Assembly: GCA_016195085.1 (NCBI GenBank)
Contig: JACQAG010000022.1
Location: 10,700 to 74,699, forward strand
Length of the DNA stretch: 64,000 bases
DNA from: Pseudomonadota bacterium
GTDB taxonomy: Bacteria; Pseudomonadota; Alphaproteobacteria; SHVZ01
Direction: 5' to 3'
A model generated the notes under the pieces. That model saw only the letters and a program-made list of their open reading frames with translations. It made no database searches and was not told where the DNA came from. A program made the translations under genes and the position numbers. Position 1 is the first letter of the stretch; the number at the start of each line of letters is the position of its first letter. Shown here piece by piece: positions 1 through 64,000 of the stretch.

Positions 1-420
1 AATTTAAGTTGGGCCGTTAGGCAGGTGCGTCGGATCCCTCCGAGGCTTCAGCGCTTCTCGTACGCGACGTAGAGTTTTTTCACCTTATGAGTTCGACCGT
101 GGGTTTTTTTGCAGTATATGCGTGGCGACTTTTCACATTATCAGTCCGTGGAGCGACGAATCCCGCCAGTTTTGGATGATCGCTTTTCAATTAACGTGTC
201 GTCCTACATTCAGGCAAGCATTCCTTTCCCGGGACTCCATCCTGGTCTGGGTGATAACGACCTATTACAGCCGCCGTTGTCGCTATGGCGCATTGCGGCA
301 CGCCGCCGCCTATTCGCATCTCGAGTGGTTGGAGTTTCGGCAGCCGCGCCAGGCCGAACGATTTCTCCAGGAGCTGCGAACCATCCCGTACACAGAGACT
401 CGGTTGCCGCGGTGAGAGAT

Positions 421-440
421 TTCCGGTAATATATCCGGAA
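421..440. promoter_or_regulatory. Near-palindrome TTCCGGTAATATATCCGGAA directly upstream of the vapB SD (AGGAG at 443-447); candidate autoregulatory operator
   Basis: Inverted outer arms TTCCGG/CCGGAA around an AT-rich core, 14 nt before the vapB ATG. Confidence 0.35.
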
Positions 441-453
441 ACAGGAGCCGATC

Positions 454-738
454 ATGGCGGATGCGAGAAAGAACGCGATCACGAGCTACCGTCGGCGCAT
501 GCGGCGGAGGGGCCTAGTTCGCCTCGAAGTACAGGTGTCGAGGGAGGATGTACTGCTCATCCGCAGCGTTGCCGGCGCGCTCGCCGACCCGGCACATGCC
601 GAGGAGACCCGCGCGCTGCTGCGCGAACGGCTTGTTCGGCGCGGCGGCAAGGGGCTGAAGGCGCTGTTGGCCGCGGCACCTTTGGACGGCATCGATCTCG
701 AACGGGCCCGTGATCGGGGGCGGGCCATCCGGTTATGA
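454..738 (+). CDS. vapB: Ribbon-helix-helix VapB/FitA-like antitoxin
   Basis: 94 aa, Arg-rich N-terminus; 4-bp overlap with downstream PIN-domain gene; good SD. Confidence 0.6.
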   Translation: MADARKNAITSYRRRMRRRGLVRLEVQVSREDVLLIRSVAGALADPAHAEETRALLRERLVRRGGKGLKALLAAAPLDGIDLERARDRGRAIRL

Positions 739-1163
739 GCTTTCTGATCGACACCAACATCATCTCGGAGGTTCGCAAGCAAGCGCGCTGCAACCAAAAC
801 GTCGCCCTCTGGTATGGCTCGATCGACGATGGCGAGCTGTATCTGAGCGGGCTGGTGCTGGGTGAGATCCGAAAAGGAATCGAGCTTGCGCGCGGGCGCG
901 ATCCCGAAAAAGCCGCGGCACTGGAAGAGTGGTTGACCGAAGTCGACGTCGCGTTCGGCGAACGTGTTCTGGCGATCGATCGCAGGGTGATGGACGAATG
1001 GGGGCGCATGAGCGCTCGAAGCCCAATCCCGGTGATCGATGGCATGCTTGCTGCGACCGCCAAGGTGCATGACCTGACCTTGGTCACGCGCAACGATGGC
1101 GACGTGTCGGGGCTGGGTGCCAAGGTGCTCAACCCGTTCGAGGCTGTCGCAAGAGACGATTGA
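735..1163 (+). CDS. vapC: PIN-domain ribonuclease toxin VapC/FitB-like
   Basis: MSFLIDTNIISE... start typical of PIN; acidic residues (D6, E, D, D near C-terminus TRNDGD); overlaps antitoxin stop (ATGA). Confidence 0.75.
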   Translation: MSFLIDTNIISEVRKQARCNQNVALWYGSIDDGELYLSGLVLGEIRKGIELARGRDPEKAAALEEWLTEVDVAFGERVLAIDRRVMDEWGRMSARSPIPVIDGMLAATAKVHDLTLVTRNDGDVSGLGAKVLNPFEAVARDD

Positions 1164-1171
1164 CCCGGCGC

Positions 1172-1948
<777 letters not shown>

Positions 1949-1962
1949 GGCTGGCGACGGAC

Positions 1963-2595
1963 TCAGCGGCTCAAGCGCTCGCGGCGCAGGCGCTCGCGGT
2001 TCATCATCAGCCATTGCAGGCTCATGATGGTGATCGCGTTTTCGATCCTGCCGGCCTGGAGCCGCTCGATCGCTTCGGCGTAGTCGAGGACGACGACGCG
2101 GATGTCCTCATGCTCATGGGCGACACCCGCGAGCCCGCCGGAATGGGTGGTGTCGACCAGTGCGGCGAACAGCCAGACCACTTCCGAGGATCCGCCGGGG
2201 CTCGGCATGAACTCATAGAGCGGGATCAGCGCCTCGACGGCGCAGCCGGTCTCCTCCACGCTCTCGCGGCGGGCGACCGCGTCCGGGGCCTCGTCCTTGC
2301 CGATGATGCCGGCGGGCACTTCGATGGTCCAAGGATGGAGTCCGGCGACGAGGGCGGCGGTGCGAAACTGCTCGACCAGCACGACGCGGTCGAGGACCGG
2401 GTCATAGGGCAGCACGCCCGCGGCATGGCCGCGCTGAAAGATCTCGCGCTCGATCTCCTGGCTCCAGCCGCCGGCGAAGAGCCGGTGGCGCAAATGGAAG
2501 CGGTCGACCCGGAAAAACCCCTTGAACACCGTCTCCTTGGATAGGATCGCGTAGCCGGCCGTTTCGGCTTCCGGGGACGGGACATAGGCAACCAT
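1963..2595 (-). CDS. nudF: NUDIX hydrolase, ADP-ribose pyrophosphatase (NudF-like)
   Basis: Nudix box GIIGKDEAPDAVARRESVEETGC; ATG at 2593-2595 (MVAYVPSPE); the longer ORF-track entry reads through the upstream repeat. Confidence 0.75.
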   Translation of the reverse strand: MVAYVPSPEAETAGYAILSKETVFKGFFRVDRFHLRHRLFAGGWSQEIEREIFQRGHAAGVLPYDPVLDRVVLVEQFRTAALVAGLHPWTIEVPAGIIGKDEAPDAVARRESVEETGCAVEALIPLYEFMPSPGGSSEVVWLFAALVDTTHSGGLAGVAHEHEDIRVVVLDYAEAIERLQAGRIENAITIMSLQWLMMNRERLRRERLSR

Positions 2596-2624
2596 CGCTA
2601 GCGGCCGCGTTCGAACGATCGAGT

Positions 2625-2800
2625 GCCCCCACCCGTCGGCGACGGCCGCGCCGGTTCCTCCCGGCGCGGCGTTGGGGATGGGAGGACCCGTCCCCAACCG
2701 TCCCGACCCTCCCCCACGCTCACGCATGGGGGAGGGAGCGGGAGGTCCATCTCGGCTCCCTCCCTCGCCGTCTTCGGCGGGGGAGGGGTGGGGTGGGGGC
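2625..2800. repeat. GC-rich structured palindromic intergenic repeat (subtype 1: CCCCCACCC / GGGGTGGGGG with CCCTCCC / GGGAGGG hairpins)
   Basis: Nested inverted repeats; same family seen at nine other loci in this window. Confidence 0.8.
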
Positions 2801-2825
2801 AATGCGTCATCCGTGATGCTCGTGG

Positions 2826-3377
2826 TTAGCGCACGCGGCGGGTGAAGAAGCGCAAATTCGGCCCGGCCATGCGGTAGAACACCTTGTCGGCCCGCTGCAC
2901 CGGTCCCAGCCGGTCGTAGAAGCGTCGCGCGCGATCGTTCCAGGGATCGGCCGTCCAGTCGATCTGATCGACGCCGCGCTCGCCGGCAAGCTTGGCCAGC
3001 GCATCCATCATCTGCCGTCCCACGCCCTCGCCGCGCCAGCGCTCGGAGACGAATATGTCCTGGATGAAGAAGGTGCCCTGGCAGACCGCAACCGAATACA
3101 CCTGCACGAAGGCCAAGAGGCCGACGGCGATGCCGTCGCGGTCGGCGAGCAGGACCTCGATGCCGGGAGCCGGCGGGCCGGAGCCGTTGGCGGGGCTGAA
3201 GACATTGCTGCGGATGGACTCGGCCATGACCCATCGCGGCGCCGGCGCTTGGATGCCGTAGAAGGCCAAGAGCTCCCGGCTGAGATTTGCGATCGCATCG
3301 GCGTCCGCCGCCGTCGCCAGGCGAATGCCAAGCGTTGACATGCTCCCACAATCGACGAATGCCGCCATATCGGTCAA
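2826..3377 (-). CDS. GNAT family N-acetyltransferase
   Basis: Motif A RWRGEGVGRQMMDALAKLA; true start may be the internal Met at about 3341 (MSTLGIRLATAAD). Confidence 0.7.
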   Translation of the reverse strand: MTDMAAFVDCGSMSTLGIRLATAADADAIANLSRELLAFYGIQAPAPRWVMAESIRSNVFSPANGSGPPAPGIEVLLADRDGIAVGLLAFVQVYSVAVCQGTFFIQDIFVSERWRGEGVGRQMMDALAKLAGERGVDQIDWTADPWNDRARRFYDRLGPVQRADKVFYRMAGPNLRFFTRRVR

Positions 3378-3550
3378 GCACTTGGCCTGTCCCGTGGGTT
3401 TCGGCTAGCGTGATGATTCCGAAGTTCGTCGGCGAACTTCGGAATCTGAATCACGCTAGATTCAATAGAGTAGTGGCCCGCTTATCCCTGAAATTCGCTG
3501 ACGAATTTCAGGAGCGGGACACTAGCGTCGCGGGGGAAAGGGGAGGCCGG

Positions 3551-4081
3551 GTGAAGGTCCTGCACCTGCTGAGACACGCCAAATCGAGCTGGGAGGAGGC
3601 TGGGATCGAGGATCACGACCGCCCGTTGGCGGAGCGCGGCCGCAACGCCGCTGAGGCGATGGGCCGCTATCTCGCCACCGCCGGGATCGATCCGGGACTG
3701 GTGCTCGTGTCCTCCGCCCTGAGAACCCGCGCCACCTTCGAGCTGGCGGCCGAGGAGCTCGCCGAACGGCCAAAAAACCGGGTTCTGCGCGACCTCTATC
3801 TCGCCAGCAGCGCCGAGCTCCAGGCCCGCATCCGGGCGCTCGACGACGCTCTGGGCTCGGTCATGCTCATCGGCCACAACCCCGGCATGCACGATCTCGC
3901 CCGCAGCCTCGCTGGTTCGGGTGATGCCGAGAGCCTGAAGCGGCTCAACCAGAAATACCCGACCGGAGCCCTTGCCAGCCTCGAATTCCCGGTCGCGCGC
4001 TGGCGCCAGGTGAAGTCCGGAGGCGGCCGGCTCGCGCGCTTCGTTTTGCCGAAAGAACTGATGCCAACGAAGCCCCCTTAG
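3551..4081 (+). CDS. sixA: Histidine phosphatase family protein (SixA-like phosphohistidine phosphatase)
   Basis: RHAKS catalytic motif (LLRHAKSSWEE), later GHNPG; GTG start at 3551 inferred, upstream ATG possible. Confidence 0.6.
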   Translation: MKVLHLLRHAKSSWEEAGIEDHDRPLAERGRNAAEAMGRYLATAGIDPGLVLVSSALRTRATFELAAEELAERPKNRVLRDLYLASSAELQARIRALDDALGSVMLIGHNPGMHDLARSLAGSGDAESLKRLNQKYPTGALASLEFPVARWRQVKSGGGRLARFVLPKELMPTKPP

Positions 4082-4158
4082 ATCTGTTTGGAATCGTTCA
4101 AGACTGTCACATAAATCCGGTTGACCACACCTTCTGTGCCCGGCTTAGCTGGCGGCGC

Positions 4159-5772
4159 ATGAGTTCACCCGTGCGCTCCCCTGCAGACGTCGAAGCAGGC
4201 CCCGCTTCGCCTCTCGCCGCCGAGCAGCCACGCGAGGTCGAGCTCAAATTGGCGGTGCCGCTGGAGCATGTCGAGGAGCTCATGCGCCACCCCTTGCTGA
4301 AGCGCAGCTTGGCGCCCGCCCGCAGCGAGCAGCTGTCCAGCGTCTATTTCGATACCCCCGATCTCCGCCTGGCGAAGGACGACGTGACCTTGCGCGTGCG
4401 CCGGCACGGGCGCCGCCACATCCAGACGGTCAAGCTCGGTCCGATGCGGCAAGCCGGCCTGTTTTCCCGCGCCGAATGGGAAGAGCCGGTGCCTACCTCC
4501 AAGCCCGACCCGGCCAGGATCGGCAATCGCAAGCTGCGCCAGCGCATCGATCGGGTCCGCCTCAAGCGCGGGCTGAAGCCGATTTTCGGCACCGAATTCA
4601 AGCGGACGAATTGGCTCCTCAAGGGCCATCGCGGCGGCAAGGTCGCGGTCGGGCTCGACGTCGGCGAGATCAAGACGAGAGAAGGCAGCCGGTCGATCTG
4701 CGAGCTCGAGCTCGAGCTCAAGTCGGGCAAGCCCGGGGAGCTCTTCGAGGTGGCCGAAGCGCTCGCCCGCGACATGCCGCTTCGCCTCGAGTTCGAAAGC
4801 AAGGCCTCCCGCGGCTTCGCCCTCTACCAGGGCGAGGCAAGCCGGCCGGTGAAGGCCTGCGAGGTCGCCTTGGGCGATGTCGACACCACCTTCGCCATGG
4901 CCAAGCGCACCTTCGCCGCCTGCTTCGATCAGCTCGCGGCCAACTGGGGGCCGGCGGTCGACGGCTCCGACCCAGAGGGCGTGCATCAGCTCCGCGTCGC
5001 CATCCGCCGGTTCCGCTCCGCCTTGGGCTTGTTCAGGGAGCTGCTCGATGCCGACGGGCATGCGAAGCTCCGCCTCGAGCTGGGCTGGCTCGCCCAGGAG
5101 CTGGCGCCGGCGCGCGCTTGGGATGTGTTCCTGGCCGAGCTCTTGCCTTCGGGTGCCGGTGCCTTGCCGGTGCCCGCCGTGCGCAAGACGATCGTTCGCC
5201 TCGCCCGCCGGGTCCGCAAGGAGAGCTATGAGCGGGCACGGGCGGCACTCGCCTCCAAACGGGGCGCCGATCTCCTGCTGGCGCTTCGCATCTGGGTGGA
5301 CGAGCCCCGTTGGCGCCCGGCTGGCGAAGAAGCGCATGCCGGCCCGCCGTCCGCGGCGGAGGCGATGTCGGCCAGGGACTTCGCCCGCCACATGCTGCAC
5401 CGGCGGCACAAGCGGGTCCGCCGCTTCGCCCGCAACGCCGCCGAGCTCTCTCCGGAAGCCCTCCATGCGCTTCGCATCCAGGTGAAGAAGCTGCGCTACG
5501 CGGCCGAGTTCGTGAGCGGGCTGTTCCCGCGCCGGCGGGTCAAGTCCTATCTTCGCGATCTCGCCCGGCTGCAGCAGGATCTGGGTGCCATAAATGACGC
5601 GGTGACCTTGCCGCCGCTCGCCGGCCAGCTCCTGGAGCGCGATCGCGACGCGCGGCTGGCGCAGGCGGTGGGCGCGCTCATCGGCTGGCATGCCAGCCGC
5701 GCGGTCTCGGCGCGCACGCATCTGGGCCCGCTGCTCGAGGAGTTCGCCGACGCCCGCAAGTTTTGGAGCTGA
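4159..5772 (+). CDS. CYTH domain plus CHAD domain protein (triphosphate tunnel metalloenzyme, inorganic triphosphatase-like)
   Basis: N-terminal EVELKLAV...YFDTPDLRL...RVRR CYTH signature; C-terminal His/Arg-rich helical CHAD region (HQLRVAIRRFRSAL, HALRIQVKKLRYAAEF). Confidence 0.75.
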   Translation: MSSPVRSPADVEAGPASPLAAEQPREVELKLAVPLEHVEELMRHPLLKRSLAPARSEQLSSVYFDTPDLRLAKDDVTLRVRRHGRRHIQTVKLGPMRQAGLFSRAEWEEPVPTSKPDPARIGNRKLRQRIDRVRLKRGLKPIFGTEFKRTNWLLKGHRGGKVAVGLDVGEIKTREGSRSICELELELKSGKPGELFEVAEALARDMPLRLEFESKASRGFALYQGEASRPVKACEVALGDVDTTFAMAKRTFAACFDQLAANWGPAVDGSDPEGVHQLRVAIRRFRSALGLFRELLDADGHAKLRLELGWLAQELAPARAWDVFLAELLPSGAGALPVPAVRKTIVRLARRVRKESYERARAALASKRGADLLLALRIWVDEPRWRPAGEEAHAGPPSAAEAMSARDFARHMLHRRHKRVRRFARNAAELSPEALHALRIQVKKLRYAAEFVSGLFPRRRVKSYLRDLARLQQDLGAINDAVTLPPLAGQLLERDRDARLAQAVGALIGWHASRAVSARTHLGPLLEEFADARKFWS

Positions 5773-5807
5773 CCTCTCCTCGAAGTAGAACTGCGGCGCG
5801 CCTGTCG

Positions 5808-5995
5808 GCCCCTCTCCCGCCTGGGGGTGGACTGTGGGAGGGGGTGAGGATCACCCCCTCCCCAACCCTCCCCGGGGCGGGAGAGGGCTGGGGTGAGGGT
5901 CGGACGGGAAGCGTCGATGACCTTCGCCGAAATTCTTGCGACCCTCACCCGCCTCGCTCGCGCTCGGCACCCTCTCCCGCGGTGCGGGAGAGGGG
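5808..5995. repeat. GC-rich structured palindromic repeat, composite (subtype 2 with CCCTCACCC / GGGTGAGGG and CCCTCTCCCGC / GCGGGAGAGGG)
   Basis: Nested inverted repeats between convergent CYTH-CHAD and SDR genes. Confidence 0.8.
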
Positions 5996-6014
5996 CATTC
6001 GGCAAATTCTGCGT

Positions 6015-6821
6015 CTAACCGACTGTGTCGCGGGCGACCTTGGCGGCGATGGTGAGGCCGCCGTCGATGACGATGGTGGCGCCGGTCACGTAGCGGCTGG
6101 CGTCGCTGGCGAGGTAGACGGCGATCCCCGAGAAGTCCGCGGGCACGCCCCAGCGCCTGATGGCAAGCCGCGGCATGTGCTCGTTCGTGAACTCTTCGCT
6201 GTTGATGCGCTCCGTGGTGAGCGGCGTCTCGATATAGCCGGGCACCACCGTGTTGGCGCGGATCGCGTGCTGGCCCAGCTCGACGGCGAGGCTCCGCATC
6301 ATCGACTCCACACCCGCCTTGGCGGCGGCATAGTGCTCGACCAGGGGCTGGCCCATGATGGCGAAGGCGCTGCCGGTCGCCACCAGCGATCCGCCTTGCT
6401 TCCGCCCTACCATCGCCCGGGCGGCGGCCTTGAGGGTATAGAAGACGCCATCCAGATTGACGTCGAGCACGCGGCGCCATTCCGCCTGGGTCATCTCGAT
6501 GAAGCTCCGATGCGGGCCGGCGCGGCCGCTGACGCCGGCATTGGCGAAGCACGCATCGAGGCCGCCCAAAGCCGCAAGCGTGCTCTCCATCGCCCGCTCG
6601 ACCTCCGCCTCGCGGCTCACATCCAAGAGCTCCGCGTGCACCTTGCGGCCATGGCGGGAGAGCTGCCGGGCCGCGGCTTCGTTGCGATCCTTCCGCATGC
6701 CCCAGATCGCCACATCGGCCCCGGCTTCGGCCAGCCCCTCGGCCATGCCGAGGCCGATCCCGCTGTTGCCGCCGGTGACGAGCGCCGCCCGGCCCCGCAA
6801 ATCGAACATTTTCGCCGTCAT
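6015..6821 (-). CDS. SDR family oxidoreductase (KduD/FabG-like)
   Basis: TGGNSGIGLG Rossmann motif; YxxxK active-site region (YAAAKAG). Confidence 0.8.
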   Translation of the reverse strand: MTAKMFDLRGRAALVTGGNSGIGLGMAEGLAEAGADVAIWGMRKDRNEAAARQLSRHGRKVHAELLDVSREAEVERAMESTLAALGGLDACFANAGVSGRAGPHRSFIEMTQAEWRRVLDVNLDGVFYTLKAAARAMVGRKQGGSLVATGSAFAIMGQPLVEHYAAAKAGVESMMRSLAVELGQHAIRANTVVPGYIETPLTTERINSEEFTNEHMPRLAIRRWGVPADFSGIAVYLASDASRYVTGATIVIDGGLTIAAKVARDTVG

Positions 6822-6863
6822 GCCTGCCCCCGGATGCGGATTTTCGCTATAATGGCATGATCG

Positions 6864-7166
6864 GTGACGGCTCCTAAGAGCCTAGCGGGAGAACCGGCTT
6901 TGAATACCGAGCAGGCCCTCGATGTGCTGCACGAGGCGTTGCTGGTGACCTTGATCATCTCGGCGCCGATGATGCTCATCGGCATGATCGTCGGTACCGT
7001 CATTTCTCTCATCCAGGCGATGACCCAGATCCAGGAAACCAGCCTCGCCTTCATCCCGAAGATGCTGGCGCTGTTCATCGCGCTCTCGCTGTTTCTGCCG
7101 TTCATGCTGGGCGAGCTCGCCAAGTTCACCGAAAACATCATGGACCGCATCGTCAGCATCAGTTGA
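6864..7166 (+). CDS. fliQ: Flagellar biosynthetic protein FliQ (type III export apparatus)
   Basis: Two-TM 88-aa core, same layout as FliQ; start is GTG at 6864 or TTG at 6900 with a GGGAGA SD. Confidence 0.8.
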   Translation: MTAPKSLAGEPALNTEQALDVLHEALLVTLIISAPMMLIGMIVGTVISLIQAMTQIQETSLAFIPKMLALFIALSLFLPFMLGELAKFTENIMDRIVSIS

Positions 7167-7191
7167 CGGCGGCGCGAGGGATCCCTAGTCG

Positions 7192-7971
7192 ATGCCGTTC
7201 GGCGTGCCGCTCCAGCAGTTCGTGCCCGGCGAGATCTTCGCCTTCATCGTGGTCTTCGCGCGGCTGGGCTCGACCTTCACCTTGCTTCCGGGCTTCGGGG
7301 AGTCCTTCATCCCCGGCAGGGTCCGGCTCGGCATCGCTCTTGCGGTCACCTTCGTCGTGACACCCTTGGTGCGGCCGATCCTGCCGCCCTTGCCCGACGA
7401 CATGGTACGCTTGCTCTCGATCCTGTTCACCGAGGTGATCACCGGCATGTTCATCGGCGTCGTCACCCGGCTTCTGATCACCACGCTTGACACCGCGGGG
7501 ACATTCATCTCCTTCCAGACCGGGCTGTCCGCCGCGCAGGCCTTCAACCCGGCCCTGTCCCAGTCGGGCACCATCGTCGGCGCGTTCCTGGCGCTCGCCG
7601 GGGTGGTGGCGCTCTTCGCCACCGACATGCATTATCTCGTGCTGCGCGCGCTCGTCGACAGCTACACGCTGTTTCGCCCGGGCTCGCCGCCGATGTTCGG
7701 CGACATGGCCTTCATGTTCGCCCAGCTCGTCAGCCAGAGCTTCAAGATGGCCCTCCAGATCGCGATGCCCTTCGTCGTCCTCGGGCTCTTGTTCAATGTG
7801 GTGCTCGGGCTTATCTCCAGGCTGATGCCGCAGATCCAGATCTTCTTCGTCGGCATCCCGGTGCAGCTCTTGGGCGGAGTCCTGATCCTCGGCCTCACCA
7901 GCTCGGCCGTGGTCACGTTCTTCCTGGCGAACTTTCAAGATACGCTGCAAGCGTATCTCACTCCGAGGTAA
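7192..7971 (+). CDS. fliR: Flagellar biosynthetic protein FliR
   Basis: 259-aa polytopic membrane protein directly after fliQ, FliR-like N-terminus MPFGVPLQQFVPGEIFAFIVVFARLG. Confidence 0.8.
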   Translation: MPFGVPLQQFVPGEIFAFIVVFARLGSTFTLLPGFGESFIPGRVRLGIALAVTFVVTPLVRPILPPLPDDMVRLLSILFTEVITGMFIGVVTRLLITTLDTAGTFISFQTGLSAAQAFNPALSQSGTIVGAFLALAGVVALFATDMHYLVLRALVDSYTLFRPGSPPMFGDMAFMFAQLVSQSFKMALQIAMPFVVLGLLFNVVLGLISRLMPQIQIFFVGIPVQLLGGVLILGLTSSAVVTFFLANFQDTLQAYLTPR

Positions 7972-7975
7972 GCCC

Positions 7976-9046
7976 TTGTCCGAAGACGACTCAGGCAAAA
8001 CCGAAGAACCGAGCGGCAAAAAGCTCGGCGAAGCGCGCTCGCGCGGCCAGACCTGGGCCTCGCGCGAGGTCGGCAGCTGGGCGATGCTGAGCGTGCTGCT
8101 GGCGATGGTGTATTTCCTGCTGCCGCGCATGGTGCGCGACGTCGGCTCGGTGGCGCTTCCCTTCATCGAGAAGCCGGACCAGATCTCGCTCGATCAGGGC
8201 AATCTCGGCAATGTCCTGACCGAGACGATGCTCGCCCTGGTGCCGCCGCTGACCATTCCTCTCATCCTGGTCCTGATCGCCTCGATCGCGCCATCCATCG
8301 CGCAGAGCGGCTTCATCTTCACCACCCATAACTTGAAGCCGAGCTTCAGCAAGCTGTCGCTGGCCGGCGGCCTCCAGCGCCTGGTCTCGGTGCAGGCGAT
8401 GCTCGACATGGCGAAGAACATCGGCAAGATGCTGATCGTCGGCTCCGTCGCCGGCTTCATCGCCTTTCCGGAGCTGAGCCATATCGAGTCCCTGGTAACG
8501 GCGGAGATCGTCGACGCCGCGCAGGAGATGCAATCGATCGTCGTCGATATTCTGGGAGGCACGCTGGTGGTGCTCGCCATAATGGCGGTGGGCGACGTCT
8601 TCTACCAGCGCCACAAGTTCTACAAGCAGCTGCGCATGACCAAGCAGGAGGTCAAGGACGAGTTCAAGCAGGCCGAAGGCGATCCCACGGTCAAAGGCCG
8701 CTTGCGGCAGATCCGCTTCGACCGTGCCCGCGCGCGCATGATGCAAGCCGTGCCCAAGGCCGACGTGGTGATCACCAACCCAACCCATTATGCGGTGGCA
8801 CTCGAATACAAGCCGGACAAGATGGACGCCCCGAAGCTGACGGCGAAGGGTGCCGACCTGATCGCCAAGCGCATTCGCGAGGTCGCCGAGGAGAACGGCG
8901 TGCCGGTCGTGGAGAACCCGCCGATCGCGCGCGCCCTCTATGCGAGCGTCGAGATCGACCAGGAAATTCCCCCCGAGCACTACAAGGCGGTGGCCGAGAT
9001 CATCTCCTATGTCTACAAGCTCAAGCGCAAGACCGTCCCGGCTTAA
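7976..9046 (+). CDS. flhB: Flagellar biosynthetic protein FlhB
   Basis: N-terminal EKTE(E)PS..KKL motif, four TM segments, NPTH autocleavage site (VVITNPTHYAVALEY). Confidence 0.85.
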   Translation: MSEDDSGKTEEPSGKKLGEARSRGQTWASREVGSWAMLSVLLAMVYFLLPRMVRDVGSVALPFIEKPDQISLDQGNLGNVLTETMLALVPPLTIPLILVLIASIAPSIAQSGFIFTTHNLKPSFSKLSLAGGLQRLVSVQAMLDMAKNIGKMLIVGSVAGFIAFPELSHIESLVTAEIVDAAQEMQSIVVDILGGTLVVLAIMAVGDVFYQRHKFYKQLRMTKQEVKDEFKQAEGDPTVKGRLRQIRFDRARARMMQAVPKADVVITNPTHYAVALEYKPDKMDAPKLTAKGADLIAKRIREVAEENGVPVVENPPIARALYASVEIDQEIPPEHYKAVAEIISYVYKLKRKTVPA

Positions 9047-11153
9047 TCGGCTCGGCGCTTGGCTTCCCTTTGCGGTCGTGCCGGCCGCCTGCGCACTTGC
9101 CCTCGCGCTTGCCGTTCTCTCCCCCTGGCCCCAGGCGGCCGGGATCGCGCTTGCCGGCGCGGTTCTCCTCGCCGCCGCGCTCGCCGGAAGGTGGCTCGGC
9201 GAGCGCGACGGCAGCCAGCCGGCTCGCGCGGTCACGCAAGGCTTCGAGGCGGGTATCGCCAGCGTCGTGACCGACGCCGCCGGCCGCGCCTTGGCCGCCA
9301 ATGCCGCCGCGCGGCGCATCCTTGCCGAGGGCCGGCAGCAGCCGCGTCAGCGCCGGCTGGTGATCGACGAGGCCCGCTTGGCGGCCACCTTCGCCGATCC
9401 CGACGGCCGCATCGGCCACCTCGCCCGCGAAGCCAGGGCGGGACACCGCCACAGCGTCGATTTGCGCCTGGATCCCGGCGTCGGTCGCGGCTGGCTCGAG
9501 GTGACGGCAGCGCCGGCGCCGGGCCAGAAGGGCTGGGTCGTCTGGCGGTTTGCCGAGGCCAATCGGCGGATCGAGGCGAGCCTGGACCTGGTCGCCGAGC
9601 GCAGCCACAGCGCCGAGCTCCGGGTGACGCTGGCCTCGATCGAGCAGCGGTTTCAGCGGTTCTTCGAGGAGCTTCCGGTCGGCTGGGCGGTGGTCGACGG
9701 AGAGGGCAGGATCGAGGATTCGAACCGCGCTTTCCGCGAGCTCGTCGGCGTGCCGCTCGATCCGCGCGGCCGCAATTTCGCGACCATGGTCAGAGCGGAG
9801 GATCAGGGACGCGTCGCCGCCCGGATCGAGGAGGCGATGCGGGGCGGAACCCAGACCGCGCCGGAGGAGGTGCGGTTCTCCGGCACCTCCGAGCGCGTCG
9901 CCTCGCTCTATGTCGGGCGGATCGACACGCCCGACGACAGCCCGGCCGGGCTGGTGCTGCACCTCCTCGACATCAGCACGCTCAAGGCCCTGGAAAGCCA
10001 GTTCGTGCAGTCGCAGAAGATGCAGGCGATCGGCCAGCTCGCCGGCGGCGTCGCCCACGACTTCAACAATCTCTTGACGGCGATGATCGGCTATAGCGAT
10101 CTCTTGCTGCTCCGCCACCGTCCGGGCGATCCGTCCTTCGCCGACATCATGCAGGTGAAGCAGAACGCCAACCGTGCCGCCAACCTGGTGCGCCAGCTCC
10201 TCGCCTTCTCGCGCCAGCAGACGCTGAGGCCGCGGGTCTTGAACCTGACCGATGTGCTGGCGGAGCTGTCGCATCTGTTGCGGCGGCTCTTGGGCGACAC
10301 CCTTCAGCTCGAGGTCGTGCATGGCCGCGACCTGAAGCCGGTCAAGGTCGACCAGGGCCAGTTCGAGCAGGTCGTCATCAACCTCGCAGTCAATGCGCGC
10401 GACGCCATGCACCCGGGCGGGCGGCTGGCGATCAATACCGCCAACATCCGGATCGAGTATGCCCAGAGCCGCGGTGCCGAGGTGGTTCCGGCCGGCGACT
10501 ATGTCGAGATCCGCGTCGCCGACACCGGCTCCGGCATAGCGCCCGAGCATCTGGGGCGCATCTTCGAGCCGTTCTTCTCGACCAAGCCGGTGGGATCGGG
10601 GACCGGACTCGGCCTTTCCACGGTCTACGGCATCGTCAAGCAGACCGGCGGCTTCGTGTTCGTCGAATCCATGCTCGGCGGCGGCACGTCGTTCACCATC
10701 TGGCTTCCCGTCCATGCCGGCGGCGTCGTGGAGGAGGCGGCCGAGGAGGAGGAGGGGCGCCGGCAGGTGCGCGACCTGACGGGTGCTGGCACCATCCTTC
10801 TGGTCGAGGACGAGGACCCGGTCAGGCTGTTCAGCGCCCGCGCGCTCCGCAGCAAGGGCTACAAGGTGTTCGAAGCCAGATCCGGAGAAGCCGCCCTCGA
10901 TCTCTTGCTGGAGGAGACGATGCCGGTCGATCTGCTCATCACCGACATGATGATGCCCACCCTCGACGGCCCGAGCTTGGTCAAGCTGGCGCGCGAGCGG
11001 CGCCCGGACCTGAAGGTGGTCTGCATCTCCGGCTACACCGAAGACACGCTCCGCGAACGCATCCCCCAGGACGACATCACCGTCTTCCTGGCGAAGCCCT
11101 TCAGCCTGAAACAGCTGGCACAGACGGTGAAAGAGGTGCTGACCCAGGAGTGA
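9009..11153 (+). CDS. cckA: Hybrid sensor histidine kinase/response regulator (two N-terminal TM, PAS, HisKA, HATPase, C-terminal REC); candidate CckA orthologue
   Basis: H-box GGVAHDFNNLLTAMIGYSDLL, N/G boxes (DTGSGI, GTGLGLS), receiver ILLVEDEDPVR...LLITDMMMP..LAKPF; ATG at 9009 overlaps flhB end by 38 nt. Confidence 0.55.
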   Translation: MSTSSSARPSRLNRLGAWLPFAVVPAACALALALAVLSPWPQAAGIALAGAVLLAAALAGRWLGERDGSQPARAVTQGFEAGIASVVTDAAGRALAANAAARRILAEGRQQPRQRRLVIDEARLAATFADPDGRIGHLAREARAGHRHSVDLRLDPGVGRGWLEVTAAPAPGQKGWVVWRFAEANRRIEASLDLVAERSHSAELRVTLASIEQRFQRFFEELPVGWAVVDGEGRIEDSNRAFRELVGVPLDPRGRNFATMVRAEDQGRVAARIEEAMRGGTQTAPEEVRFSGTSERVASLYVGRIDTPDDSPAGLVLHLLDISTLKALESQFVQSQKMQAIGQLAGGVAHDFNNLLTAMIGYSDLLLLRHRPGDPSFADIMQVKQNANRAANLVRQLLAFSRQQTLRPRVLNLTDVLAELSHLLRRLLGDTLQLEVVHGRDLKPVKVDQGQFEQVVINLAVNARDAMHPGGRLAINTANIRIEYAQSRGAEVVPAGDYVEIRVADTGSGIAPEHLGRIFEPFFSTKPVGSGTGLGLSTVYGIVKQTGGFVFVESMLGGGTSFTIWLPVHAGGVVEEAAEEEEGRRQVRDLTGAGTILLVEDEDPVRLFSARALRSKGYKVFEARSGEAALDLLLEETMPVDLLITDMMMPTLDGPSLVKLARERRPDLKVVCISGYTEDTLRERIPQDDITVFLAKPFSLKQLAQTVKEVLTQE

Positions 11154-11164
11154 GGCCGCGCGGC

Positions 11165-11347
11165 TCACCCTCTCGCTGCCGGCTGCACCAGATTGGCAAA
11201 CAGACGGAAGGCGTCGGGAACCAGCCAATCCGGCTGGTGGGCGAGCGCCAGGCTGACATGGGTGTGGCGGCCGGATCCGATCGGCGCCGACAAGAGCCCG
11301 CCTTCGAGCGGGTCCTCGCCGGGGTCGGCCATGGCGAGGAGCGGCAC
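11165..11347 (-). pseudogene. Orphaned 3' fragment of the PIG-L deacetylase gene (60-aa ORF duplicating the C-terminus of the 843-aa protein)
   Basis: MPLLAMADPGEDPLEGGLLSAPIGSGRHTHVSLALAHQ...FANLVQPAARG is about 88% identical to residues near the C-terminus of ORF 12091..14622. Confidence 0.65.
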
Positions 11348-11370
11348 GTAGGCCGGACCCGGTCGGTCAG
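11176..11370. repeat. Direct repeat copy A (about 190 bp, roughly 88% identical to 12153..12345) flanking the HepT/MntA cassette
   Basis: Aligned by eye: ctgccggctgcaccagattggc...gctgacatgggtgtggcggccgg...tcggccatggc. Confidence 0.75.
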
Positions 11371-11376
11371 CGTAAG

Positions 11377-11724
11377 TTACTTTTTTCCATGTTCCGCCAG
11401 CGCCCTCAACTGGCTGCTGAGCTCAGGCAGCTTCGCCTGGATCACATCCCAGACGATCTCCCAGTTGACGCCCGCATAGTGGTGGATGAGGCGGTCGCGC
11501 ATGCCGGCGACGTCCTGCCACCGAATTGCCCTGTGCTTTTTGCGAAAATCCGGAGAGAACCCCTTTGCGGCCTCGCCGACGATTTCGAGGTTCCGCACGA
11601 CGGCATCCTGCACCATCGTGTCCTCGAGAAACCGCTGATAGCTCAGGCCGCCGGTGTAGCGGCCAATTCTGCCGATCGCTTCGACGATGTCCTGGACAAG
11701 CTGCGCATCCTGGCGCTTAGCCAT
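11377..11724 (-). CDS. hepT: HepT-like (DUF86) nucleotidyltransferase-substrate-binding toxin
   Basis: 115 aa; conserved RNLEIVGEAAK and R..LIHHY motifs typical of HepT; overlaps partner gene; lower-GC cassette. Confidence 0.7.
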   Translation of the reverse strand: MAKRQDAQLVQDIVEAIGRIGRYTGGLSYQRFLEDTMVQDAVVRNLEIVGEAAKGFSPDFRKKHRAIRWQDVAGMRDRLIHHYAGVNWEIVWDVIQAKLPELSSQLRALAEHGKK

Positions 11725-12037
11725 ATGCGAGAGCGCTCCGGATGTCGTCAGCGATTTCCTTTACGCGAATGCTCTCGAGTCCATCGGGCGTTAGGATTTC
11801 CACCTTCCTTCCGAGGAGCTTCTCCAGGTGCTCCGATAGACCCAGGAAGTTGTCGTAGGTCGGCCGCTCGAACTCGACGAGAAGGTCGATGTCGCTCCGC
11901 TCGTTCTGCTTACCTTTGGCGTAGGAGCCAAAGAGGCCGATCTTTCGTACGGAATACCTCTCAAGCAGCTCGGCGTTCTGCCGTAGCGTGCGAAGGATTC
12001 CCTGCCGGGTAAGTTCGCTTTTCGACGGTTTTTTCAT
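11717..12037 (-). CDS. mntA: MntA-like minimal nucleotidyltransferase antitoxin
   Basis: 106 aa; GLFGSYAKG...DIDLLVEF nucleotidyltransferase motif; 8-bp overlap with hepT. Confidence 0.7.
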   Translation of the reverse strand: MKKPSKSELTRQGILRTLRQNAELLERYSVRKIGLFGSYAKGKQNERSDIDLLVEFERPTYDNFLGLSEHLEKLLGRKVEILTPDGLESIRVKEIADDIRSALAYG

Positions 12038-12090
12038 TGCCGTGCGCTGCGCCTATGGACGCATGATGATAGCGCAGTTTGGCGGCTTGA

Positions 12091-14622
12091 TTAAGGGTTC
12101 GATGATCTGTCGAGGGCGGCGGCTGCTCCACCCAGGCGCCCGCCACCTATCCCTGCCGGCTGCACCAGATTGGCGAAGAGGCGGAAGGCGCCGGGAACCA
12201 GCCGATCCAGCTGATGGGCCAGCGCCAGGCTGACATGGGTGTGGCGGCCGGCTCCGATCGGCGCCGACAGAAGCCCGCCTTCGAGCGGCGCTTCACCGGG
12301 GTCGGCCATGGCCAGCAGCGGCACATAAGCCGGATCCCAGGATGCAGCGAAGGAGAGGCCGCGCTCCTTCTGCCATCCCGCCCAATCGGCGGGGCCGATG
12401 GCATTGGGATAGGTCAGGAGCGGATGCCCGGACGCCAGAATCCGGATCGGTGCCGCCGGATCGGCCACCCGCCAACGCAGCGACGGCTGGCCGATGGCGA
12501 TGCGCTTGGGCGGCGTCACCGCCGCGTCCCAGCCATCGCCGGGCCGGTGATATTGGCTGACGAGATGCCCGCCTCGGCTCACATAGTCCTTGAGCCGCGC
12601 CGGCGCTGCCGCCGGAAGCCGGCCGAAGGCCTTGATGCCGATGACGATGGTCTCGAAACGGCCGAGATCGCCGCCGAGGATCTCGTCGTCGGAGAGCCGC
12701 TCCACCTGAAGCCCGATCTCTTCGAGCCAGCCGGCGACGCGATCGAGGCCGCCTTCGACATAGCCGATACGAACCCCCGGGGGAAGCGCCAGGTCGACCA
12801 CCAGAAGATCGAGAGTGGCGGGCTCGATCCAGCCGGTGGTGCCGATATGGGGATAGTGCTGACGGCGCACGCGCCCATGGGCGATACCGTCGGCCACCAC
12901 CTGCCAGCTTGCGTGACCCGGGGCTGGCGTCGCCGCGGTGAGGCTGATCTCGGCGGCCTCAAACGGACCGAGGCGAAGCGGAGGTGCCACCGCCTCGGCA
13001 CCGAGGAGCCGGAGCCGGGTCTGGATCGGCGCCGGCGTGTGGTTGCGCGCCCCGATGCGGACCTCGAGGCGCGGCTGCGAGCCGGCGACCACCACCCGGG
13101 CCTCAGGCGCCGGTGTCAGCTCCAGGGGCGGGACCTCGAGGGGCAGGATTTCCGGCGCCACCGCATCCTCGATGTCGACGCCATCGACGGTGTAGCCGAG
13201 CCGGCCTTCGATCGGCGCATTGGCGGCCAGCGGATCGAAGCGCTGCCGAAACGGCGCGTGGGATCCCGGGATGTATCGAAGCGTGCCCTCTGCCGTCGGC
13301 CCCTCGACCGTGCCGGCTTCGCTGGTCGCGGACCCGCGAACCGTGAGCGGCTTCCCGCCTTGGAAAAGGACAAGGCGTCCCGTCGCGGGCTGGCCCAGGA
13401 CCACCATTGCCGGCAGCTCCAGGCGGGCGACCAGGGAGAGGGCGAGCCGGCTCGCCCGGGCAAGCTGGCGGCGCTTGATGCCGAGCCGGTGCTCCAAATC
13501 CTCGGCGATCGTCCGTGCGAGCCCACCCAGAGTCTGCAGGACATGGTCGATGGCGCCCAACGCTTCATGCACCGAAGCGGCGACGCGATCGAAGTCCGGG
13601 AAGGCCTCGATCGCCGCCTCGATCGCCCGGTCGGCTTGGCGCAAGGCATCGCTGGGGGCGCCCTTCATGCCGGTCGCCAGATCGCCGAGCCGCCGCGGCA
13701 ACCCATCGAAGATCGATCCCTCGGCATTCACCCGCTGCAGCCGCGTTTGCGCCAGATTGAGCGCGATCGCCGGCGCGTCTTCCTCAGGGCGCCAGCGCCC
13801 CATGCCCTGGCTTCGGTGACAGAGGCGCGACCATTCGCCGATCTCGGCGTAAGTGGCGCCGAGCCAGCGATCGAAGCCGCCGACATCGACGGTGAGCGTC
13901 GCCGGCGGCGGCGGCTCGGCGTCGTCATAGGTCGCACCGGCGCCGGAATAAGCCGGCAGATACAGCTTGGCGATGCGCCATGGGCGGAGGCCGGCTTCGA
14001 TCTGCTCGGGGAAGCGGGCCGGGTCGGCGGCCGCCTCGAAGGCCTTGAAGGTGGCGCGGGTGACGGCGCGATGATGGCCGTGCTGTCCCGGCACATCGAG
14101 GAAGGTGGGCGACACGATGTCGGGGCGGCTCCGGCGGATGGCCTCCACCAATCGCTCCAGGAGCCGGTCCTCGCCCCAGATTGCGGTGGTCGCCTCCGGC
14201 GTCTTGGCGAAGCCGAAATCGCTTAAACGATCGCCGAACCCTTGCTCCAGCCAGTCAACCTCCATGCCGAGAACGGCGGCGGCTCTCTCCATCTCATGGG
14301 AGCGTATGAGCGCCAGCGCCTCGCCGGATTCCGGGCCGAGCGCGTTCTGTCCGCCGCCGCCGCGGGTGGCCGAGACGTAGATCACGCGGGCACCGTCGCC
14401 TTTGGCGAGCCGGGCCAAGAGCGCGCTCGTCTCGTCGTCGGGATGCGCTCCGGTCATCATGAAGCTCACCACCGAGCGCAGCGGCAGCAAGGCCTGCCAT
14501 AGAAGGAGGAGTGGGCTCTCCCGCGACTGGCGAAGGATGCGGCGTTGCTCTGGAGTCATGGCAAGATCCTGGCGAATAGGCTCGCCAAGGCAAGCGAATT
14601 GCTGCGGGATGACGATTGACAT
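12091..14622 (-). CDS. Large PIG-L/LmbE-family deacetylase domain protein (N-terminal deacetylase, long central region, C-terminal ThuA/GATase1-like region); C-terminus remodelled by cassette insertion
   Basis: N-terminal AHPDDE motif (MMTGAHPDDETSALL) plus HGHHRA; 843 aa. Confidence 0.6.
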   Translation of the reverse strand: MSIVIPQQFACLGEPIRQDLAMTPEQRRILRQSRESPLLLLWQALLPLRSVVSFMMTGAHPDDETSALLARLAKGDGARVIYVSATRGGGGQNALGPESGEALALIRSHEMERAAAVLGMEVDWLEQGFGDRLSDFGFAKTPEATTAIWGEDRLLERLVEAIRRSRPDIVSPTFLDVPGQHGHHRAVTRATFKAFEAAADPARFPEQIEAGLRPWRIAKLYLPAYSGAGATYDDAEPPPPATLTVDVGGFDRWLGATYAEIGEWSRLCHRSQGMGRWRPEEDAPAIALNLAQTRLQRVNAEGSIFDGLPRRLGDLATGMKGAPSDALRQADRAIEAAIEAFPDFDRVAASVHEALGAIDHVLQTLGGLARTIAEDLEHRLGIKRRQLARASRLALSLVARLELPAMVVLGQPATGRLVLFQGGKPLTVRGSATSEAGTVEGPTAEGTLRYIPGSHAPFRQRFDPLAANAPIEGRLGYTVDGVDIEDAVAPEILPLEVPPLELTPAPEARVVVAGSQPRLEVRIGARNHTPAPIQTRLRLLGAEAVAPPLRLGPFEAAEISLTAATPAPGHASWQVVADGIAHGRVRRQHYPHIGTTGWIEPATLDLLVVDLALPPGVRIGYVEGGLDRVAGWLEEIGLQVERLSDDEILGGDLGRFETIVIGIKAFGRLPAAAPARLKDYVSRGGHLVSQYHRPGDGWDAAVTPPKRIAIGQPSLRWRVADPAAPIRILASGHPLLTYPNAIGPADWAGWQKERGLSFAASWDPAYVPLLAMADPGEAPLEGGLLSAPIGAGRHTHVSLALAHQLDRLVPGAFRLFANLVQPAGIGGGRLGGAAAALDRSSNP
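12153..12345. repeat. Direct repeat copy B (inside the 3' end of the intact PIG-L gene)
   Basis: See copy A. Confidence 0.75.
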
Positions 14623-14688
14623 GTCCGGGAGCGTTCGGGACGATGCCCGCCGGGCTGGGGGTCTCGGCTCGGCAAGGGAGGATCGAAC

Positions 14689-15945
14689 ATGATGAAGCGG
14701 TGGCTATTCGGCCTGGTGCTGAGCTCGACGCTCCTGACCTGGGGCCTCACCAGCGCCCAGCCCGTCGAGATCGAGTACTGGCAATACACCTTCGCCCAGC
14801 GGGTTCAGGCGATCGACGAGCTGATCAAGCGCTTCGAAGCGGCCAATCCCGGCATCAAGGTGAAGCACGTCAACGTGCCCTACGACGATTTCCGCCTCAA
14901 GATCGCCGCCGCCATCCCCGCCGGGCAGGGTCCCGACGTGGTGCAGCTGTTCTATGGCTGGCTCCAGGACTATCTGAAGGCGAAGCTCTTGCAGCCGCTG
15001 CCGGCCGATCTTTTCAACGCCGCCGAGATCGAGCGCGACTTCTTCCCCTTGGTGAAGGAGATGCGCGTCGACGGCCAGTATTACGGCCTGCCGACGGCGG
15101 TGCGCTCGCTGTCGCTGTTCTGGAACAAGAAGCTGTTCCAGGAGGCGGGTCTCGATCCCGCGAAACCGCCTCAGACCCTGGCCGAACTCACCCTGATGGC
15201 GAAGAAGCTGACCAAGCGCGACGCCGGCGGCAATCTGCTGCAGGCCGGCATCGCGCTCGATCCCGGCGGTCAGGACCATCACTGGATCCGCGAGGTGCTG
15301 ATCCGTCAGATGGGCGGCAAGCCCTATTCCGATGACGGGCGCAAGATCGCCTATGACACCGATGCCGCAGTCAAGGGTGTGGCCTGGTACACCGATCTCG
15401 TCGCCAAGGAGAGGGTGAGCGAGTTCGGCTTCCTGACCGATGCGGTGACCGCCTTCAAATCGGGCAAGGCCGGGCTCACCATCGATGGTTCCTTCCGGCT
15501 CGCCGCCTTCGACGGCCAGGCCGGGCTCGACTACGGCGTGTCCGAGCTGCCCGGCCATGACGGCATGAAATCCAACTTCGCCTCCTACTGGGTGAACGGC
15601 ATCACGCCCAAGGCGACCGGCGCCAAGAAGGAGGCCGCCGCCAAGTTCCTGAAATTCATCACCACGCCGGAAGCGATGGAGCTGTGGCTGGAGAAGGTGG
15701 GCGAGCTGCCGGCCCGCAAGGCGGTGGCCGAGCGGGACGCGATCAAGAACCACCCGAAATACGGCGCCTTCATCCGCGGCCTCGCCTACGCCCAGGCGAC
15801 GTTCTTCGTCAATGAGACCGGCCAGCGCAAGGTCTTCCTGGACCTGGTCGACCGCATCGCCATCAAGAAAGTGGCACCCAAGGACTCCGTGCACGAGGCG
15901 GCGCTGGAGGAGCAGAAGATGCTGGACGCCTTCTACAACAAGTGA
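14689..15945 (+). CDS. ABC transporter substrate-binding protein, family 1 (carbohydrate type)
   Basis: Signal peptide MMKRWLFGLVLSSTLLTWGLTSA; SBP_bac_1-like sequence. Confidence 0.8.
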   Translation: MMKRWLFGLVLSSTLLTWGLTSAQPVEIEYWQYTFAQRVQAIDELIKRFEAANPGIKVKHVNVPYDDFRLKIAAAIPAGQGPDVVQLFYGWLQDYLKAKLLQPLPADLFNAAEIERDFFPLVKEMRVDGQYYGLPTAVRSLSLFWNKKLFQEAGLDPAKPPQTLAELTLMAKKLTKRDAGGNLLQAGIALDPGGQDHHWIREVLIRQMGGKPYSDDGRKIAYDTDAAVKGVAWYTDLVAKERVSEFGFLTDAVTAFKSGKAGLTIDGSFRLAAFDGQAGLDYGVSELPGHDGMKSNFASYWVNGITPKATGAKKEAAAKFLKFITTPEAMELWLEKVGELPARKAVAERDAIKNHPKYGAFIRGLAYAQATFFVNETGQRKVFLDLVDRIAIKKVAPKDSVHEAALEEQKMLDAFYNK

Positions 15946-15957
15946 GCGGACGACAAG

Positions 15958-16122
15958 ACCCTCACCCGCCTCGCTAACGCTCGGCACCCTCTCCCGCAGG
16001 GGGTGGGATTTGGGAGGGGGTGCGCCGCACCCCTCCCCGATCCTCCCCGGGCGGGAGAGGGGCCTCAAATACTCGTCCTCATCTCCCTCTCCCGCGCCGC
16101 GGGAGAGGGTTGGGGTGAGGGT
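15958..16122. repeat. GC-rich structured palindromic repeat, composite (subtype 2 plus a GGGAGGGGGTG core)
   Basis: Between SBP and permease genes; shares the module GACCCTCACCCGCCTCGCT..CGCTCGGCACCCTCTCCCGC with loci at 5962 and 27984. Confidence 0.8.
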
Positions 16123-16158
16123 CGTTCTTAGGGCTACACCGAAACGCAACGGGACCGC

Positions 16159-17043
16159 ATGATCGATCGCCTCACTCTTCGCCAAAGGCAGGCCTTGTGG
16201 GCGTGGGCGTTCCTGGCGTTGCCGGCGGTCTTCTACGTGTCCATTCGCTTCTATCCGGCGGCGCAAGCCTTCGCCATGTCGCTGACCGACTGGAACATCG
16301 TCGGCCGGGCGCGGTTCATCGGCGCCGACAACTATGTGCGGCTCGGCGCCGATCCGGTGTTCTGGAGGGTGATGGGCAACACCTTCACCTATCTCGCGGT
16401 CGGCGTCGCCGTCACCATGACCATCGCCTTCGTCATCGCCTTCTACCTCGACCGCGTGCGCTTCGGCCACGGACTCTTGCGGGCACTCTACTTCATCCCG
16501 CACCTCGCCACCGCGGTTGCCATGGCTTGGGTCTGGCGCTGGTTCTACCAGCCCGTACCGGTCGGCGCCTTCAACGATGCGCTGGCCTCCATCGGCTTCG
16601 GCCAGCAGCCTTTTCTGCGCTCCACCAGCCAAGCGCTTTATGCCGTGCTGGCGCCGGCGATCTGGGCCAGCCTCGGCTTCCAGGTCGTCATTCTGCTGGC
16701 CGGGCTGAAGGCGATCCCTGAGCATTATTACGAAGCCGCCGAGATCGACGGCGCCGGCCGCTGGCGGATCCTCATCGAGATCACGCTGCCGCAGCTCCGC
16801 CCCACGCTCATCTTCCTCGTGGTGGTGAGCTCGATCGGCTTCCTTAGGATCTTCGACTATGTCTACGCCATGACCCAGGGCTCCGGCGGGCCGCTCGACG
16901 CAACGAAGCCTCTGGTGCTGATGATCTTCATCACCGCCTTCGGCCATTTCGAGATGGGCTATGCCGCCGCCTTGACCGTCGTCCTCTTCCTCATCCTGCT
17001 CGCCATCTCCTTGGCGCAGCTCCGGCTCATGAAGGCCCGATGA
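16159..17043 (+). CDS. ABC transporter permease (MalF/UgpA-like)
   Basis: Six TM, EAA-like motif region (EAAEIDGAGRWRILIEITLPQLRP). Confidence 0.8.
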   Translation: MIDRLTLRQRQALWAWAFLALPAVFYVSIRFYPAAQAFAMSLTDWNIVGRARFIGADNYVRLGADPVFWRVMGNTFTYLAVGVAVTMTIAFVIAFYLDRVRFGHGLLRALYFIPHLATAVAMAWVWRWFYQPVPVGAFNDALASIGFGQQPFLRSTSQALYAVLAPAIWASLGFQVVILLAGLKAIPEHYYEAAEIDGAGRWRILIEITLPQLRPTLIFLVVVSSIGFLRIFDYVYAMTQGSGGPLDATKPLVLMIFITAFGHFEMGYAAALTVVLFLILLAISLAQLRLMKAR

Positions 17044-17858
17044 CCGGGAGCCGTCCCGAACGCGTCATCGCCTGGACGCTGCTCTTCCTGGGCGGCGTGG
17101 TCATGGTGCTGCCCTTCGTCTACATGCTGGCGACCTCGCTCAAGCACAATGACGAGGTCTACGATCTCAGCCTCATTCCGAGGCTGCCGACCCTCGACAA
17201 CTATCTGCACCTCTTCAGCGACTCGACATTTCCCCGCTGGTTCATGAACTCGCTGGTGGTGGCCGCGCTGACCACGGTCTCGGCCTTGTTCTTCGACAGC
17301 CTGGTCGGCTATACGCTCGCCAAATTCGACTTCCGCGGCCGCCGCCTGGTGTTCCTGGCGATCCTCTCGACCCTGATGATCCCGACGGAGATGCTGGTGC
17401 TGCCCTGGTACATGCTGTCCAAGCAGATGGGCTGGCTCGACACCTATTGGGCGCTGTTGTTTCCGGGCCTGATGACCGGCTTCGGCACCTTCCTCATGAA
17501 GCAGTTCTTCGAGAGCGTGCCCGACGATCTGCTGGCGGCCGCGCGCATCGATGGGTTCGATGAGTTCCAGATCTGGTGGCGGGTGGCGCTGCCCTTGGTC
17601 ACCCCGGCGCTCTCGGCGCTCGCCATCTTCGTCTTTCTCGGCAACTGGACGGCGTTCTTGTGGCCGCTCATTGCCACCAGCAGCAAGGCGCTCTACACGC
17701 TGCCGGTCGGGATCGCCTCGTTCTCGAGCGAATTCCAGACGGAGTGGGAGATGATCATGACCGGTGCGGCGGTCGCCACGCTCCCCAGCCTCTTCGTGTT
17801 CTTGGCGCTGCAGAAATACATCATCCGCGGCATCATGCTGACCGGGATCAAGGGCTGA
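17040..17858 (+). CDS. ABC transporter permease (MalG/UgpE-like)
   Basis: AARIDGFDEFQIWWRVALPL EAA motif; 4-bp overlap with upstream permease. Confidence 0.8.
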   Translation: MTGSRPERVIAWTLLFLGGVVMVLPFVYMLATSLKHNDEVYDLSLIPRLPTLDNYLHLFSDSTFPRWFMNSLVVAALTTVSALFFDSLVGYTLAKFDFRGRRLVFLAILSTLMIPTEMLVLPWYMLSKQMGWLDTYWALLFPGLMTGFGTFLMKQFFESVPDDLLAAARIDGFDEFQIWWRVALPLVTPALSALAIFVFLGNWTAFLWPLIATSSKALYTLPVGIASFSSEFQTEWEMIMTGAAVATLPSLFVFLALQKYIIRGIMLTGIKG

Positions 17859-19354
17859 TGGCGCGACCGAAGGACGAGCCTTTTCCGGCACCGGTCTACA
17901 AGGAGACGGTGCTGGCGCCCTTGTTCGAGGGGGTGAAGCGCCACCACTGGCGCTATCAGATGCGCATCAACCGGGCGAGCGCGGTCATGCTGGCGGAGTG
18001 CGGCCTCATCCGCCCGAGCGAGGCGAAGGCGATCCTGGACGCGCTCGACGACATCGTCGCCACGCTCGACGTGGCGAAGCTGGTTTACACCGGCGAGCAC
18101 GAGGATTTCTTCTTCTACGTCGAATCCGAGCTGACGCGCCGCCTCGGTGTGGCGATCGCCGGCAAGCTCCACACCGGGCGCTCGCGCAACGACATCGACC
18201 ACACCGTCTTCAAGCTCGCCTTGAAGGAGCGGATCATTGTTTTTGCCGGGGCGCTGATCGGCCTCATTGAGACGACGCTCGGCGTCGCCGAGGCGAACCG
18301 CGCGACCCTTGTGGTGGCCTATACCCACGGCCAGCCGGCGCAGCCGACGACCTTCGGCCACTATCTCGGCGCCTTGATCGAGCAGCTCCTGCGCGATCTC
18401 GAGCGGCTCTCCGATGCCGCCCGCTATCCCGACAAGTCCAGCATGGGGGCGGCCGCGATCACCACGTCGGGCTTCGGCCTCGACCGCGCCCGCATGGCCG
18501 ATCTCCTGGGCTTCGCCGAGGTGCAGGAGAATTCCTATGGCTGCATCGCCTCGGTCGACTACGCGACCAGCGTCTACGCCCAGCTCAAACTCCTGTTCGT
18601 CCATCTCGGCCGCTTCGTGCAGGATCTGAATGCCTGGTCGGGATTCGAGGTGGGCCATCTCTATGTGCCCGACGCCTATGTGCAGATCAGCTCGATCATG
18701 CCGCAGAAGCGCAACCCCGTGGCGATCGAGCATCTGCGCCTCATGCTGTCGCTCGCCGCCCAGCGGGCGGAAGCGGTGATCTTCACGGTGCACAACACGC
18801 CCTACACCGACATGAACGATTCCGAGGGCGAGGTGCAGGCGGCGGGCTACGAAGCCTTCGACACGGGCCTGCGGGCGCTCACGCTCATCGCCGGCTTTCT
18901 AGGTGCCGTCCGCATCGACGAGGCGAAGGTGCGCCGGCACATCGAGGAGGCCTGCATCACCGTGACCGAGCTTGCGGACTCGCTCGTCCGCAAGGAAGGC
19001 CTCTCCTTTCGCCAGGCCCATGAGGTGGCGGCCCTGCTCGCCCGCCGCATGATCGATAGCCGCGAGATCTTCCGCACCGTGCCCTACGGCGCCTTCCTGG
19101 AGGCCTTCGCCGCTGTTGCCGGAAGAGAGCCGGGGTTGACCGAAGCCGAGTTCCGCCTTGTGACCACGCCCGAGCACTTCATCGAAGTCCGCACCATGCC
19201 GGGCGGCCCGGCGCCGGCTTCCCTATCCGCCAGCTTCGAGCGCTACCGGCGCCAGCTCGATCAAGCCCGGAGCTGGCTCAATGACTATCGCGGCCGGATG
19301 GAGCAGGCGGCGGAACGTCTGGACGAGGCGGCCTCCCGCCTGCAGCGGGGCTAG
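17858..19354 (+). CDS. Lyase class I (fumarase/aspartase) family protein, argininosuccinate-lyase-like, embedded in the sugar ABC operon
   Basis: GRSRNDIDHTVFKL and TFGHYLG... signature regions; ATG overlaps permease stop (ATGA). Confidence 0.65.
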   Translation: MARPKDEPFPAPVYKETVLAPLFEGVKRHHWRYQMRINRASAVMLAECGLIRPSEAKAILDALDDIVATLDVAKLVYTGEHEDFFFYVESELTRRLGVAIAGKLHTGRSRNDIDHTVFKLALKERIIVFAGALIGLIETTLGVAEANRATLVVAYTHGQPAQPTTFGHYLGALIEQLLRDLERLSDAARYPDKSSMGAAAITTSGFGLDRARMADLLGFAEVQENSYGCIASVDYATSVYAQLKLLFVHLGRFVQDLNAWSGFEVGHLYVPDAYVQISSIMPQKRNPVAIEHLRLMLSLAAQRAEAVIFTVHNTPYTDMNDSEGEVQAAGYEAFDTGLRALTLIAGFLGAVRIDEAKVRRHIEEACITVTELADSLVRKEGLSFRQAHEVAALLARRMIDSREIFRTVPYGAFLEAFAAVAGREPGLTEAEFRLVTTPEHFIEVRTMPGGPAPASLSASFERYRRQLDQARSWLNDYRGRMEQAAERLDEAASRLQRG

Positions 19355-19380
19355 TCTTGGATTTGGAGATGCTAGCGATA

Positions 19381-19482
19381 GCCCCCACCCTAGCCCTCCC
19401 CCACATGCGTGGGGGAGGGAAAAGAAGGGCGCAGCTCTTACTCCCTCCCTCGCCGAAGGCGGGGGAGGGCCGGGGTGGGGGC
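19381..19482. repeat. GC-rich structured palindromic repeat (subtype 1)
   Basis: GCCCCCACCC..CCCTCCCCC..GGGGGAGGG..GGGGTGGGGGC. Confidence 0.8.
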
Positions 19483-19511
19483 ATGCGCGTTCCCGAGAGT
19501 CGGTCCTAGCC

Positions 19512-20579
19512 GTGGCGCGGGTGACGCTGACGGGCGTGAGCAAAAGCTTCGGGACGGTCGAGGTCGTGCACGATCTCGACCTCGAGGTCGCCGACACGGA
19601 ATTCGTGGTACTGGTCGGCCCGTCGGGCTGCGGCAAGTCGACGATCTTGAGGATGATCGCCGGCCTGGAAGAGGCGAGCCAGGGTGACATCCTGATCGGC
19701 GACCGGCTGGTCAACAATGTCCCGCCCAAGCATCGCGACATCGCCATGGTCTTCCAGAACTACGCCCTCTATCCGCATATGAGCGTCTATCGGAACATGG
19801 CCTTCGCGCTCCGCGCCAAGCGCCTCGAGCCGGCCGAGATCGACCGCAAGGTCAAGGCGGCGGCGGCGATCCTCGGCCTGGAGGAGTATTTGGAGCGGCG
19901 GCCGGGCGAGCTCTCCGGCGGACAACGCCAGCGGGTCGCCATGGGCCGCGCCATCGTGCGCGATCCCGCGGTGTTTCTCTTCGACGAGCCTTTGTCCAAT
20001 CTCGATGCCAAGCTCCGCACCCAGATGCGGGCCGAGATCAAGAAGCTGCACCAGCGCTTGAGGACCACGATCATCTATGTGACGCACGACCAGGTCGAGG
20101 CGATGACCTTGGCCGACCGGATCGTCATCTTGCGCCAGGGCCGGGTCGAGCAGATCGGCACGCCGGGCGAGGTTTATCGCAGGCCCGCCAATCTGTTCGT
20201 CGCCGGCTTCATCGGCACGCCGGCGATGAATTTCCTCCCCGCCCGCCTCGCCGAGGGCGGTGTCGTGCTCGCCGACGGCAGTCGATGGTCCTTGCCCAGG
20301 CGACCAGCGGCGGAGGCGGGGCGGGAGGTCATCATCGGGCTCCGCCCGGAAGATGTGCGGCTTGCCGACGGCCCGGCTGCCGGGCGCTTCGAGGCAAGGG
20401 TCTCCATCGTCGAGCCCCTGGGCCCGGAATCGCTCATCACCGTCCTCTTCGCCGGTCAGGAAGTGGTGGCGAAGGCCGATGGCGACGCCGCTCCCGGCAT
20501 CGGCACCCCGCTCCAGCTCGAAGCCAACCTCCAGCGCCTGCATCTCTTCGATCAGACCAGCGGAATGGCGCTGATTTAG
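19512..20579 (+). CDS. ABC transporter ATP-binding protein (MalK/UgpC-like, with C-terminal TOBE domain)
   Basis: GPSGCGKST, LSGGQRQRVAMGRA, LFDEPLSNLD; GTG start at 19512. Confidence 0.8.
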   Translation: MARVTLTGVSKSFGTVEVVHDLDLEVADTEFVVLVGPSGCGKSTILRMIAGLEEASQGDILIGDRLVNNVPPKHRDIAMVFQNYALYPHMSVYRNMAFALRAKRLEPAEIDRKVKAAAAILGLEEYLERRPGELSGGQRQRVAMGRAIVRDPAVFLFDEPLSNLDAKLRTQMRAEIKKLHQRLRTTIIYVTHDQVEAMTLADRIVILRQGRVEQIGTPGEVYRRPANLFVAGFIGTPAMNFLPARLAEGGVVLADGSRWSLPRRPAAEAGREVIIGLRPEDVRLADGPAAGRFEARVSIVEPLGPESLITVLFAGQEVVAKADGDAAPGIGTPLQLEANLQRLHLFDQTSGMALI

Positions 20580-20617
20580 GCCGTTCCGCTAGCTGTTGTG
20601 GCCGGGACGCATCCTGA

Positions 20618-20665
20618 GAACAAAGCGTGAATTTTTCTTCTGGACAGCGAGAACAAAGCATGTAC
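20618..20665 (+). promoter_or_regulatory. Two tandem alphaproteobacterial-type LexA (SOS) boxes upstream of recA: GAACaaagcgtGAAT (20618-20632) and GAACaaagcatGTAC (20651-20665)
   Basis: Matches the GAAC-N7-GAAC direct-repeat LexA operator described for Rhizobium/Rhodobacter recA; sits 55-100 nt upstream of the recA ATG. Confidence 0.55.
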
Positions 20666-20721
20666 TCTTGCCGTCATTGCGCCGGCCGCGGCGCTTGTGA
20701 AATAACCGGGAGACGGGATCC

Positions 20722-21792
20722 ATGACGACGGTTCTGCGGGTCATCGAAAGGGACGGCGTGGACAAGACCAAGGCCTTGGATGCGGCTCTCAGCCAAATCG
20801 AGCGCGCCTTCGGCAAGGGCTCGATCATGAAGCTCGGGGCCCGCGAGGGCTCGGTCGAGACCGAGGTGGTGTCGACGGGATCCCTCGGCCTCGACATCGC
20901 GCTCGGCATCGGCGGTTTGCCCAGGGGCCGCGTCGTCGAGATCTACGGGCCGGAGAGCTCCGGCAAGACCACCTTGGCCTTGCATGTGATCGCCGAGGCG
21001 CAGAAGGCGGGCGGCATCTGCGCCTTCGTCGATGCCGAGCATGCGCTCGATCCCGGCTATGCGAAAAAGCTCGGTGTCGACGTGGACGAGCTCTTGATCA
21101 GCCAGCCCGACGCCGGCGAGCAGGCCCTCGAGATCGCCGACACGCTGGTGCGCTCCGGTGCGGTCGATGTTCTGGTGGTTGATTCGGTCGCAGCCCTCGT
21201 TCCCCGCGCCGAGCTCGAGGGCGAGATGGGCGACAACCATATGGGATTGCATGCCCGCCTGATGAGCCAGGCCTTGCGCAAGCTCACCGGCTCGATCTCC
21301 AAGTCCCGCTGCATGGTCATCTTCATCAACCAGATCCGCATGAAGATCGGCGTGATGTTCGGTAATCCGGAGACCACCACCGGCGGCCACGCGCTCAAAT
21401 TCTATGCTTCGGTCCGCCTCGACATCCGTCGCATCGGCGCCATCAAGGAGCGCGAGCAGGTCATCGGCAACCAGACCCGGGTCAAGGTAGTGAAGAACAA
21501 GATGGCGCCGCCGTTCCGCGTCGTCGAGTTCGACATCATGTACGGCGAGGGTGTGTCCAAGACCGGCGAGCTCGTCGACCTGGGGGTGGCTGCCGGCGTG
21601 GTGGAGAAGTCCGGTGCCTGGTTCTCCTATGAGGGCCAGCGCATCGGCCAGGGCCGCGAGAACGCCAAGTCGTTCCTCAAGGCCAATCCCGCCACCGCCG
21701 AGGCGATCGAGCGCGCCATCCGCCAGAATGCCGGCCAGGTCGGCGACAAGATGATGGCCGCCAGCGGCGACAGCACGGCGGCGAGCGAGTAG
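20722..21792 (+). CDS. recA: Recombinase RecA
   Basis: [23 protein letters not shown], Walker [11 protein letters not shown]2 loop [18 protein letters not shown]. Confidence 0.97.
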
Positions 21793-21926
21793 CTCCCGAG
21801 GGCTCGCCCAAACCGAAATCCTTCTCCGCCGGCCCCCCGCAACCCCGGTCGGGTTCCGCAGTTCCGCCTCATCCGATGCGGAACTCAAGCGCGGGATCCG
21901 ACTGCCCGGCGGAGGAGCGTGAGCCC

Positions 21927-21965
21927 GCAGGCCCGGCCCCGTCCGGGCCTGCGGCGCCTTTTTTG
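21927..21965 (+). terminator. Rho-independent terminator after recA
   Basis: GCAGGCCCGG-ccccgt-CCGGGCCTGC followed by GGCGCCTTTTTTGG. Confidence 0.7.
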
Positions 21966-21974
21966 GAGACTCCC

Positions 21975-22400
21975 ATGGAGCAGCGTCTGAGCCTGATAAC
22001 CCTGGGCGTGGCCGACCTGGAACGGAGCCGTCGCTTCTATGAGCGCTTGGGCTGGAAACCGTCATCGGCTGGCGATGGTCACGTGTTCTTCTACCAGCTC
22101 CCCGGCATGGCGCTGGCGCTGTGGTCGCGGGCCTCGCTTGCTGCCGATGCCGGAATTGCCGATGTCGGCACCGGTTTCGGCGGCATCGCGCTTGCCCAGA
22201 ATGTTCGCCGGCGCGACGAGGTGGACGCGGTTCTGAGCCAGGCGGAAGCCGCGGGCGGACGCATCCTCAAGGCCGGCTCGAATGCGTTCTGGGGCGGCTA
22301 TACGGGCTATTTCGCCGATCCCAACGACCATCCCTGGGAAGTGGCCTGGAATCCGCAATTCAGCCTGGCCGCGGACGGCAGTCTGAAACTGCCGGATTAG
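21975..22400 (+). CDS. VOC/glyoxalase family protein
   Basis: MEQRLSLITLGVADLERSRRFYERLGW typical glyoxalase-fold N-terminus. Confidence 0.65.
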   Translation: MEQRLSLITLGVADLERSRRFYERLGWKPSSAGDGHVFFYQLPGMALALWSRASLAADAGIADVGTGFGGIALAQNVRRRDEVDAVLSQAEAAGGRILKAGSNAFWGGYTGYFADPNDHPWEVAWNPQFSLAADGSLKLPD

Positions 22401-22526
22401 GCCAGGGCAGGACCTCCGCCGCGATCGGATCGGTGTCCCGCCGTCCCAGTCCCGGGCACGCGCAGGGTGGGACAGGCGTGGAGTGCACCCCTTGGGTTAG
22501 GCAAAGGCATTAGGGACTAGCGAACT

Positions 22527-22628
22527 GCCCCCACCCCGTCCCTCCCCCGCATTCGCGGGGGTGGGTGTCGGAGAGGCGACATCGTGCCCCCTCCCTCGCC
22601 GCAGGCGGGGGAGGGATGGGGTGGGGGC
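22527..22628. repeat. GC-rich structured palindromic repeat (subtype 1)
   Basis: CCCCCACCCCGTCCCTCCCCCGC..GCGGGGG....GGGGGAGGGATGGGGTGGGGG. Confidence 0.8.
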
Positions 22629-22746
22629 ATGCGCCGCCGCCCCCGGCCCTGGACAGGGCCAGATTCGCACGGTAGAAGCGGGCTCGCCCGCCAGCCGGTA
22701 TGGCTCGCCCTCCGGCGGCGGCCCTCCAGAGTTCGCGGGTCTGCCG

Positions 22747-25407
<2,661 letters not shown>

Positions 25408-25434
25408 GCCAGGTTCTCCGGTTCGACACATCTT

Positions 25435-25469
25435 GCTCCCTCTCCCGCTGGGAGAGGGTTGGGGTGAGG
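25435..25469. repeat. Partial structured repeat (hairpin plus 3' arm, subtype 2)
   Basis: CCCTCTCCCGCtgGGAGAGGGTTGGGGTGAGGG. Confidence 0.7.
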
Positions 25470-25477
25470 GAAGGTCG

Positions 25478-25843
25478 ATGAGCATCGCTGGCGCGCGCAA
25501 GCTGCGCCGCCACCTGACCGATGTAGAGCGTCGCCTATGGACGGCGCTGCGCAATCGATAGCTCACCGGATTCAAGTTTCGTCGCCAGCACGCGCTGGGA
25601 CCCTATGTGTTGGACTTCTACTGTGAGCCCCACAAGCTGGCGATCGAAGTCGACGGCGGCCGGCACGGTGAAGCGAACGAGCACGACACCATCCGCACCG
25701 CATGGCTGGAAGCGCGGGGTTGCCGTGTCCTCAGGTTCTGGAACAACGAAGTGCTTGGCAATCTGCCCGGCGTCCTGGCAGCGTTGCCGGCTTCCCCTCA
25801 CCCGCTCGCTCGCGCTCGCGACCTCTCCCGACGGGAGAGGTAA
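25478..25843 (+). pseudogene. DUF559 (Vsr-like endonuclease domain) gene interrupted by an in-frame TAG at 25559-25561
   Basis: MSIAGARKLRRHLTDVERRLWTALRNR-stop-LTGFKFRRQHALGPYVLDFYCEPHKLAIEVDGGRHGE...; both halves in the same frame. Confidence 0.65.
25794..25841. repeat. Partial structured repeat (5' arm plus hairpin, subtype 2) overlapping the 3' end of the DUF559 ORF
   Basis: CCCTCACCCGCTCGCTCGCGCTCGCGACCTCTCCCGACGGGAGAGG. Confidence 0.7.
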
Positions 25844-25930
25844 ATTGCGAACGAAGAGGGCCCGATTGCGAGGGTACGTACTTTGCCGTTCTCTGCTAGC
25901 CTCTAGGCCGTGAGTCATTAGGGATCGATC

Positions 25931-26782
<852 letters not shown>

Positions 26783-26798
26783 GCGGCCGCCGGGTCTG

Positions 26799-27977
26799 AT
26801 GTTCACCCAATTTTTCCTCGAGCTGCGCCAAGCGCGGGTCCCGGCCACGCTCAACGAGTATCTGACCTTGATCGAAGCGATGCAGGCCGGCATCGCCCGG
26901 CATTCGATCGAGGATTTCTACTATCTCGCCCGCGCCTCTCTGGTGAAGGACGAAGCCAATCTCGACAAGTTCGACCGTGTCTTCGGCCGCTGCTTCAACG
27001 GCATCGAGACGCTCGATCTCGACCTTGTCGCCGAGATTCCCGAGGCGTGGCTCAAGAAGCTGGCCGAGACGCTTCTGAGCGAGGAGGAGAAGGCCAAGAT
27101 CGAAGCGTTGGGCGGCTGGGACAAGCTCATGGCGACCTTGCGCCAGCGCCTGGCCGAGCAAAAGGGCCGGCATCAGGGCGGCTCGAAATGGATCGGCACG
27201 GCGGGGACCTCGCCCTTCGGCGCCTACGGCTACAACCCCGAGGGTGTCAGGATCGGTCAAGAGGAGAGCCGCAACCGCCGCGCGGTCAAGGTCTGGGATC
27301 GGCGCGAGTATAAGAACCTCGACGACACCGTCGAGCTCGGCACCCGCAACATCAAGGTGGCCTTGCGCAAGCTCAGGCGTTTCGCCCGCGAGGGCGCGGC
27401 CTCCGAGCTCGACCTCCCCGGCACCATCCGCTCGACCGCGCACAATGCCGGCTGGCTCGATCTCAAGCTGGTGCCGGAGCGCCACAACACCATCAAGGTG
27501 CTGCTGTTCCTGGATGCCGGAGGCTCCATGGACGACCATGTGCGCGTCTGCGAGGAGCTGTTCTCGGCCGTCAGGGCGGAGTTCAAGCGCCTGGAATACT
27601 TCTATTTCCACAATTGCCCCTATGAGTGGGTGTGGCGCGACAACCGCCGGCGCTTCAACGAGCGGACCTCCACCCTCGAGGTCATGCGCAGCTATGGTGC
27701 CGACTACAAGCTGGTCTTCGTCGGCGATGCCAGCATGAGCGCCTATGAGATCGTGCGGCCCGGCGGCAGCGTCGAGCACTACAACGACGAGCCGGGGCAG
27801 ATCTGGATGCAGCGCCTGACCCAGCGCTACACCAAGGCGATCTGGCTCAATCCGGTTCCGGAGGAGCGCTGGGGCTACACCCAGTCGATCCGCGTCCTCG
27901 AGCGGCTGATGGCCGGCCGCATGTTTCCCCTGACGCTGGACGGGCTCGACCGCGGCATCCGCCTGCTCAATCGCTAG
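26799..27977 (+). CDS. VWA domain protein (CoxE-like partner of the MoxR ATPase)
   Basis: MIDAS-like LFLDAGGSMDDH; immediately downstream of the MoxR gene. Confidence 0.7.
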   Translation: MFTQFFLELRQARVPATLNEYLTLIEAMQAGIARHSIEDFYYLARASLVKDEANLDKFDRVFGRCFNGIETLDLDLVAEIPEAWLKKLAETLLSEEEKAKIEALGGWDKLMATLRQRLAEQKGRHQGGSKWIGTAGTSPFGAYGYNPEGVRIGQEESRNRRAVKVWDRREYKNLDDTVELGTRNIKVALRKLRRFAREGAASELDLPGTIRSTAHNAGWLDLKLVPERHNTIKVLLFLDAGGSMDDHVRVCEELFSAVRAEFKRLEYFYFHNCPYEWVWRDNRRRFNERTSTLEVMRSYGADYKLVFVGDASMSAYEIVRPGGSVEHYNDEPGQIWMQRLTQRYTKAIWLNPVPEERWGYTQSIRVLERLMAGRMFPLTLDGLDRGIRLLNR

Positions 27978-27983
27978 CTCCGA

Positions 27984-28119
27984 CCCTCACCCGCCTCGCT
28001 GCCGCTCGGCACCCTCTCCCGCCCGGGGAGGGTTGGGGAGGGGGTGATCCTCACCCCCTCCCATATTCCACCCCCGGCGGGAGAGGGAGGGGCCCGCGTC
28101 ATCGCGGGAGGGTGAGGGG
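27984..28119. repeat. GC-rich structured palindromic repeat, composite (subtype 2)
   Basis: GACCCTCACCCGCCTCGCTGCCGCTCGGCACCCTCTCCCGC...GGGAGGGTGAGGGG. Confidence 0.8.
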
Positions 28120-28122
28120 CTG

Positions 28123-28647
28123 CTACCTGGCGCCGCCGGCGGCCCCGCGGAATTTGTCGATGGCTTTTCTCAGCGCCAGCGCCAGCTCGCGGCCGATGGC
28201 GCCGCCATCGCCTTGGATCTTGTGGGTCACCACCGAGGCCATGGCGTCGACATGGGCGGCGATCACCACCATCTGCGCATCGTTCACCTCTCTCAGGTCC
28301 TGAACGAAGCTGCAGCAGGAGCGGCCGAACTTGCTCAAGAGCGGGTAGCCGAAGGTCTCGCCGGCGCCACGCATCTCGTTGGTGAGAGCCTCGATGCGCC
28401 TGACTGCCGCCAGGCGCGCCATCCCGGAGGTGGCGTTCGCCTCGACCACCGCGGCCTGGATCGCCGCCAGCTCGCGAGCGGCCTGGGTCTCATAGTCGGG
28501 GGCGAGGCGACCGACCGCCGCCTGCGCGGCGGCGATGAGCTTCGGGTCGATCTCGCCCGGTCTTTGGCCGGGCGGCGCGCCGACCTTGTCGCGCAAGCGG
28601 TTCTTGCGGTGGATGACTTTGACCTTCGGCCGGTCGTCATTGCTCAT
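28123..28647 (-). CDS. Hpt-like (histidine phosphotransfer) domain protein, tentative
   Basis: Alpha-helical, Ala-rich; HKIQGDGGAIG resembles the Hpt H-K-x-x-G-x-x-G-x-x-G phosphohistidine motif; overlaps upstream receiver gene. Confidence 0.35.
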   Translation of the reverse strand: MSNDDRPKVKVIHRKNRLRDKVGAPPGQRPGEIDPKLIAAAQAAVGRLAPDYETQAARELAAIQAAVVEANATSGMARLAAVRRIEALTNEMRGAGETFGYPLLSKFGRSCCSFVQDLREVNDAQMVVIAAHVDAMASVVTHKIQGDGGAIGRELALALRKAIDKFRGAAGGAR

Positions 28648-29185
28648 GGCTGACCTCAATGTCGGCGGCAGTCGTCTGCCGACGCTCGGTCTTGGGTGGG
28701 GACAGGGCGTGGCGGCGTCGGTCCGGGCCGATGAAGCCCGGAGCGACGATGAAGGGCCTCGGCTTGTCGATCACCGCCAGCAGCCGCTCAGAGATGCTGT
28801 TGATCGACATCGGCTTGCCCAGGAACTCGTTGGCACCGAGGTCGCGCGCCCGCTCGACGGCACCGGTGTCGGTGTAGGCGTTCATCACGATCACCGGCAC
28901 GTATTTCACCTGCTCCTCTTCGTGGCTGCGCAGCCAGGTCAGGAATTCCGGACCGCTGCAGGTCGGCATGGTCCAGTCGGTGATCACGATGTCGATGCGG
29001 TTGGCGGCCTCGAAGCTCGCCTGCATGAGCGAGACGATGCCTTTCGCCTCGGCGCCGTCCCTGGCGGTCAGCACCCTGCCCACATGGTAGGCGCGCAGGA
29101 TCGCGGTGATCAGCCGCATCATGAACAGGTTGTCGTCGACGACGAGGACCGTCAGCTTGTCGAAGCGGTAGTATTGCTTGGCCAT
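28637..29185 (-). CDS. Single-domain response regulator (CheY-like receiver) with an Arg-rich 40-aa C-terminal extension
   Basis: VLVVDDN, phospho-acceptor ITDWTMP, VMNAY..T, GKP; tail ...FIVAPGFIGPDRRRHALSPPKTERRQ. Confidence 0.75.
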   Translation of the reverse strand: MAKQYYRFDKLTVLVVDDNLFMMRLITAILRAYHVGRVLTARDGAEAKGIVSLMQASFEAANRIDIVITDWTMPTCSGPEFLTWLRSHEEEQVKYVPVIVMNAYTDTGAVERARDLGANEFLGKPMSINSISERLLAVIDKPRPFIVAPGFIGPDRRRHALSPPKTERRQTTAADIEVSHEQ

Positions 29186-29242
29186 TGGCGAGGCGGAGCT
29201 TAGCACGAGGCGGCGCCGGCGAGAGCCTGCGCCGGGTCTCTC

Positions 29243-30502
29243 TCAGTCCGCAGTACCGATGCGCTCGGAGCCTTCGAGCGCGGTTGCCATGCCGGTCAGG
29301 TTCCGGAATGACCAGGCATAGGTCGCGAGCACCAGCATGGCGCCCAGCGCCAGCGGCCATCTGAGGCCGATCCACTCGGAGGCGACACCCATGATCAGCG
29401 CCCCCACCGCCGGGCCGCTGCGAAAGACCATGCCGTAGAGGCTCAGCACCCGGCCGCGCATGGCGGGCGCCACCGCGGACTGCACCAGGGTCTGCGCGGC
29501 AACGCCGTTCATCGTCATGGCAGCACCGGAGAAGCCGAGGGTGGCGACGCCGAGCCAGAACCAGTCGGTCACGCTGAACAGGAGCGCCGAGGCGGCCACG
29601 GCGGCACCGCTGGTGATCGACAACCGGGTGAGACCCTTGATGTGGCCGCGCTGGGCGAGCCAAAGCCCGCCGATCACCGCGCCGACGCCGACCGAGGCGG
29701 TCAGCATCGCCAAGCCGTCGGCGCCGCGTCCATAGATGGCCCCGGCGAAGCCCGGCAGCAGTTCGACGACCGGCCTGGCGCCGATGCTTCCGACCATCAG
29801 CAAGAGTAGGATCGGCCCGATTCCGCGGTGCCGGGCGGCGTAGGCGTAGCCCGCGCCGATGTCGCTGAGGAGGCCGCCCGTGGCCGGCTTCGCATGGACG
29901 CTGCGCGGAATGCGAATGCGCCAGAGCGAGGTCAAGAACGCGAGGAACATGACGGCATTGCAGGCGAATGCCCACGCCGGACCGGCGGCGACGATCGCCA
30001 GCCCAGCCGCCGAGGGCCCGAGAAAGCGCGCCGTGTTGAAGGTGATGGAGTTGATCGCCACCGCCACCGGCAGGTCGGCGCGCGGCACCAGATTGGCGAT
30101 GATCGACAGCCTGGCCGGCTGGTTGAACGCGGTCACCACCCCCTGAAACGCCGTCAGCGCCAGGAGATACCAGATGGTGAGCGTGCCGGTGAAGGCGAGG
30201 ACCGCCAGCGTGCTCGCTTGCGCCATCAGCAAGCCTTGGGTCAGGCGCGAGACGCTGAGCCCGTCATGGCGATCGACCACCGCGCCGGCGATGGGTGCGA
30301 CGAAGGTGCTGGGGAAGAATTCGGCGAACGACATGAGGCCGAGCCAGGCGCCGGATTGGGTCAGCTGCCAGGTGACCCAGCCGACCGCGATCCGCTGCAT
30401 CCAGGTGCCGATGAGCGAGATGCTGTTGCCCGACGCGTACACCCGATAATTCGGGTGGCTCAAAGCGCTGAGGATCGGTTTGAGGCGCGTCGGCAGCGGC
30501 AT
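29243..30502 (-). CDS. MFS transporter (EntS/YbdA-like)
   Basis: 12 predicted TM; HPNYRVYASGNSISLIGTWMQRIAVGW N-terminus. Confidence 0.7.
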   Translation of the reverse strand: MPLPTRLKPILSALSHPNYRVYASGNSISLIGTWMQRIAVGWVTWQLTQSGAWLGLMSFAEFFPSTFVAPIAGAVVDRHDGLSVSRLTQGLLMAQASTLAVLAFTGTLTIWYLLALTAFQGVVTAFNQPARLSIIANLVPRADLPVAVAINSITFNTARFLGPSAAGLAIVAAGPAWAFACNAVMFLAFLTSLWRIRIPRSVHAKPATGGLLSDIGAGYAYAARHRGIGPILLLLMVGSIGARPVVELLPGFAGAIYGRGADGLAMLTASVGVGAVIGGLWLAQRGHIKGLTRLSITSGAAVAASALLFSVTDWFWLGVATLGFSGAAMTMNGVAAQTLVQSAVAPAMRGRVLSLYGMVFRSGPAVGALIMGVASEWIGLRWPLALGAMLVLATYAWSFRNLTGMATALEGSERIGTAD

Positions 30503-30647
30503 CGGGCGAGAATTCTATCTGGCGCATAGCCGCTCCCCAGGGTCAAGCAAGATCCCCGCCGCGCGCCGGAAGCGGGTGACAAGCGCGGGTTCGACGTGCA
30601 GCATAGCGCCCGGTTTCAGCGACCCACGCATCCCCCGGGGGAGACTC

Positions 30648-31628
30648 ATGGCGTCCGACGGCAAGCCCGAAATCCTGTTCGTGGGCAGTATGCCCCAATG
30701 GTTCATGGAGCGCATGGCGCGGGACTTCAGCCTGCTCGAGCTGCAGAAGGCCAAGGACCAAGCCGCCTTCCTCAAGGAGGTGGGTCCGCGCATCCGCGCC
30801 ATCGGCGCTGCCGGGCCGGTCGAGCGCTTGCTGATCGAGGCATTGCCTGAGCTCGGACTCATCGCCGGCATGGGAGCCGGCTATGAGCGTCTCGACGTCG
30901 TTGCCGCCGGCGAGCGCGGGATCATGGTGACCAACACGCCGGGCGTCACCGATGAGTGCGTCGCCGACATGGCTTTCGCACTGCTGCTGGCTGTCGGCCG
31001 CCACATCGTCGCCGGCGACAGGTTCGTGCGCGCCGGCAAATGGCCGGGCAATTCCTATCCTTTGGTCAGCCGCGTGAACGGCCGCCGTCTCGGGATTTTG
31101 GGCCTGGGCCGCATCGGCCTCGCGATTGCCCGGCGCGCCGAAGCCTTCCGCATGCCGGTTGCCTATCACAACCGCAAGGCGCGCCAGGATCTGGCCTATC
31201 GTCACCATCCCAGCCTGGAGGACCTGGCGGCGGACTCGGACTATCTCGTCGTCGCTTGCCCCGGCGGACCGGGGACGCACCGCATCGTGAACGCCGCCGT
31301 GCTCCGCGCGCTCGGGCCCAAGGGCATCATCGTCAACATCGCGCGCGGCTCGATCATCGATGAGCCGGCGCTGCTGCGCGCCCTCCAGGACGGCACCGTC
31401 GCCGGGGCCGGCCTCGATGTCTTCGAGTTCGAGCCAGAGATGGACGCCGCCTTCATGAAGCTCGACAATGTCGTGCTGACGCCGCATCGCGGCGGCGGCA
31501 CCTACGAGACCTGGGAGGACGCCTGCGACCTGGTGAAGGCCAACCTCGCGCAGTTCTTCAAGGACGGCAGCGTGCTGACGCCGGTGCCGGAGATGCGGAA
31601 AAAGCAGATGAAGCGGGCGGGCGATTAG
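30648..31628 (+). CDS. D-isomer-specific 2-hydroxyacid dehydrogenase (GyaR/GhrB-like)
   Basis: GILGLGRIGLAIARRAEAF NAD-binding motif; catalytic R..E..H region (IARGSIIDE..., TPHRGG). Confidence 0.8.
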   Translation: MASDGKPEILFVGSMPQWFMERMARDFSLLELQKAKDQAAFLKEVGPRIRAIGAAGPVERLLIEALPELGLIAGMGAGYERLDVVAAGERGIMVTNTPGVTDECVADMAFALLLAVGRHIVAGDRFVRAGKWPGNSYPLVSRVNGRRLGILGLGRIGLAIARRAEAFRMPVAYHNRKARQDLAYRHHPSLEDLAADSDYLVVACPGGPGTHRIVNAAVLRALGPKGIIVNIARGSIIDEPALLRALQDGTVAGAGLDVFEFEPEMDAAFMKLDNVVLTPHRGGGTYETWEDACDLVKANLAQFFKDGSVLTPVPEMRKKQMKRAGD

Positions 31629-31663
31629 CACGGGCCACTACCAAGATTGAATGCCCCCACCCT

Positions 31664-31756
31664 GACCCTCCCCCGCCTTCCGGCGGGGGAGGGAATTGGA
31701 TGCTGCCTTTGACTCCCTCCCTCGCGCGTAAGCGCGGGGGAGGGCGGGGGTGGGGG
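31664..31756. repeat. GC-rich structured palindromic repeat (subtype 1)
   Basis: GCCCCCACCCTGACCCTCCCCCGC..GGGGGAGGG...GGGGGTGGGGGC. Confidence 0.8.
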
Positions 31757-31814
31757 CATTCGGAGCGAACACCCACGGTGCGTTCATCGCCGCAGCCATG
31801 ACCGGGCGCCGCTT

Positions 31815-32657
31815 CTAATTCAGAAGCTTGGCAACGAAGCGCGGCAGCTGGAAGGCGGCTTGGTGCAGCTCGGGGGAATAGTAGCGCGTATCGCGGAGGC
31901 GGGAGGTGCGGGTCTTTAGCGCCTCGGGCTTCTGCTGCCGGAGCGAGGCATCGTCGCTGGCCCAGCCCAAGGCCATGAAGCCGCCGTAATACGACGGCAC
32001 GGCGGCGAGGAAGCAGGCGGCATCGGCGAAGAGCGGCTTCAGCCGTCGATGCACCATGGTGAGCTCGTCGCCCTGGAAGAACGGCACGCCGTTCTGCAGC
32101 ACCAAGACGCCGCCGGCGGCGAGGCAGCGCTTGCATTCCTCGTAGAAGGCGACGGTGAACAGCACCTCGCCCGGGCCCTGCGGGTCGGTCGAGTCGACGA
32201 TGATCACGTCGAACTTGCGATCGGTCTCGGCGATGAACTTCATGCCGTCGGCGATCACCAGCTCGAAGCGGGGATCGGCGAATGCGCCGGCGGACACCTC
32301 GGGGAAGTATTCCTTGGACAGGTCCACGACGGCGCGATCGATCTCCACCATGGTCACGCGCTCGACGTCGTGCCGGAGCGCCTCGCGCAGGATCCCGCCG
32401 TCGCCGCCACCGACGATCAGCACCCGCTTCGCCTTGCCATGGGCCACGATCGGCACATGGGTCAGCATCTCGTGGTAGATGAACTCGTCCTTCTGGGTGA
32501 GCTGGATGACGCCATCGAGCGCCAGCACGCGGCCGAACACCGGCGTCTCGAAGATCACCAGATCCTGGTGCTCCGTCTTGATCCGGTGGACGATCTTACT
32601 GACCGCGAAACGCTGACCCACATCGGGGTACAGCGTCTCGCAGAACCAATCGGTCAC
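31815..32657 (-). CDS. speE: Spermidine synthase (polyamine aminopropyltransferase)
   Basis: VLIVGGGDGGILRE, DVIIVDSTDPQGPGE motifs; GTG start overlapping speD stop. Confidence 0.85.
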   Translation of the reverse strand: MTDWFCETLYPDVGQRFAVSKIVHRIKTEHQDLVIFETPVFGRVLALDGVIQLTQKDEFIYHEMLTHVPIVAHGKAKRVLIVGGGDGGILREALRHDVERVTMVEIDRAVVDLSKEYFPEVSAGAFADPRFELVIADGMKFIAETDRKFDVIIVDSTDPQGPGEVLFTVAFYEECKRCLAAGGVLVLQNGVPFFQGDELTMVHRRLKPLFADAACFLAAVPSYYGGFMALGWASDDASLRQQKPEALKTRTSRLRDTRYYSPELHQAAFQLPRFVAKLLN

Positions 32658-33157
32658 ACCAATCCTCGGCGATGTTCGACGAACTGCACCGAGCTCGGCT
32701 TGAAGGCCTCGCGCAGCACCGGCACCGCCTTGTGCGGCAAGGCGCTGCCGCACATGAACACATCGAGCGCGGCGTAGCCCCGCTCGGGCCAGGTGTGAAT
32801 GCTGATGTGGCTCTCTGCCAGCACCGCCACACCCGAGATGCCGCCCGACGGCTCGAACCGATGCAGGTGGATGTGCAATAGGGTCGCATTGCACGCCACG
32901 ACCGCGCGTCGCAAGGTTCGGTCGATGTGCTCGACATCGTCCAGCCCGGAGGCGCCCCAGAGATCGATGATCAAATGGGTTCCGGCGAAGGTCATTCCGT
33001 CGCGGGTGACGAAATGGTCGTCGGCTTCGATCTTAGTCCGCTGCTTTTTCTTTTGCCGGCGCGCGTTGGTCTCGGTCTCCCGGTTGGCTGGCTTCGCTTC
33101 GCGCGCCCGGGTTTCCAAGTCCATCCCCGCTGGGTCAAGAAAGATGGTGTCGGCCAT
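32654..33157 (-). CDS. speD: S-adenosylmethionine decarboxylase proenzyme (SpeH type)
   Basis: GTHLIIDLWG...AVLAESHISIHTWPE processing-site region (ES cleavage motif). Confidence 0.8.
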   Translation of the reverse strand: MADTIFLDPAGMDLETRAREAKPANRETETNARRQKKKQRTKIEADDHFVTRDGMTFAGTHLIIDLWGASGLDDVEHIDRTLRRAVVACNATLLHIHLHRFEPSGGISGVAVLAESHISIHTWPERGYAALDVFMCGSALPHKAVPVLREAFKPSSVQFVEHRRGLV

Positions 33158-33354
33158 CGCTCCCAATCTCCAACTATGAGATGTCCCAGAAATCACAAGG
33201 GTCGGTATCTGGGGCAAAAACACCTTGAGATCAAGAGGAAAATCCCCGCCGCCGGAAAAAACATGTCCGCCGCGCATCGGCGCCGCATCGCCGGGGGCGC
33301 ATTGCACCCTGATCCACCGGGCGCCGGGGGGAAGGTCCGGCTCCGATTCTGGCC

Positions 33355-34362
33355 TCAGCGGCGCGAGCTCCGCCGCCTGGGCTCGCCGCGCTCGCTGGAG
33401 GCCTTCATCGTCGGCCAGACCGGTCCGAACGCCCGCTCGACCTCTGCGATCGCCGGACCCTCACCCTTGCGATGCGCCTTGAGCGCGCCGGCGATGGCGG
33501 CCAGATGCTCGTAGCTCGAGCCGCAGCAGCCGCCGATGATCCTGGCGCCAGCGTCGAGCGCCAGGCGGGCGTATGTCGCCATCTGCTCGGGCGAGCCGGA
33601 ATAGTGGATCGCGCCGTCCATATACTGGGGAACGCCGCAATTGCCTTTGGCGATGATGACGTCGTCCGCCGCCGCCGCGCCGGCCATCAGCAGCACGCTG
33701 TCCAGGAGCTCGCCCGGACCCACGCCGCAATTGGCGCCGAACGCAGCCGGCCGCGTGCCGAGGGTGTGGGTGAACCGGGCGAAGTCGGCCGGCGTCACCC
33801 CCATCATGGTGCGCGCGTTGGTATCGAAGCTCATGGTGGTGACGATCGGAAGCCCGGTCGCCGCGGCGGCTTCCGCGGCCGCCGCCACCTCCTCGCGTGC
33901 CGACATGGTCTCGATCCAGAGCACATCGACGCCGCCCTCCGCTAGGCCCTGCGCCTGCTCGGCGAAGGCGGCGACGGCATCGGCGTGGCTGAGCGCGCCC
34001 AAGGGCTGAAACAGCTCGCCGGTCGGGCCGATCGAGCCGCCGACGATGACCTTCCGTCCGGCGGCATCGGCTACGCCGCGGGCGATGCGGGCGGCGGCGC
34101 GATTGAGCTCGATCACGCGGTCCTGGGCATTGTGCAGCTTCAAGCGCTGGCGGGTGCCGCCGAAGCTGTTGGTCAGCACGATGTCCGAGCCGGCCTCGAC
34201 GAAGCCTCGATGCACGCGCGCCACCCGCTCCGGGTGGTCGACGTTCCACAGCTCCGGCGCTTCGCCGCTCATCAAACCTTGGGAGAAGAGGTTGGTGCCC
34301 ATGGCGCCGTCGGCGACCAGATAAGGGCGGATTTGCAGGAGCTCGAGGAAAGAGTTTGCCAT
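33355..34362 (-). CDS. Homocysteine S-methyltransferase family protein (BHMT/MmuM-like)
   Basis: ADGAMGTNL N-terminus, GGCCGSSYEHL zinc-binding Cys cluster. Confidence 0.75.
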   Translation of the reverse strand: MANSFLELLQIRPYLVADGAMGTNLFSQGLMSGEAPELWNVDHPERVARVHRGFVEAGSDIVLTNSFGGTRQRLKLHNAQDRVIELNRAAARIARGVADAAGRKVIVGGSIGPTGELFQPLGALSHADAVAAFAEQAQGLAEGGVDVLWIETMSAREEVAAAAEAAAATGLPIVTTMSFDTNARTMMGVTPADFARFTHTLGTRPAAFGANCGVGPGELLDSVLLMAGAAAADDVIIAKGNCGVPQYMDGAIHYSGSPEQMATYARLALDAGARIIGGCCGSSYEHLAAIAGALKAHRKGEGPAIAEVERAFGPVWPTMKASSERGEPRRRSSRR

Positions 34363-34371
34363 GTCTCTAGC

Positions 34372-34617
34372 CTATGAGCCGGCTTGCGCGAGGCCGTCGG
34401 AACGACCCCGGCGGCGCGTCTCGCGGCGGCGGTCGAGCCCGAGGGCGGTGCGTCGGTCGCGCAGGCGCGCGAGGATAGCGTGACGGCCGGCGTTGTCGAG
34501 GCTGAGCCAGGCGCCGATCTCCTCGCTCGACCTGAAGCAGCCGGTGCAATAGCCCGTGGCCGGGTCGAGCTGGCAGACGGCAATGCAAGGCGAGGGCAGC
34601 GGAATGTCGAAGGACAT
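34372..34617 (-). CDS. DUF1289-like small Cys-rich protein
   Basis: PCIAVCQLDPATGYCTGCFRSSEEIGAW cysteine motif. Confidence 0.6.
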   Translation of the reverse strand: MSFDIPLPSPCIAVCQLDPATGYCTGCFRSSEEIGAWLSLDNAGRHAILARLRDRRTALGLDRRRETRRRGRSDGLAQAGS

Positions 34618-34670
34618 CGTTGACCCACTACGCCAAAGCCGCCGCCTTCGCCAGTCAATTTCGGGGTGTG

Positions 34671-35438
34671 CTAGCCGGTGATCTGCGTATAGACGGTGCG
34701 GGCGATGGGCAGGAGCCGGTCGCGGTCGAGGTCGCCGCTGAGCGCGCAGCCGATCGGACCGTCGAGCCAGTAGAAGACCTTGACGCCGTTCTCGTCGGTG
34801 AAGCGGAAGGCGGTCTCCCGGTTGTCGGGGCTCGCCCTGAGATAGAGGGTCAAACGCTGGCCGGACGCGTTCTCGTACATGAACTGCGCCGCCGGCTGAC
34901 CGTCCGACGGCAACAGCCGGCCACCGACGAGCTGGAAGCCGTAGCTCGCGAGCCGCGGCACCTTCAAAGGTTGGCCCAGCCGCTTGGACAGCCAGGCGAC
35001 GAGATGCTCTTCCTCGTTGGCCGCGACCTCGACCGGGTGGCGCACCTCGGCCACGAACAGCCGGTGGGCATCGACCGCCTGCCGGGCCAGCGCTCCGGAG
35101 ATGCGGCCGCCGGTCGGGGCCTCGTGGGCGAGCCAGCCCGTGCCCAGCCCGAGCCCGAACAAGGCGATCGAGGCCGCAACCGCCCTGAGGCGCTTCGCCC
35201 AGCTCCGGCCCGGCTGCTCGACCGCCCGCTTGAGGCGATCGGGCAGGGCCTCGAGCAGCACCGGATCGTAGGCCCGCCGCACCGCCTCGGCGATGCGCCG
35301 ATAGTCGGCGACCCGGGCGGCGTCCTCCGGGTTAATCTCCAAGTGGCGTTCGACCTCGGCCAGGCGTTCCGGTGCCAGCGCGCCGTCCACATAGGCATTC
35401 AGGTCCAGCTCGCCGATCGGTCGCGTCGGCTCGGTCAT
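34671..35438 (-). CDS. Anti-sigma factor (single TM, periplasmic C-terminal domain)
   Basis: N-terminal LNAYVDGAL..ERHLE motif of anti-sigma N-terminal domain; TM segment; 4-bp overlap with ECF sigma gene. Confidence 0.7.
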   Translation of the reverse strand: MTEPTRPIGELDLNAYVDGALAPERLAEVERHLEINPEDAARVADYRRIAEAVRRAYDPVLLEALPDRLKRAVEQPGRSWAKRLRAVAASIALFGLGLGTGWLAHEAPTGGRISGALARQAVDAHRLFVAEVRHPVEVAANEEEHLVAWLSKRLGQPLKVPRLASYGFQLVGGRLLPSDGQPAAQFMYENASGQRLTLYLRASPDNRETAFRFTDENGVKVFYWLDGPIGCALSGDLDRDRLLPIARTVYTQITG

Positions 35439-35938
35439 TTCACTCTCCGCAGCGCGGGCGGCGTCTCGCCGGATAGGGCCTGGCGCAAACGATCGCGGCC
35501 GCGCGCCAGCCGCGACATGACCGTTCCGATCGGCACGCCCAGGGTATTCGCCGCGTCTTGGTAGCTGAAGCCCTCGAGAGTGACCAGGAGCAGCACCTCG
35601 CGTTGGTCCTCCGGCAGTCGTTCGAGGGCAGCGGCCAGCTCGCCGAGCGCGACCCGGTCAATCTGCCGGGCCGGCTCGGCGAGCGGACCGCTCGCCTCCA
35701 GCGACACCGCTGGGGGCATTGCGGTGCGCTGGCGAGCTTGGTTCACGTGAATGTTGTGCATGATCGTAAATAGCCAGGAACGAAGTGATCCCGTCGGTTG
35801 CCACAAATGCCAGCGTCCGAGCGCCCGCTCGAGACAGTCCTGCACCAGGTCGTCAGCACGATCCGCGTCGCGCAGCAAGGCGCGCGCATAGCGCCGAAGG
35901 CTCGGCACCTGCTCCAAGATGGCGTTGCGGCTCAACAA
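35435..35938 (-). CDS. ECF (sigma-70 family) RNA polymerase sigma factor
   Basis: Region 2 DLVQDCLERAL...WLFTIMHN, region 4 LEGFSYQDAANTLGVPIGTVMSRLARGR. Confidence 0.8.
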   Translation of the reverse strand: MLSRNAILEQVPSLRRYARALLRDADRADDLVQDCLERALGRWHLWQPTGSLRSWLFTIMHNIHVNQARQRTAMPPAVSLEASGPLAEPARQIDRVALGELAAALERLPEDQREVLLLVTLEGFSYQDAANTLGVPIGTVMSRLARGRDRLRQALSGETPPALRRVK

Positions 35939-36043
35939 TCCGACGCCTTGCCCCCTTTGGCGTTCGCGGGCCAGGTTTTCCGGCCCGGAACAATGAGGTC
36001 AACAGCGGAACGAGCGATTTATTCCGGCAATAGCCGGAATCCT

Positions 36044-36637
36044 TCAACGCATCGGGTCGGCCATGCCGCCTGAATCGGCCTTGGATCCGGTGTCCGCGGT
36101 GGCGGCCGCACGTTGGGCAAGGCCCTTCTTTGCCTTGTACTGGGCGATCGCCTGCTTCAAGTCGGTGTATTCCTCGCAACCGAAGAAGCAGAGCCGGTCG
36201 AGCTTGGCCAGGTGCTCCTCGGCCTTCGGTAGGTCGTTCAGCATGAGGTAGAGCTCGCCCATATACTCGTTGGCGCCGCGATGGTTGGGACTGAGGCTGA
36301 GCGCCCGCTCATAGGCGAGCTTGGCCTCGTCGAGCTTTCCGGTCTTGCGCAGGCTAAATCCCAGGAAATTGAACACATCGGGGTCGTTGGAACGGCTGCT
36401 CGTCAATTTCTCGAGGGCAGGGATGGCGTTGGCGAAGTCCTCGCGCATCACCATCTTCACCGCCGCCGCATAGGCGGCATCGGCCTCATTCGCGGCCTTC
36501 CCGCCCCCGCCCTCGGCACCACCCCCGCCACCGCCGCCGCCGCCGCTCCCGCCGGCATCGGCAAGGGCCGGCGGGCTGGCTATAGCCAAGCTCACGGCCA
36601 CCGTCGCCGCGGCGAAAAACGCTCTGATATCCGGCAT
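36044..36637 (-). CDS. Secreted TPR-repeat protein with poly-Gly tract
   Basis: Signal peptide, GGSGGGGGGGGGAEGGGG, TPR-like helices (LGFSLRKTGKLDEAKLAYERALSL...). Confidence 0.65.
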   Translation of the reverse strand: MPDIRAFFAAATVAVSLAIASPPALADAGGSGGGGGGGGGAEGGGGKAANEADAAYAAAVKMVMREDFANAIPALEKLTSSRSNDPDVFNFLGFSLRKTGKLDEAKLAYERALSLSPNHRGANEYMGELYLMLNDLPKAEEHLAKLDRLCFFGCEEYTDLKQAIAQYKAKKGLAQRAAATADTGSKADSGGMADPMR

Positions 36638-36705
36638 TGCTCCTCCCTTTCCCTGGCGCAGCCTATCCAAGGTCCTAACCCAAAGGAACAGCGCAGCTGC
36701 GGGGC

Positions 36706-37590
36706 TTATTCCCGCGCTTCATCCTCGATCGCAAGGAGAATGGCAGTGGCGTCGTCCCGGGGCTTCAGGCGCGGATAGCGGCGACAGGTGGCGTCCGCGG
36801 CTTCGATCTGGCGAAGCTCGCGGCCGAGATCGGCCAGCCCGAGCACGCAAGCGGCCTTGATGAAGCTGTCGGGCGTATAGGCGCCATAGGTGTCGACCAG
36901 GCGGAAAAAGCCGTCGGTAACCAGGAGGAGGGTGCCGGGTGGGGTGAGGATGAGCCGCTCCCGGTCGATCGAGGCGGTCGCGCCCGTCCTGCCTTCGGCC
37001 CAGTTGGCATAGCGCATGACCGAGCGGACGCGTGAACGACGAAGATCGCCGAGCATGGCGCTCAGCACCGCATCCGGATCGACGGTGCCGCCCGCATGGA
37101 GCGCCTGAACCGCGGCATTCACCTGGCGGTCGGATTGGTCTTCCCCCTGCAGGCCGAGGATCCGCCCCGGCCCCGGGGCGGCGAGCAGCAGCGCCTTGCC
37201 GTCGCCGAGGGACACCATTTCCAAGGACACCGTCCGGTCGCCGAGGCGCTGCCAGGCGACCGCCAGCAGGGTCGCCAGCGGCCGCCCATAGTCGGGCACC
37301 GCGGCGCCGGCGACGCCGGCGAAGGCGGCATTGGCGGCGCGGTAGGCCTGCCGCATCTGTTGTTCGAGGTCGCCGCCCAGCATCGCCTCTCGGGTCATGC
37401 AGCGGCTGAGGGTCAGGGCGAACCAGGCCGCATCGCTCTTGGCTTCCGGCACGTATTCTTGGTCCCCGACGCCGGTCGCTCCGTCGATGACCCAGGCCGC
37501 TCCCGCCGCCGGCGAGCCGATCCCGCCATAGGCATCGTCGTTGGCGGGGAGACCGGCCGCAAGGCTGAGGCGGTCGATGATGTTGAACAT
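36706..37590 (-). CDS. PP2C/SpoIIE-family protein phosphatase
   Basis: VIDGATGVG, LLVTDGFFRLVD and C-terminal DDATAILL motifs. Confidence 0.6.
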   Translation of the reverse strand: MFNIIDRLSLAAGLPANDDAYGGIGSPAAGAAWVIDGATGVGDQEYVPEAKSDAAWFALTLSRCMTREAMLGGDLEQQMRQAYRAANAAFAGVAGAAVPDYGRPLATLLAVAWQRLGDRTVSLEMVSLGDGKALLLAAPGPGRILGLQGEDQSDRQVNAAVQALHAGGTVDPDAVLSAMLGDLRRSRVRSVMRYANWAEGRTGATASIDRERLILTPPGTLLLVTDGFFRLVDTYGAYTPDSFIKAACVLGLADLGRELRQIEAADATCRRYPRLKPRDDATAILLAIEDEARE

Positions 37591-37655
37591 GGCCCAATCT
37601 ACCAGATCGGTCGTGTTAGGCTCGCCGGCGGCGGACGCAATGGAACGAGGGACCG

Positions 37656-38123
37656 ATGGCGCAATCGCTGGCCGATACCGAGGCGACACTTGAACCCGGC
37701 ATGGTTCTGGTGGCGGAATCCGGCGCGGGGCTGCTCACGCAGACGATGTTCGACGGGCGACACCGGCTCCTCGCCGACGAGCCCAAGGAGGCTGGCGGCA
37801 CCGATGCCGGCCCGGGCCCCTATGAGCTCTTGCTGATGGCGCTCGGCGCGTGCACCTCGATGACGATCCGGCTCTATGCGCGGCGGAAGAATTGGCCTTT
37901 GGAGCGGATCGAGGTCAGGCTCAGCCACGGCAAGATCTACGCAAAGGACTGCGCCGATTGTGAGACCAAGGAAGGCAAGATCGATCGGATCGAGCGTCGA
38001 ATCCAACTCGTGGGCGGGCTCGATGCCGCTCAGCGGCAACGCCTGATGGAGATCGCGGAGATGTGCCCGGTGCATCGCACGCTCACCTCAGAGATCAAGA
38101 TCGTCACCCGCGCCGGCGTCTGA
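37656..38123 (+). CDS. OsmC/Ohr family protein
   Basis: [17 protein letters not shown] and MCPVHRTL Cys motifs. Confidence 0.8.
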
Positions 38124-38155
38124 GCCGAGCCCTTCCAGAGAAGCCAGGAAACGTC

Positions 38156-39472
38156 ATGACAGGAGCCAAGACCATGCAGCTTGCCGAGCTCGAGCGGAGC
38201 CGGGTCGACCACCGCACCAAGGGCATTCCGGGCGGCAGCAACGCCACAGCGTTGAAGGAAATCGGCCAGCGCGGCTGGAACGTGCTGAAAGAGGATCTGG
38301 TCCTGCCGCTGGCGGTGCTGAGGGACTCGGCGCTGACCCACAATGGCCAGTGGATGCGCCGGTTCCTGGAGGCGAGCGGCGCGCTCTTCGCTCCGCACGG
38401 CAAGACCACCATGGCGCCGCAGCTGTTCAAGCGCCAGCTCGATGACGGGGCCTGGGGCATCACCGTGGCGACCGCGCAGCAGCTCGCGGTCTGCCGCGAT
38501 TTCGGCGTCAAGCGCGTGGTGATGGCGAACCAGCTCATCGGCCGCCATGCCATCCGCTACGTGCTCGACGAGATCGCGCGCGATCCGCAATTCGACTTCT
38601 ATTGCCTGGTCGACTCCCTCGATGGCGTGCGCATCCTGGCCGCGGCGGCGAAGGCAAGGGGTGCAGGTCGGCCGCTGCAGGTGCTGCTCGAGGGCGGCAT
38701 CGAAGGCGGGCGGACCGGCGTGCGCGACCTCGCAACCGGACTCGCCGTCGCGCGCGCGGTCGCGGCTTCGCGCCCGCATCTCGAGCTCCGCGGAACCGAA
38801 GGCTTCGAGGGCCTCCTGCAGGGCAAGACGCCGGAGGAGAGGCAGGCCAAGGTCGACGCCTTCCTCGACTTTCTGGCCGAGCTCGCGGTCAAGGCCGGTC
38901 AGGAAGGACTCTTCGGGCCCGGGGACATTCTGCTCAGCGCCGGCGGCTCGGCGTTCTATGACCGCGTCGTCGAGCGATTCCGTCAAGCGAAGGTCGAAGG
39001 CGCGCCCCGCATCGTCATCCGCAGCGGCTGCTATCTGACCCATGACGACGTCATGTACAGCCAGGCCTTCAAGCACGTGCTGGAGCGCTCGCCCGTCGCC
39101 CGCGGCCTCGGCGAGGGTCTACAGCCGGCGCTCGAAGTGTGGACCTATGTGCAGTCGCGGCCCGAATTCGGCCGCGCGCTCGTCACCATGGGCCGCCGCG
39201 ACGCCGGCGCCGATGCCGGCTGGCCGCTGCCCATCAAGTGGTTCCGTCCGGGCGTCCATGACCGGCCGCAGGCGATCGGCCCGGGCCATGTCTGTGTCGG
39301 CATGAACGACCAGCATGGCTATCTGGATCTGCCCGTGGGCTCGCCGCTCAAGGTCGGCGATTTGGTGGCGTTCGGCGTCTCGCACCCCTGCACCACCTTC
39401 GACAGCTGGCAGGTGCTCTACGTCGTCGACGACGATTACAATGTGACCGACGCCATCAGGACGTTCTTCTAA
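38156..39472 (+). CDS. Alanine-racemase-N-domain (DSD1/D-threonine aldolase/D-serine deaminase-like) PLP enzyme
   Basis: Fold-type III PLP enzyme layout; APHGKTTMAPQL lysine region. Confidence 0.6.
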   Translation: MTGAKTMQLAELERSRVDHRTKGIPGGSNATALKEIGQRGWNVLKEDLVLPLAVLRDSALTHNGQWMRRFLEASGALFAPHGKTTMAPQLFKRQLDDGAWGITVATAQQLAVCRDFGVKRVVMANQLIGRHAIRYVLDEIARDPQFDFYCLVDSLDGVRILAAAAKARGAGRPLQVLLEGGIEGGRTGVRDLATGLAVARAVAASRPHLELRGTEGFEGLLQGKTPEERQAKVDAFLDFLAELAVKAGQEGLFGPGDILLSAGGSAFYDRVVERFRQAKVEGAPRIVIRSGCYLTHDDVMYSQAFKHVLERSPVARGLGEGLQPALEVWTYVQSRPEFGRALVTMGRRDAGADAGWPLPIKWFRPGVHDRPQAIGPGHVCVGMNDQHGYLDLPVGSPLKVGDLVAFGVSHPCTTFDSWQVLYVVDDDYNVTDAIRTFF

Positions 39473-39508
39473 GACGGGACGCGCAGCCTCCGTGGTGTTC
39501 CTGGGGCT

Positions 39509-39527
39509 TGATGGCGTTTGACGCCAT
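39509..39527. promoter_or_regulatory. Perfect palindrome GATGGCGTttgACGCCATC upstream of the DUF6516/wHTH pair; candidate operator
   Basis: 8-bp arms, 3-nt spacer, 10-28 nt upstream of candidate start; a third GATGGC half-site follows at 39534. Confidence 0.4.
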
Positions 39528-39536
39528 CGGCCGTCG

Positions 39537-39842
39537 ATGGCATCTTGTTCCATCATGAGGGCCGAACTGCTGATCCGCGAAAGGGTTGTGTACCCGGACG
39601 GCAGCCTGGTCGAAATGGTCGTTTGGCGAGTGCCGCGGCCGGTCGCTCCGTCGCCGCATGGGTTCAAATATCGATTCGCGTATGTGGTCGGGCGGAAGAG
39701 GTTGGTTGGGTACGACAATGAACGCGGCAAAGGTGACCATCGGCATTTCATGGGGCGCGAACGAGCATTCACATTTACGTCGATCGAGGAGTTGTTGGCC
39801 CGTTTCGTGGCGGAGGTCGAGGCGTTGAGGAACGAGCAATGA
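39537..39842 (+). CDS. DUF6516-like small protein (the family database annotations label TumE-type toxin, from memory)
   Basis: VVYPDGSLVEMVVWRVP...HGFKYRFAYVV...LVGYDNERGKGDHRH motif set; 4-bp overlap with downstream wHTH gene. Confidence 0.45.
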   Translation: MASCSIMRAELLIRERVVYPDGSLVEMVVWRVPRPVAPSPHGFKYRFAYVVGRKRLVGYDNERGKGDHRHFMGRERAFTFTSIEELLARFVAEVEALRNEQ

Positions 39843-40201
39843 AGAAGCAGATAAGAGTTGGTGGATCGCTACGCGAGGCAGCCGCGCGTGTGCTGGATGC
39901 GTGGCGACGGGTCGAGCGAGGACGAAAGGTCCCGGCACAGGACAATGTGACGTTTCTCACGTGGTCCAGCTTGGCGTCGGTGATGACGGATCGCCGGCAT
40001 CAGTTGCTGCGCCATCTCCATCGGCATCCGGAACCAAGCATTCGCGCGCTCGCACGAGCTCTCGGACGCGACTACAAGCGGGTCTACGAGGATGTGCAGG
40101 CGCTCGCGGCGGTAGGGCTCTTGGAGAAGGACGGGACCATGTTGCGCGCGAGCTACGAGGAGATCCAGGCTTCGATCAGCATGAGCGAGATTGCTGCTTA
40201 G
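39839..40201 (+). CDS. Winged-helix DNA-binding protein (HVO_A0114-like), putative antitoxin/regulator partner
   Basis: wHTH SIRALARALGRDYKRVYEDVQALAAVGLLEKDG. Confidence 0.45.
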   Translation: MKKQIRVGGSLREAAARVLDAWRRVERGRKVPAQDNVTFLTWSSLASVMTDRRHQLLRHLHRHPEPSIRALARALGRDYKRVYEDVQALAAVGLLEKDGTMLRASYEEIQASISMSEIAA

Positions 40202-40224
40202 GTCTGGCAGAAAGCGTTCGCTCC

Positions 40225-41184
40225 TCAGCCGATACCCGCGCGGCCCATCTCCAGAAACTTGTCGCGGCGGCGGTTGCGCAGGACCCCGCCGTCGTGATGC
40301 ACGTGCTTCATGAGTGCCGCTTCGATCGCGTCGCCCAAGCTGGCGATGGCGACCTTGGGCTGCCGGTGGGCGCCGCCCAGCGGCTCCGCTACGATCTCGT
40401 CGATGATGCCGAGCTTGAAGAGATCTTGCGCGGTGAGCTTGAGCGCGTCGGCGGCATCCTTGGCGTGCTCGGCCGCCCGCCAAAGGATGGAGGCGCAGCC
40501 TTCGGGCGAAATCACCGAATAGACGGCATGCTCCAGCATCAGCACGTGATTGCCCGCCGCCAGCGCCATGGCGCCGCCTGAGCCGCCTTCGCCGAGAATC
40601 GTGGCGATGATCGGCACGCGGAGCTGGAGCGAGGTCTCGATCGACCGGGCGATCGCCTCGGCCTGGCCGCGCTCTTCCGCGCCCACGCCCGGATAGGCCC
40701 CGGCCGTGTCGACCAAGGTCAAGACCGGCAGATGGAAGCGGTCCGCCAGCTCCATCAGCCGGCGCGCCTTGCGATAACCCTCCGGCCGGGCCATGCCGAA
40801 GTTGTGGCGGACCCGCGCCTCGGTGGTGGCCCCTTTCTCGGTGCCGAGCACCACGGCCGAGTAGCCGCGGAAGCGGCCGATGCCGCCGATCACCGCCCGG
40901 TCCTCGGCGAAGGCGCGGTCGCCGGCAAGCGGCGTGAAGTCCTCGACGAGCTCGGCGATCACCTCGCTCGCATGCGGGCGTTCCGGGTGGCGCGCCACCA
41001 GCACCTTCTGCCAGGGGGTCAGCTTCTGATAGGTGGCGCGGAGCTGCCGCTCGACCTTGCCCTGAAGGCGCGCCACCTCCTCGGCAATGTTGATCGTGCC
41101 GTCGTTGCTGAGATGCTTCAGTTCCTCGATCTTGCCTTCGAGCTCGGCGATCGGCTTTTCGAAATCGAGAAACTGCCGCGTCAT
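40225..41184 (-). CDS. accA: Acetyl-CoA carboxylase carboxyltransferase subunit alpha
   Basis: LDFEKPIAELEGKIEEL, GGSGGA oxyanion region, 319 aa. Confidence 0.9.
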   Translation of the reverse strand: MTRQFLDFEKPIAELEGKIEELKHLSNDGTINIAEEVARLQGKVERQLRATYQKLTPWQKVLVARHPERPHASEVIAELVEDFTPLAGDRAFAEDRAVIGGIGRFRGYSAVVLGTEKGATTEARVRHNFGMARPEGYRKARRLMELADRFHLPVLTLVDTAGAYPGVGAEERGQAEAIARSIETSLQLRVPIIATILGEGGSGGAMALAAGNHVLMLEHAVYSVISPEGCASILWRAAEHAKDAADALKLTAQDLFKLGIIDEIVAEPLGGAHRQPKVAIASLGDAIEAALMKHVHHDGGVLRNRRRDKFLEMGRAGIG

Positions 41185-42176
41185 CGCCCGCTCGCTCGGA
41201 CTCGGCGATCGATGAGCTCGGACTTCGCCACCATGACCTCGGCCTGGCGGATGGAGGCGAGGTCGATGAGCCGGCCGTCGAGTGCCACCGCGCCACGGCC
41301 GTCGCGGGCGGCAGCGGCCATTGCTTCCAGGATGCGGCGCGCCCGGGCGGTTTCGGCCTCGCTCGGACTGAAGGCCTGGTTCGCCTGGTCGATCTGGCTT
41401 GGATGGATCGCCCATTTGCCGTCGCAGCCGAGGCTGGCGGCTCTAAGCGCGGCCGCATCGAAGCCGGCCGCGTCGGAGAAATTGCCATAGGGCCCGTCGA
41501 GCGGACGGAGCCCGTGTGCCCTGGCGGCGACGATGATGCGGGAGAGTGCGTAGTGCCAGGCATCGCCCCAATGGCGCTGGCGGACGCCGTCCCCATCCGG
41601 GTCGGTCAGGATGGCGTAGTCGGCGTTGACGCCGCCGATCTGGGTGGTCCGCGCCCGGATCGAGGCGGCGTAGTCGCCGGGGCCGAAATGCAGGCTTTCC
41701 AGCCGCGGGCTGGCAGAAGCGATCGCCTCGACATTGGCCATGCCCAGCGCGGTCTCGATCAAGGCTTCGAACCCGACGCGTTTCTTGCGTCGCTTCGCCG
41801 TTTCGATCTGGGTCACCAGCATGTCCAGCGCGTAGAGATCGGCCGCGGTGCCGACCTTCGGGATCATGATGAGGTCGAGGCGCTCGGATGCCTGCTCCAG
41901 CACGTCCACCACATCGCGGTACATGTAGTGGGTGTCGAGTCCGTTGATTCTGACCGACAGCGTCTTGTCGCCCCAATCGATATCGCCGATCGCCTGGATC
42001 ACGTTGCGCCTCGCCGTCTCCTTGTCGTCCGGGGCAACGGCATCCTCGAGGTCGAGGAAGACCACGTCCGCAGCCGAGCGCGCCGCCCGCTCGAAGTACT
42101 TCGTTTGGCTGCCGGGAACGGCGAGCTCGCTGCGATTGAGGCGCGCCGGCGCTGGCTCGACGGTCTTGAAGCTCAT
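41181..42176 (-). CDS. mcl: HpcH/HpaI aldolase/CitE family; strong resemblance to L-malyl-CoA/beta-methylmalyl-CoA lyase
   Basis: RSELAVPGS...FLDLEDAVAPDDKE...NGLDTHYMYRDVVDV...KWAIHPSQID blocks match malyl-CoA lyase as I recall it. Confidence 0.65.
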   Translation of the reverse strand: MSFKTVEPAPARLNRSELAVPGSQTKYFERAARSAADVVFLDLEDAVAPDDKETARRNVIQAIGDIDWGDKTLSVRINGLDTHYMYRDVVDVLEQASERLDLIMIPKVGTAADLYALDMLVTQIETAKRRKKRVGFEALIETALGMANVEAIASASPRLESLHFGPGDYAASIRARTTQIGGVNADYAILTDPDGDGVRQRHWGDAWHYALSRIIVAARAHGLRPLDGPYGNFSDAAGFDAAALRAASLGCDGKWAIHPSQIDQANQAFSPSEAETARARRILEAMAAAARDGRGAVALDGRLIDLASIRQAEVMVAKSELIDRRVRASGR

Positions 42177-42234
42177 GCTCGATCTAGCCCGTTCGCAGGA
42201 CGCGGGCGATAGATGCGTGGTCCGGCCGGCAATG

Positions 42235-43158
42235 TCAACGCGGCCGCCGCTTCTGCGCAAGCGGGTGGTGCTGGCCGACAACCTTGGCCAGACGCTCCTG
42301 CGCTACATGGGTATAGATCTGGGTGGTGGCGATGTCGGCGTGGCCCAGCATCTGCTGCACGCTCCTGAGATCGGCGCCATGGTCGACGAGGTGTGTGGCA
42401 AAGGCGTGGCGCAGCACGTGGGGCGAGATCCGCTCGCGCGCGATGCCGGCTTCCGCCGACAGCTGCTTCAGGAGCTGCGCGAAGCGTTGGCGCGTGAGAT
42501 GTCCGGCTTCGCCGCGCGAGGGAAACAGCCAGGGCGAGGTCTGGCCCTTCGGCAGGAAGCGGTCGCGGACCTCTAGGAAGGCACGCACGGCGGCGACCGA
42601 CGGTTGGGTCAAGGGCACCAAGCGTTCCTTCTCGCCCTTGCCCTCGACCAGCAGCGTGGCGGTGTCGCGCTTGAGGGCGGCGAGCTTGAGCCCGACCAAT
42701 TCGGAGACGCGGAGCCCGGTTCCATACAAGAGCTCGAGCATGGCGACGAGCCGCAACCCTTCGGGGCCGGCCATGCCGGCGGCGGCGGCGATGAGGCGGC
42801 CCACTTCCGCCTCTTCCAGCACCTTCGGCAGCGGTCTGCCGAGCCGGGGACCGTCGATGGCGCCGGTTGGGTCATCGCCGCGCACGGCCTCGGCGAAGAG
42901 AAAGCGATGAAACTGGCGGAGCGCGGACAAACGCCGTGCCGCGGTGCGGGGCTGAAGCCCCGCGGCGGCGAGCCCAACCAGATAGGCGCGAAGGTCGTCG
43001 GCGGTTCCGGACTCGACCGGACGCCGCCGGCCAGCGAGAAAGCCGGCATAGTCCTCGAGGTCGCGCCGGTAGGCAGCAAGCGTGTTGGCGCTGCCGCCGC
43101 GCTCGGCGGCGATCATCTCGAGGAACGCCTCGACATGGCGCGAAGGAGCCATGGCCAC
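42235..43158 (-). CDS. xerD: Tyrosine recombinase XerD (XerC/D family)
   Basis: ELLYGTGLRVSE, HVLRHAFATHL, LGHADIATTQIYTHV catalytic R-H-R-Y set. Confidence 0.8.
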   Translation of the reverse strand: MAMAPSRHVEAFLEMIAAERGGSANTLAAYRRDLEDYAGFLAGRRRPVESGTADDLRAYLVGLAAAGLQPRTAARRLSALRQFHRFLFAEAVRGDDPTGAIDGPRLGRPLPKVLEEAEVGRLIAAAAGMAGPEGLRLVAMLELLYGTGLRVSELVGLKLAALKRDTATLLVEGKGEKERLVPLTQPSVAAVRAFLEVRDRFLPKGQTSPWLFPSRGEAGHLTRQRFAQLLKQLSAEAGIARERISPHVLRHAFATHLVDHGADLRSVQQMLGHADIATTQIYTHVAQERLAKVVGQHHPLAQKRRPR

Positions 43159-43167
43159 CCTTCGGAC

Positions 43168-45042
43168 CTAAAGCCCGGCTGCGATGGCGGCCTCAAGGGC
43201 GAATGCGCGCGCTTCCTCCGCAAAGTCCACCGCACGCAGCCGTTGCACCAAGAAGCCGAGCACCATGGCAGGCTGCTCGGCCAAGGCAGTCTCGCCCAAG
43301 GCGATTTCGGCGAGCGCCACCGACTCGGCGAGGCGCCGTTCGTCGCTGGCGGCGGCGAGCGCCGGGAGGAGCCCCGCCGGCGGCAGCGCCGCCGGACGGC
43401 GTGTGGTCAGGGTCACCAGATCGCGCCACAGGAGAGGCGGAACCTTTTGTCCGGAGGCTTCGATCAGGATGAGCGCGGTCGCGATGCGCGGCTCGGTTTC
43501 CGCCTCGGTTCCCTTGAGGCTCCGCCGCCAGCTCTCGAAACGCTCCTGCTGCCAAGCGCCGGCGCTGGGCTGCGCCAGGGTGTTGAGGAGCCAAAGACCA
43601 TCGAGCGCCCGGCGCGCGTCGGGAAGCCGCGGCGCCTCGGCCTCGAGCATGCCGATCCAGCGTTGCGCCGCATCCGCCCGGCCGGCGGCCTCCAGCGCCC
43701 TTGCCAGCGTCGCCGCCAGGCCCAAGAGCTCGCCCCGCGGCTCCAGAGCGGCCAGATCGGCGGCATAGAGCCGAGCTTGCTGGGCATAGGCCTGGGGACT
43801 TCCGGCGAGCGCCAACGCCCGCTCGATGAACGGCGTACGGGCCGGGGCGGAGTCCTTCTGGCGGACTGCTTGCCAGAGAATGGCGCGCCCCCAGGGTCCC
43901 TTGTCCATCTCCGCAGCACTCACCGCATTCGCCAGCGCCTCGGGTGCTACTTCGACCGACGCGTAGAGCTTCTGCAGATCCCCTGGGCTCCAGGCACCCG
44001 CCGCCTCGATCCGCTCGCCGGCGGCGAGCCTGATGGGCCCTTCGGCATTGACGCTGAGCGCGATGGCGGCCATGAGGCGCAGGTCTCGGCTGGAGGCGGC
44101 GTCGGCCGGGATCGGCCGGTGCGCGGCGCGCAGCATCGCCAGATCGAGCGGCCGCGGCTGGACAAGCGAAGCCAAGCGCGCCCGCTCGTTGCCGGCGAGC
44201 GCATCCATGAGCATGGTGAAGGTCGCATCCTCGGCGAAACCCTGTTCGGGCAGCAGGCGGGCCGCCAAGTCGGCCTTCTCCTTGTCGCCGTCGAGCATCA
44301 GGCAGAACGCCTGGCCGCGCTGCCAGACTTCGGCGCGGCTGCGGGCGAGGTTGCGGCGGACCTCGGCGCATCCGCCGGCCACATCATCGACGAGCCAGGC
44401 GGCGTCCACCTTGAGCCGCGCCAGGCGGTCGTCGACGTCGCGCTGGGGGATGGATTGGAGGAGCCGGTTCACACCGATGAGATCGCCCATCTGCAGGAGC
44501 TTCTCGGCGCGCAGCACGACGATCCGAGTCTCGCCGGCAGCACCCTCGGGATTGAGCGAGGCGGAGAGCAGCAAGCGACGCTGCAGATCGAAGAGGGCAC
44601 GGCTCGCGGGTGCGCTTGGCAATAGGCCGAGCAGCCGCTCGGCGATGGGACGCGGCGTACCGGCCCACATCGACAGGGCGAGCGCCCGCTCGCCTGGGGC
44701 GAGCGCGCCCACCGTGTCGGCTTCGACCGATTGCAGGGTGTCGACCTGGAAGCCGGCCGGTGCCTGCGGCGCCGGCGGCTGCACGCCTGCCGGAGCGACC
44801 GCCGGCGCGCCGCTCTGGGCGGGCAAAGGCGCGGCTGCGGGCGCGGCCACATCGCTCGGCGTATCCGCTGCGGGTGCGCCGGGCGATGACGGGGAGGGGG
44901 CGGGCGTCGTCGCCGCCGCCGGGGGCCGCGGAGTCAGCCGAATCGGCGCCCCGCCCGTCTGCGCGGCGGCGGGGGCCGCGCCGAGGAGCAGGAGGCCGAG
45001 GCAGACGCCGCGGCCGAGGCGGCTAGCGGCTGAAACGATCAT
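43168..45042 (-). CDS. Secreted conserved hypothetical protein with Pro/Ala-rich low-complexity N-terminal region and helical Leu/Ala-rich body
   Basis: Signal peptide MIVSAASRLGRGVCLGLLLLGAAPAAAQT; about 70-aa PA-rich tract; no recognisable catalytic motif. Confidence 0.5.
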   Translation of the reverse strand: MIVSAASRLGRGVCLGLLLLGAAPAAAQTGGAPIRLTPRPPAAATTPAPSPSSPGAPAADTPSDVAAPAAAPLPAQSGAPAVAPAGVQPPAPQAPAGFQVDTLQSVEADTVGALAPGERALALSMWAGTPRPIAERLLGLLPSAPASRALFDLQRRLLLSASLNPEGAAGETRIVVLRAEKLLQMGDLIGVNRLLQSIPQRDVDDRLARLKVDAAWLVDDVAGGCAEVRRNLARSRAEVWQRGQAFCLMLDGDKEKADLAARLLPEQGFAEDATFTMLMDALAGNERARLASLVQPRPLDLAMLRAAHRPIPADAASSRDLRLMAAIALSVNAEGPIRLAAGERIEAAGAWSPGDLQKLYASVEVAPEALANAVSAAEMDKGPWGRAILWQAVRQKDSAPARTPFIERALALAGSPQAYAQQARLYAADLAALEPRGELLGLAATLARALEAAGRADAAQRWIGMLEAEAPRLPDARRALDGLWLLNTLAQPSAGAWQQERFESWRRSLKGTEAETEPRIATALILIEASGQKVPPLLWRDLVTLTTRRPAALPPAGLLPALAAASDERRLAESVALAEIALGETALAEQPAMVLGFLVQRLRAVDFAEEARAFALEAAIAAGL

Positions 45043-45376
45043 TGGGAATGACACGCTCGACCTTCGTGCTGGGGGCGGGAATGGTCCAGGTAGACAGCAC
45101 CACCGCAGCCACTAGCATCAATGCGCCGATGCCGGCGACCACGATCAGCGCAATCCTCGAGTTCTTCACAGGCGTCCCCTGACATGCGCTTACCGAAAGC
45201 CGCCTCGGCGACAGCCCGGCGGAGTAATGCTAGAGTTTAACCGTGGCGAATTTGCGACACCACCCACGGATGCCGAGGATGATTTTCGGCCTGACGACGG
45301 CCCGCCGCCGAGGCGCGTCGGACGGCCGGCTATGGCCGGAAATGGCGGGTACGGGCGCCTCTTGGCGCACACTGCC

Positions 45377-45940
45377 ATGACCCAGCCGCCGCTCTGGGTG
45401 CTGCCGCGCTCGGTGGTCCTGGTCGGACTCATGGGCGCCGGCAAGACCTCGATCGGTCGCCGCTTGGCGACTCGGTTCCAGCTGCCCTTCGTCGATGCCG
45501 ACCAGGAAATCGAGGCGGCCGCCGGCTGTGCCATCGAGACCATCTTCGAGCTGCATGGCGAGGCGGCGTTCCGCGACTGCGAGCGCCGGGTGATCCGGCG
45601 CTTGCTGGAACGACCGGTCCAGATCTTGGCGACCGGGGGCGGGGCCTTCATCGATCCGGAGACGAGGGCCTTGGTCCGCGACCGGGCCATCTCGCTGTGG
45701 CTCCGGGCGGAGCTGGAGCTCCTCCTCGACCGCGTCGCCCGCCGCACCAATCGGCCATTGCTGAAGCGCGGCGAGCCCCGCGAGATCCTGGTCAGGCTCA
45801 TCGCCGAGCGCTATCCCGTCTATGCCGAGGCCGACATCGTCGTCGACAGCCTCGATGCGCCGACCGAGGTCACGGTAGAGGCGGCGCTCGGCGCCTTGCG
45901 GGCGTTCCTCGCGCACGAGCGCGAGCGGGTCAGCTCGTGA
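45377..45940 (+). CDS. aroK: Shikimate kinase
   Basis: Walker A GLMGAGKTSIGRRLA, DADQEIE, LATGGG. Confidence 0.9.
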   Translation: MTQPPLWVLPRSVVLVGLMGAGKTSIGRRLATRFQLPFVDADQEIEAAAGCAIETIFELHGEAAFRDCERRVIRRLLERPVQILATGGGAFIDPETRALVRDRAISLWLRAELELLLDRVARRTNRPLLKRGEPREILVRLIAERYPVYAEADIVVDSLDAPTEVTVEAALGALRAFLAHERERVSS

Positions 45941-47061
45941 ACGACGTCCCATCCCAGAGCGTGATCGTGCCGGTCAGCCTCGGCGAGCGCGCCTATGAGA
46001 TTCACGTCGGCCCCGGCCTCATCGAGCGCGCCGGCGGGCTCATCGGCCGGGTGCTGCCGCAGCCGCGCGTCGTCGTCGTCAGCGACGAGACCGTCGCCCG
46101 TCTGCATTTGGCGCCGCTCGAGGCCTCGCTCACCAAGGCCGGCATCGCGCATGATCGCGTCGTCGTGCCCGCCGGCGAAGGAAGCAAGGAATTCGGCCCG
46201 TTCGCGCGGCTCATCGAAGGTCTGCTCGATGCCGGCCTCGAACGCCGAACCACGCTGGTGGCGCTAGGCGGCGGCGTCGTCGGCGATCTCACCGGATTTG
46301 CCGCAAGCGTGCTGCTGAGAGGCGTGCCCTTCGTGCAGATTCCAACCACGCTCTTGGCCCAGGTCGACAGCTCGGTCGGCGGCAAGACCGGCATCAACAC
46401 CAGGCACGGCAAGAACCTCGTCGGCAGCTTCTATCAGCCGCGTCTGGTCCTGGCCGACACCGGCACGCTCGATACGCTGCCGCGCCGCGAGCTCCTGGCC
46501 GGCTATGCCGAGGTGGTCAAATACGGGATCATCGGCGATGCGCCGTTCTTCTCCTGGCTCGAGGCGCATGGGCCGGGATTGCTGGCCAAGGACGGGGCGG
46601 AGCGGCGGCGGGCGGTGGAAGTCTCTTGCCGCGCCAAGGCAGCGATCGTCGCCGCCGACGAGCGTGAGACCGGCGATCGCGCCTTGCTCAACTTCGGCCA
46701 TACCTTCGCCCACGCGCTCGAGGCGGAGACCGGCTATTCGTCCGATCTCCTGCATGGCGAGGCGGTCGCCGTCGGCATGGTCATGGCGCTCACGCTGTCG
46801 GCCAGGCTCGGCTTGTGCGAGCCGGCAGCAGTCGAGCGCGTGCGCCGGCATTTGTCGGAGGTCGGGTTGCCGACCGGGCTTGCCGATATCGGCTCCCAGC
46901 GGTTCGAGGCCGGGCGACTCTTCAGTCATATGCAGCGGGACAAAAAGGTACGGGATGGCCGACTTGCTTTCATCCTCGCCAAGCGGATCGGAGAAGCCTT
47001 CATCAGCCGGGAGGTCGCAGCCGATGCGGTCCTGGAGCTGCTGGGCCGAGCCGCCGCCTGA
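45937..47061 (+). CDS. aroB: 3-dehydroquinate synthase
   Basis: GGGVVGDLTGFAA, GGKTGIN..GKNLVG, H..AHA metal-binding region; GTG overlaps aroK stop. Confidence 0.9.
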   Translation: MNDVPSQSVIVPVSLGERAYEIHVGPGLIERAGGLIGRVLPQPRVVVVSDETVARLHLAPLEASLTKAGIAHDRVVVPAGEGSKEFGPFARLIEGLLDAGLERRTTLVALGGGVVGDLTGFAASVLLRGVPFVQIPTTLLAQVDSSVGGKTGINTRHGKNLVGSFYQPRLVLADTGTLDTLPRRELLAGYAEVVKYGIIGDAPFFSWLEAHGPGLLAKDGAERRRAVEVSCRAKAAIVAADERETGDRALLNFGHTFAHALEAETGYSSDLLHGEAVAVGMVMALTLSARLGLCEPAAVERVRRHLSEVGLPTGLADIGSQRFEAGRLFSHMQRDKKVRDGRLAFILAKRIGEAFISREVAADAVLELLGRAAA

Positions 47062-47096
47062 CCCGTGCTCGGACTTGACCCTGGAATCACCGTGAC

Positions 47097-48401
47097 ATGA
47101 CGTTCGACTGGCTCGGCTCGCACATGATCGTCGTCGTCGTGGCGATCATCGTGCTGATCCTGATCTCGGCCTTCTTTTCTCTCGCCGAGACCGCGCTTAC
47201 CGCCGCCTCGCGTCCGCGCCAGCACCAGCTCGCCCGCGAGGGCAACCGGCGCGCCGCCGTCGTGAACGAGCTCAGGGCCCAGAGCGAGCGGCTCATCGGC
47301 ACGGTGCTGCTCGGCAACAACCTCGTGAACATCCTGGCCTCGGCGCTCGCCACCGGGGTGCTCATCGCCGCCTTCGGCGAGGCCGGCGTCGCCTACGCGA
47401 CCGCGGTGATGACCGTGCTCATCCTGGTTTTCGCCGAGGTGCTGCCGAAGACCTTGGCGCTCAATGCGCCGGACCGGCTGGCTCTGGCGCTGGCGCCGAT
47501 GATCCGGCCGGTGGTGCGGCTCTTGGCTCCGGCGACCCGCGCCGTGCAGCTCATCGTTCGCGGCGCATTGCGCCTCTTCGGCATCCGCATCAGCGCCGAG
47601 CTCGGCAGCGCGGAAAGCGAGGAGGAGCTGCGCGGCGCCATCGAGCTGCACAAGGGCCCGGGCGGCGAGGTCAAGGAGGAGCGCGCCATGCTGCGCTCGA
47701 TCCTCGACCTGGATGACGTCGAGGTGGGCCAGATCATGAACCATCGCAAGAACGTGACCATGATCGACTCGGGCGAGCCGCCGGCGGCGATCGCCGAGCA
47801 GGTGCTGGCGAGCCCGTATACGCGCATTCCGCTCTATCGCGGCCAGCCCGACAATGTCGTGGGCGTGCTGCATGCCAAGGCGCTGCTGAAGGCGTTGCAA
47901 GCGGTCGGTGGCGACGTCAGCCGCCTGGACATTCCGAGCATCGCCGCACCGCCCTGGTTCATTCCAGAGACCACGACCTTGCTCGACCAATTGCGGGCGT
48001 TCCGCGCGCGCCATGAGCATTTTGCCGTGGTCGTCGACGAGTACGGCTCGCTCATGGGCATCGTCACCCTCGAGGACATCCTGGAGGAGATCGTGGGCGA
48101 CATCACCGACGAGCACGATATCGCCGTCGCCGGCGTCCGTCCCCAGCCGGACGGCTCCTATATCGTCGATGGCTCGGTCACCATCCGCGACCTCAACCGG
48201 GAGTTCGAATGGAGCCTTCCCGACGAGGCGGCATCGACCGTGGCGGGCCTGGTCCTGCATGAGTCGCGCCGCATTCCCGATGTTGGGCAGGAGTTCACCT
48301 TCCACGGCTTTCGCTTTGCCGTGCTTCGACGCCAGCGCAATCAGATCACGCTGTTGCGCATCGCCCCGCCGAAAGCCGGCGGGGCCGGCGCCGCCGCCTG
48401 A
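47097..48401 (+). CDS. HlyC/CorC (CNNM) family transporter: DUF21 TM domain, CBS pair and CorC_HlyC domain (TlyC-like)
   Basis: FFSLAETALTA DUF21 start, CBS pair, C-terminal transporter-associated domain. Confidence 0.8.
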   Translation: MTFDWLGSHMIVVVVAIIVLILISAFFSLAETALTAASRPRQHQLAREGNRRAAVVNELRAQSERLIGTVLLGNNLVNILASALATGVLIAAFGEAGVAYATAVMTVLILVFAEVLPKTLALNAPDRLALALAPMIRPVVRLLAPATRAVQLIVRGALRLFGIRISAELGSAESEEELRGAIELHKGPGGEVKEERAMLRSILDLDDVEVGQIMNHRKNVTMIDSGEPPAAIAEQVLASPYTRIPLYRGQPDNVVGVLHAKALLKALQAVGGDVSRLDIPSIAAPPWFIPETTTLLDQLRAFRARHEHFAVVVDEYGSLMGIVTLEDILEEIVGDITDEHDIAVAGVRPQPDGSYIVDGSVTIRDLNREFEWSLPDEAASTVAGLVLHESRRIPDVGQEFTFHGFRFAVLRRQRNQITLLRIAPPKAGGAGAAA

Positions 48402-48550
48402 TCGGCCTTGGCTGGCTTATGGTGCGCTGCGTCATGAATTCCAGGATTCGCGCAAAACCGCTCCATAGCCATTGAAGCAGCGCCCGGGTGGCGTCACATT
48501 AGCTCTATGCGCGGCGCTCGGTGCGGCGCGCCAATACGATTGGGGGAAAC

Positions 48551-49000
48551 ATGAACCACCTCATCGTCCCCGATATCGTTCATGGCCAAACGCTTACCTT
48601 GATGGAAGAGGGCGCCAGCGTGCGGGAAGCCGCACGGATCATGGCGGAACGCCGAATCGGTGCTGTCATGATTGTGCGCGGCGAGCGCCTGGAAGGCATT
48701 CTCACCGAGCGCGACGTGCTGGTGCGGGTGGTGGCGCCTTCTCGCGATCCCGATACCACGCAGATCGGCGAGGTCATGACCCGCAACCCCGACACTGTCG
48801 CTCCCGACAGCCGGGCCATCGATGCACTCCTTCGCATGCGCGAGAAGGGCTACCGGCACTTGCCGGTGGTCGACAAGGATCGGGTCGTCGGCATGGTCTC
48901 GATCCGCGACCTCTATGACGCGGTCAAGCAGGAGCTGGAAGAGGACCTGCAGGAGCGCGAGGCCTTCATCTTCGGCAGCGGCTACGCCACCGCACCCTGA
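48551..49000 (+). CDS. CBS-pair domain protein
   Basis: Two CBS motifs (IGAVMIV..G.LEGILTERD; HLPVVDKDRVVGMVSIRDL). Confidence 0.75.
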   Translation: MNHLIVPDIVHGQTLTLMEEGASVREAARIMAERRIGAVMIVRGERLEGILTERDVLVRVVAPSRDPDTTQIGEVMTRNPDTVAPDSRAIDALLRMREKGYRHLPVVDKDRVVGMVSIRDLYDAVKQELEEDLQEREAFIFGSGYATAP

Positions 49001-49212
49001 GAAGGCCGCAGAAGCGAGCGCGATCGCCGCCAAGTGGCCTCGGGCCCGGCACCCACACCTCGCGAGGAGGTATTTTCGCGACCTTGCCATGCTGGGCGGG
49101 CGTGGGTGCTTCGCCGTTGACGCGGCGGGGATAACCCTTATGTTCCCTTCGCTATCGCGCCGCCCTGTCCGTCGGAGGCCTATCTCCAAGAGGCGCCCGG
49201 CATCAGCCGAGG

Positions 49213-49794
49213 ATGGTCGTCATGCCCCTGTCACCCGCCGTCGAGCGCGAACATCTGCATTTGCGCCAAATCGAATGCCGCGGGTTTCGCCGTGCCGATG
49301 GGCTCTGGGACATCGAGGGTCACATGACCGACAGCAAGACCTACGGCTTTCCCAATAAAGCACGGGGCCGGATCGAGGCCGGGGAGGCGCTGCATAACAT
49401 GTGGCTCAGGATTACCATCGACGACCACTTCGTCATTCGGGCGGTCGAGGCGGTGACCGACGCCGGCCCGTTTTCGCTCTGCGGCGACATCACCCCCAAC
49501 TTCCAGAGGCTCTGCGGTTTGCGCATCGGGGCGGGCTTCACCGGGAAAACCCGCGAGCTCTTGGGCGGGGTTGAGGGCTGCACGCATCTGGTGGAGCTCT
49601 TGGGCCCGATCGCCACGACGGCATTTCAGACGCTGTTTTCCGAGCGCCGTCGCCGTGCCGATGGCGATGCGGCCGCACCGGCACCCAGCAGCGGCCAGCA
49701 GAAGCGGCCGCGCCTGTTGGACAGTTGCCATGCCTTCCGCGCCGACGGTCCGATCGTCAAGGACACATGGCCGGGTTTCTACACCGGCCAATGA
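49213..49794 (+). CDS. DUF2889-like protein
   Basis: Conserved CTHLVELLGPIATTAFQT block as recalled for DUF2889; no known function. Confidence 0.45.
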   Translation: MVVMPLSPAVEREHLHLRQIECRGFRRADGLWDIEGHMTDSKTYGFPNKARGRIEAGEALHNMWLRITIDDHFVIRAVEAVTDAGPFSLCGDITPNFQRLCGLRIGAGFTGKTRELLGGVEGCTHLVELLGPIATTAFQTLFSERRRRADGDAAAPAPSSGQQKRPRLLDSCHAFRADGPIVKDTWPGFYTGQ

Positions 49795-49801
49795 CGCGGA
49801 A

Positions 49802-50182
49802 CTAAACCGGGCTCGGCAGCTGGGGAAGACCGAGGGCTCGAGGCAGCAGGCGCAGCGCCTCGGCATCGGCGATGAGCGCGCCGTCGCCACCGGTCCGTCG
49901 CTCGAGATCGCGGGCGAGCGTGCGGTAGTAGGACAAGATGAACACCCTGACCGCCGAGGTCAGGCTGGAGCGGCGGCGAAGCCGGTGCACCATCGTGCAG
50001 AGCTCGTGCAGCGAGCGGCCTTCGCGCTCGGCGATGTCGGCGAGCGCGCGCCACATATCCGGCTCCAGGCGCATGCTCGTGCGATGCCCGGAGACGACGA
50101 TGTTGCGGCTGAGGAGGGTGCTGCCCATGGCGTGCGCCGTACGATTGTAATGACTTAACGACGATACCAGATCTCCGTGCAT
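49802..50182 (-). CDS. Ribbon-helix-helix (RHH_4-like) DNA-binding protein
   Basis: SGHRTSMRLEPDMWRALADIAEREGRSLHELCTMV fits the alphaproteobacterial RHH family; true start may be the internal Met near 50128. Confidence 0.55.
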   Translation of the reverse strand: MHGDLVSSLSHYNRTAHAMGSTLLSRNIVVSGHRTSMRLEPDMWRALADIAEREGRSLHELCTMVHRLRRRSSLTSAVRVFILSYYRTLARDLERRTGGDGALIADAEALRLLPRALGLPQLPSPV

Positions 50183-50274
50183 TGAATTTTAGACAACTGC
50201 CGTATTTCAGCAACCCCAAATACGGCCTTTGAGCAAAATTAATTTAACCGGGGTGCGGAGGCGTTTTTCCGGCC

Positions 50275-50568
50275 CTAGGAGCGCTCCCCGCGGTTGCCGG
50301 CCTCTTCGGGCGTGACCGTGGTGAGCGAGAGCGCGTGGACCGGGCCTGCCAGCTCCTCCTTGAGGATCGCATAAACCAGGCGTTGACGCTCAACCCGGGA
50401 TTTGCCGGCAAAGGCGCTGGCGACGACGGTCATGCGAAAATGCGTCTCGCCCCCGGGCCGCGCCCCGGCGTGGCCCGCGTGCTGGTCCGACTCGTCTATG
50501 ATCTCCAATTGCTTGGGATCGAGGTTTTCCTTGATTTTGCGACGCAATCGATCGGCGACCGCGGCCAT
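50275..50568 (-). CDS. bolA: BolA family protein
   Basis: DESDQHAGHAG...HFRMTVVS..F.G.S.V.RQRLVY BolA signature. Confidence 0.85.
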   Translation of the reverse strand: MAAVADRLRRKIKENLDPKQLEIIDESDQHAGHAGARPGGETHFRMTVVASAFAGKSRVERQRLVYAILKEELAGPVHALSLTTVTPEEAGNRGERS

Positions 50569-50748
50569 GGAGAACTCCTGAAGGTGACGATGTCGCGAGC
50601 ACGATTGGGAGCATCGGCGAGCAAGTCAAGCAGGCGGGGCCTGGTCCCGGCATGGCCTTGCCGTCGGCGCTGCGGCCAAAGAGCGCGGCCGCGTTCATCC
50701 GGCTGCGGCTTGCGAACCCCCGTTGGCGCTTCCATACTCAATTTTGCG

Positions 50749-51354
50749 ATGCCTAGGTCTGCGAGCCATCACGAGTGGATGCCCGAGCGTCTTCGGCCGG
50801 GGTTGCGCGGGTGCGACCACCCGGGCTGCGCGGCCGAGGGCAGCTTCCGGGCGCCGCGCTCGCGCGAGCGCCTGAACGAGTATTTCTGGTTCTGCCTCGA
50901 GCATGTCCGGGCCTACAACGCCGCTTGGAACTATTACGAAGGCATGAGCGAGGACGAGGTCGAGGCCTCCGTCCGCGCCGACGTCACCTGGCAACGGCCG
51001 ACTTGGCCGCTCGGCGGCCGCATCGGCGAATCGCGCAGCTCCGGGGCTTTCGGCGCCGGCTTCCGCTACTGGCGGGCGGAGGTTCGCGATGATTTTGGCT
51101 TCTTTGGGGAGGGTGGCGAGGCTGGCCACGGTGCGCGCGAGCGGCCGCGGCGGGAAGCCGATAGCGAGCATGCCGAGGCGCTCGCGGCCATGGAGCTGGA
51201 AGCGCCTTTGACCCTGGTCGAGCTCAAGGCGCGATACAAATTTCTTGTCAAACAGCACCATCCCGACGCCAATGGCGGTGACAAGGCCGCGGAAGAGCGC
51301 CTGAAGGTGATCAACCGCGCCTACACCACGTTGAAGAAGTCACTCGCCGCTTGA
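50749..51354 (+). CDS. J-domain (DnaJ-like) protein with C-terminal J domain
   Basis: LKARYKFLVKQHHPDANGGDKAAEERLKVINRAYTTLKK (HPD motif). Confidence 0.75.
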   Translation: MPRSASHHEWMPERLRPGLRGCDHPGCAAEGSFRAPRSRERLNEYFWFCLEHVRAYNAAWNYYEGMSEDEVEASVRADVTWQRPTWPLGGRIGESRSSGAFGAGFRYWRAEVRDDFGFFGEGGEAGHGARERPRREADSEHAEALAAMELEAPLTLVELKARYKFLVKQHHPDANGGDKAAEERLKVINRAYTTLKKSLAA

Positions 51355-51418
51355 CTGCGGCGGGCGGCTGCCTCTCCTTACGCCTTCGTGACCGAGCCGT
51401 TGATAGCTACGAGGAACC

Positions 51419-52417
51419 ATGCCCGCTGCATCCTTGACCGAGTCATCCCACCCGCTGGCTCTGCCTGACATCAAGATCTCCGTGCGGCAGTCGTTCGGTA
51501 TCGACTCCGACATGGAGGTGCCGGCTTTCAGCCTTGGCAGCGATTATGTGCCGGATATCGACGAAGCCTACCGCTTCGACCGCGATACCACCTTGGCCAT
51601 CCTCGCGGGCTTTGCCTACAACCGCCGTGTGATGATCCAGGGCTATCACGGCACCGGCAAGTCGACCCACATCGAGCAGGTCGCGGCCCGCCTCAACTGG
51701 CCCTGCGTGCGCGTCAATCTCGACAGCCACATCAGCCGCATCGATCTCATCGGCAAGGACGCCATCGTCATCAAGGACGGCAAGCAGGTGACCGCCTTCC
51801 GCGAGGGCATCCTGCCCTGGGCCCTGCAGAACCCGACGGCGCTGGTGTTCGACGAATACGATGCCGGCCGCGCCGACGTGATGTTCGTGATCCAGCGCGT
51901 GCTCGAGGTCGAAGGCAAGCTGACCTTGCTCGACCAGAACCGCATCATCCGCCCGCATCCATCCTTCCGGCTGTTCTCGACCACGAACACGGTCGGGCTC
52001 GGCGACACCACCGGCCTCTATCACGGCACCCAGCAGATCAATCAGGGCCAGATGGACCGCTGGAACATCGTCTCCACCCTCAATTATCTGCCGCATGACG
52101 ACGAGGTGAACATCGTGCTGGCGAAGGCGCCCAGCTACGACACCGACGCCGGGCGCAAGACCATCTCGGCGATGGTGGCGCTGGCGGCGCTCACCCGCTC
52201 CGGCTTCATCGCCGGCGACATCTCCACCGTCATGTCGCCGCGCACGGTGATCACCTGGGCGGAGAACGCGCGCATCTTCAACGACATCGGCTTCGGATTC
52301 CGCGTCACCTTCCTGAACAAATGCGATGAGATGGAGCGCTCGACAGTCGCCGAGTACTACCAGCGTTGCTTCGGCACGGAGCTTCCGGAGAGCGGGGTCA
52401 AGGCGAACCTGGTGTAG
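51419..52417 (+). CDS. cobS: Cobaltochelatase subunit CobS (CbbQ/NirQ/NorQ/GvpN-family AAA+ ATPase)
   Basis: [65 protein letters not shown] match aerobic CobS. Confidence 0.85.
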
Positions 52418-52422
52418 GGGCC

Positions 52423-54327
52423 ATGGCAGGACCAAGCGGATCCAGGGACGGCGCCCGGCACGCGACCGAAGCGCAGATCGAAGATTTCAAGCGCGCGACC
52501 TCGGCGGCGCTCCGAGCCATGGCCGACCGGCCCGAGGTGGAGGTGAGCTTCGGGGCCGATCAGCCGGGTCTGACCGGCACTCGTGCCCGGGTGCCGCAGG
52601 TGCCGCGCGATCTCAAATCCGGCGAGGTTGCCCATGTCCGCGGCGAGTGTGATGCGATCGCCCTCAAGATCAGGCACCACGACCGCAAGGTGCATCAGCG
52701 GCGGATGCCTCAGGGGCAGACCGCGCGCGCCATCTACGAGGCGGTCGAGCAGGCGCGCTGCGAGGCGATCGGCGCCCGCCGGATGGCCGGCGTCGCCGAG
52801 AACCTGACGGCCGCACTCTCCGACCGCTACCGCCGCAAGGGCTTCGAGCGGATCAGCGAGAAGAGCGACATGACCTTGATCGAGGTCATGCGGCTGTTGA
52901 CCCGCGAGACTTTGACCGGGGCGCAGCCGCCGAGCGCGGCGCGCAACGTGGTCGAGCTCTGGCGTCCATGGGTGGAGAGCCGCTGCAACGAGGATTTCAA
53001 GGATCTGGCGCGCGCCATCGACGATCAAGAGTCCTTCCAGCGCGTCGCCCGCCGGCTGATCGAGGACCTCGATCTCGAGGGGGCGGAGGATTCCGAGACC
53101 AGCGAGGATCAGGAGCAGAACCAGGGCGAGGACGACGCCGGCGACAGCGATCCCAATTCCGAGTCCGGCCAACGCGGCACCTCCGACAGCGACGCCTCCT
53201 CGAGCATGGCGCCCGACATGCAACCGGGTGAGGATTCCGAGGAGGGGGCGGAGGAGGCCGAGGGCGAGATGTCGCCCGGCATGGGCGACGAGCAGCCGGG
53301 CAATCCGGGCACGCCCAATCTGCTCCGTGGGCGCAACAACGAGCGCCAGGAGGCGCCCTATCGCGGCTTCACCACCGAGTTCGACGAGGTGGTGCAGGCC
53401 GACACCTTGTGCGACGGCGAGGAGCTGACGCGTCTCCGCGCCCTCCTCGACCAGCAGCTGAGCCATCTCCAGGGCGTCATCGGCAAGCTCGCCAACCGGC
53501 TGCAGCGGCGCCTGCTCGCCAAGCAGAACCGATCGTGGGAATTCGACCTCGAGGAAGGGTTGCTCGACGCCGGACGGCTGTCGCGCGTGGTCACCAACCC
53601 GATGCACCCGCTCTCCTACAAGGTCGAGAAGGACACCAAGTTCCGCGACACCGTGGTCTCGCTGCTCATCGACAATTCCGGCTCGATGCGCGGCCGGCCG
53701 ATCACCATCGCCGCCATGAGCGCCGATATCCTGGCGCGCACCCTCGAGCGTTGCGGCGTCAAGGTGGAGATCCTGGGCTTCACCACGCGGGCCTGGAAGG
53801 GCGGCCAGAGCCGCGAGCGCTGGATCGCCCAGGGCAAGCCGCCGAACCCGGGCCGGCTCAACGATCTCCGCCACATCGTCTACAAGGCCGGCGACGCGCC
53901 ATGGCGGCGCGCGCGCAAGAGCCTCGGGCTCATGCTGCGCGAGGGCATCCTCAAGGAGAACATCGACGGCGAGGCGCTCTTATGGGCGCATAACCGGCTG
54001 CTCGCGCGCACCGAGCAGCGCCGCATCCTCATGGTCATTTCCGACGGCGCGCCGGTCGACGACTCGACCTTGTCGGTCAACCCCGGCAACTATCTCGAGC
54101 GGCATCTGCGCGACGTCATCGAGTACATCGAGACGCGCTCCTCGGTCGAGCTCACCGCGATCGGCATCGGCCATGACGTGACCCGCTACTATCGCCGTGC
54201 CGTCACCATCGTCGATGCCGAGCAGCTCGGCGGCACCATGATGGAAAAGCTGGCCGAGCTGTTCGACGAGGACGAAGGGCACGACGAGCGCCCGAAGCGC
54301 GGACGCCGGGCGGCGCGTCCGCTGTAG
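52423..54327 (+). CDS. cobT: Cobaltochelatase subunit CobT (acidic middle region, C-terminal VWA)
   Basis: N-terminal CobT region, Asp/Glu-rich linker, [17 protein letters not shown]; follows cobS. Confidence 0.8.
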
Positions 54328-54345
54328 CGCGACAAACTCAGACTG

Positions 54346-54447
54346 CCCCCACCCCGACCCTCCCCCACGCTGACGCGCGGGGGAGGGAGCAAGAGGTGAC
54401 CTCTCTACTCCCTCCCCCAGCTTGCTGGGGGAGGGTCGGGGTGGGGG
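54346..54447. repeat. GC-rich structured palindromic repeat (subtype 1, canonical copy)
   Basis: CCCCCACCCCGA-CCCTCCCCC-loop-GGGGGAGGG-spacer-CCCTCCCCC-loop-GGGGGAGGG-TCGGGGTGGGGG. Confidence 0.85.
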
Positions 54448-54463
54448 CGATCGGCGCTCGGCT

Positions 54464-55981
54464 TCAGCGCGTAGTGATGCGGCCCTCAAGGGCGGGCGAG
54501 ACCGTGCCTTTGGCGGCGATGTAATCCATCACCTGGTTCGCCGTCAGCTTGGCGGCGCTGGGGTCGATGAGCGACTTGCCCTTCTTCAAGACCTCGAAGC
54601 CGTCGCCGCCGCCGGCGATGTAGTCGATGGTTGCCACCTTGTAGACCCGGCCCGGATCGAGCGGCTGCCCGCCGACCTTGACCTCGAGCACGCGGCTGCC
54701 CGCGGCCTTCTTCGGATCATAGGCGAAGCTGAGACCGGAGACCTGGAGGAAGCGGCCTTGCTTCTCTTCGACGCGCCCGACGCTGTGCTCCAGTGCCGCC
54801 AGGAGATCGCTGCCCTTGAGCTCGAGCAGCACCGTGGTGTTGCCGAAGGGCAGCTCGGTGAACACGTCGCGCCTGGTCAGCTGATAGCCCGGATCGTAGG
54901 TGCGGTTGCCGCGGATGCCGCCGCCATTGGCGAGCGCCACCTCGGCGCCCAAGGCGGCCCGCATCGCATCGGCGATGAGGTTGCCGATCGCCGCCTCTTC
55001 CGCCCGCACCACGGTGGTGCGGCTGTCGAGCGGCGTGGCGGAGGTGCCGATCTTGACGCCGAGCTCGGTGTCGAGCTTGTCGGTGTGGCGCTTGACGAGG
55101 GCGGCGATATCGGGATCGGGTGCCACGTTGTAGACCGCATGCATGCGCCAAGCCGGCACCACGGTGATCCGAGGCGGCCCGGATTGCTGCGCCGCACGGG
55201 TGACGGTGAGATCGACCGCGGCCAGGAAATGCGCATCGAACCCGGCCTTGTGGATGAGCGTGCTGCCCTCGTAGAAGGTGATCGGGTCGTGGTCGTGGCC
55301 GCCGAGTACGAGGTCGATACCCTTGACCCGGCGGACGAGCTCGCGGTCCTCGGCGATGGTCAAATGGGTGATCGCCACCACGATTTCCGCACCTTGGTCC
55401 TTGAGCGCCTTCACCGCTTCGCCGGCGCTCTCGATCATCGGCGCGAAGATGATCTCCTTGCCGGGGCTGGAGAGCGTCACGGTCTCGGGTGTGGTCAGGC
55501 CGAAGAACCCGAGCTTGAAGCCGCCGACCTCCTTCATGACGGTCGAGAGCGCGGTGCCGAACGGCTTCTTGTCGGGGCCCAGAACATTGGTCGCGAGCCA
55601 GGGGAATTTCGACTCCGCCATGCGCTGCTTCAGGACATCGTCGCCGAAATCGAACTCGTGATTGCCGAAGATCGCCAGATCGAGGCCGACAGCGTTCATC
55701 AGCTCGACCATTTGCTGGCCTTTGGTCAGCCCCGACATGAGCGAGGGCGAGATCAGATCGCCGCCGAAGGTGGTGACGGCGTTCTGGGCTTGGGCGCGCT
55801 CCTGCTTGAGCAACGTCATCAGCGGGGCGAAGCCGCCCCAGCCGCGCGCGGGCGCGATCTCGTAGACGTCGTTGGTGTGGAGGAAGGTGATCTTTGCGGT
55901 TTGGCCCCAGGCCGTGCCGGCGACGAGCGCCAAGGCAAGGACGGCAGCCAGCAGCCGTGAACGACGAAGGAATTCCCACAT
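54464..55981 (-). CDS. Bifunctional metallophosphatase/5'-nucleotidase (UshA-like), secreted
   Basis: Signal peptide; metallophosphoesterase motifs HTNDVYE, GGD, GNHEFD, ITHL, GGHDH; C-terminal 5'-nucleotidase domain. Confidence 0.85.
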   Translation of the reverse strand: MWEFLRRSRLLAAVLALALVAGTAWGQTAKITFLHTNDVYEIAPARGWGGFAPLMTLLKQERAQAQNAVTTFGGDLISPSLMSGLTKGQQMVELMNAVGLDLAIFGNHEFDFGDDVLKQRMAESKFPWLATNVLGPDKKPFGTALSTVMKEVGGFKLGFFGLTTPETVTLSSPGKEIIFAPMIESAGEAVKALKDQGAEIVVAITHLTIAEDRELVRRVKGIDLVLGGHDHDPITFYEGSTLIHKAGFDAHFLAAVDLTVTRAAQQSGPPRITVVPAWRMHAVYNVAPDPDIAALVKRHTDKLDTELGVKIGTSATPLDSRTTVVRAEEAAIGNLIADAMRAALGAEVALANGGGIRGNRTYDPGYQLTRRDVFTELPFGNTTVLLELKGSDLLAALEHSVGRVEEKQGRFLQVSGLSFAYDPKKAAGSRVLEVKVGGQPLDPGRVYKVATIDYIAGGGDGFEVLKKGKSLIDPSAAKLTANQVMDYIAAKGTVSPALEGRITTR

Positions 55982-56270
55982 GGCCCAGCTCTCCCCGCGA
56001 AAGCGACAATCTTCGAATTCGGCGGGAAGCCTAGCGCGGACAAGGCCGAGGAGGCTAGAGCGCTTGCGGCGAAGCCGCACCGGGAGCGGGGCGGCCCTCA
56101 CGACCCAGATTCCCTTTGGACGTTCAAGCAACTGTGCTTTGACCGGAGGGGCCAAGGAAGCAAGAATGCCGGCCCTGCGGCGGAACGGCCGCAGGGGGGA
56201 GGGCCGGACGCGTTCCGGCTTCGGTTCCTCCCGAGGGGGGCCTTTCAAATAAGCAGGGGAGACAAAAGCA

Positions 56271-57137
56271 ATGCTCGACGACGTCAAGAACGTGTGGCCG
56301 GATTCCTCGGTATCCCGCCGTGGTTTCGTGTTCACCTCGGCCTTCGCCGCCGGTTTTGCGCTCACGGTTCAGCCGATCGCCGCGCAAACCGTGATCTCGA
56401 CCGACAGCACCGGGCTCGAGGCCGGCATGATCGAGGTTCCGACCTCAAGCGGGAACATTCCAGGTTATCGCGCCCTGCCGGCCCAAGGCGGTCCGTTCCC
56501 TGTCGTGTTGGTGCTGGAGGAAATATTCGGGCTCCATGAACACATCAAAGATGTCTGCCGGCGCTTCGCCAAGCTCGGCTACTACGCCATCTCGGTCGAG
56601 TACTATTCTCGCTTGGGCGATGTCTCGAAATTGGCGGATATCCAGCAGGTGCTGGCGATCGTCACCAAGACACCCGATGCGCAGGTGATGAGCGACCTCG
56701 ATGCCGCAGTCGCATTTGCCAAGGCATCCGGAAAGGCCGATACCGCTCGCTTGGGCGTCACCGGCTTCTGCCAGGGTGGACGCATGACCTGGCTTTACGC
56801 CGCGCACAACCCCGGGCTGAAGGCAGCGGTCGCTTGGTACGGTCCGATCGCGGCTCCGACCAATGATGTGAGACCGAAGAATCCCATCGACCTGGTAGCG
56901 GAAATGAAGGCGCCCGTCCTCGGCCTCTACGGCGCCGCCGACACGGGGATCAAGGTCGAGGATGTCGAGAAGATGAAGGCGGCGATGGCGGCCGCAAACA
57001 AGCCGGCCGAATTCATGATTTATCCGGAAGCCCCGCATGGCTTCAACGCCGACTACCGGGCGAGCTACCGCGAGGCCGCGGCCAAGGACGGCTGGCAGCG
57101 CCTGCAGGCCTGGTTCAAGAAAAACGGGGTCGCTTAG
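56271..57137 (+). CDS. Dienelactone hydrolase family protein with Tat-like signal
   Basis: SRRGFVFTSAFAAGFAL; GFCQGG nucleophile elbow; HGF near C-terminus. Confidence 0.75.
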   Translation: MLDDVKNVWPDSSVSRRGFVFTSAFAAGFALTVQPIAAQTVISTDSTGLEAGMIEVPTSSGNIPGYRALPAQGGPFPVVLVLEEIFGLHEHIKDVCRRFAKLGYYAISVEYYSRLGDVSKLADIQQVLAIVTKTPDAQVMSDLDAAVAFAKASGKADTARLGVTGFCQGGRMTWLYAAHNPGLKAAVAWYGPIAAPTNDVRPKNPIDLVAEMKAPVLGLYGAADTGIKVEDVEKMKAAMAAANKPAEFMIYPEAPHGFNADYRASYREAAAKDGWQRLQAWFKKNGVA

Positions 57138-57141
57138 TAGG

Positions 57142-57240
57142 ACCCTCACCCCGACCCTCTCCCCCGGTGCGGGAGAGGGGGCACGACACTCGCCCTCTAC
57201 ACCCTCTCCCGCATCGCGGGAGAGGGCTGGGGTGAGGGTC
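57142..57240. repeat. GC-rich structured palindromic repeat (subtype 2, canonical copy)
   Basis: CCCTCACCCCGA-CCCTCTCCC-loop-GGGAGAGGG...CCCTCTCCCGC-loop-GCGGGAGAGGG-CTGGGGTGAGGG. Confidence 0.85.
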
Positions 57241-57256
57241 GTAGTGTCTGGTGGCT

Positions 57257-58126
57257 CTACACCCCGCCGACCAGCGTTGCCTTGAAGAAGTCGATGGTGC
57301 GCTGCCAGGCTTGCCTAGCGGCGCGCTCGTCGTAGCGGTCGCCGGCGGTGTCGTTGTGGAAGGCGTGGTTGACGTTCTCGTAAGTGTTGAGGGAATAGCG
57401 CACCCCCGCCGCCTTCAGCGCCTTCTCGAATTCCGGAATTCCGGCATTGATGCGCTGGTCGAGCCCGGCATAGTGCAGCAGCAGATGTGCCTTGATCTTC
57501 GGCACGTCGCTCGCGGGCGGAACCTCGCCATAGAAGGCGGTCGCGGCGGCAAGCGGTGCCGGTGCCGCGACTGCGAGCCGATTGATCACGCCGCCGCCCC
57601 AGCAGAAGCCGACCGCACCGACCTTGCCGGTGCTGCTGGCATGGCTGCCGAGCCAATTCGCCGCGGCGACGCAATCGGCCGCCGCCTTGCCGCGATCCAA
57701 CGCCTCGATCTTCTGGCGCGCTTCGTCGGCATCGGCGGGGGTCCCACCCACCGGCGAGAGCAGATCGGGCGCCAGCGCCAGGAAACCTGCCACCGCCGCG
57801 CGCCGCGCCACATCCTCGATATGCGGATTGAGTCCGCGATTTTCATGAACGACGATGACCGCAGGCCAACGATTGCCGGTTTTCGGATGGGCGAGATAGG
57901 CTTTGATGGAACCGGTGGCGCCGGGATAGCTCACGCGCTCAGCGACGAGGCGCGGGTCGTTTGCCGGAATCATCTCGGCCCGCGCGTAGTTGGGTTCGAG
58001 CATCGGCAGGAGTGCCGCGGCCGCGGCGGAGCCGCCGACGAGCTTGGCGAGCCGGTCGAGGAACACCCGCCGCGGCAGCGGCGCATGGGTGTACTCGTCG
58101 TAGAGCTGGATGATGCGTGGATCCAT
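57257..58126 (-). CDS. Dienelactone hydrolase family protein (paralogue, convergent with 56271..57137)
   Basis: GFCWGG nucleophile elbow; HAFHND C-terminal His. Confidence 0.75.
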   Translation of the reverse strand: MDPRIIQLYDEYTHAPLPRRVFLDRLAKLVGGSAAAAALLPMLEPNYARAEMIPANDPRLVAERVSYPGATGSIKAYLAHPKTGNRWPAVIVVHENRGLNPHIEDVARRAAVAGFLALAPDLLSPVGGTPADADEARQKIEALDRGKAAADCVAAANWLGSHASSTGKVGAVGFCWGGGVINRLAVAAPAPLAAATAFYGEVPPASDVPKIKAHLLLHYAGLDQRINAGIPEFEKALKAAGVRYSLNTYENVNHAFHNDTAGDRYDERAARQAWQRTIDFFKATLVGGV

Positions 58127-58244
58127 GTCCCTGGACCTCCTCGGCGCCCTGGTTTTTGGTGATGTGGCGGAAGCCTTGGCCTTGAGCTAAGTACAAGCGG
58201 CGCTCGCGGACAAGCACTTCCGAGCCCGCTGCCATGAGCTCCCG

Positions 58245-59123
58245 ATGACCGCCTCGCTTCGCTGCCGGCTGCTGATGATCCACAACCCCACCGCCGGACG
58301 GCGTCGGCGGCGCTACCTCGCCGCCGTTCTCGATGCGCTGGCGTGCGAAGGCTGCACCACCACGGTCATGGCCACGGAGCGGCGCGGCGATGCCGAGAGG
58401 ATGGCGCGGGAAGCCGAGCGGGTCGATGCCGTGGTCGTCGCCGGCGGCGATGGGACCGTCGCCGAAGCGGCAAATGGGCTCGTCGGAAGCGCGGTGCCGC
58501 TGGCGGTCGTCCCCCTGGGCACCGCCAATGTGCTGGCGCACGAGATCGGTCTGCCGATGGCGCCGGCATCGCTCGCGCGCGCGATCGCCCGGGGTCCCTG
58601 CCGCAGCGTGCACGCGGGCGAAGCCAATGGGCGGCGCTTCATGATGATGGCCGGCGCCGGTTTTGATGCGGGCGTGGTGGAGCAGGTGAAGCCCGGTGTG
58701 AAGCGATGGCTCGGCAAGGGCGCCTATGTGCTTGCGAGCGTGACCCGTGTCCTCGCCTATCGGGAGGAGCGCTTCCGTCTCGACTTGGATGGAAGCGAGC
58801 ATGAGGCCGCCTCGGTGATCGTCGCCAAGGGCCACTTCTATGCGGGCCGCTTCGTGGTGGCGCCGATGGCGAGCCTGGACGAGCCCATCTTTCAGGTGGC
58901 GCTGTTTGAGCATCCCGGTCGCTTGCCGGCGATGGCGGCGATGGCCGCCATGGCGGCGGGCCGGCTCGATTGCTTGCCGGGATTTCGCATCCTCGCAGCG
59001 CGGAGCGTGATGATCGAGGGCGACGCCGGCGCTCCGATTCAAGCCGACGGCGACATCGTCGCCAGGGTACCCGCCCGCCTCGCCATCGCCCGCGAGCCGG
59101 TGCGGTTGGTGGTTGCGGCTTAA
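58245..59123 (+). CDS. DAGK_cat-type lipid kinase (YegS/BmrU-like diacylglycerol/sphingosine kinase family)
   Basis: LMIHNPTAGRR, VVAGGDGTV, PLGTANVLA motifs. Confidence 0.75.
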   Translation: MTASLRCRLLMIHNPTAGRRRRRYLAAVLDALACEGCTTTVMATERRGDAERMAREAERVDAVVVAGGDGTVAEAANGLVGSAVPLAVVPLGTANVLAHEIGLPMAPASLARAIARGPCRSVHAGEANGRRFMMMAGAGFDAGVVEQVKPGVKRWLGKGAYVLASVTRVLAYREERFRLDLDGSEHEAASVIVAKGHFYAGRFVVAPMASLDEPIFQVALFEHPGRLPAMAAMAAMAAGRLDCLPGFRILAARSVMIEGDAGAPIQADGDIVARVPARLAIAREPVRLVVAA

Positions 59124-59126
59124 CGC

Positions 59127-60476
59127 CTACCTGCCGGCGACGGTCATGCCGTCGATGCGCAAGGTCGGCGCATTCGCGCCATAGCGAAAGACGAGATCGC
59201 TTGCCGGGGTCAGATTGCGGAACATCTCGGTTAGGTTGCCGGCGATGGTGACCTCGCTCACCGGATAGGACTGCTCGCCGTTCTCGATCCAGAAGCCGTT
59301 CGCACCGCGGCTGTAGTCGCCGGTGACGTTGTTGACCCCGAAGCCCATGAGGCCGGTGACGTAAAAGCCCTGCTTGATGTCCGCCATCAGTGCCTCTGGT
59401 GTGAGCGGCCCCGGCTCCAGATAGAGATTGGTGCAGGAGGGGCCCGGCGGTCCCGAGGTGCCGCGAGCGGCATGTCCCGTCGTCCTGAGGCCGAGCTGGC
59501 GCGCGGAAGCGAGGTCCAAGACCCAGGTGGTGAGCACGCCGTCGTCGACGAGCTTCTGCCGGCGGCCGCCGATGCCTTCGCCGTCGAAGGGGCGCGAGCG
59601 CAATCCGCGCGGGCGCAAGGGATCGTCGACGATGTGGATGCCGGAGGCGAAGAGGCGCTGGCCGAGCTTGTCTTTGAGGAAGCTCGTACCCCGCGCGATC
59701 GCCGGCCCGGAGATGGCGCCGCCGAGATGGCCGAGAATGCTGTTGGCGATGCGCGGATCGAACACGACTGCGACCGAGGCGGTTTCCGCCTTGCGCGGGT
59801 TTAGGCGCTTGACCGCCTTCTCGCCGGCGCGGCGGCCGACGAGCGCTGCATCCTCGAGATCCCGGGCGAACACCGCCGATGACTGGTCGTAGTCGGTTTC
59901 CATGGCGGTTCCCTGACCCGCCAGCACCGAGACGCTGATGCCGTTGCCGGTGCGCACATAGCCCGCGGCGAAGCCGTTGGTGGCGGCGAGCGCCACGCTG
60001 GTGCGGCTCCATCCGGACTCGGCGCCCTCGGAATTGGTGACGCCCGGCACCAGGAGTGCCGCCGCCTCCGCCGCGGCCGCGCGGTCGATCAAGGCCTGGG
60101 GCTCCGGCTCATCCGGGTCGGCGAGGTCGAGGTCGGGAAAAGTGCGGGCGATTTCGGCGCTATCGGCCACGCCGCAATATTTGTCTTCCGGCGCTGCGCG
60201 CGCCATGGCGACCGCGCGCTCGACCAAGGCGCTGAGCGCCCGTTCGGACAGATCGGTCGAAGAGACGATCGCTTGCCGCTTGCCGATGAGCACGCGCAAG
60301 CCGAGGTCTTGGCTTTCGGAGCGCTCGAGCATCTCCGGCTTGCCGAGGCGCTGGCGGAAGGCCAGGGACTCGCTTTGGAAGACCAGCGCGTCGGCGGTTT
60401 CGGCACCGCTCCGCTTGGCGCGGTCCAGGAGCTGGCCGAGGAGATCGAGATGTTTGGAGGCGGCGGTCGAAGCCAT
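59127..60476 (-). CDS. pmbA: TldD/PmbA family metalloprotease (PmbA/TldE-like)
   Basis: 449 aa; PmbA_TldD family blocks (GGTN...GYV, C-terminal GNLTEMF). Confidence 0.75.
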   Translation of the reverse strand: MASTAASKHLDLLGQLLDRAKRSGAETADALVFQSESLAFRQRLGKPEMLERSESQDLGLRVLIGKRQAIVSSTDLSERALSALVERAVAMARAAPEDKYCGVADSAEIARTFPDLDLADPDEPEPQALIDRAAAAEAAALLVPGVTNSEGAESGWSRTSVALAATNGFAAGYVRTGNGISVSVLAGQGTAMETDYDQSSAVFARDLEDAALVGRRAGEKAVKRLNPRKAETASVAVVFDPRIANSILGHLGGAISGPAIARGTSFLKDKLGQRLFASGIHIVDDPLRPRGLRSRPFDGEGIGGRRQKLVDDGVLTTWVLDLASARQLGLRTTGHAARGTSGPPGPSCTNLYLEPGPLTPEALMADIKQGFYVTGLMGFGVNNVTGDYSRGANGFWIENGEQSYPVSEVTIAGNLTEMFRNLTPASDLVFRYGANAPTLRIDGMTVAGR

Positions 60477-60528
60477 GGAGGGTCTTCTTGCTCGAGGGGT
60501 GAAGCCAGGGAGGACTGGCGGTTCAGGG

Positions 60529-61050
60529 TTACCGGCGCCGCGGCGAAACGCGCCCGCGCCTCTGGAAGGGATCGGCAGCGGCCGCCCACGCTCTGGGACG
60601 GGGCGGGGCCTGGGTCTGCCGCGCCTGCAAGCGCTGCAGCAGCCAATGCACGAGATAGGCAGTGGCAAGCCCGAGGACAACCGCGCACAGCACCGCAGAC
60701 GCCGCGCGCAGGCTCAAGGAGCCGACCCAGCGCAAGGACGCCAGCAACCGGCCCGCCGCCTCGTAAGCGGCTATCAGCGCCAGCATGCCGGCCCAATTGA
60801 TGCCGAGCAGGGCGCGCCAACCCGTCGCCGGCGGTGGCGGCGGGATCGCGGGGGCGCTCGGGCGAACATAGGGCGCCAGTGCGGCGGTGAGTGCCGCGGC
60901 AATGGTCGGCACGAGATAGCGGACCCACCCGCTCTGGGCGATCGGCGCATCCACCAGCCAATCCCAGGCGATGTCGAGGCTGGTCCAGCCGATGAGGACG
61001 GCGGCGCAATCGGCGAGAAGGCGCCAGCAGAAGGTGAGCACGGCTTGCAT
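60529..61050 (-). CDS. Hypothetical membrane protein (4 predicted TM) upstream of pmbA
   Basis: Hydrophobic segments; Pro-rich PAIPPPPPATGW; no recognised domain. Confidence 0.4.
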   Translation of the reverse strand: MQAVLTFCWRLLADCAAVLIGWTSLDIAWDWLVDAPIAQSGWVRYLVPTIAAALTAALAPYVRPSAPAIPPPPPATGWRALLGINWAGMLALIAAYEAAGRLLASLRWVGSLSLRAASAVLCAVVLGLATAYLVHWLLQRLQARQTQAPPRPRAWAAAADPFQRRGRVSPRRR

Positions 61051-61055
61051 CGCGC

Positions 61056-62564
61056 CTATTTCCAGATCGGCTTGCCGGAGCCGGGAAGCCCGTATTCGCT
61101 CCAGCGGCGGGTCACCTGCTCGACGATGTCGTCGGCCATGCGGATCTTGCGGCCCCATTCGCGCTTGGTCTCGGGCGGCCATTTGTTGGTGGCATCGAGG
61201 CCGATCTTGCTGCCGAGCCCGCTCTCGGGTGAGGCGAAGTCGAGATAGTCGATGGGCGTGTTTTCGACAAGCGTGATGTCTCGCGCCGGATCCATGCGGG
61301 TTGCGATCGCCCACATGACGTCCTGCCAGTTCCGCGCATCGATGTCGTCGTCGACGACGATCACCCATTTCGTGTAGGTGAACTGCCTCAGGAACGACCA
61401 CACCCCGAACATGACCCGCTTGGCATGGCCGGGATAGGCCTTGCGCATGCTGACGACGGCGATGCGGTAGCTGCAGCCTTCGGGCGGCAGCCAGAAGTCG
61501 ACGATCTCGGGGAATTGCTGCACCAGCAGCGGGATGAACACCTCGTTGAGGGCTTGGCCCAGGACCGAGGGCTCGTCCGGCGGTCGGCCGGTGAAGGTGG
61601 AGAGATAGATCGGCTGCTGGCGCCGGGTAATGGCGCTGATGGTGAAGACCGGGAATGGCTCGACCGCGTTGTAGTAGCCGGTGTGGTCGCCATAGGGCCC
61701 CTCATCGCCATGCTCCGTCAGCGAGACATGGCCCTCGAGCACGATCTCGGCTTCCGCCGGCACCTTGAGCGGCACGCTGACGCAGTCCACCAGCTCGACG
61801 CGCTGGCCGCGCAGGAGCCCGGCGAACTGGTATTCGGAGAGGGTGTCGGGGACCGGCGTCACGGCGGCAAGAATGGTGCCCGGGTCGGCGCCGATCACGG
61901 CTGCGGCAGGGAAGGGCTCGGGGCGTTCCTTGGCCCAGCGCTGATGGTGCTGGGCGCCGCCGCGGTGACGCAGCCAGCGCATGAGCGTGGTGTTGCGGCC
62001 GGTCACCTGCAGGCGGTAGATGCCGAGATTGTAGCCGTCCTCCCGGCGCATCCCCGGTCCCCTGGTGACGATGAGAGGCCAGGTGATCAACGGCGCCGGC
62101 TCGCCCGGCCAGCAGGTTTGTATCGGCAGCGCCCCCAAGTCGATATCGCCCCCCCGCAGCACCACCTCCTGGCAGGGGGCGCGGGAGACGGTGCGCGGCT
62201 TCATCGCCATCACGGATTTGAGGAGCGGCAGCAGCTCCAAGGCCTCGCGCCAGCCGCCGGGCGGCTCCGGCTGCTTCAGGAAGGCCAAGGTCTCGCCCAC
62301 CTGCCGGAGCTCCTCCGGGCGCCGGTCCATGCCCATGGCGACCCGCTCGACGGTGCCGAAGAGATTGACCAGGACCGGCATGCCGTAAGCGCGGCTCTCG
62401 GCGCCGACGACGGTCTCGAACAGCACCGCCGGGCCGCCCTCGGCCAAGAGCCGGGTTTGAATCTCGGTCATCTCCAAGACCGGCGAGACCGGTGTCGACA
62501 CGCGGGCGAGCTGGCCGGCGCGTTCCAGCCGATCCATGAAGTCGCGCAGGCTGGCAAAAGGCAT
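61056..62564 (-). CDS. ubiD: UbiD-family decarboxylase (4-hydroxy-3-polyprenylbenzoate decarboxylase)
   Basis: [14 protein letters not shown] start, [46 protein letters not shown] UbiD signature. Confidence 0.9.
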
Positions 62565-62606
62565 GGCTGGGGTTGTGACCGGGCCTAGGGGCGCTGTCAA
62601 CCTGGG

Positions 62607-62921
62607 GTGGCCTCGCTTTATGGCATTGTTGGCATGAATGCATGGCCTTTGCAGGAAGCTTCGATGGTCTACTGGGTCATTGGCGGCGAATATACCGGCA
62701 CGGACTTCAAGACGCTCATCCCCGGAGCCAAGGAAGAGCGCCTCGGCCCGTTCGCCTCGTTGCGGGACGCCAAGGACGCGTGGGCGTCGCGGGCCTTTGC
62801 CACGGTCGACAGCGCGCATATCCGCTACCGCATCTTCGCTGAGAAGGACGGCAAGATGCGCCAGACCAAAGTCTCCCGCTCCAAGCGATCTTCCAAATCC
62901 AAGGATGTCGGCACGAGATAG
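62607..62921 (+). CDS. Small conserved hypothetical protein (DUF4170-like?)
   Basis: [40 protein letters not shown]; basic C-terminal tail; start likely the internal Met at about 62664. Confidence 0.35.
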
Positions 62922-63508
62922 CGCGCTACCTCTTCCAGCCCGTGCTGCGGCCGGTAGGCGCGACCCGGATCGCCCATCAGCACCAGGGCGCCGGCCGCCG
63001 CGTTTCGCCTCAGCCAGGAAATCACCCGCTCGGCCATCGGCCGCTCGTAGCAGAGGTCGCCGGCAAGGATCAGCGACCAGGCGCCCGGCGGATCGTCGAG
63101 CACGTCGCGCACCAGCACCTCGACGGCGACCCTATTGGCGCCGGCGTTGAGGCGGATCGCGGTTGCAGCGAAGCGGTCGATCTCGCTCAAGCTGACGGCA
63201 GCACCGAGCTTGGCGGCGGCGATGCCGGCGACCCCGCCGCCGGCGGCGAGGTCGAGCACGCTTTGTCCACGCACGGTCTCCGGGTGATCGAAGAGATAGC
63301 GTGCCAGCGCCTGTCCGCCGGGCCAGGCGAAAGCCCAGTAGGGGGGTGGCAAGCCGGAGGCCTCCAGGCTTGCTTCGGTCGCCTGCCAGAGCGGCACGAC
63401 CTCGCTCGCCAGATAAAGCCGGAGCTCCGGCACCAGGGCGGCGACGGCGAGCGCGGTCTGGCTCAGCACGAAATCCTCCGGGTCCTGGGTGGCACCCACC
63501 CGGCTCAT
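62825..63508 (-). CDS. Class I SAM-dependent methyltransferase (METTL21/Nnt1-like, AdoMet_MTases fold)
   Basis: [12 protein letters not shown]...[20 protein letters not shown] motif I. Confidence 0.65.
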
Positions 63509-64000
63509 CCGCCCCAGAAGCCGCCGAGGATCGTGCCCAGGGTCACGATCAGGCCGAAGTCGCGGTTGCTCTTGAACTTGGCGAGGCAGTCGGCGGGATC
63601 GTCGATGTCGAGGCTTGCCACCTGCCATATGAGATGCAGCCCGCCCAAGGCGAGGCCGGCGTTGAACGGCCAGCCGCTTCCTGCGGCCTGCCCCGCGGCC
63701 GCCAGCAGCGTGAGCGTGGCAAGATAGAAACCCGCAAGCCAGGGACGGGTCCGCGTGCCGAGCAGCAGCGCCGTGGATTTGACGCCGATCAGCGCATCGT
63801 CGGCCTTGTCCTGGTGCGCGTAGATCGTGTCGTAGCCGAGGGTCCAGCAGATCCCCGCCGCGTAGAGCAGGAGGGAGGGTGTGCCGATGCGGCCATGGAT
63901 CGCAACCCAGCCCATGAGCGCCCCCCAATTGAACGCCAGGCCCAGCACCAGCTGCGGCCAGTAGGTCACGCGCTTGGCCAAGGGATAGACGACGACGACG
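63505..64000 (-). CDS. ubiA: 4-hydroxybenzoate polyprenyltransferase, C-terminal part (gene continues past window end)
   Basis: YDTIYAHQDKADDALIGVKSTALLLG second Asp-rich motif of UbiA prenyltransferases. Confidence 0.8.
   Translation of the reverse strand, partial: VVVVYPLAKRVTYWPQLVLGLAFNWGALMGWVAIHGRIGTPSLLLYAAGICWTLGYDTIYAHQDKADDALIGVKSTALLLGTRTRPWLAGFYLATLTLLAAAGQAAGSGWPFNAGLALGGLHLIWQVASLDIDDPADCLAKFKSNRDFGLIVTLGTILGGFWGG

Follow-up and report, generated by a model that had tools for sequence, protein, structure and literature searches.

The 64,000-nt stretch of DNA analysed here (the window) contains GC-rich palindromic repeats at ten loci. The question raised by these loci is what kind of element they are and by what means such an element is dispersed. 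A preliminary description, made from the sequence alone, had proposed a mosaic, intergenic repeat family in which an outer stem encloses two hairpins, and could not assign it to a named family.

All ten loci were found at the coordinates given in the preliminary description, and its claim of a real, mosaic and intergenic family was borne out by them. A structural scan of the window placed 15 half-units (defined below) in the ten intergenic loci, where chance predicts none; the same scan of ten Markov-random windows gave 0. The arm CCCTCCCCC occurs 16 times in the window, against 1.3 expected. Pairs were counted arm by arm because a whole-element MAFFT alignment mis-registers the loops. By this count, the outer arms pair at 9/9 positions in eight elements, and the hairpins at 8–9 of 9. 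Single-strand folding, which computed hairpin energies only, gave element z-scores of −4.8 to −9.8. The proposed density of about one repeat per 6 kb holds as an average (10 loci per 64 kb), but the distribution is uneven, with zero loci between 31.8 and 54.3 kb. The repeats had been placed mostly between convergent genes or at operon ends, with one copy inside a sugar ABC operon. All ten lie 5–127 nt past a stop codon, five of the ten are between convergent genes, and the copy at 15959 is indeed within the sugar ABC operon.

Conservation does not follow the proposed unit of an outer stem around two hairpins. What is conserved is one hairpin with a third arm that mirrors its purine arm. This half-unit of ~35 nt consists of a 9-nt pyrimidine (C/T) arm, a loop, a complementary 9-nt purine (G/A) arm, a linker and a 9-nt G-rich third arm. 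In 13 of the 15 window half-units the linker measures 3 nt, and the other two carry a 19-nt variant. When two half-units are inverted, their third arms make up the supposed outer stem. In pairs of mixed subtype, the mirror rule is kept within each half and the outer-stem complementarity is lost. In at least ten variant arm triples from 81 sequences, the third arm mirrored the purine arm without exception. Every one of the 15 half-units in the window conforms to the purine-motif triplex rule, under which the third arm runs antiparallel to the purine arm and places G on G and A or T on A.

Subtype 1, to which the majority of the window elements belong, has the arms CCCTCCCCC/GGGGGAGGG with CCCCCACCC/GGGTGGGGG, and subtype 2 has CCCTCTCCC/GGGAGAGGG with CCCTCACCC/GGGTGAGGG. 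The subtypes were said to be related by compensatory changes, and matched differences are present on every arm. An unbiased test, which started from the purine arm and the third arm and then scored the upstream pyrimidine arm, agreed: the pyrimidine arm fits the subtype in 41/58 cases for subtype 2, 19/30 for subtype 1 (plus 10 G.T-wobble variants) and 9/9 for subtype 3. The covariation is three-way. At the exact site of one subtype 2 element of the window, a syntenic relative has subtype 1, with all three arms switched jointly. The proposal of selection on DNA or RNA structure needs revision: DNA is the more likely of the two, since the mirror rule points to a purine-motif DNA triplex and such a triplex is stated to be unable to form in RNA (review in PMC4666352). 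The mirror covariation spans many variants and survives in mixed pairs without ordinary pairing, which suggests selection in bacteria for an intrastrand DNA triplex or for a structure of equivalent geometry.

The BoxC/PIT elements of E. coli have been known since the 1990s, and Bachellier et al. (1999) and Hoyne et al. (2000) are reportedly further sources for them in E. coli and other Proteobacteria. The E. coli BoxC/PIT/TMECO element has been described as an 'intrastrand triplex motif' with the pattern 5'-CCCTCNCCC N3-6 GGGNGAGGG N3 GGGNGAGGG-3' (Holder et al. 2015, PMC4666352). The half-unit fits this pattern, so the family can be named: the window loci are copies of the BoxC/PIT/'triplex motif' (TM) superfamily, and the family is not new. 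The strict pattern has one exact match in the window (25438–25470). A relaxed pattern, which admits loops of 12 nt or less and any base at position six of the third arm, has 8 matches against 0 expected. Subtype 2 fits the pattern apart from loop length, whereas subtype 1 (GGGGGAGGG/GGGTGGGGG) falls outside it at one third-arm position. The window elements and BoxC/PIT/TMECO have in common the half-unit (CCCTCNCCC, loop, GGGNGAGGG, N3, GGGNGAGGG), a third arm mirroring the purine arm, a 3-nt second loop, conserved single mismatches in the hairpin, intergenic sites and frequent (tandem) inverted pairs, which also occur in E. coli (PMC4666352, Table 1). They differ in that the window loops are longer (7–12 nt), some copies carry the 19-nt linker variant and nested insertions, the pairs are mostly in divergent order with a 21–23-nt spacer, and the host, a groundwater bacterium, is GC-rich and uncultured. 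The preliminary description had named as a point against itself a match to a well-characterised family with established function; a named family is matched, but one whose function is not established. The 2015 survey, which covered 262 genomes and counted thousands of copies, reported neither a mobility gene nor any function apart from local instability, and the triplex of the E. coli relative was demonstrated in vitro, with no in vivo observation (PMC4666352). According to that work, a mobility gene had never been seen close to the motifs, whereas here the motifs bracket DUF559 genes.

Most window elements are gene-less pairs. Subtype-1 divergent pairs are located at 19382–19481 and 22528–22627 (spacer 23 nt each) and at 31654–31756 (spacer 21 nt), and a subtype-2 divergent pair at 57143–57238 (spacer 22 nt); these were defined by the scan, folding and arm pairing. 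The subtype-1 divergent pair at 54346–54447 (spacer 22 nt) has two perfect hairpins. The subtype-1 inverted pair at 2626–2799, defined by the scan and arm pairing, contains ~70 nt of nested palindromic DNA between its left outer arm (2626–2634) and hairpin 1 (2707–2736). A subtype-2 composite divergent pair occupies 15959–16121, inside the sugar ABC operon (scan and arm pairing). Its left TM has the 19-nt 'module' linker and a nested palindrome, and its right TM is canonical (16085–16121). The region 15930–16175 is identical to the window in two strain variants (L083 and L084). In a second subtype-2 composite pair, at 27984–28118, the left TM carries the module and a nested palindrome, and the right half is degenerate. 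The GGGAGGGGGTG core reported for composite copies was confirmed as a palindrome nested within hairpin 1 at 5836, 16012 and 28036.

The positions 25435 and 25794 do not mark two separate repeats: a single DUF559 pseudogene cassette has its left end at the first and its right end at the second. This decayed cassette (25438–25843) consists of a left TM (25438–25470, plus strand), which is the strict match mentioned above, a pseudogene for a DUF559 (Vsr-like PD-(D/E)XK) endonuclease (25478–25843, plus strand) and a right TM (25795–25841, minus strand) made up of CCCTCACCC, a diverged module linker and the hairpin CCTCTCCCGACGGGAGAGG. The pseudogene has an in-frame TAG at 25559–25561, and the right TM is read through in frame. 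Its product matches PF04480 (E=7.5e-38) and PDB 3HRL (E=2.6e-23), which gives it the nuclease fold of a family with proven homing enzymes among its members. The same metagenome-assembled genome (MAG) also has an intact paralogue on contig JACOSK010000070.1, which is 76% identical and shares the flanks and the C-terminal tail. The DUF559 family is very large, its members being annotated as 'endonuclease domain-containing' proteins, and a structure has been solved; we know of no member with an assigned nuclease activity, DNA specificity or role.

To judge from its sequence, 5810–5994 is probably an internally deleted cassette of the same kind with a remnant ATG at 5917. The left TM of this gene-less convergent pair (5810–5899, plus strand) has the hairpin CCCTCTCCC..GGGAGAGGG followed by the third arm GGGTGAGGG, and a nested subtype-1-like palindrome (5836–5862) lies in the hairpin loop. 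The probable DUF559 ORF remnant (5900–5941, plus strand) retains the ATG, a few codons and the C-terminal tail, and together with the right TM it reads MTFAEILATLTRLARARHPLPR. The right TM (5942–5994, minus strand) consists of CCCTCACCC, the 19-nt module linker and the hairpin CCCTCTCCCGCGGTGCGGGAGAGGG. The conserved module of about 40 nt noted earlier is therefore present, at 5942, 15959 and 27984 and as a diverged copy at 25795, but we reinterpret it as parts of a half-unit, namely the third-arm complement, the long 19-nt linker variant and a hairpin arm. It makes up the right end of DUF559 cassettes. A reading of the module as a DUF559 coding tail was dropped, as the long-linker half-unit variant, found also in loci L010 and L022, fits better.

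Gene-less pairs in the window mostly have the permuted order, with the third arms outside, and thus they are not simple deletion derivatives of the cassette. Gene-less convergent pairs with 34–51-nt centres occur in related loci, and the centres of several gene-less pairs start with ATG and resemble deletion remnants rather than virgin targets. No DUF559 cognate to the subtype-1 elements was found within the sequence searched.

We analysed the association of DUF559 with the repeats in 80 DUF559 loci from many phyla, which are the closest relatives of one query and include many MAG contigs. At least two exact subtype 9-mers are present at the gene ends in 64 of the 80 loci, and none in 6. The third-arm motif lies upstream of the gene in 51% of the loci and its complement downstream in 59%, with both in 39%; for 1433 other ORFs of the same loci, the values are 2.2%, 1.7% and 0%. 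The DUF559 gene is located within convergent half-units 30 times, within divergent ones once and within tandem ones 7 times. The association is strong and oriented. No paper linking DUF559 to BoxC/TM was found in searches of the open-access literature, and the link appears to be unreported. Pairwise DUF559 identity is weakly related to flank subtype, with a mean of 0.582 within and 0.572 between subtypes, and the nearest neighbour has the same subtype in 43/64 cases against 28.7 expected, a signal inflated by near-duplicate loci. Being weak and inflated in this way, protein–flank co-evolution was not used as evidence of specific recognition. A scan of viral contigs gave just three short partial matches.

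The cassette is 379–559 bp long, with a median of 436 bp (~0.44 kb), and it is a discrete unit found in unrelated contexts and in host genes. Otherwise unrelated 20-kb loci have only the 440–460 bp cassette in common (for example L057/L061, L057/L076 and L012/L053), the last of these pairs being within one MAG. In-frame cassettes split genes for IleRS, MetRS, an HrpA-like helicase and Type ISP, MmeI-like and DUF1156 enzymes, so that restriction-modification is represented among the hosts. Cassette length modulo 3 (13/9/9) shows no multiple-of-three bias, and the in-frame cases are therefore probably survivors of selection rather than a design feature. Cassettes are kept at syntenic sites over 72–87% nucleotide divergence, which indicates that they move rarely. 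The motifs are near-identical across many phyla, in genomes of 43–72% GC, coding regions included.

In E. coli, the DUF559 gene ycjD has a hairpin-like 3' end and a duplicated 3' fragment, and TMECO no. 9 lies ~170 nt downstream. It is found in 3378 of the 5426 E. coli genomes of the pan-genome, and TMs are still there in strains without it. As an efflux operon replaces the region where ycjD is absent, E. coli offers no clean empty site. The relative L090 does not provide one either, because a deletion spans the lyase/ATPase junction at one site; the other site has a different subtype. Neither a target-site duplication nor a clean empty site was found among the window elements, the E. coli ycjD locus and L090.

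Because the same repeats bracket DUF559 as a ~0.44-kb cassette in many phyla, the DUF559 gene may be the spreader of the repeats. In transient single-stranded DNA, the half-unit can form a hairpin with the third arm lying along its purine arm, giving a purine-motif intrastrand triplex, and two half-units in inverted orientation give the two hairpins with the apparent outer stem. In the cassette, the DUF559 (Vsr-like) endonuclease gene lies between two inverted half-units that have their third arms inward, and the gene-less pairs would be non-autonomous relatives of this ~0.44 kb cassette. We infer that DUF559 mobilises the repeats: the nuclease would recognise or cut the TM ends, which host repair or recombination would then copy or move. 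Such a relationship would resemble that of REPIN and RAYT or that of a homing endonuclease. Vsr and the homing endonuclease I-Bth0305I are grouped together with DUF559 (PMC3424549), and Vsr-like endonucleases that split genes have been described (PMC2677866). Several of the observations above weigh against nuclease-driven spread: most gene-less pairs of the window are permuted, neither a target-site duplication nor a clean empty site came to light, DUF559 identity follows flank subtype weakly, cassettes move rarely, TMs persist in E. coli strains lacking ycjD, and subtype 1 has no cognate DUF559 within the sequence searched. Taken as a whole, the explanation by TM-superfamily repeats, gene-less relatives of a DUF559 cassette and nuclease-driven spread seems to us reasonably probable.

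Several of the same observations can be read differently. DUF559 could be a parasite of the repeats, a homing-type endonuclease gene whose enzyme cleaves convergent TM pairs that lack a gene, and which is then copied into them with the TMs as homology arms, the TM pairs spreading otherwise (by host recombination, replication slippage or structure-induced breaks). The near-exclusive position of the gene inside convergent pairs (30 versus 1), the gene-less convergent pairs with 34–51-nt centres in related loci, the tandem inverted TMECO pairs and the TM-retaining ycjD-less strains of E. coli, the common clade with I-Bth0305I and the weak protein–flank subtype covariation all agree with this. However, the IleRS, MetRS and HrpA cassettes bring TMs into coding sites that are TM-free in other organisms, so either the whole TM–gene–TM unit or a TM pair first was inserted there, and the gene-less centres with a starting ATG look like deletion remnants; we regard the parasite reading as unlikely. 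Purely cis-acting elements under selection (terminators, mRNA 3'-end stabilisers, or nucleoid/replication signals, like one proposed role of REP), with the proximity of DUF559 incidental or regulatory for that gene only, would account for the position of all ten loci 5–127 nt after a stop codon and of five between convergent genes, for the very stable predicted single-strand structures and for the pair at an orthologous site in a relative. This is distinctly improbable, as PIT elements had neither promoter nor terminator activity in earlier experiments (reported in PMC4666352), near-identical motifs occur in coding regions and in genomes of 43–72% GC from many phyla, the 2626 copy keeps its orientation though the adjoining gene is on the other strand, and the DUF559 association is strong and oriented. 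Moreover, the GC-rich hairpins are not followed by a T run at any of the ten loci, so that none has the form of an intrinsic terminator.

The repeat head of REP elements carries a GTAG or CGTC tetranucleotide as a conserved feature. Movement of REP/BIME-type elements by a RAYT (an IS200/IS605-like Y1 transposase) is suggested by the similar look of intergenic palindromes, inverted doublets and mosaic clusters, yet this tetranucleotide is absent from the repeat ends at the ten loci inspected, the three-arm mirror architecture is foreign to REP, and the flanked gene encodes a PD-(D/E)XK protein, not an HUH one; there is very little probability left for it. A structured non-coding RNA family, to which the strong folds and compensatory changes might point, is equally far-fetched. 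Rfam, to which the preliminary description had looked for a family, has 0 matches in the window at the gathering score, the copies lie in both orientations relative to transcription, and the mirror rule has no RNA explanation, the purine-motif triplex being stated not to form in RNA (PMC4666352).

A bolder form of the reading of the repeats as relatives of a DUF559 cassette, which we put forward tentatively and with rather less than even confidence, is that BoxC/PIT/TM elements are the terminal inverted repeats of an unrecognised pan-bacterial selfish cassette. Its sole gene, DUF559, would recognise folded three-armed DNA, possibly via the conserved G.T or G.A mismatch, and drive the multiplication of the cassette together with derivatives that lack the gene; the cassette would be tolerated in essential genes since its ends read as flexible Pro/Ser/Gly linkers. 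If true, this would give a second repeat-plus-domesticated-nuclease system beside REPIN-RAYT and would assign a function to E. coli YcjD and many homologues. The oriented TM–DUF559 association makes two open questions, the function of BoxC/PIT and the role of DUF559, experimentally addressable. The in-frame DUF559 insertions in IleRS, MetRS and HrpA bear on gene annotation and on the handling of 'fusion' proteins.

Among known systems, REP/REPIN and RAYT, reportedly described by Nunvar (2010), Bertels and Rainey (2011) and Ton-Hoang (2012), likewise combine short palindromic repeats dispersed intergenically, often as inverted doublets, with one or few nuclease-type genes that lie between inverted copies of these repeats and are largely vertically inherited. 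RAYT is an HUH Y1 transposase acting on single-stranded hairpins, whereas DUF559 is a Vsr-like PD-(D/E)XK protein, the window repeats have a third mirror arm, and the DUF559 cassette also occurs in frame inside host genes. The Rickettsia palindromic elements (RPE), said to be described by Ogata et al. in 2000, are also palindromic repeats tolerated in frame in protein-coding genes, but they are gene-less and unrelated in sequence, and no triplex architecture has been described for them. MITEs (Correia/NEMIS, ERIC and RUP) resemble the window elements as ~100-bp intergenic elements with terminal inverted repeats and a gene-bearing partner; as in a MITE, the terminal inverted repeats are common to the partner, the same half-units bracketing DUF559 genes. 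In contrast to MITEs, the window elements show no visible target-site duplication, DUF559 is not a known transposase, and the gene-less and gene-bearing ends are circularly permuted relative to each other.

The Vsr-like homing endonucleases (I-Bth0305I, PMC3239194; 'fractured genes', PMC2677866) belong to the same structural clade as DUF559 (PMC3424549) and are also selfish nuclease genes in conserved host genes. Those enzymes are encoded in group I introns or between split-intein halves and have extra DNA-binding domains. For the DUF559 cassettes, no intron or intein was found: the host ORFs run in frame through the cassette, no Pfam intein/Hint domain was detected at E≤1e-5, and Rfam gave no intron match within the window. 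The DUF559 gene is instead bracketed by TMs, and its predicted product forms part of the host protein in several hosts.

We mapped the arms of the repeat family across the window, which has a GC content of approximately 67%. All ten loci listed in the preliminary description were present as clean clusters in the motif map, and only four orphan 9-mers were found within genes. The 9-mer CCCTCCCCC occurred 16 times, compared with an expectation of 1.3. A structural scan was run for TM half-units, in which a pyrimidine arm of 9 nt is joined by a loop to its purine complement, followed by a short linker and a third, G-rich arm. The window contained 15 of them, whereas ten Markov-random windows contained none. 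Subtype 1 comprises the hairpins CCCTCCCCC/GGGGGAGGG and the outer arms CCCCCACCC/GGGTGGGGG, and subtype 2 comprises the hairpins CCCTCTCCC/GGGAGAGGG and the outer arms CCCTCACCC/GGGTGAGGG. In eight elements, the outer arms paired at 9/9 positions and the hairpins at 8–9/9, and single-strand folding gave z-scores of −4.8 to −9.8. Every locus lay 5–127 nt downstream of a stop codon, five of the ten between convergent genes, and no T run followed the element at any of them. An Rfam search of the window returned no matches at the gathering threshold.

The hairpin with its following G-rich arm is, by pattern match, the E. coli BoxC repeat, later termed the PIT element and then TMECO. The published TMECO pattern, CCCTCNCCC N3-6 GGGNGAGGG N3 GGGNGAGGG (Holder et al. 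2015, PMC4666352), was matched strictly at 25438–25470, and a slightly relaxed pattern had eight matches in the window (0 expected). The linker was exactly 3 nt in 13 of the 15 half-units. Thus, the family, to which the preliminary description could assign no name, is a named one without an established function. The same study counted 3610 copies in 262 proteobacterial genomes and reported unusually high between-strain variability of the E. coli loci. Formation of a purine-motif triplex by the single strand was observed in vitro but not in vivo; earlier work had detected no promoter or terminator activity of BoxC/PIT, and a mobility gene was never found near the motifs (PMC4666352).

The elements are unevenly spread: the 22 kb at 31800–54300 contains none, and the remaining 42 kb holds all ten. 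The five subtype-1 copies share one orientation regardless of flanking gene direction. Hairpin 2 in four of these five copies (2758–2799, 19443–19481, 22589–22627, and 31715–31756) contains the same G.T wobble (CCCTCCCTC vs GGGGGAGGG), invariably on the strand bearing the third arm; E. coli TM copies carry a conserved G.A mismatch in its place. In the first element, an insert of approximately 70 nt (2635–2706), built of small G/C palindromes (GGTTCCTCCC..GGGAGGACC; TTGGGGA..TCCCCAA), separates the left outer arm from hairpin 1.

We analyzed covariation in the window and 80 loci of other genomes (approximately 1.1 Mb in total). When perfect pyrimidine/purine hairpins were taken as the start, the third arm found most often mirrored the purine arm in every case, A being matched by either T or A. 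Examples of these pairs, among others, are GGGAGAGGG followed by GGGTGAGGG, GGGGGAGGG by GGGTGGGGG or GGGAGGGGG, GGGGGAAGG by GGATGGGGG, GGGAGAAGG by GGATGAGGG, and GGGGGAGGA by AGGTGGGGG. Conversely, when the purine and third arms were taken as the start, the upstream arm was the Watson–Crick partner of its subtype in 41/58 (S2), 19/30 (S1), 9/9 (S3), and 11/13 (S4) cases, and the exceptions were mostly C-to-T changes yielding G.T wobbles on the third-arm-carrying strand. L090, a syntenic relative whose sugar-binding protein is 87% identical, has a subtype-1 pair (7257–7384) at the intergenic site of the subtype-2 composite of the window (15946–16158). The right flank was conserved, as was part of the spacer, and the three arms had all changed together, by either in-place subtype conversion or repeated insertion at one site. 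These tests and the swap in L090 indicate that the compensatory changes proposed between subtypes are correct. The conserved unit, however, is the half-unit and not the outer stem with two hairpins proposed at the same time: mixed-subtype pairs keep the mirror rule within each half while pairing between their two third arms is lost, and the outer stem of L090 has an A.A mismatch. Because copying yields repeats that are direct or inverted, it cannot account for a mirror relation, which therefore points to triplex geometry or to a ligand sharing that symmetry.

The lyase and ABC ATPase of L090 (10300–10480; window 19240–19560) are 38 and 15 aa shorter, respectively, and join directly across the site of the subtype-1 element of the window, reflecting either a deletion or a collapse of the assembly at the repeat site. 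Elsewhere in the window, a 192-nt direct repeat (89% identical; 11169–11360 and 12146–12337) brackets a HepT-like/MNT-like toxin-antitoxin pair (approximately 11377–12037, minus strand) that L090 lacks. The second copy coincides with the 3′ end of the neighboring PIG-L family gene, and the region looks like a small inserted module whose insertion duplicated the gene end.

The repeats at 25435 and 25794 enclose an ORF of 122 codons that contains a single in-frame TAG and matched DUF559 (PF04480, E = 7.5e-38) as well as 3HRL, the solved 'endonuclease-like protein' of N. gonorrhoeae (E = 2.6e-23). The left repeat, a hairpin and third arm, ends 7 nt upstream of the ATG, and the ORF reads on through the third-arm complement, a 19-nt 'module', and the right hairpin. 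Its closest homologue in a collection of 5.8 billion proteins is intact (125 aa, 76% identical) and has the same tail (...PASPHPLARARDLSPRER). Its gene is carried by a different contig of this assembly (GCA_016178915.1), where it has both of these ends and is squeezed in between the stop codon of fdhD and the beginning of a mobA-like gene. A mini-ORF at 5917, MTFAEILATLTRLARARHPLPR, is flanked by a left half-unit and a module-bearing right half-unit, and looks like the start and tail of DUF559 with the body deleted.

With the query restricted to the domain portion of the repaired protein, a search of one-genome-per-species contigs yielded 318 relatives, and we kept the best 80 loci. These best 80 showed 50–63% identity and a GC content of 43–72%, and their hosts included Alpha-, Beta-, Gamma-, and Deltaproteobacteria, Dehalococcoidia, Actinomycetota, Methylomirabilota, and Nitrospiraceae. 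At least two exact subtype 9-mers were located within approximately 170 nt of the gene ends at 64/80 loci, and none at 6/80. The third-arm motif preceded 51% of the DUF559 genes, its complement followed 59%, and both were present in 39%. Among the 1433 other ORFs ≥150 aa long that these loci contain, the corresponding values were 2.2%, 1.7%, and 0. The association is oriented: the gene lay between convergent half-units, whose third arms face it, 30 times, as against one divergent and seven tandem arrangements. The 31 cassettes with both ends recognised were 379–559 bp long (median 436). Tandem clusters of half-units, spacers, and a DUF559 gene formed BIME-like mosaics in L030 (6839–7522) and L041 (2912–3376), the latter with two subtypes alternating three times. 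E. coli K-12 has a single DUF559 gene, ycjD, with a hairpin-like 3′ end followed by a partial copy of its last approximately 40 nt and then TMECO no. 9 (L081, 5041–5900). ycjD was found in 3378/5426 complete E. coli genomes; in those lacking it, the region is replaced by an efflux operon.

The cassette behaves as a unit in unrelated contexts. It was the only DNA common to several pairs of 20-kb loci: L057/L061 (440 nt, 83% identity), L057/L076 (441 nt), and L012/L053 (460 nt, one metagenome-assembled genome), with L033/L041 and L049/L055 behaving alike. In at least seven independent host genes, it lay in frame within a long ORF, both sides of which matched one host protein. The hosts included IleRS (L001, 3543–7325), whose anticodon-binding domain is split, MetRS (L013, 8081–10732), where the cassette precedes the tRNA-binding domain, an HrpA-like helicase (L052, 7283–12103), a Type ISP enzyme, an MmeI-like enzyme, and a DUF1156 methylase in two phyla; the three restriction-modification-type loci are L002, L020, and L074. 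No intein domain was listed in these host proteins, and the repeat ends translate as PSPxGRG..GEG linkers. In L036, rpsP and rimM flank the cassette, whose frame continues into rimM. Other cassettes were kept at syntenic positions over 72–87% nucleotide identity, indicating that movement is rare.

Gene-less relatives took three arrangements: single hairpins with both third arms, convergent pairs with 34–51-nt centres, some starting with ATG, and divergent pairs with 10–85-nt spacers. Divergent pairs with 21–23-nt spacers are the common form in the window. The divergent form has the cassette ends in circularly permuted order and is thus not a simple deletion derivative. The repeat family itself is already known. 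Among open-access papers, we found no description of the subtype-1 variant, the long-linker and nested forms, or, above all, the DUF559 cassette; as the search covered open-access literature, an earlier description elsewhere is possible.

The data show directly the three-armed unit with its covariation, the oriented DUF559 association, and the recurrence of the cassette as a unit in unrelated contexts. We infer, for the mechanism as a whole, that a putative DUF559 nuclease would act on the TM ends and that host repair would then copy the cassette and its gene-less relatives. Several points count against DUF559 as the mobiliser. We know of no activity of DUF559. Co-clustering of the proteins with flank subtypes was weak, no target duplication or empty site was found at the E. 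coli ycjD locus or in L090, no cognate DUF559 gene was seen for subtype 1, and TMs are present in E. coli lacking ycjD. The main rival explanation is that DUF559 merely homes into pre-existing TM pairs. A purely cis-regulatory role of the repeats accords with the 3′-end location of the loci, but not with the cross-phylum sequence identity, the insertions in coding regions, or the published negative terminator tests (PMC4666352).

DUF559 has been placed together with Vsr and the homing endonuclease I-Bth0305I (PMC3424549), and there are precedents for Vsr-like nucleases splitting host genes (PMC2677866). The proposed relation between DUF559 and TM would resemble that of RAYT with REPINs, or a homing endonuclease.

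Follow-up and report, generated by a model that had tools for sequence, protein, structure and literature searches.

Insertion with long target duplication has been described for restriction-modification gene complexes (Nobusato et al. 2000, Gene 259:99; Furuta, Abe & Kobayashi 2010, PMC2853133). In these cases, the arms measure 45 to 423 bp, are 93 to 100% identical, and differ less from each other than from the empty sites, which implies that they were born identical (PMC2853133). [quoted passage not shown] 2002, both as cited in PMC5361080). Chromosomal toxin-antitoxin modules show exceptional horizontal mobility; HepT/MntA modules are strain-specific at otherwise syntenic loci, and their mobility has been noted (PMC2701414). 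In this family, MntA blocks the RNase activity of HepT by adenylylating the tyrosine in its RX4HXY motif (PMC7641770). Most chromosomal toxin-antitoxin modules have no mobility function, and their insertion route is largely unexplained. Gene ends can also be exchanged by integrative elements: e14 and phage 21, at icd of E. coli, carry a replacement gene end. Our literature search returned no description of direct repeats around HepT/MntA or toxin-antitoxin cassettes, and none of an insertion route for HepT/MntA modules.

We analyzed a 64-kb stretch of DNA (the window) from a metagenome-assembled genome (GCA_016178915.1). An earlier note on this DNA had described a lower-GC hepT/mntA cassette lying between two direct copies of the end of a PIG-L gene, and our analysis confirms this arrangement, with an insert of 785 bp. 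The features of the locus, in window positions, are as follows.

8940..11153, plus strand: convergent hybrid histidine kinase gene, which abuts arm A (context, outside the element).
11169..11360, minus strand: arm A, the displaced copy of the PIG-L gene end, with an open frame at 11165-11347.
11377..11724, minus strand: hepT, predicted HEPN RNase toxin with an RX4HXY motif (RDRLIHHY); Pfam HepT-like PF01934, E 2e-28.
11717..12037, minus strand: mntA, predicted minimal nucleotidyltransferase antitoxin with GS..DxD (GLFGSYAKGKQNERSDIDLLV); NTP_transf_2, E 9e-16.
12066..12094, minus strand: promoter-like element TTAATC-N17-TATCAT, conserved in cassette relatives.
12095..12145, minus strand: spacer coding most of the new 20-aa tail; 12106-12145 is GC-rich.
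12146..12337, minus strand: arm B, joined directly to the body of the PIG-L-family gene and representing the in-gene copy of its final ~63 codons.
12091..14622, minus strand: PIG-L-family (LmbE-like) deacetylase gene, an 843-aa ORF with a PIG-L domain and an altered C terminus.

The cassette (promoter-like site, mntA, and hepT, all on the minus strand) has a lower GC content (0.56-0.60) than the host (0.70), and the profile drops from ~0.70 to 0.55-0.60 over positions 11500-12100. The mntA gene lies upstream of hepT, the two genes overlap by 8 nt (11717-11724), and the hepT stop is 16 nt away from arm A. MntA matches the domains PF01909 and PF18765 and also 1WOT. Residues R76, H81, and Y83 of HepT do not vary among 18 relatives, and a profile search against the PDB matched S. 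oneidensis HepT (5YEP_B/7AER) across the motif; matches from a single-sequence PDB search were to designed repeats only and were rejected as spurious. Judged from its sequence, the cassette is predicted to be a minimal type VII toxin-antitoxin operon (HepT/MntA). By analogy with the family literature, HepT would be neutralized here through MntA-dependent adenylylation, and loss of the operon would free a stable toxin, so that deletion would be penalized.

Relatives of the cassette that sit at unrelated loci (L088, L082, and L089) have kept the promoter-like element. A strict scan of positions 10900-12700 for sigma-70 promoters and intrinsic terminators found nothing, with TTAATC-N17-TATCAT scoring 8/12 matches, so the call rests on conservation among the relatives. 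The GC-rich 40 nt of the spacer (12106-12145) is common neither to cassette relatives nor to the DNA left of arm A and may be donor intergenic DNA. Homology of the spacer (12094-12145) to the kinase end or intergenic DNA was not significant (P = 0.19-0.4), which argues that the duplication ends at the stop codon.

The two arms (11169-11360 and 12146-12337) form a gapless direct repeat of 192-193 nt with 22 mismatches (88.5-89% identity; start-to-start spacing of 977 nt; blastn E 1.7e-61). A ~190-bp repeat of ~88% identity had been estimated by eye, and pairwise alignment bears this out (192 nt, 88.5%); the positions then given, 11176-11370 and 12153-12345, were essentially right but off by a few bases. 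The pair is the sole local direct repeat of the 64-kb window, where no further copies of the arm sequence were found, making it locus-specific there. Weak in-register similarity continues past arm A, and the repeat possibly reaches position 11373. Mismatches are distributed evenly along the repeat, and the longest identical run between the arms, 31 nt (11244-11274), is not longer than evenly spread mismatches predict (P = 0.34). The cargo is thus bracketed by direct repeats of >30 bp, as is characteristic of insertion with long target duplication.

Arm A holds an open frame of 60 aa (11165-11347, minus strand) that is in register with the PIG-L C terminus, as previously noted, and it retains the family-typical stop (..QPAARG*), 11 nt rather than the 12 nt given before from the kinase stop at 11151-11153. 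The histidine kinase gene is the native downstream neighbor of the PIG-L gene. The family-typical stop position of arm A and this native kinase junction identify it as the displaced native gene end, in line with its earlier reading as the ancestral 3' end. Arm A has five replacements at conserved positions (A>D, A>S, L>P, R>W, and G>D). In each case, arm B agrees with the family consensus and arm A is derived. Arm A is therefore a decaying displaced remnant.

Arm B has no native stop. It reads 20 codons further, into the cassette's -35-like box, and the new PIG-L stop codon (12091-12093) falls within the -35-like hexamer of the promoter-like element. The new tail, ..QPAGIGGGRLGGAAAALDRSSNP, is found at the C terminus of the protein, which is 843 aa long as an ORF and 822 aa in the NCBI call. 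This tail runs ~20 aa beyond the end of any of the 24 homologues inspected, all of which stop 2-5 residues past ..NLVQ, and the claim of a novel ~20-aa tail and a remodeled C terminus is upheld. Such insertions alter host proteins, here by appending 20 residues whose codons run into a promoter box, and the in-frame gene-end fragments that they leave may be miscalled by annotation pipelines. GC3 is 0.78 in arm B and 0.85 in arm A, with a host mean of 0.87. A GC3 step within the PIG-L gene was considered as a marker of an imported tract and rejected as not significant: the last ~120 codons have values of 0.73-0.77, and codons 541-630 are also low.

No integrase, transposase, or other recombinase gene was found in the 785-bp insert or within ~6 kb. 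Between the arms lie only mntA and hepT, and the neighbors are the kinase, flagellar export genes, an ABC transporter, and a lyase; the insert is thus <20 kb, with no mobility gene in or beside it. Scores for terminal inverted repeats were at chance level in the window and at 14 other loci. Judged by a search for inverted repeats, which found none at the cassette ends, there was no attC-like site, and the repeats of the window consist of in-frame host coding sequence. Among the arms of 15 loci, no 9-mer occurred in more than two loci, and no tRNA, tmRNA, or Rfam family was found in the arms of the other loci. As had been concluded from the sequence alone, a transposase-type target duplication does not account for the repeat; the observation that no recombinase gene lies nearby held up over the ~6 kb searched.

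The same architecture recurs in other bacteria. HepT cassettes bracketed by host-derived direct repeats made up 10/80 and 10/58 of the cassettes in two independent collections. When pooled, 17/137 HepT cassettes were bracketed by 40- to 200-nt host-derived repeats versus 2/427 control ORFs (odds ratio 30, P = 1.7e-9), and this recurrence, at ~12% of cassettes versus 0.5% of controls, indicates that the repeats are coupled to insertion. The bracketing repeat is usually the end of a neighboring gene; arms come from unrelated host genes, share no common motif, and range from 20 to about 200 nt across loci. In coding cases, arm boundaries lie mostly at stop codons or terminators. Fifteen further bracketed cassettes are as minimal as the one described here, and no core sequence is common to their arms. 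Locus L072 contains three cassettes with 93-nt repeats between them, and one cassette family (~80% nucleotide identity) occupies different sites in 11 actinobacterial species. One candidate, L033, was rejected as a bracketed cassette because it consists of two tandem MntA-HepT paralogues. The idea that the cassette is always co-oriented with the gene whose end is duplicated was also rejected, as L136 is convergent. The recurring architecture points to recombinase-free spread of HepT/MntA modules.

We consider, with slightly better than even confidence, that the present arrangement most likely arose when a circle bearing the cassette and a relative's gene end integrated through a single crossover. 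A small circular or ends-in linear DNA would have brought in the cassette and, next to it, ~200 bp of gene end from a related organism that differed by ~11% in nucleotides and by ~0.3 per synonymous site. This donor DNA would have recombined once with the resident gene end, and the 31-nt identical stretch at 11244-11274 would be long enough for RecA-type pairing. After one crossover, a copy of the homologous segment would lie at each side of the insert: the in-gene copy would take the donor-cassette junction, losing the native stop and ending in the -35-like box, and the second copy would remain joined to native downstream DNA and decay. Toxin-antitoxin addiction and the 11% mismatch might then guard against deletion between the repeats. 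The route requires a circular or ends-in molecule that crosses over once; double-crossover homologous recombination yields no duplication. The earlier note had proposed that a homologous gene end from a related donor arrived by homologous recombination; synonymous bias, GC3, and locus L046 favor the donor part of that proposal, but ordinary recombination by double crossover leaves no duplication.

The differences between the arms fit this single-crossover route. Mismatches at codon positions 1/2/3 number 3/5/12 (dS 0.33, dN 0.044, omega 0.13), and since they are mostly synonymous, the arms resemble two functional alleles rather than an ageing target duplication. At synonymous sites, arm B has A/T versus G/C in arm A at 6 sites, with the opposite at 3. 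The databases contain neither a close relative nor an empty site. Among 5.8 billion proteins, the nearest PIG-L homologue was 61% identical, with no cassette-free allele or donor found; an exact look-up of the PIG-L protein returned the source contigs only, and a scan of the genome collection with HepT gave a closest match of 65%. Neither a donor nor an empty site nor a circular form was observed, which weighs against the single-crossover route. In PIG-L homologues that are ~60% identical, an ABC-transporter gene rather than the kinase follows, and synteny is uninformative. The two-allele reading predicts that read-level data contain a 977-bp circle and empty alleles.

We regard as possible, yet on balance unlikely, that the repeat arose in place. 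An illegitimate insertion, for example through widely staggered nicks with fill-in or through template switching where a fork had stalled close to the gene end, would have duplicated ~190-205 bp of resident DNA. The initially identical arms would then have diverged in place, with allelic replacement or gene conversion contributing now and then. Restriction-modification systems have been interpreted in this way (PMC2853133), and the near-perfect short arms of L025 (23/23) and L075 (29/30) speak for it, as does the decay of arm A at conserved residues. The arms of L126 and L136 likewise persist and co-evolve; both arms of one genome share lineage-specific changes there, and because several loci also have mosaic arms, gene conversion between arms evidently occurs and blurs their history. 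Moreover, the occurrence of the same cassette family at unrelated loci means that insertion without a homologous donor must happen, and therefore that a homology-independent primary insertion step must exist; this step could itself be the source of the repeats.

Against duplication in place stands the pattern of substitution. A model of in situ decay of arm A predicts ~57% nonsynonymous changes, whereas 5-6/19 were observed (P = 0.008-0.025), and the lower GC3 is in the functional arm rather than in the pseudogene arm. At L046, where an outgroup is available, the displaced arm has 5 synonymous and 3 nonsynonymous unique changes and the in-gene arm has 7 and 2, with only 4 changes shared; the displaced arm has thus evolved no faster than the functional arm (8 versus 9 unique changes; P = 0.014 versus neutral decay). 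These arm statistics rest on ~20 substitutions per locus, each with a P value of about 0.01-0.03, and give moderate support. That arm boundaries in coding loci mostly coincide with a stop codon or terminator also counts against duplication in place, although selection could give that too. A point against the single-crossover route comes from the published restriction-modification cases, whose arms resemble each other more than they resemble the empty site (PMC2853133).

It is improbable that the locus is the remnant of a site-specific integrative element that targeted the gene 3' end, had a replacement gene end in its attachment site like e14 and phage 21, and later lost all but the addictive toxin-antitoxin pair. 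Such an element would give the same topology, in which the gene ends in sequence brought by the element and its native end lies past the insert, as well as mostly synonymous divergence between the two ends, and toxin-antitoxin pairs often outlast the rest of a decaying island. However, no integrase gene or fragment is present in the 785 bp or in the ~6 kb around it; the cassette limits, as defined via relatives at unrelated loci, coincide with the promoter and the two ORFs; and the fifteen other bracketed cassettes are just as minimal, their arms coming from unrelated genes without a common core. A relic of tandem paralogues or a local rearrangement, in which a second PIG-L copy was mostly deleted and a toxin-antitoxin pair landed there by chance, is very improbable: the arm divergence is ortholog- or paralog-like and synonymous-biased, as it would be for such a copy, but three independent events would be required, the second copy has left no other trace in the window, and cassette-bracketing repeats recur at 12% versus 0.5% of control ORFs. 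Least probable is an assembly artefact joining two strain variants of the gene end via the cassette, which the metagenomic source and the allele-like arms would allow, because the same arrangement stands on two contigs (61 kb and 274 kb), the cassette junctions have no common repeat able to mislead a de Bruijn graph, and similar structures occur at other loci in long-read and isolate assemblies.

Returning to single-crossover integration, we tentatively suggest that HepT/MntA cassettes form a class of recombinase-free mobile units that travel with a short piece of an adjacent host gene, enter relatives by one homologous crossover, and leave diverged repeats behind. The class would probably also include further small addictive cassettes, among them the AAA_14/DUF4143 gene in L017. 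If this is true, toxin-antitoxin addiction would block the reverse reaction, insertion with long target duplication would be independent of DNA cleavage by the cargo, and chromosomal toxin-antitoxin modules without mobility genes would have a general, so far undescribed route of insertion.

Several known systems resemble this locus in part. As at icd with e14 and phage 21, a foreign and mostly synonymously diverged 3' end sits on the gene and the native end lies beyond the insert, but those elements have an integrase and a defined core, whereas the loci here have neither an integrase nor a common core. Integron cassettes and CALIN arrays are similar in being small, promoter-poor cassettes between repeats (compare L072) that often encode toxin-antitoxin pairs; they differ in their structured attC sites, in contrast to the protein-coding host repeats, locus-variable arms, and lack of an integron integrase seen here. 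Classical homology-facilitated illegitimate recombination usually produces deletions with 3-10 bp of microhomology, not duplications. Campbell-type integration also flanks an insert with duplications of a homologous segment without a site-specific recombinase and explains the donor and recipient arms, although those experiments used laboratory constructs in E. coli and the circle and donor are inferred here. In domain pair, gene order, gene overlap, and the RX4HXY and GSX10DXD motifs, the cassette matches the described type VII HepT/MntA (HEPN/MNT) systems (PMC7641770).

The closest parallel is the long target duplication of restriction-modification systems, which likewise involves an addictive, lower-GC cargo of few genes without a mobility gene and long, variable (tens to hundreds of base pairs), locus-specific host repeats, often at a gene 3' end. 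The earlier picture of toxin-antitoxin mobility without a recombinase is therefore sound in its anatomy but not new in kind (PMC2853133). The arms here, at 11% divergence with a synonymous bias, differ from the 93-100% identical arms of the restriction-modification cases, and the cargo is a predicted type VII toxin-antitoxin pair with an RNA-cutting toxin. Because HepT acts on RNA and not on DNA, those authors' idea of double-strand breaks made by the cargo is inapplicable, and the possible mechanisms are narrowed to host recombination. As a fully resolved example, the locus extends a phenomenon so far confined to restriction-modification systems to a cargo that is unable to cut DNA.

The PIG-L gene end is present twice in direct orientation, aligning without gaps over 192-193 nt, with a displaced copy on the left (arm A, 11169-11360) and a copy within the gene on the right (arm B, 12146-12337). 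The copies differ at 22 positions (88.5% identity; blastn E value, 1.7e-61) and lie 977 nt apart from start to start. The genes involved are as follows.

8940-11153, hybrid histidine-kinase gene, convergent to the PIG-L gene
11165-11347, open frame of arm A, 60 codons, in register with the end of the PIG-L open reading frame (ORF)
11377-11724, minus strand, hepT (HepT-like match, E value of 2e-28)
11717-12037, minus strand, mntA (matches the NTP_transf_2 and Polbeta families)
12091-14622, PIG-L-family ORF, 843 amino acids, with arm B at its end

This layout, with two genes between the arms, bears out the repeat-flanked HepT/MntA cassette that the earlier note had placed at the end of the PIG-L gene. 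The two genes overlap and share the minus strand, and 11 nt separate the kinase stop from the stop of the arm A frame. GC content is 0.55 to 0.60 across the insert versus ~0.70 around it, and third-position GC (GC3) is 0.71 in mntA and 0.78 in hepT versus a host mean of 0.87. The two arms form the sole local direct repeat within the 64-kb window. The remaining repeats are dispersed palindromic elements of 80-115 nt, a REP/MITE-like family that matches in both orientations, is 76-95% identical, and is mostly intergenic.

2702-2806, 5805-5982, 15957-16125, 19372-19488, 22517-22634, 27982-28087, 31649-31765, 54337-54453, and 57141-57242, dispersed REP/MITE-like repeats

The RX4HXY motif of HepT reads RDRLIHHY, with R, H, and Y invariant in 18 relatives, and a profile search aligns it to S. 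oneidensis HepT (5YEP/7AER); MntA has a GS..DxD motif and matches the minimal nucleotidyltransferase 1WOT. By these matches, the cassette is a typical type VII module, for which the published mechanism is neutralization of an RNase through MntA-catalyzed adenylylation (PMC7641770). Its closest relatives (HepT 74-83% identical) lie in unrelated contexts without flanking repeats. Nucleotide homology to one comparison locus (L088; 79%) begins 63 nt upstream of mntA and ends 41 nt short of the hepT stop. A promoter-like element upstream of mntA (TTAATC-N17-TATCAT; 12094-12066, minus strand) is conserved in L088 and in two further loci, L082 and L089; a strict consensus promoter scan did not call it. 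The PIG-L stop (TAA, 12091-12093) now falls within the -35-like hexamer of this element. Between the element and arm B lie ~40 GC-rich bases (12106-12145) with no match in the cassette relatives or in the DNA left of arm A. At the other end, arm A starts 16 nt past hepT, and terminator prediction returned none after hepT. L082 (~2500-6700) and L089 (~1100-5700), with HepT 72-75% identical to that of the window, have ResIII helicase, DUF6876, DUF87/TrwB-like, DNA methylase, and ThsB-TIR neighbors, which is a mobile-element or defense-island context.

All 24 PIG-L homologs inspected stop 2 to 5 residues past ..NLVQ (..QPAASR, ..QPAG, or ..QPA, each followed by the stop). Arm A ends at this family-typical length (..QPAARG, then the stop), and the arm B frame runs 20 residues beyond it. 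At five internal replacement differences, arm B has the family consensus (GEAPL, HQLDRLVPG) and arm A has derived states (GEDPL, HQPDWLVPD), mostly radical and mostly GC to AT; one of them alters the G of VPG, which is invariant. This identifies arm A as the native end, displaced and decaying but with its native downstream junction kept, and arm B as the working gene end with a remodeled tail.

Over the 60 shared codons, the arms differ by 13.5 synonymous and 5.5 nonsynonymous changes (dS, 0.33; dN, 0.044; omega, 0.13), with 3/5/12 mismatches at codon positions 1/2/3. The main alternative to a foreign gene end is a long duplication made in situ during illegitimate insertion, after which the arms would have diverged or undergone allelic replacement or gene conversion; we regard it as possible but rather doubtful. 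Arms identical at birth, with neutral decay of arm A thereafter, would predict ~57% nonsynonymous differences, and 5-6 of 19 were seen (P = 0.008 to 0.025), which argues against this alternative. At synonymous sites, arm B has A/T against G/C in arm A at six and the reverse at three (GC3, 0.85 in arm A and 0.78 in arm B), the direction opposite to that expected for decay of arm A. Mismatches are evenly spaced (P = 0.34), and the longest identical run is 31 nt (11244-11274). Because the divergence is synonymous biased and evenly spread and its synonymous direction is wrong for decay, the arms resemble a pair of alleles that grew apart while each was part of a working gene, with a few later changes on arm A.

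The closest analog of the window, a glnS locus (L046), has 198-nt arms that are 88% identical, with even mismatches (4/2/11 by codon position). With locus L177 as the outgroup (GlnRS, 93% protein and 90% nucleotide identity), 150 coding bases gave 5 synonymous and 3 nonsynonymous changes unique to the displaced arm, 7 and 2 unique to the in-gene arm, and just 4 shared or outgroup specific. The displaced copy is no faster evolving (P = 0.014 versus neutral decay), and the split between the L046 arms is about as old as that between the two species. Six loci taken together give arm mismatches of 15/11/34 by codon position (P = 1.7e-4 versus equal thirds). L126 and L136 carry one insertion in two relatives, at a single prismane/CODH locus (gene 3' end and terminator), and speak against a simple history: arms inside each genome share lineage-specific substitutions. 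The arms of L126, L072, and L031 are mosaic, with a perfect core and diverged edges (in L126, 90 nt perfect and then 6 mismatches in 30 nt). Recombination or gene conversion between arms therefore also occurs. The L126 metagenome contig (1085 nt) is exactly arm-cassette-arm (arms, 1-117 and 962-1078). An organism closely related to that of L046 (L176-L181, ~1-1180) has another two-gene module upstream of glnS, encoding DUF5674 and a 117-aa protein; its contigs, from at least five samples, all stop ~1165 nt upstream of glnS, which points to a hotspot of variation or to a repeat left unresolved.

Species-representative genomes supplied 80 loci with HepT relatives and metagenome contigs another 80, and in these we looked for direct repeats that bracket the mntA-hepT pair. 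Repeats of at least 40 nt and at least 80% identity bracket 10 of 80 cassettes versus 9 of 12,674 intervals drawn at random from these loci; in the other collection, repeats of at least 20 nt bracket 10 of 58 cassettes versus 40 of 6,793 control intervals. When the collections are pooled and the control is made gene aware, the bracketed fraction is 17 of 137 for cassettes and 2 of 427 for ORFs of similar size (odds ratio, 30; P = 1.7e-9). Near-perfect repeats of 20-30 nt add a few further cases, and most cassettes surveyed have no repeats. Arms range from 20 to ~200 nt and from 83 to 96% identity and are locus specific (no 9-mer common to more than 2 of 15 loci); tRNA and Rfam searches of arms in other loci gave no match. 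Coding arms are the end of an unrelated neighboring gene.

L031, 3' end of a DUF188 gene
L022, 3' end of a small unassigned gene
L077, 3' end of an aldo-keto reductase gene and its terminator
L100, 3' end of a cupin gene
L136/L126, 3' end of the prismane/CODH gene and its terminator
L038, hairpin after a GNAT gene
L046, 5' end of glnS and 46 upstream bases

In 11 actinobacterial species, members of one cassette family (75-82% nucleotide identity) lie at sites unrelated to one another, with homology limited to the two ORFs.

L022, L023, L027, L034, L035, L051, L055, L061, L067, and L070, ~5700-6300 in each, and L071, 130-717, actinobacterial cassette family

Other repeat-bearing loci differ in content. 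L017 has equal architecture around cargo that is not a toxin-antitoxin system, an AAA_14 and DUF4143 ATPase gene (3407-4756, minus strand), with 50-nt arms (3329-3378 and 4832-4881; 92%) from the 3' end of a PD-(D/E)XK nuclease gene (4831-5652, minus strand). In L072, from a Chthonomonadales metagenome-assembled genome (MAG), three ~93-nt repeat copies (4952-5048, 5601-5693, and 6446-6542) separate three nucleotidyltransferase/HEPN cassettes; the array is integron-like, yet it gave no tRNA or Rfam match and no attC-like palindrome was seen. L033 (5706-7038) was rejected as a host-repeat case: its two tandem MntA-HepT pairs, with mntA 5' regions 93% identical over 136 nt, are a tandem duplication of the module. 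One of the just two bracketed control ORFs, in L098 (4074-4133 and 4964-5023; 60 nt, 83%), may be another small mobile cassette.

We lean toward entry of the cassette on small circular or ends-in DNA, which would have brought ~200 bp of a relative's gene end and integrated through one homologous crossover. A single crossover would explain the duplication and the allele-like divergence of the arms, the host-like GC-rich spacer beside arm B, and arm boundaries at stops or terminators, where gene and cassette would naturally meet in the donor. Once in place, the insert would be guarded against deletion between arms by toxin-antitoxin addiction and by the 11% mismatch. The earlier note's foreign gene end is thus favored yet unproven, and its generic homologous recombination gives way to a single crossover. 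A decayed integrase-borne island is unlikely; the window locus has no recombinase features, with no integrase gene in the insert or within ~6 kb, and the bracketed loci (15 compared for 9-mers) have no conserved junction or terminal inverted repeats. A relic of tandem paralogs is very improbable, and an assembly artifact slightly more so; the exact PIG-L protein is found nowhere but on a 61-kb and a 274-kb contig of the source MAG, with an identical arrangement on both. The next closest homolog among 5.8 billion proteins is 61% identical, and homologs at ~61% have a different downstream neighbor. In L094 (11034-11683), a MazE/PIN pair takes the place of 244 nt of intergenic DNA present in L092 (10862-11141), the two PIG-L loci being 60% identical; this insertion has no flanking repeat, so duplications are not left by every toxin-antitoxin insertion.

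Recent between-strain mobility of MNT-HEPN modules has been noted, with no mechanism given (PMC2701414), and our literature search found no report of repeats flanking HepT/MntA or other toxin-antitoxin cassettes. A conjugation screen in E. coli was aimed at homology-facilitated illegitimate recombination, but in most of its recombinants a circular molecule had integrated by a single crossover, with duplication of the homologous segment over 109-950 bp (PMC3240628). The architecture in the window matches the "insertion with long target duplication" that comparisons of genomes revealed for every type of restriction-modification system, where repeats of 45-423 bp, 93-100% identical and several overlapping a gene 3' end, occur without mobility genes; the authors tentatively link the insertion to cargo-made DNA breakage (PMC2853133, PMC3874152). 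This kind of arrangement has thus been reported before, with a different class of addictive genes as cargo, and the window locus is a new instance of that kind, to which our analysis adds that HepT/MntA cassettes frequently show this architecture and that the arms can be two functional alleles.
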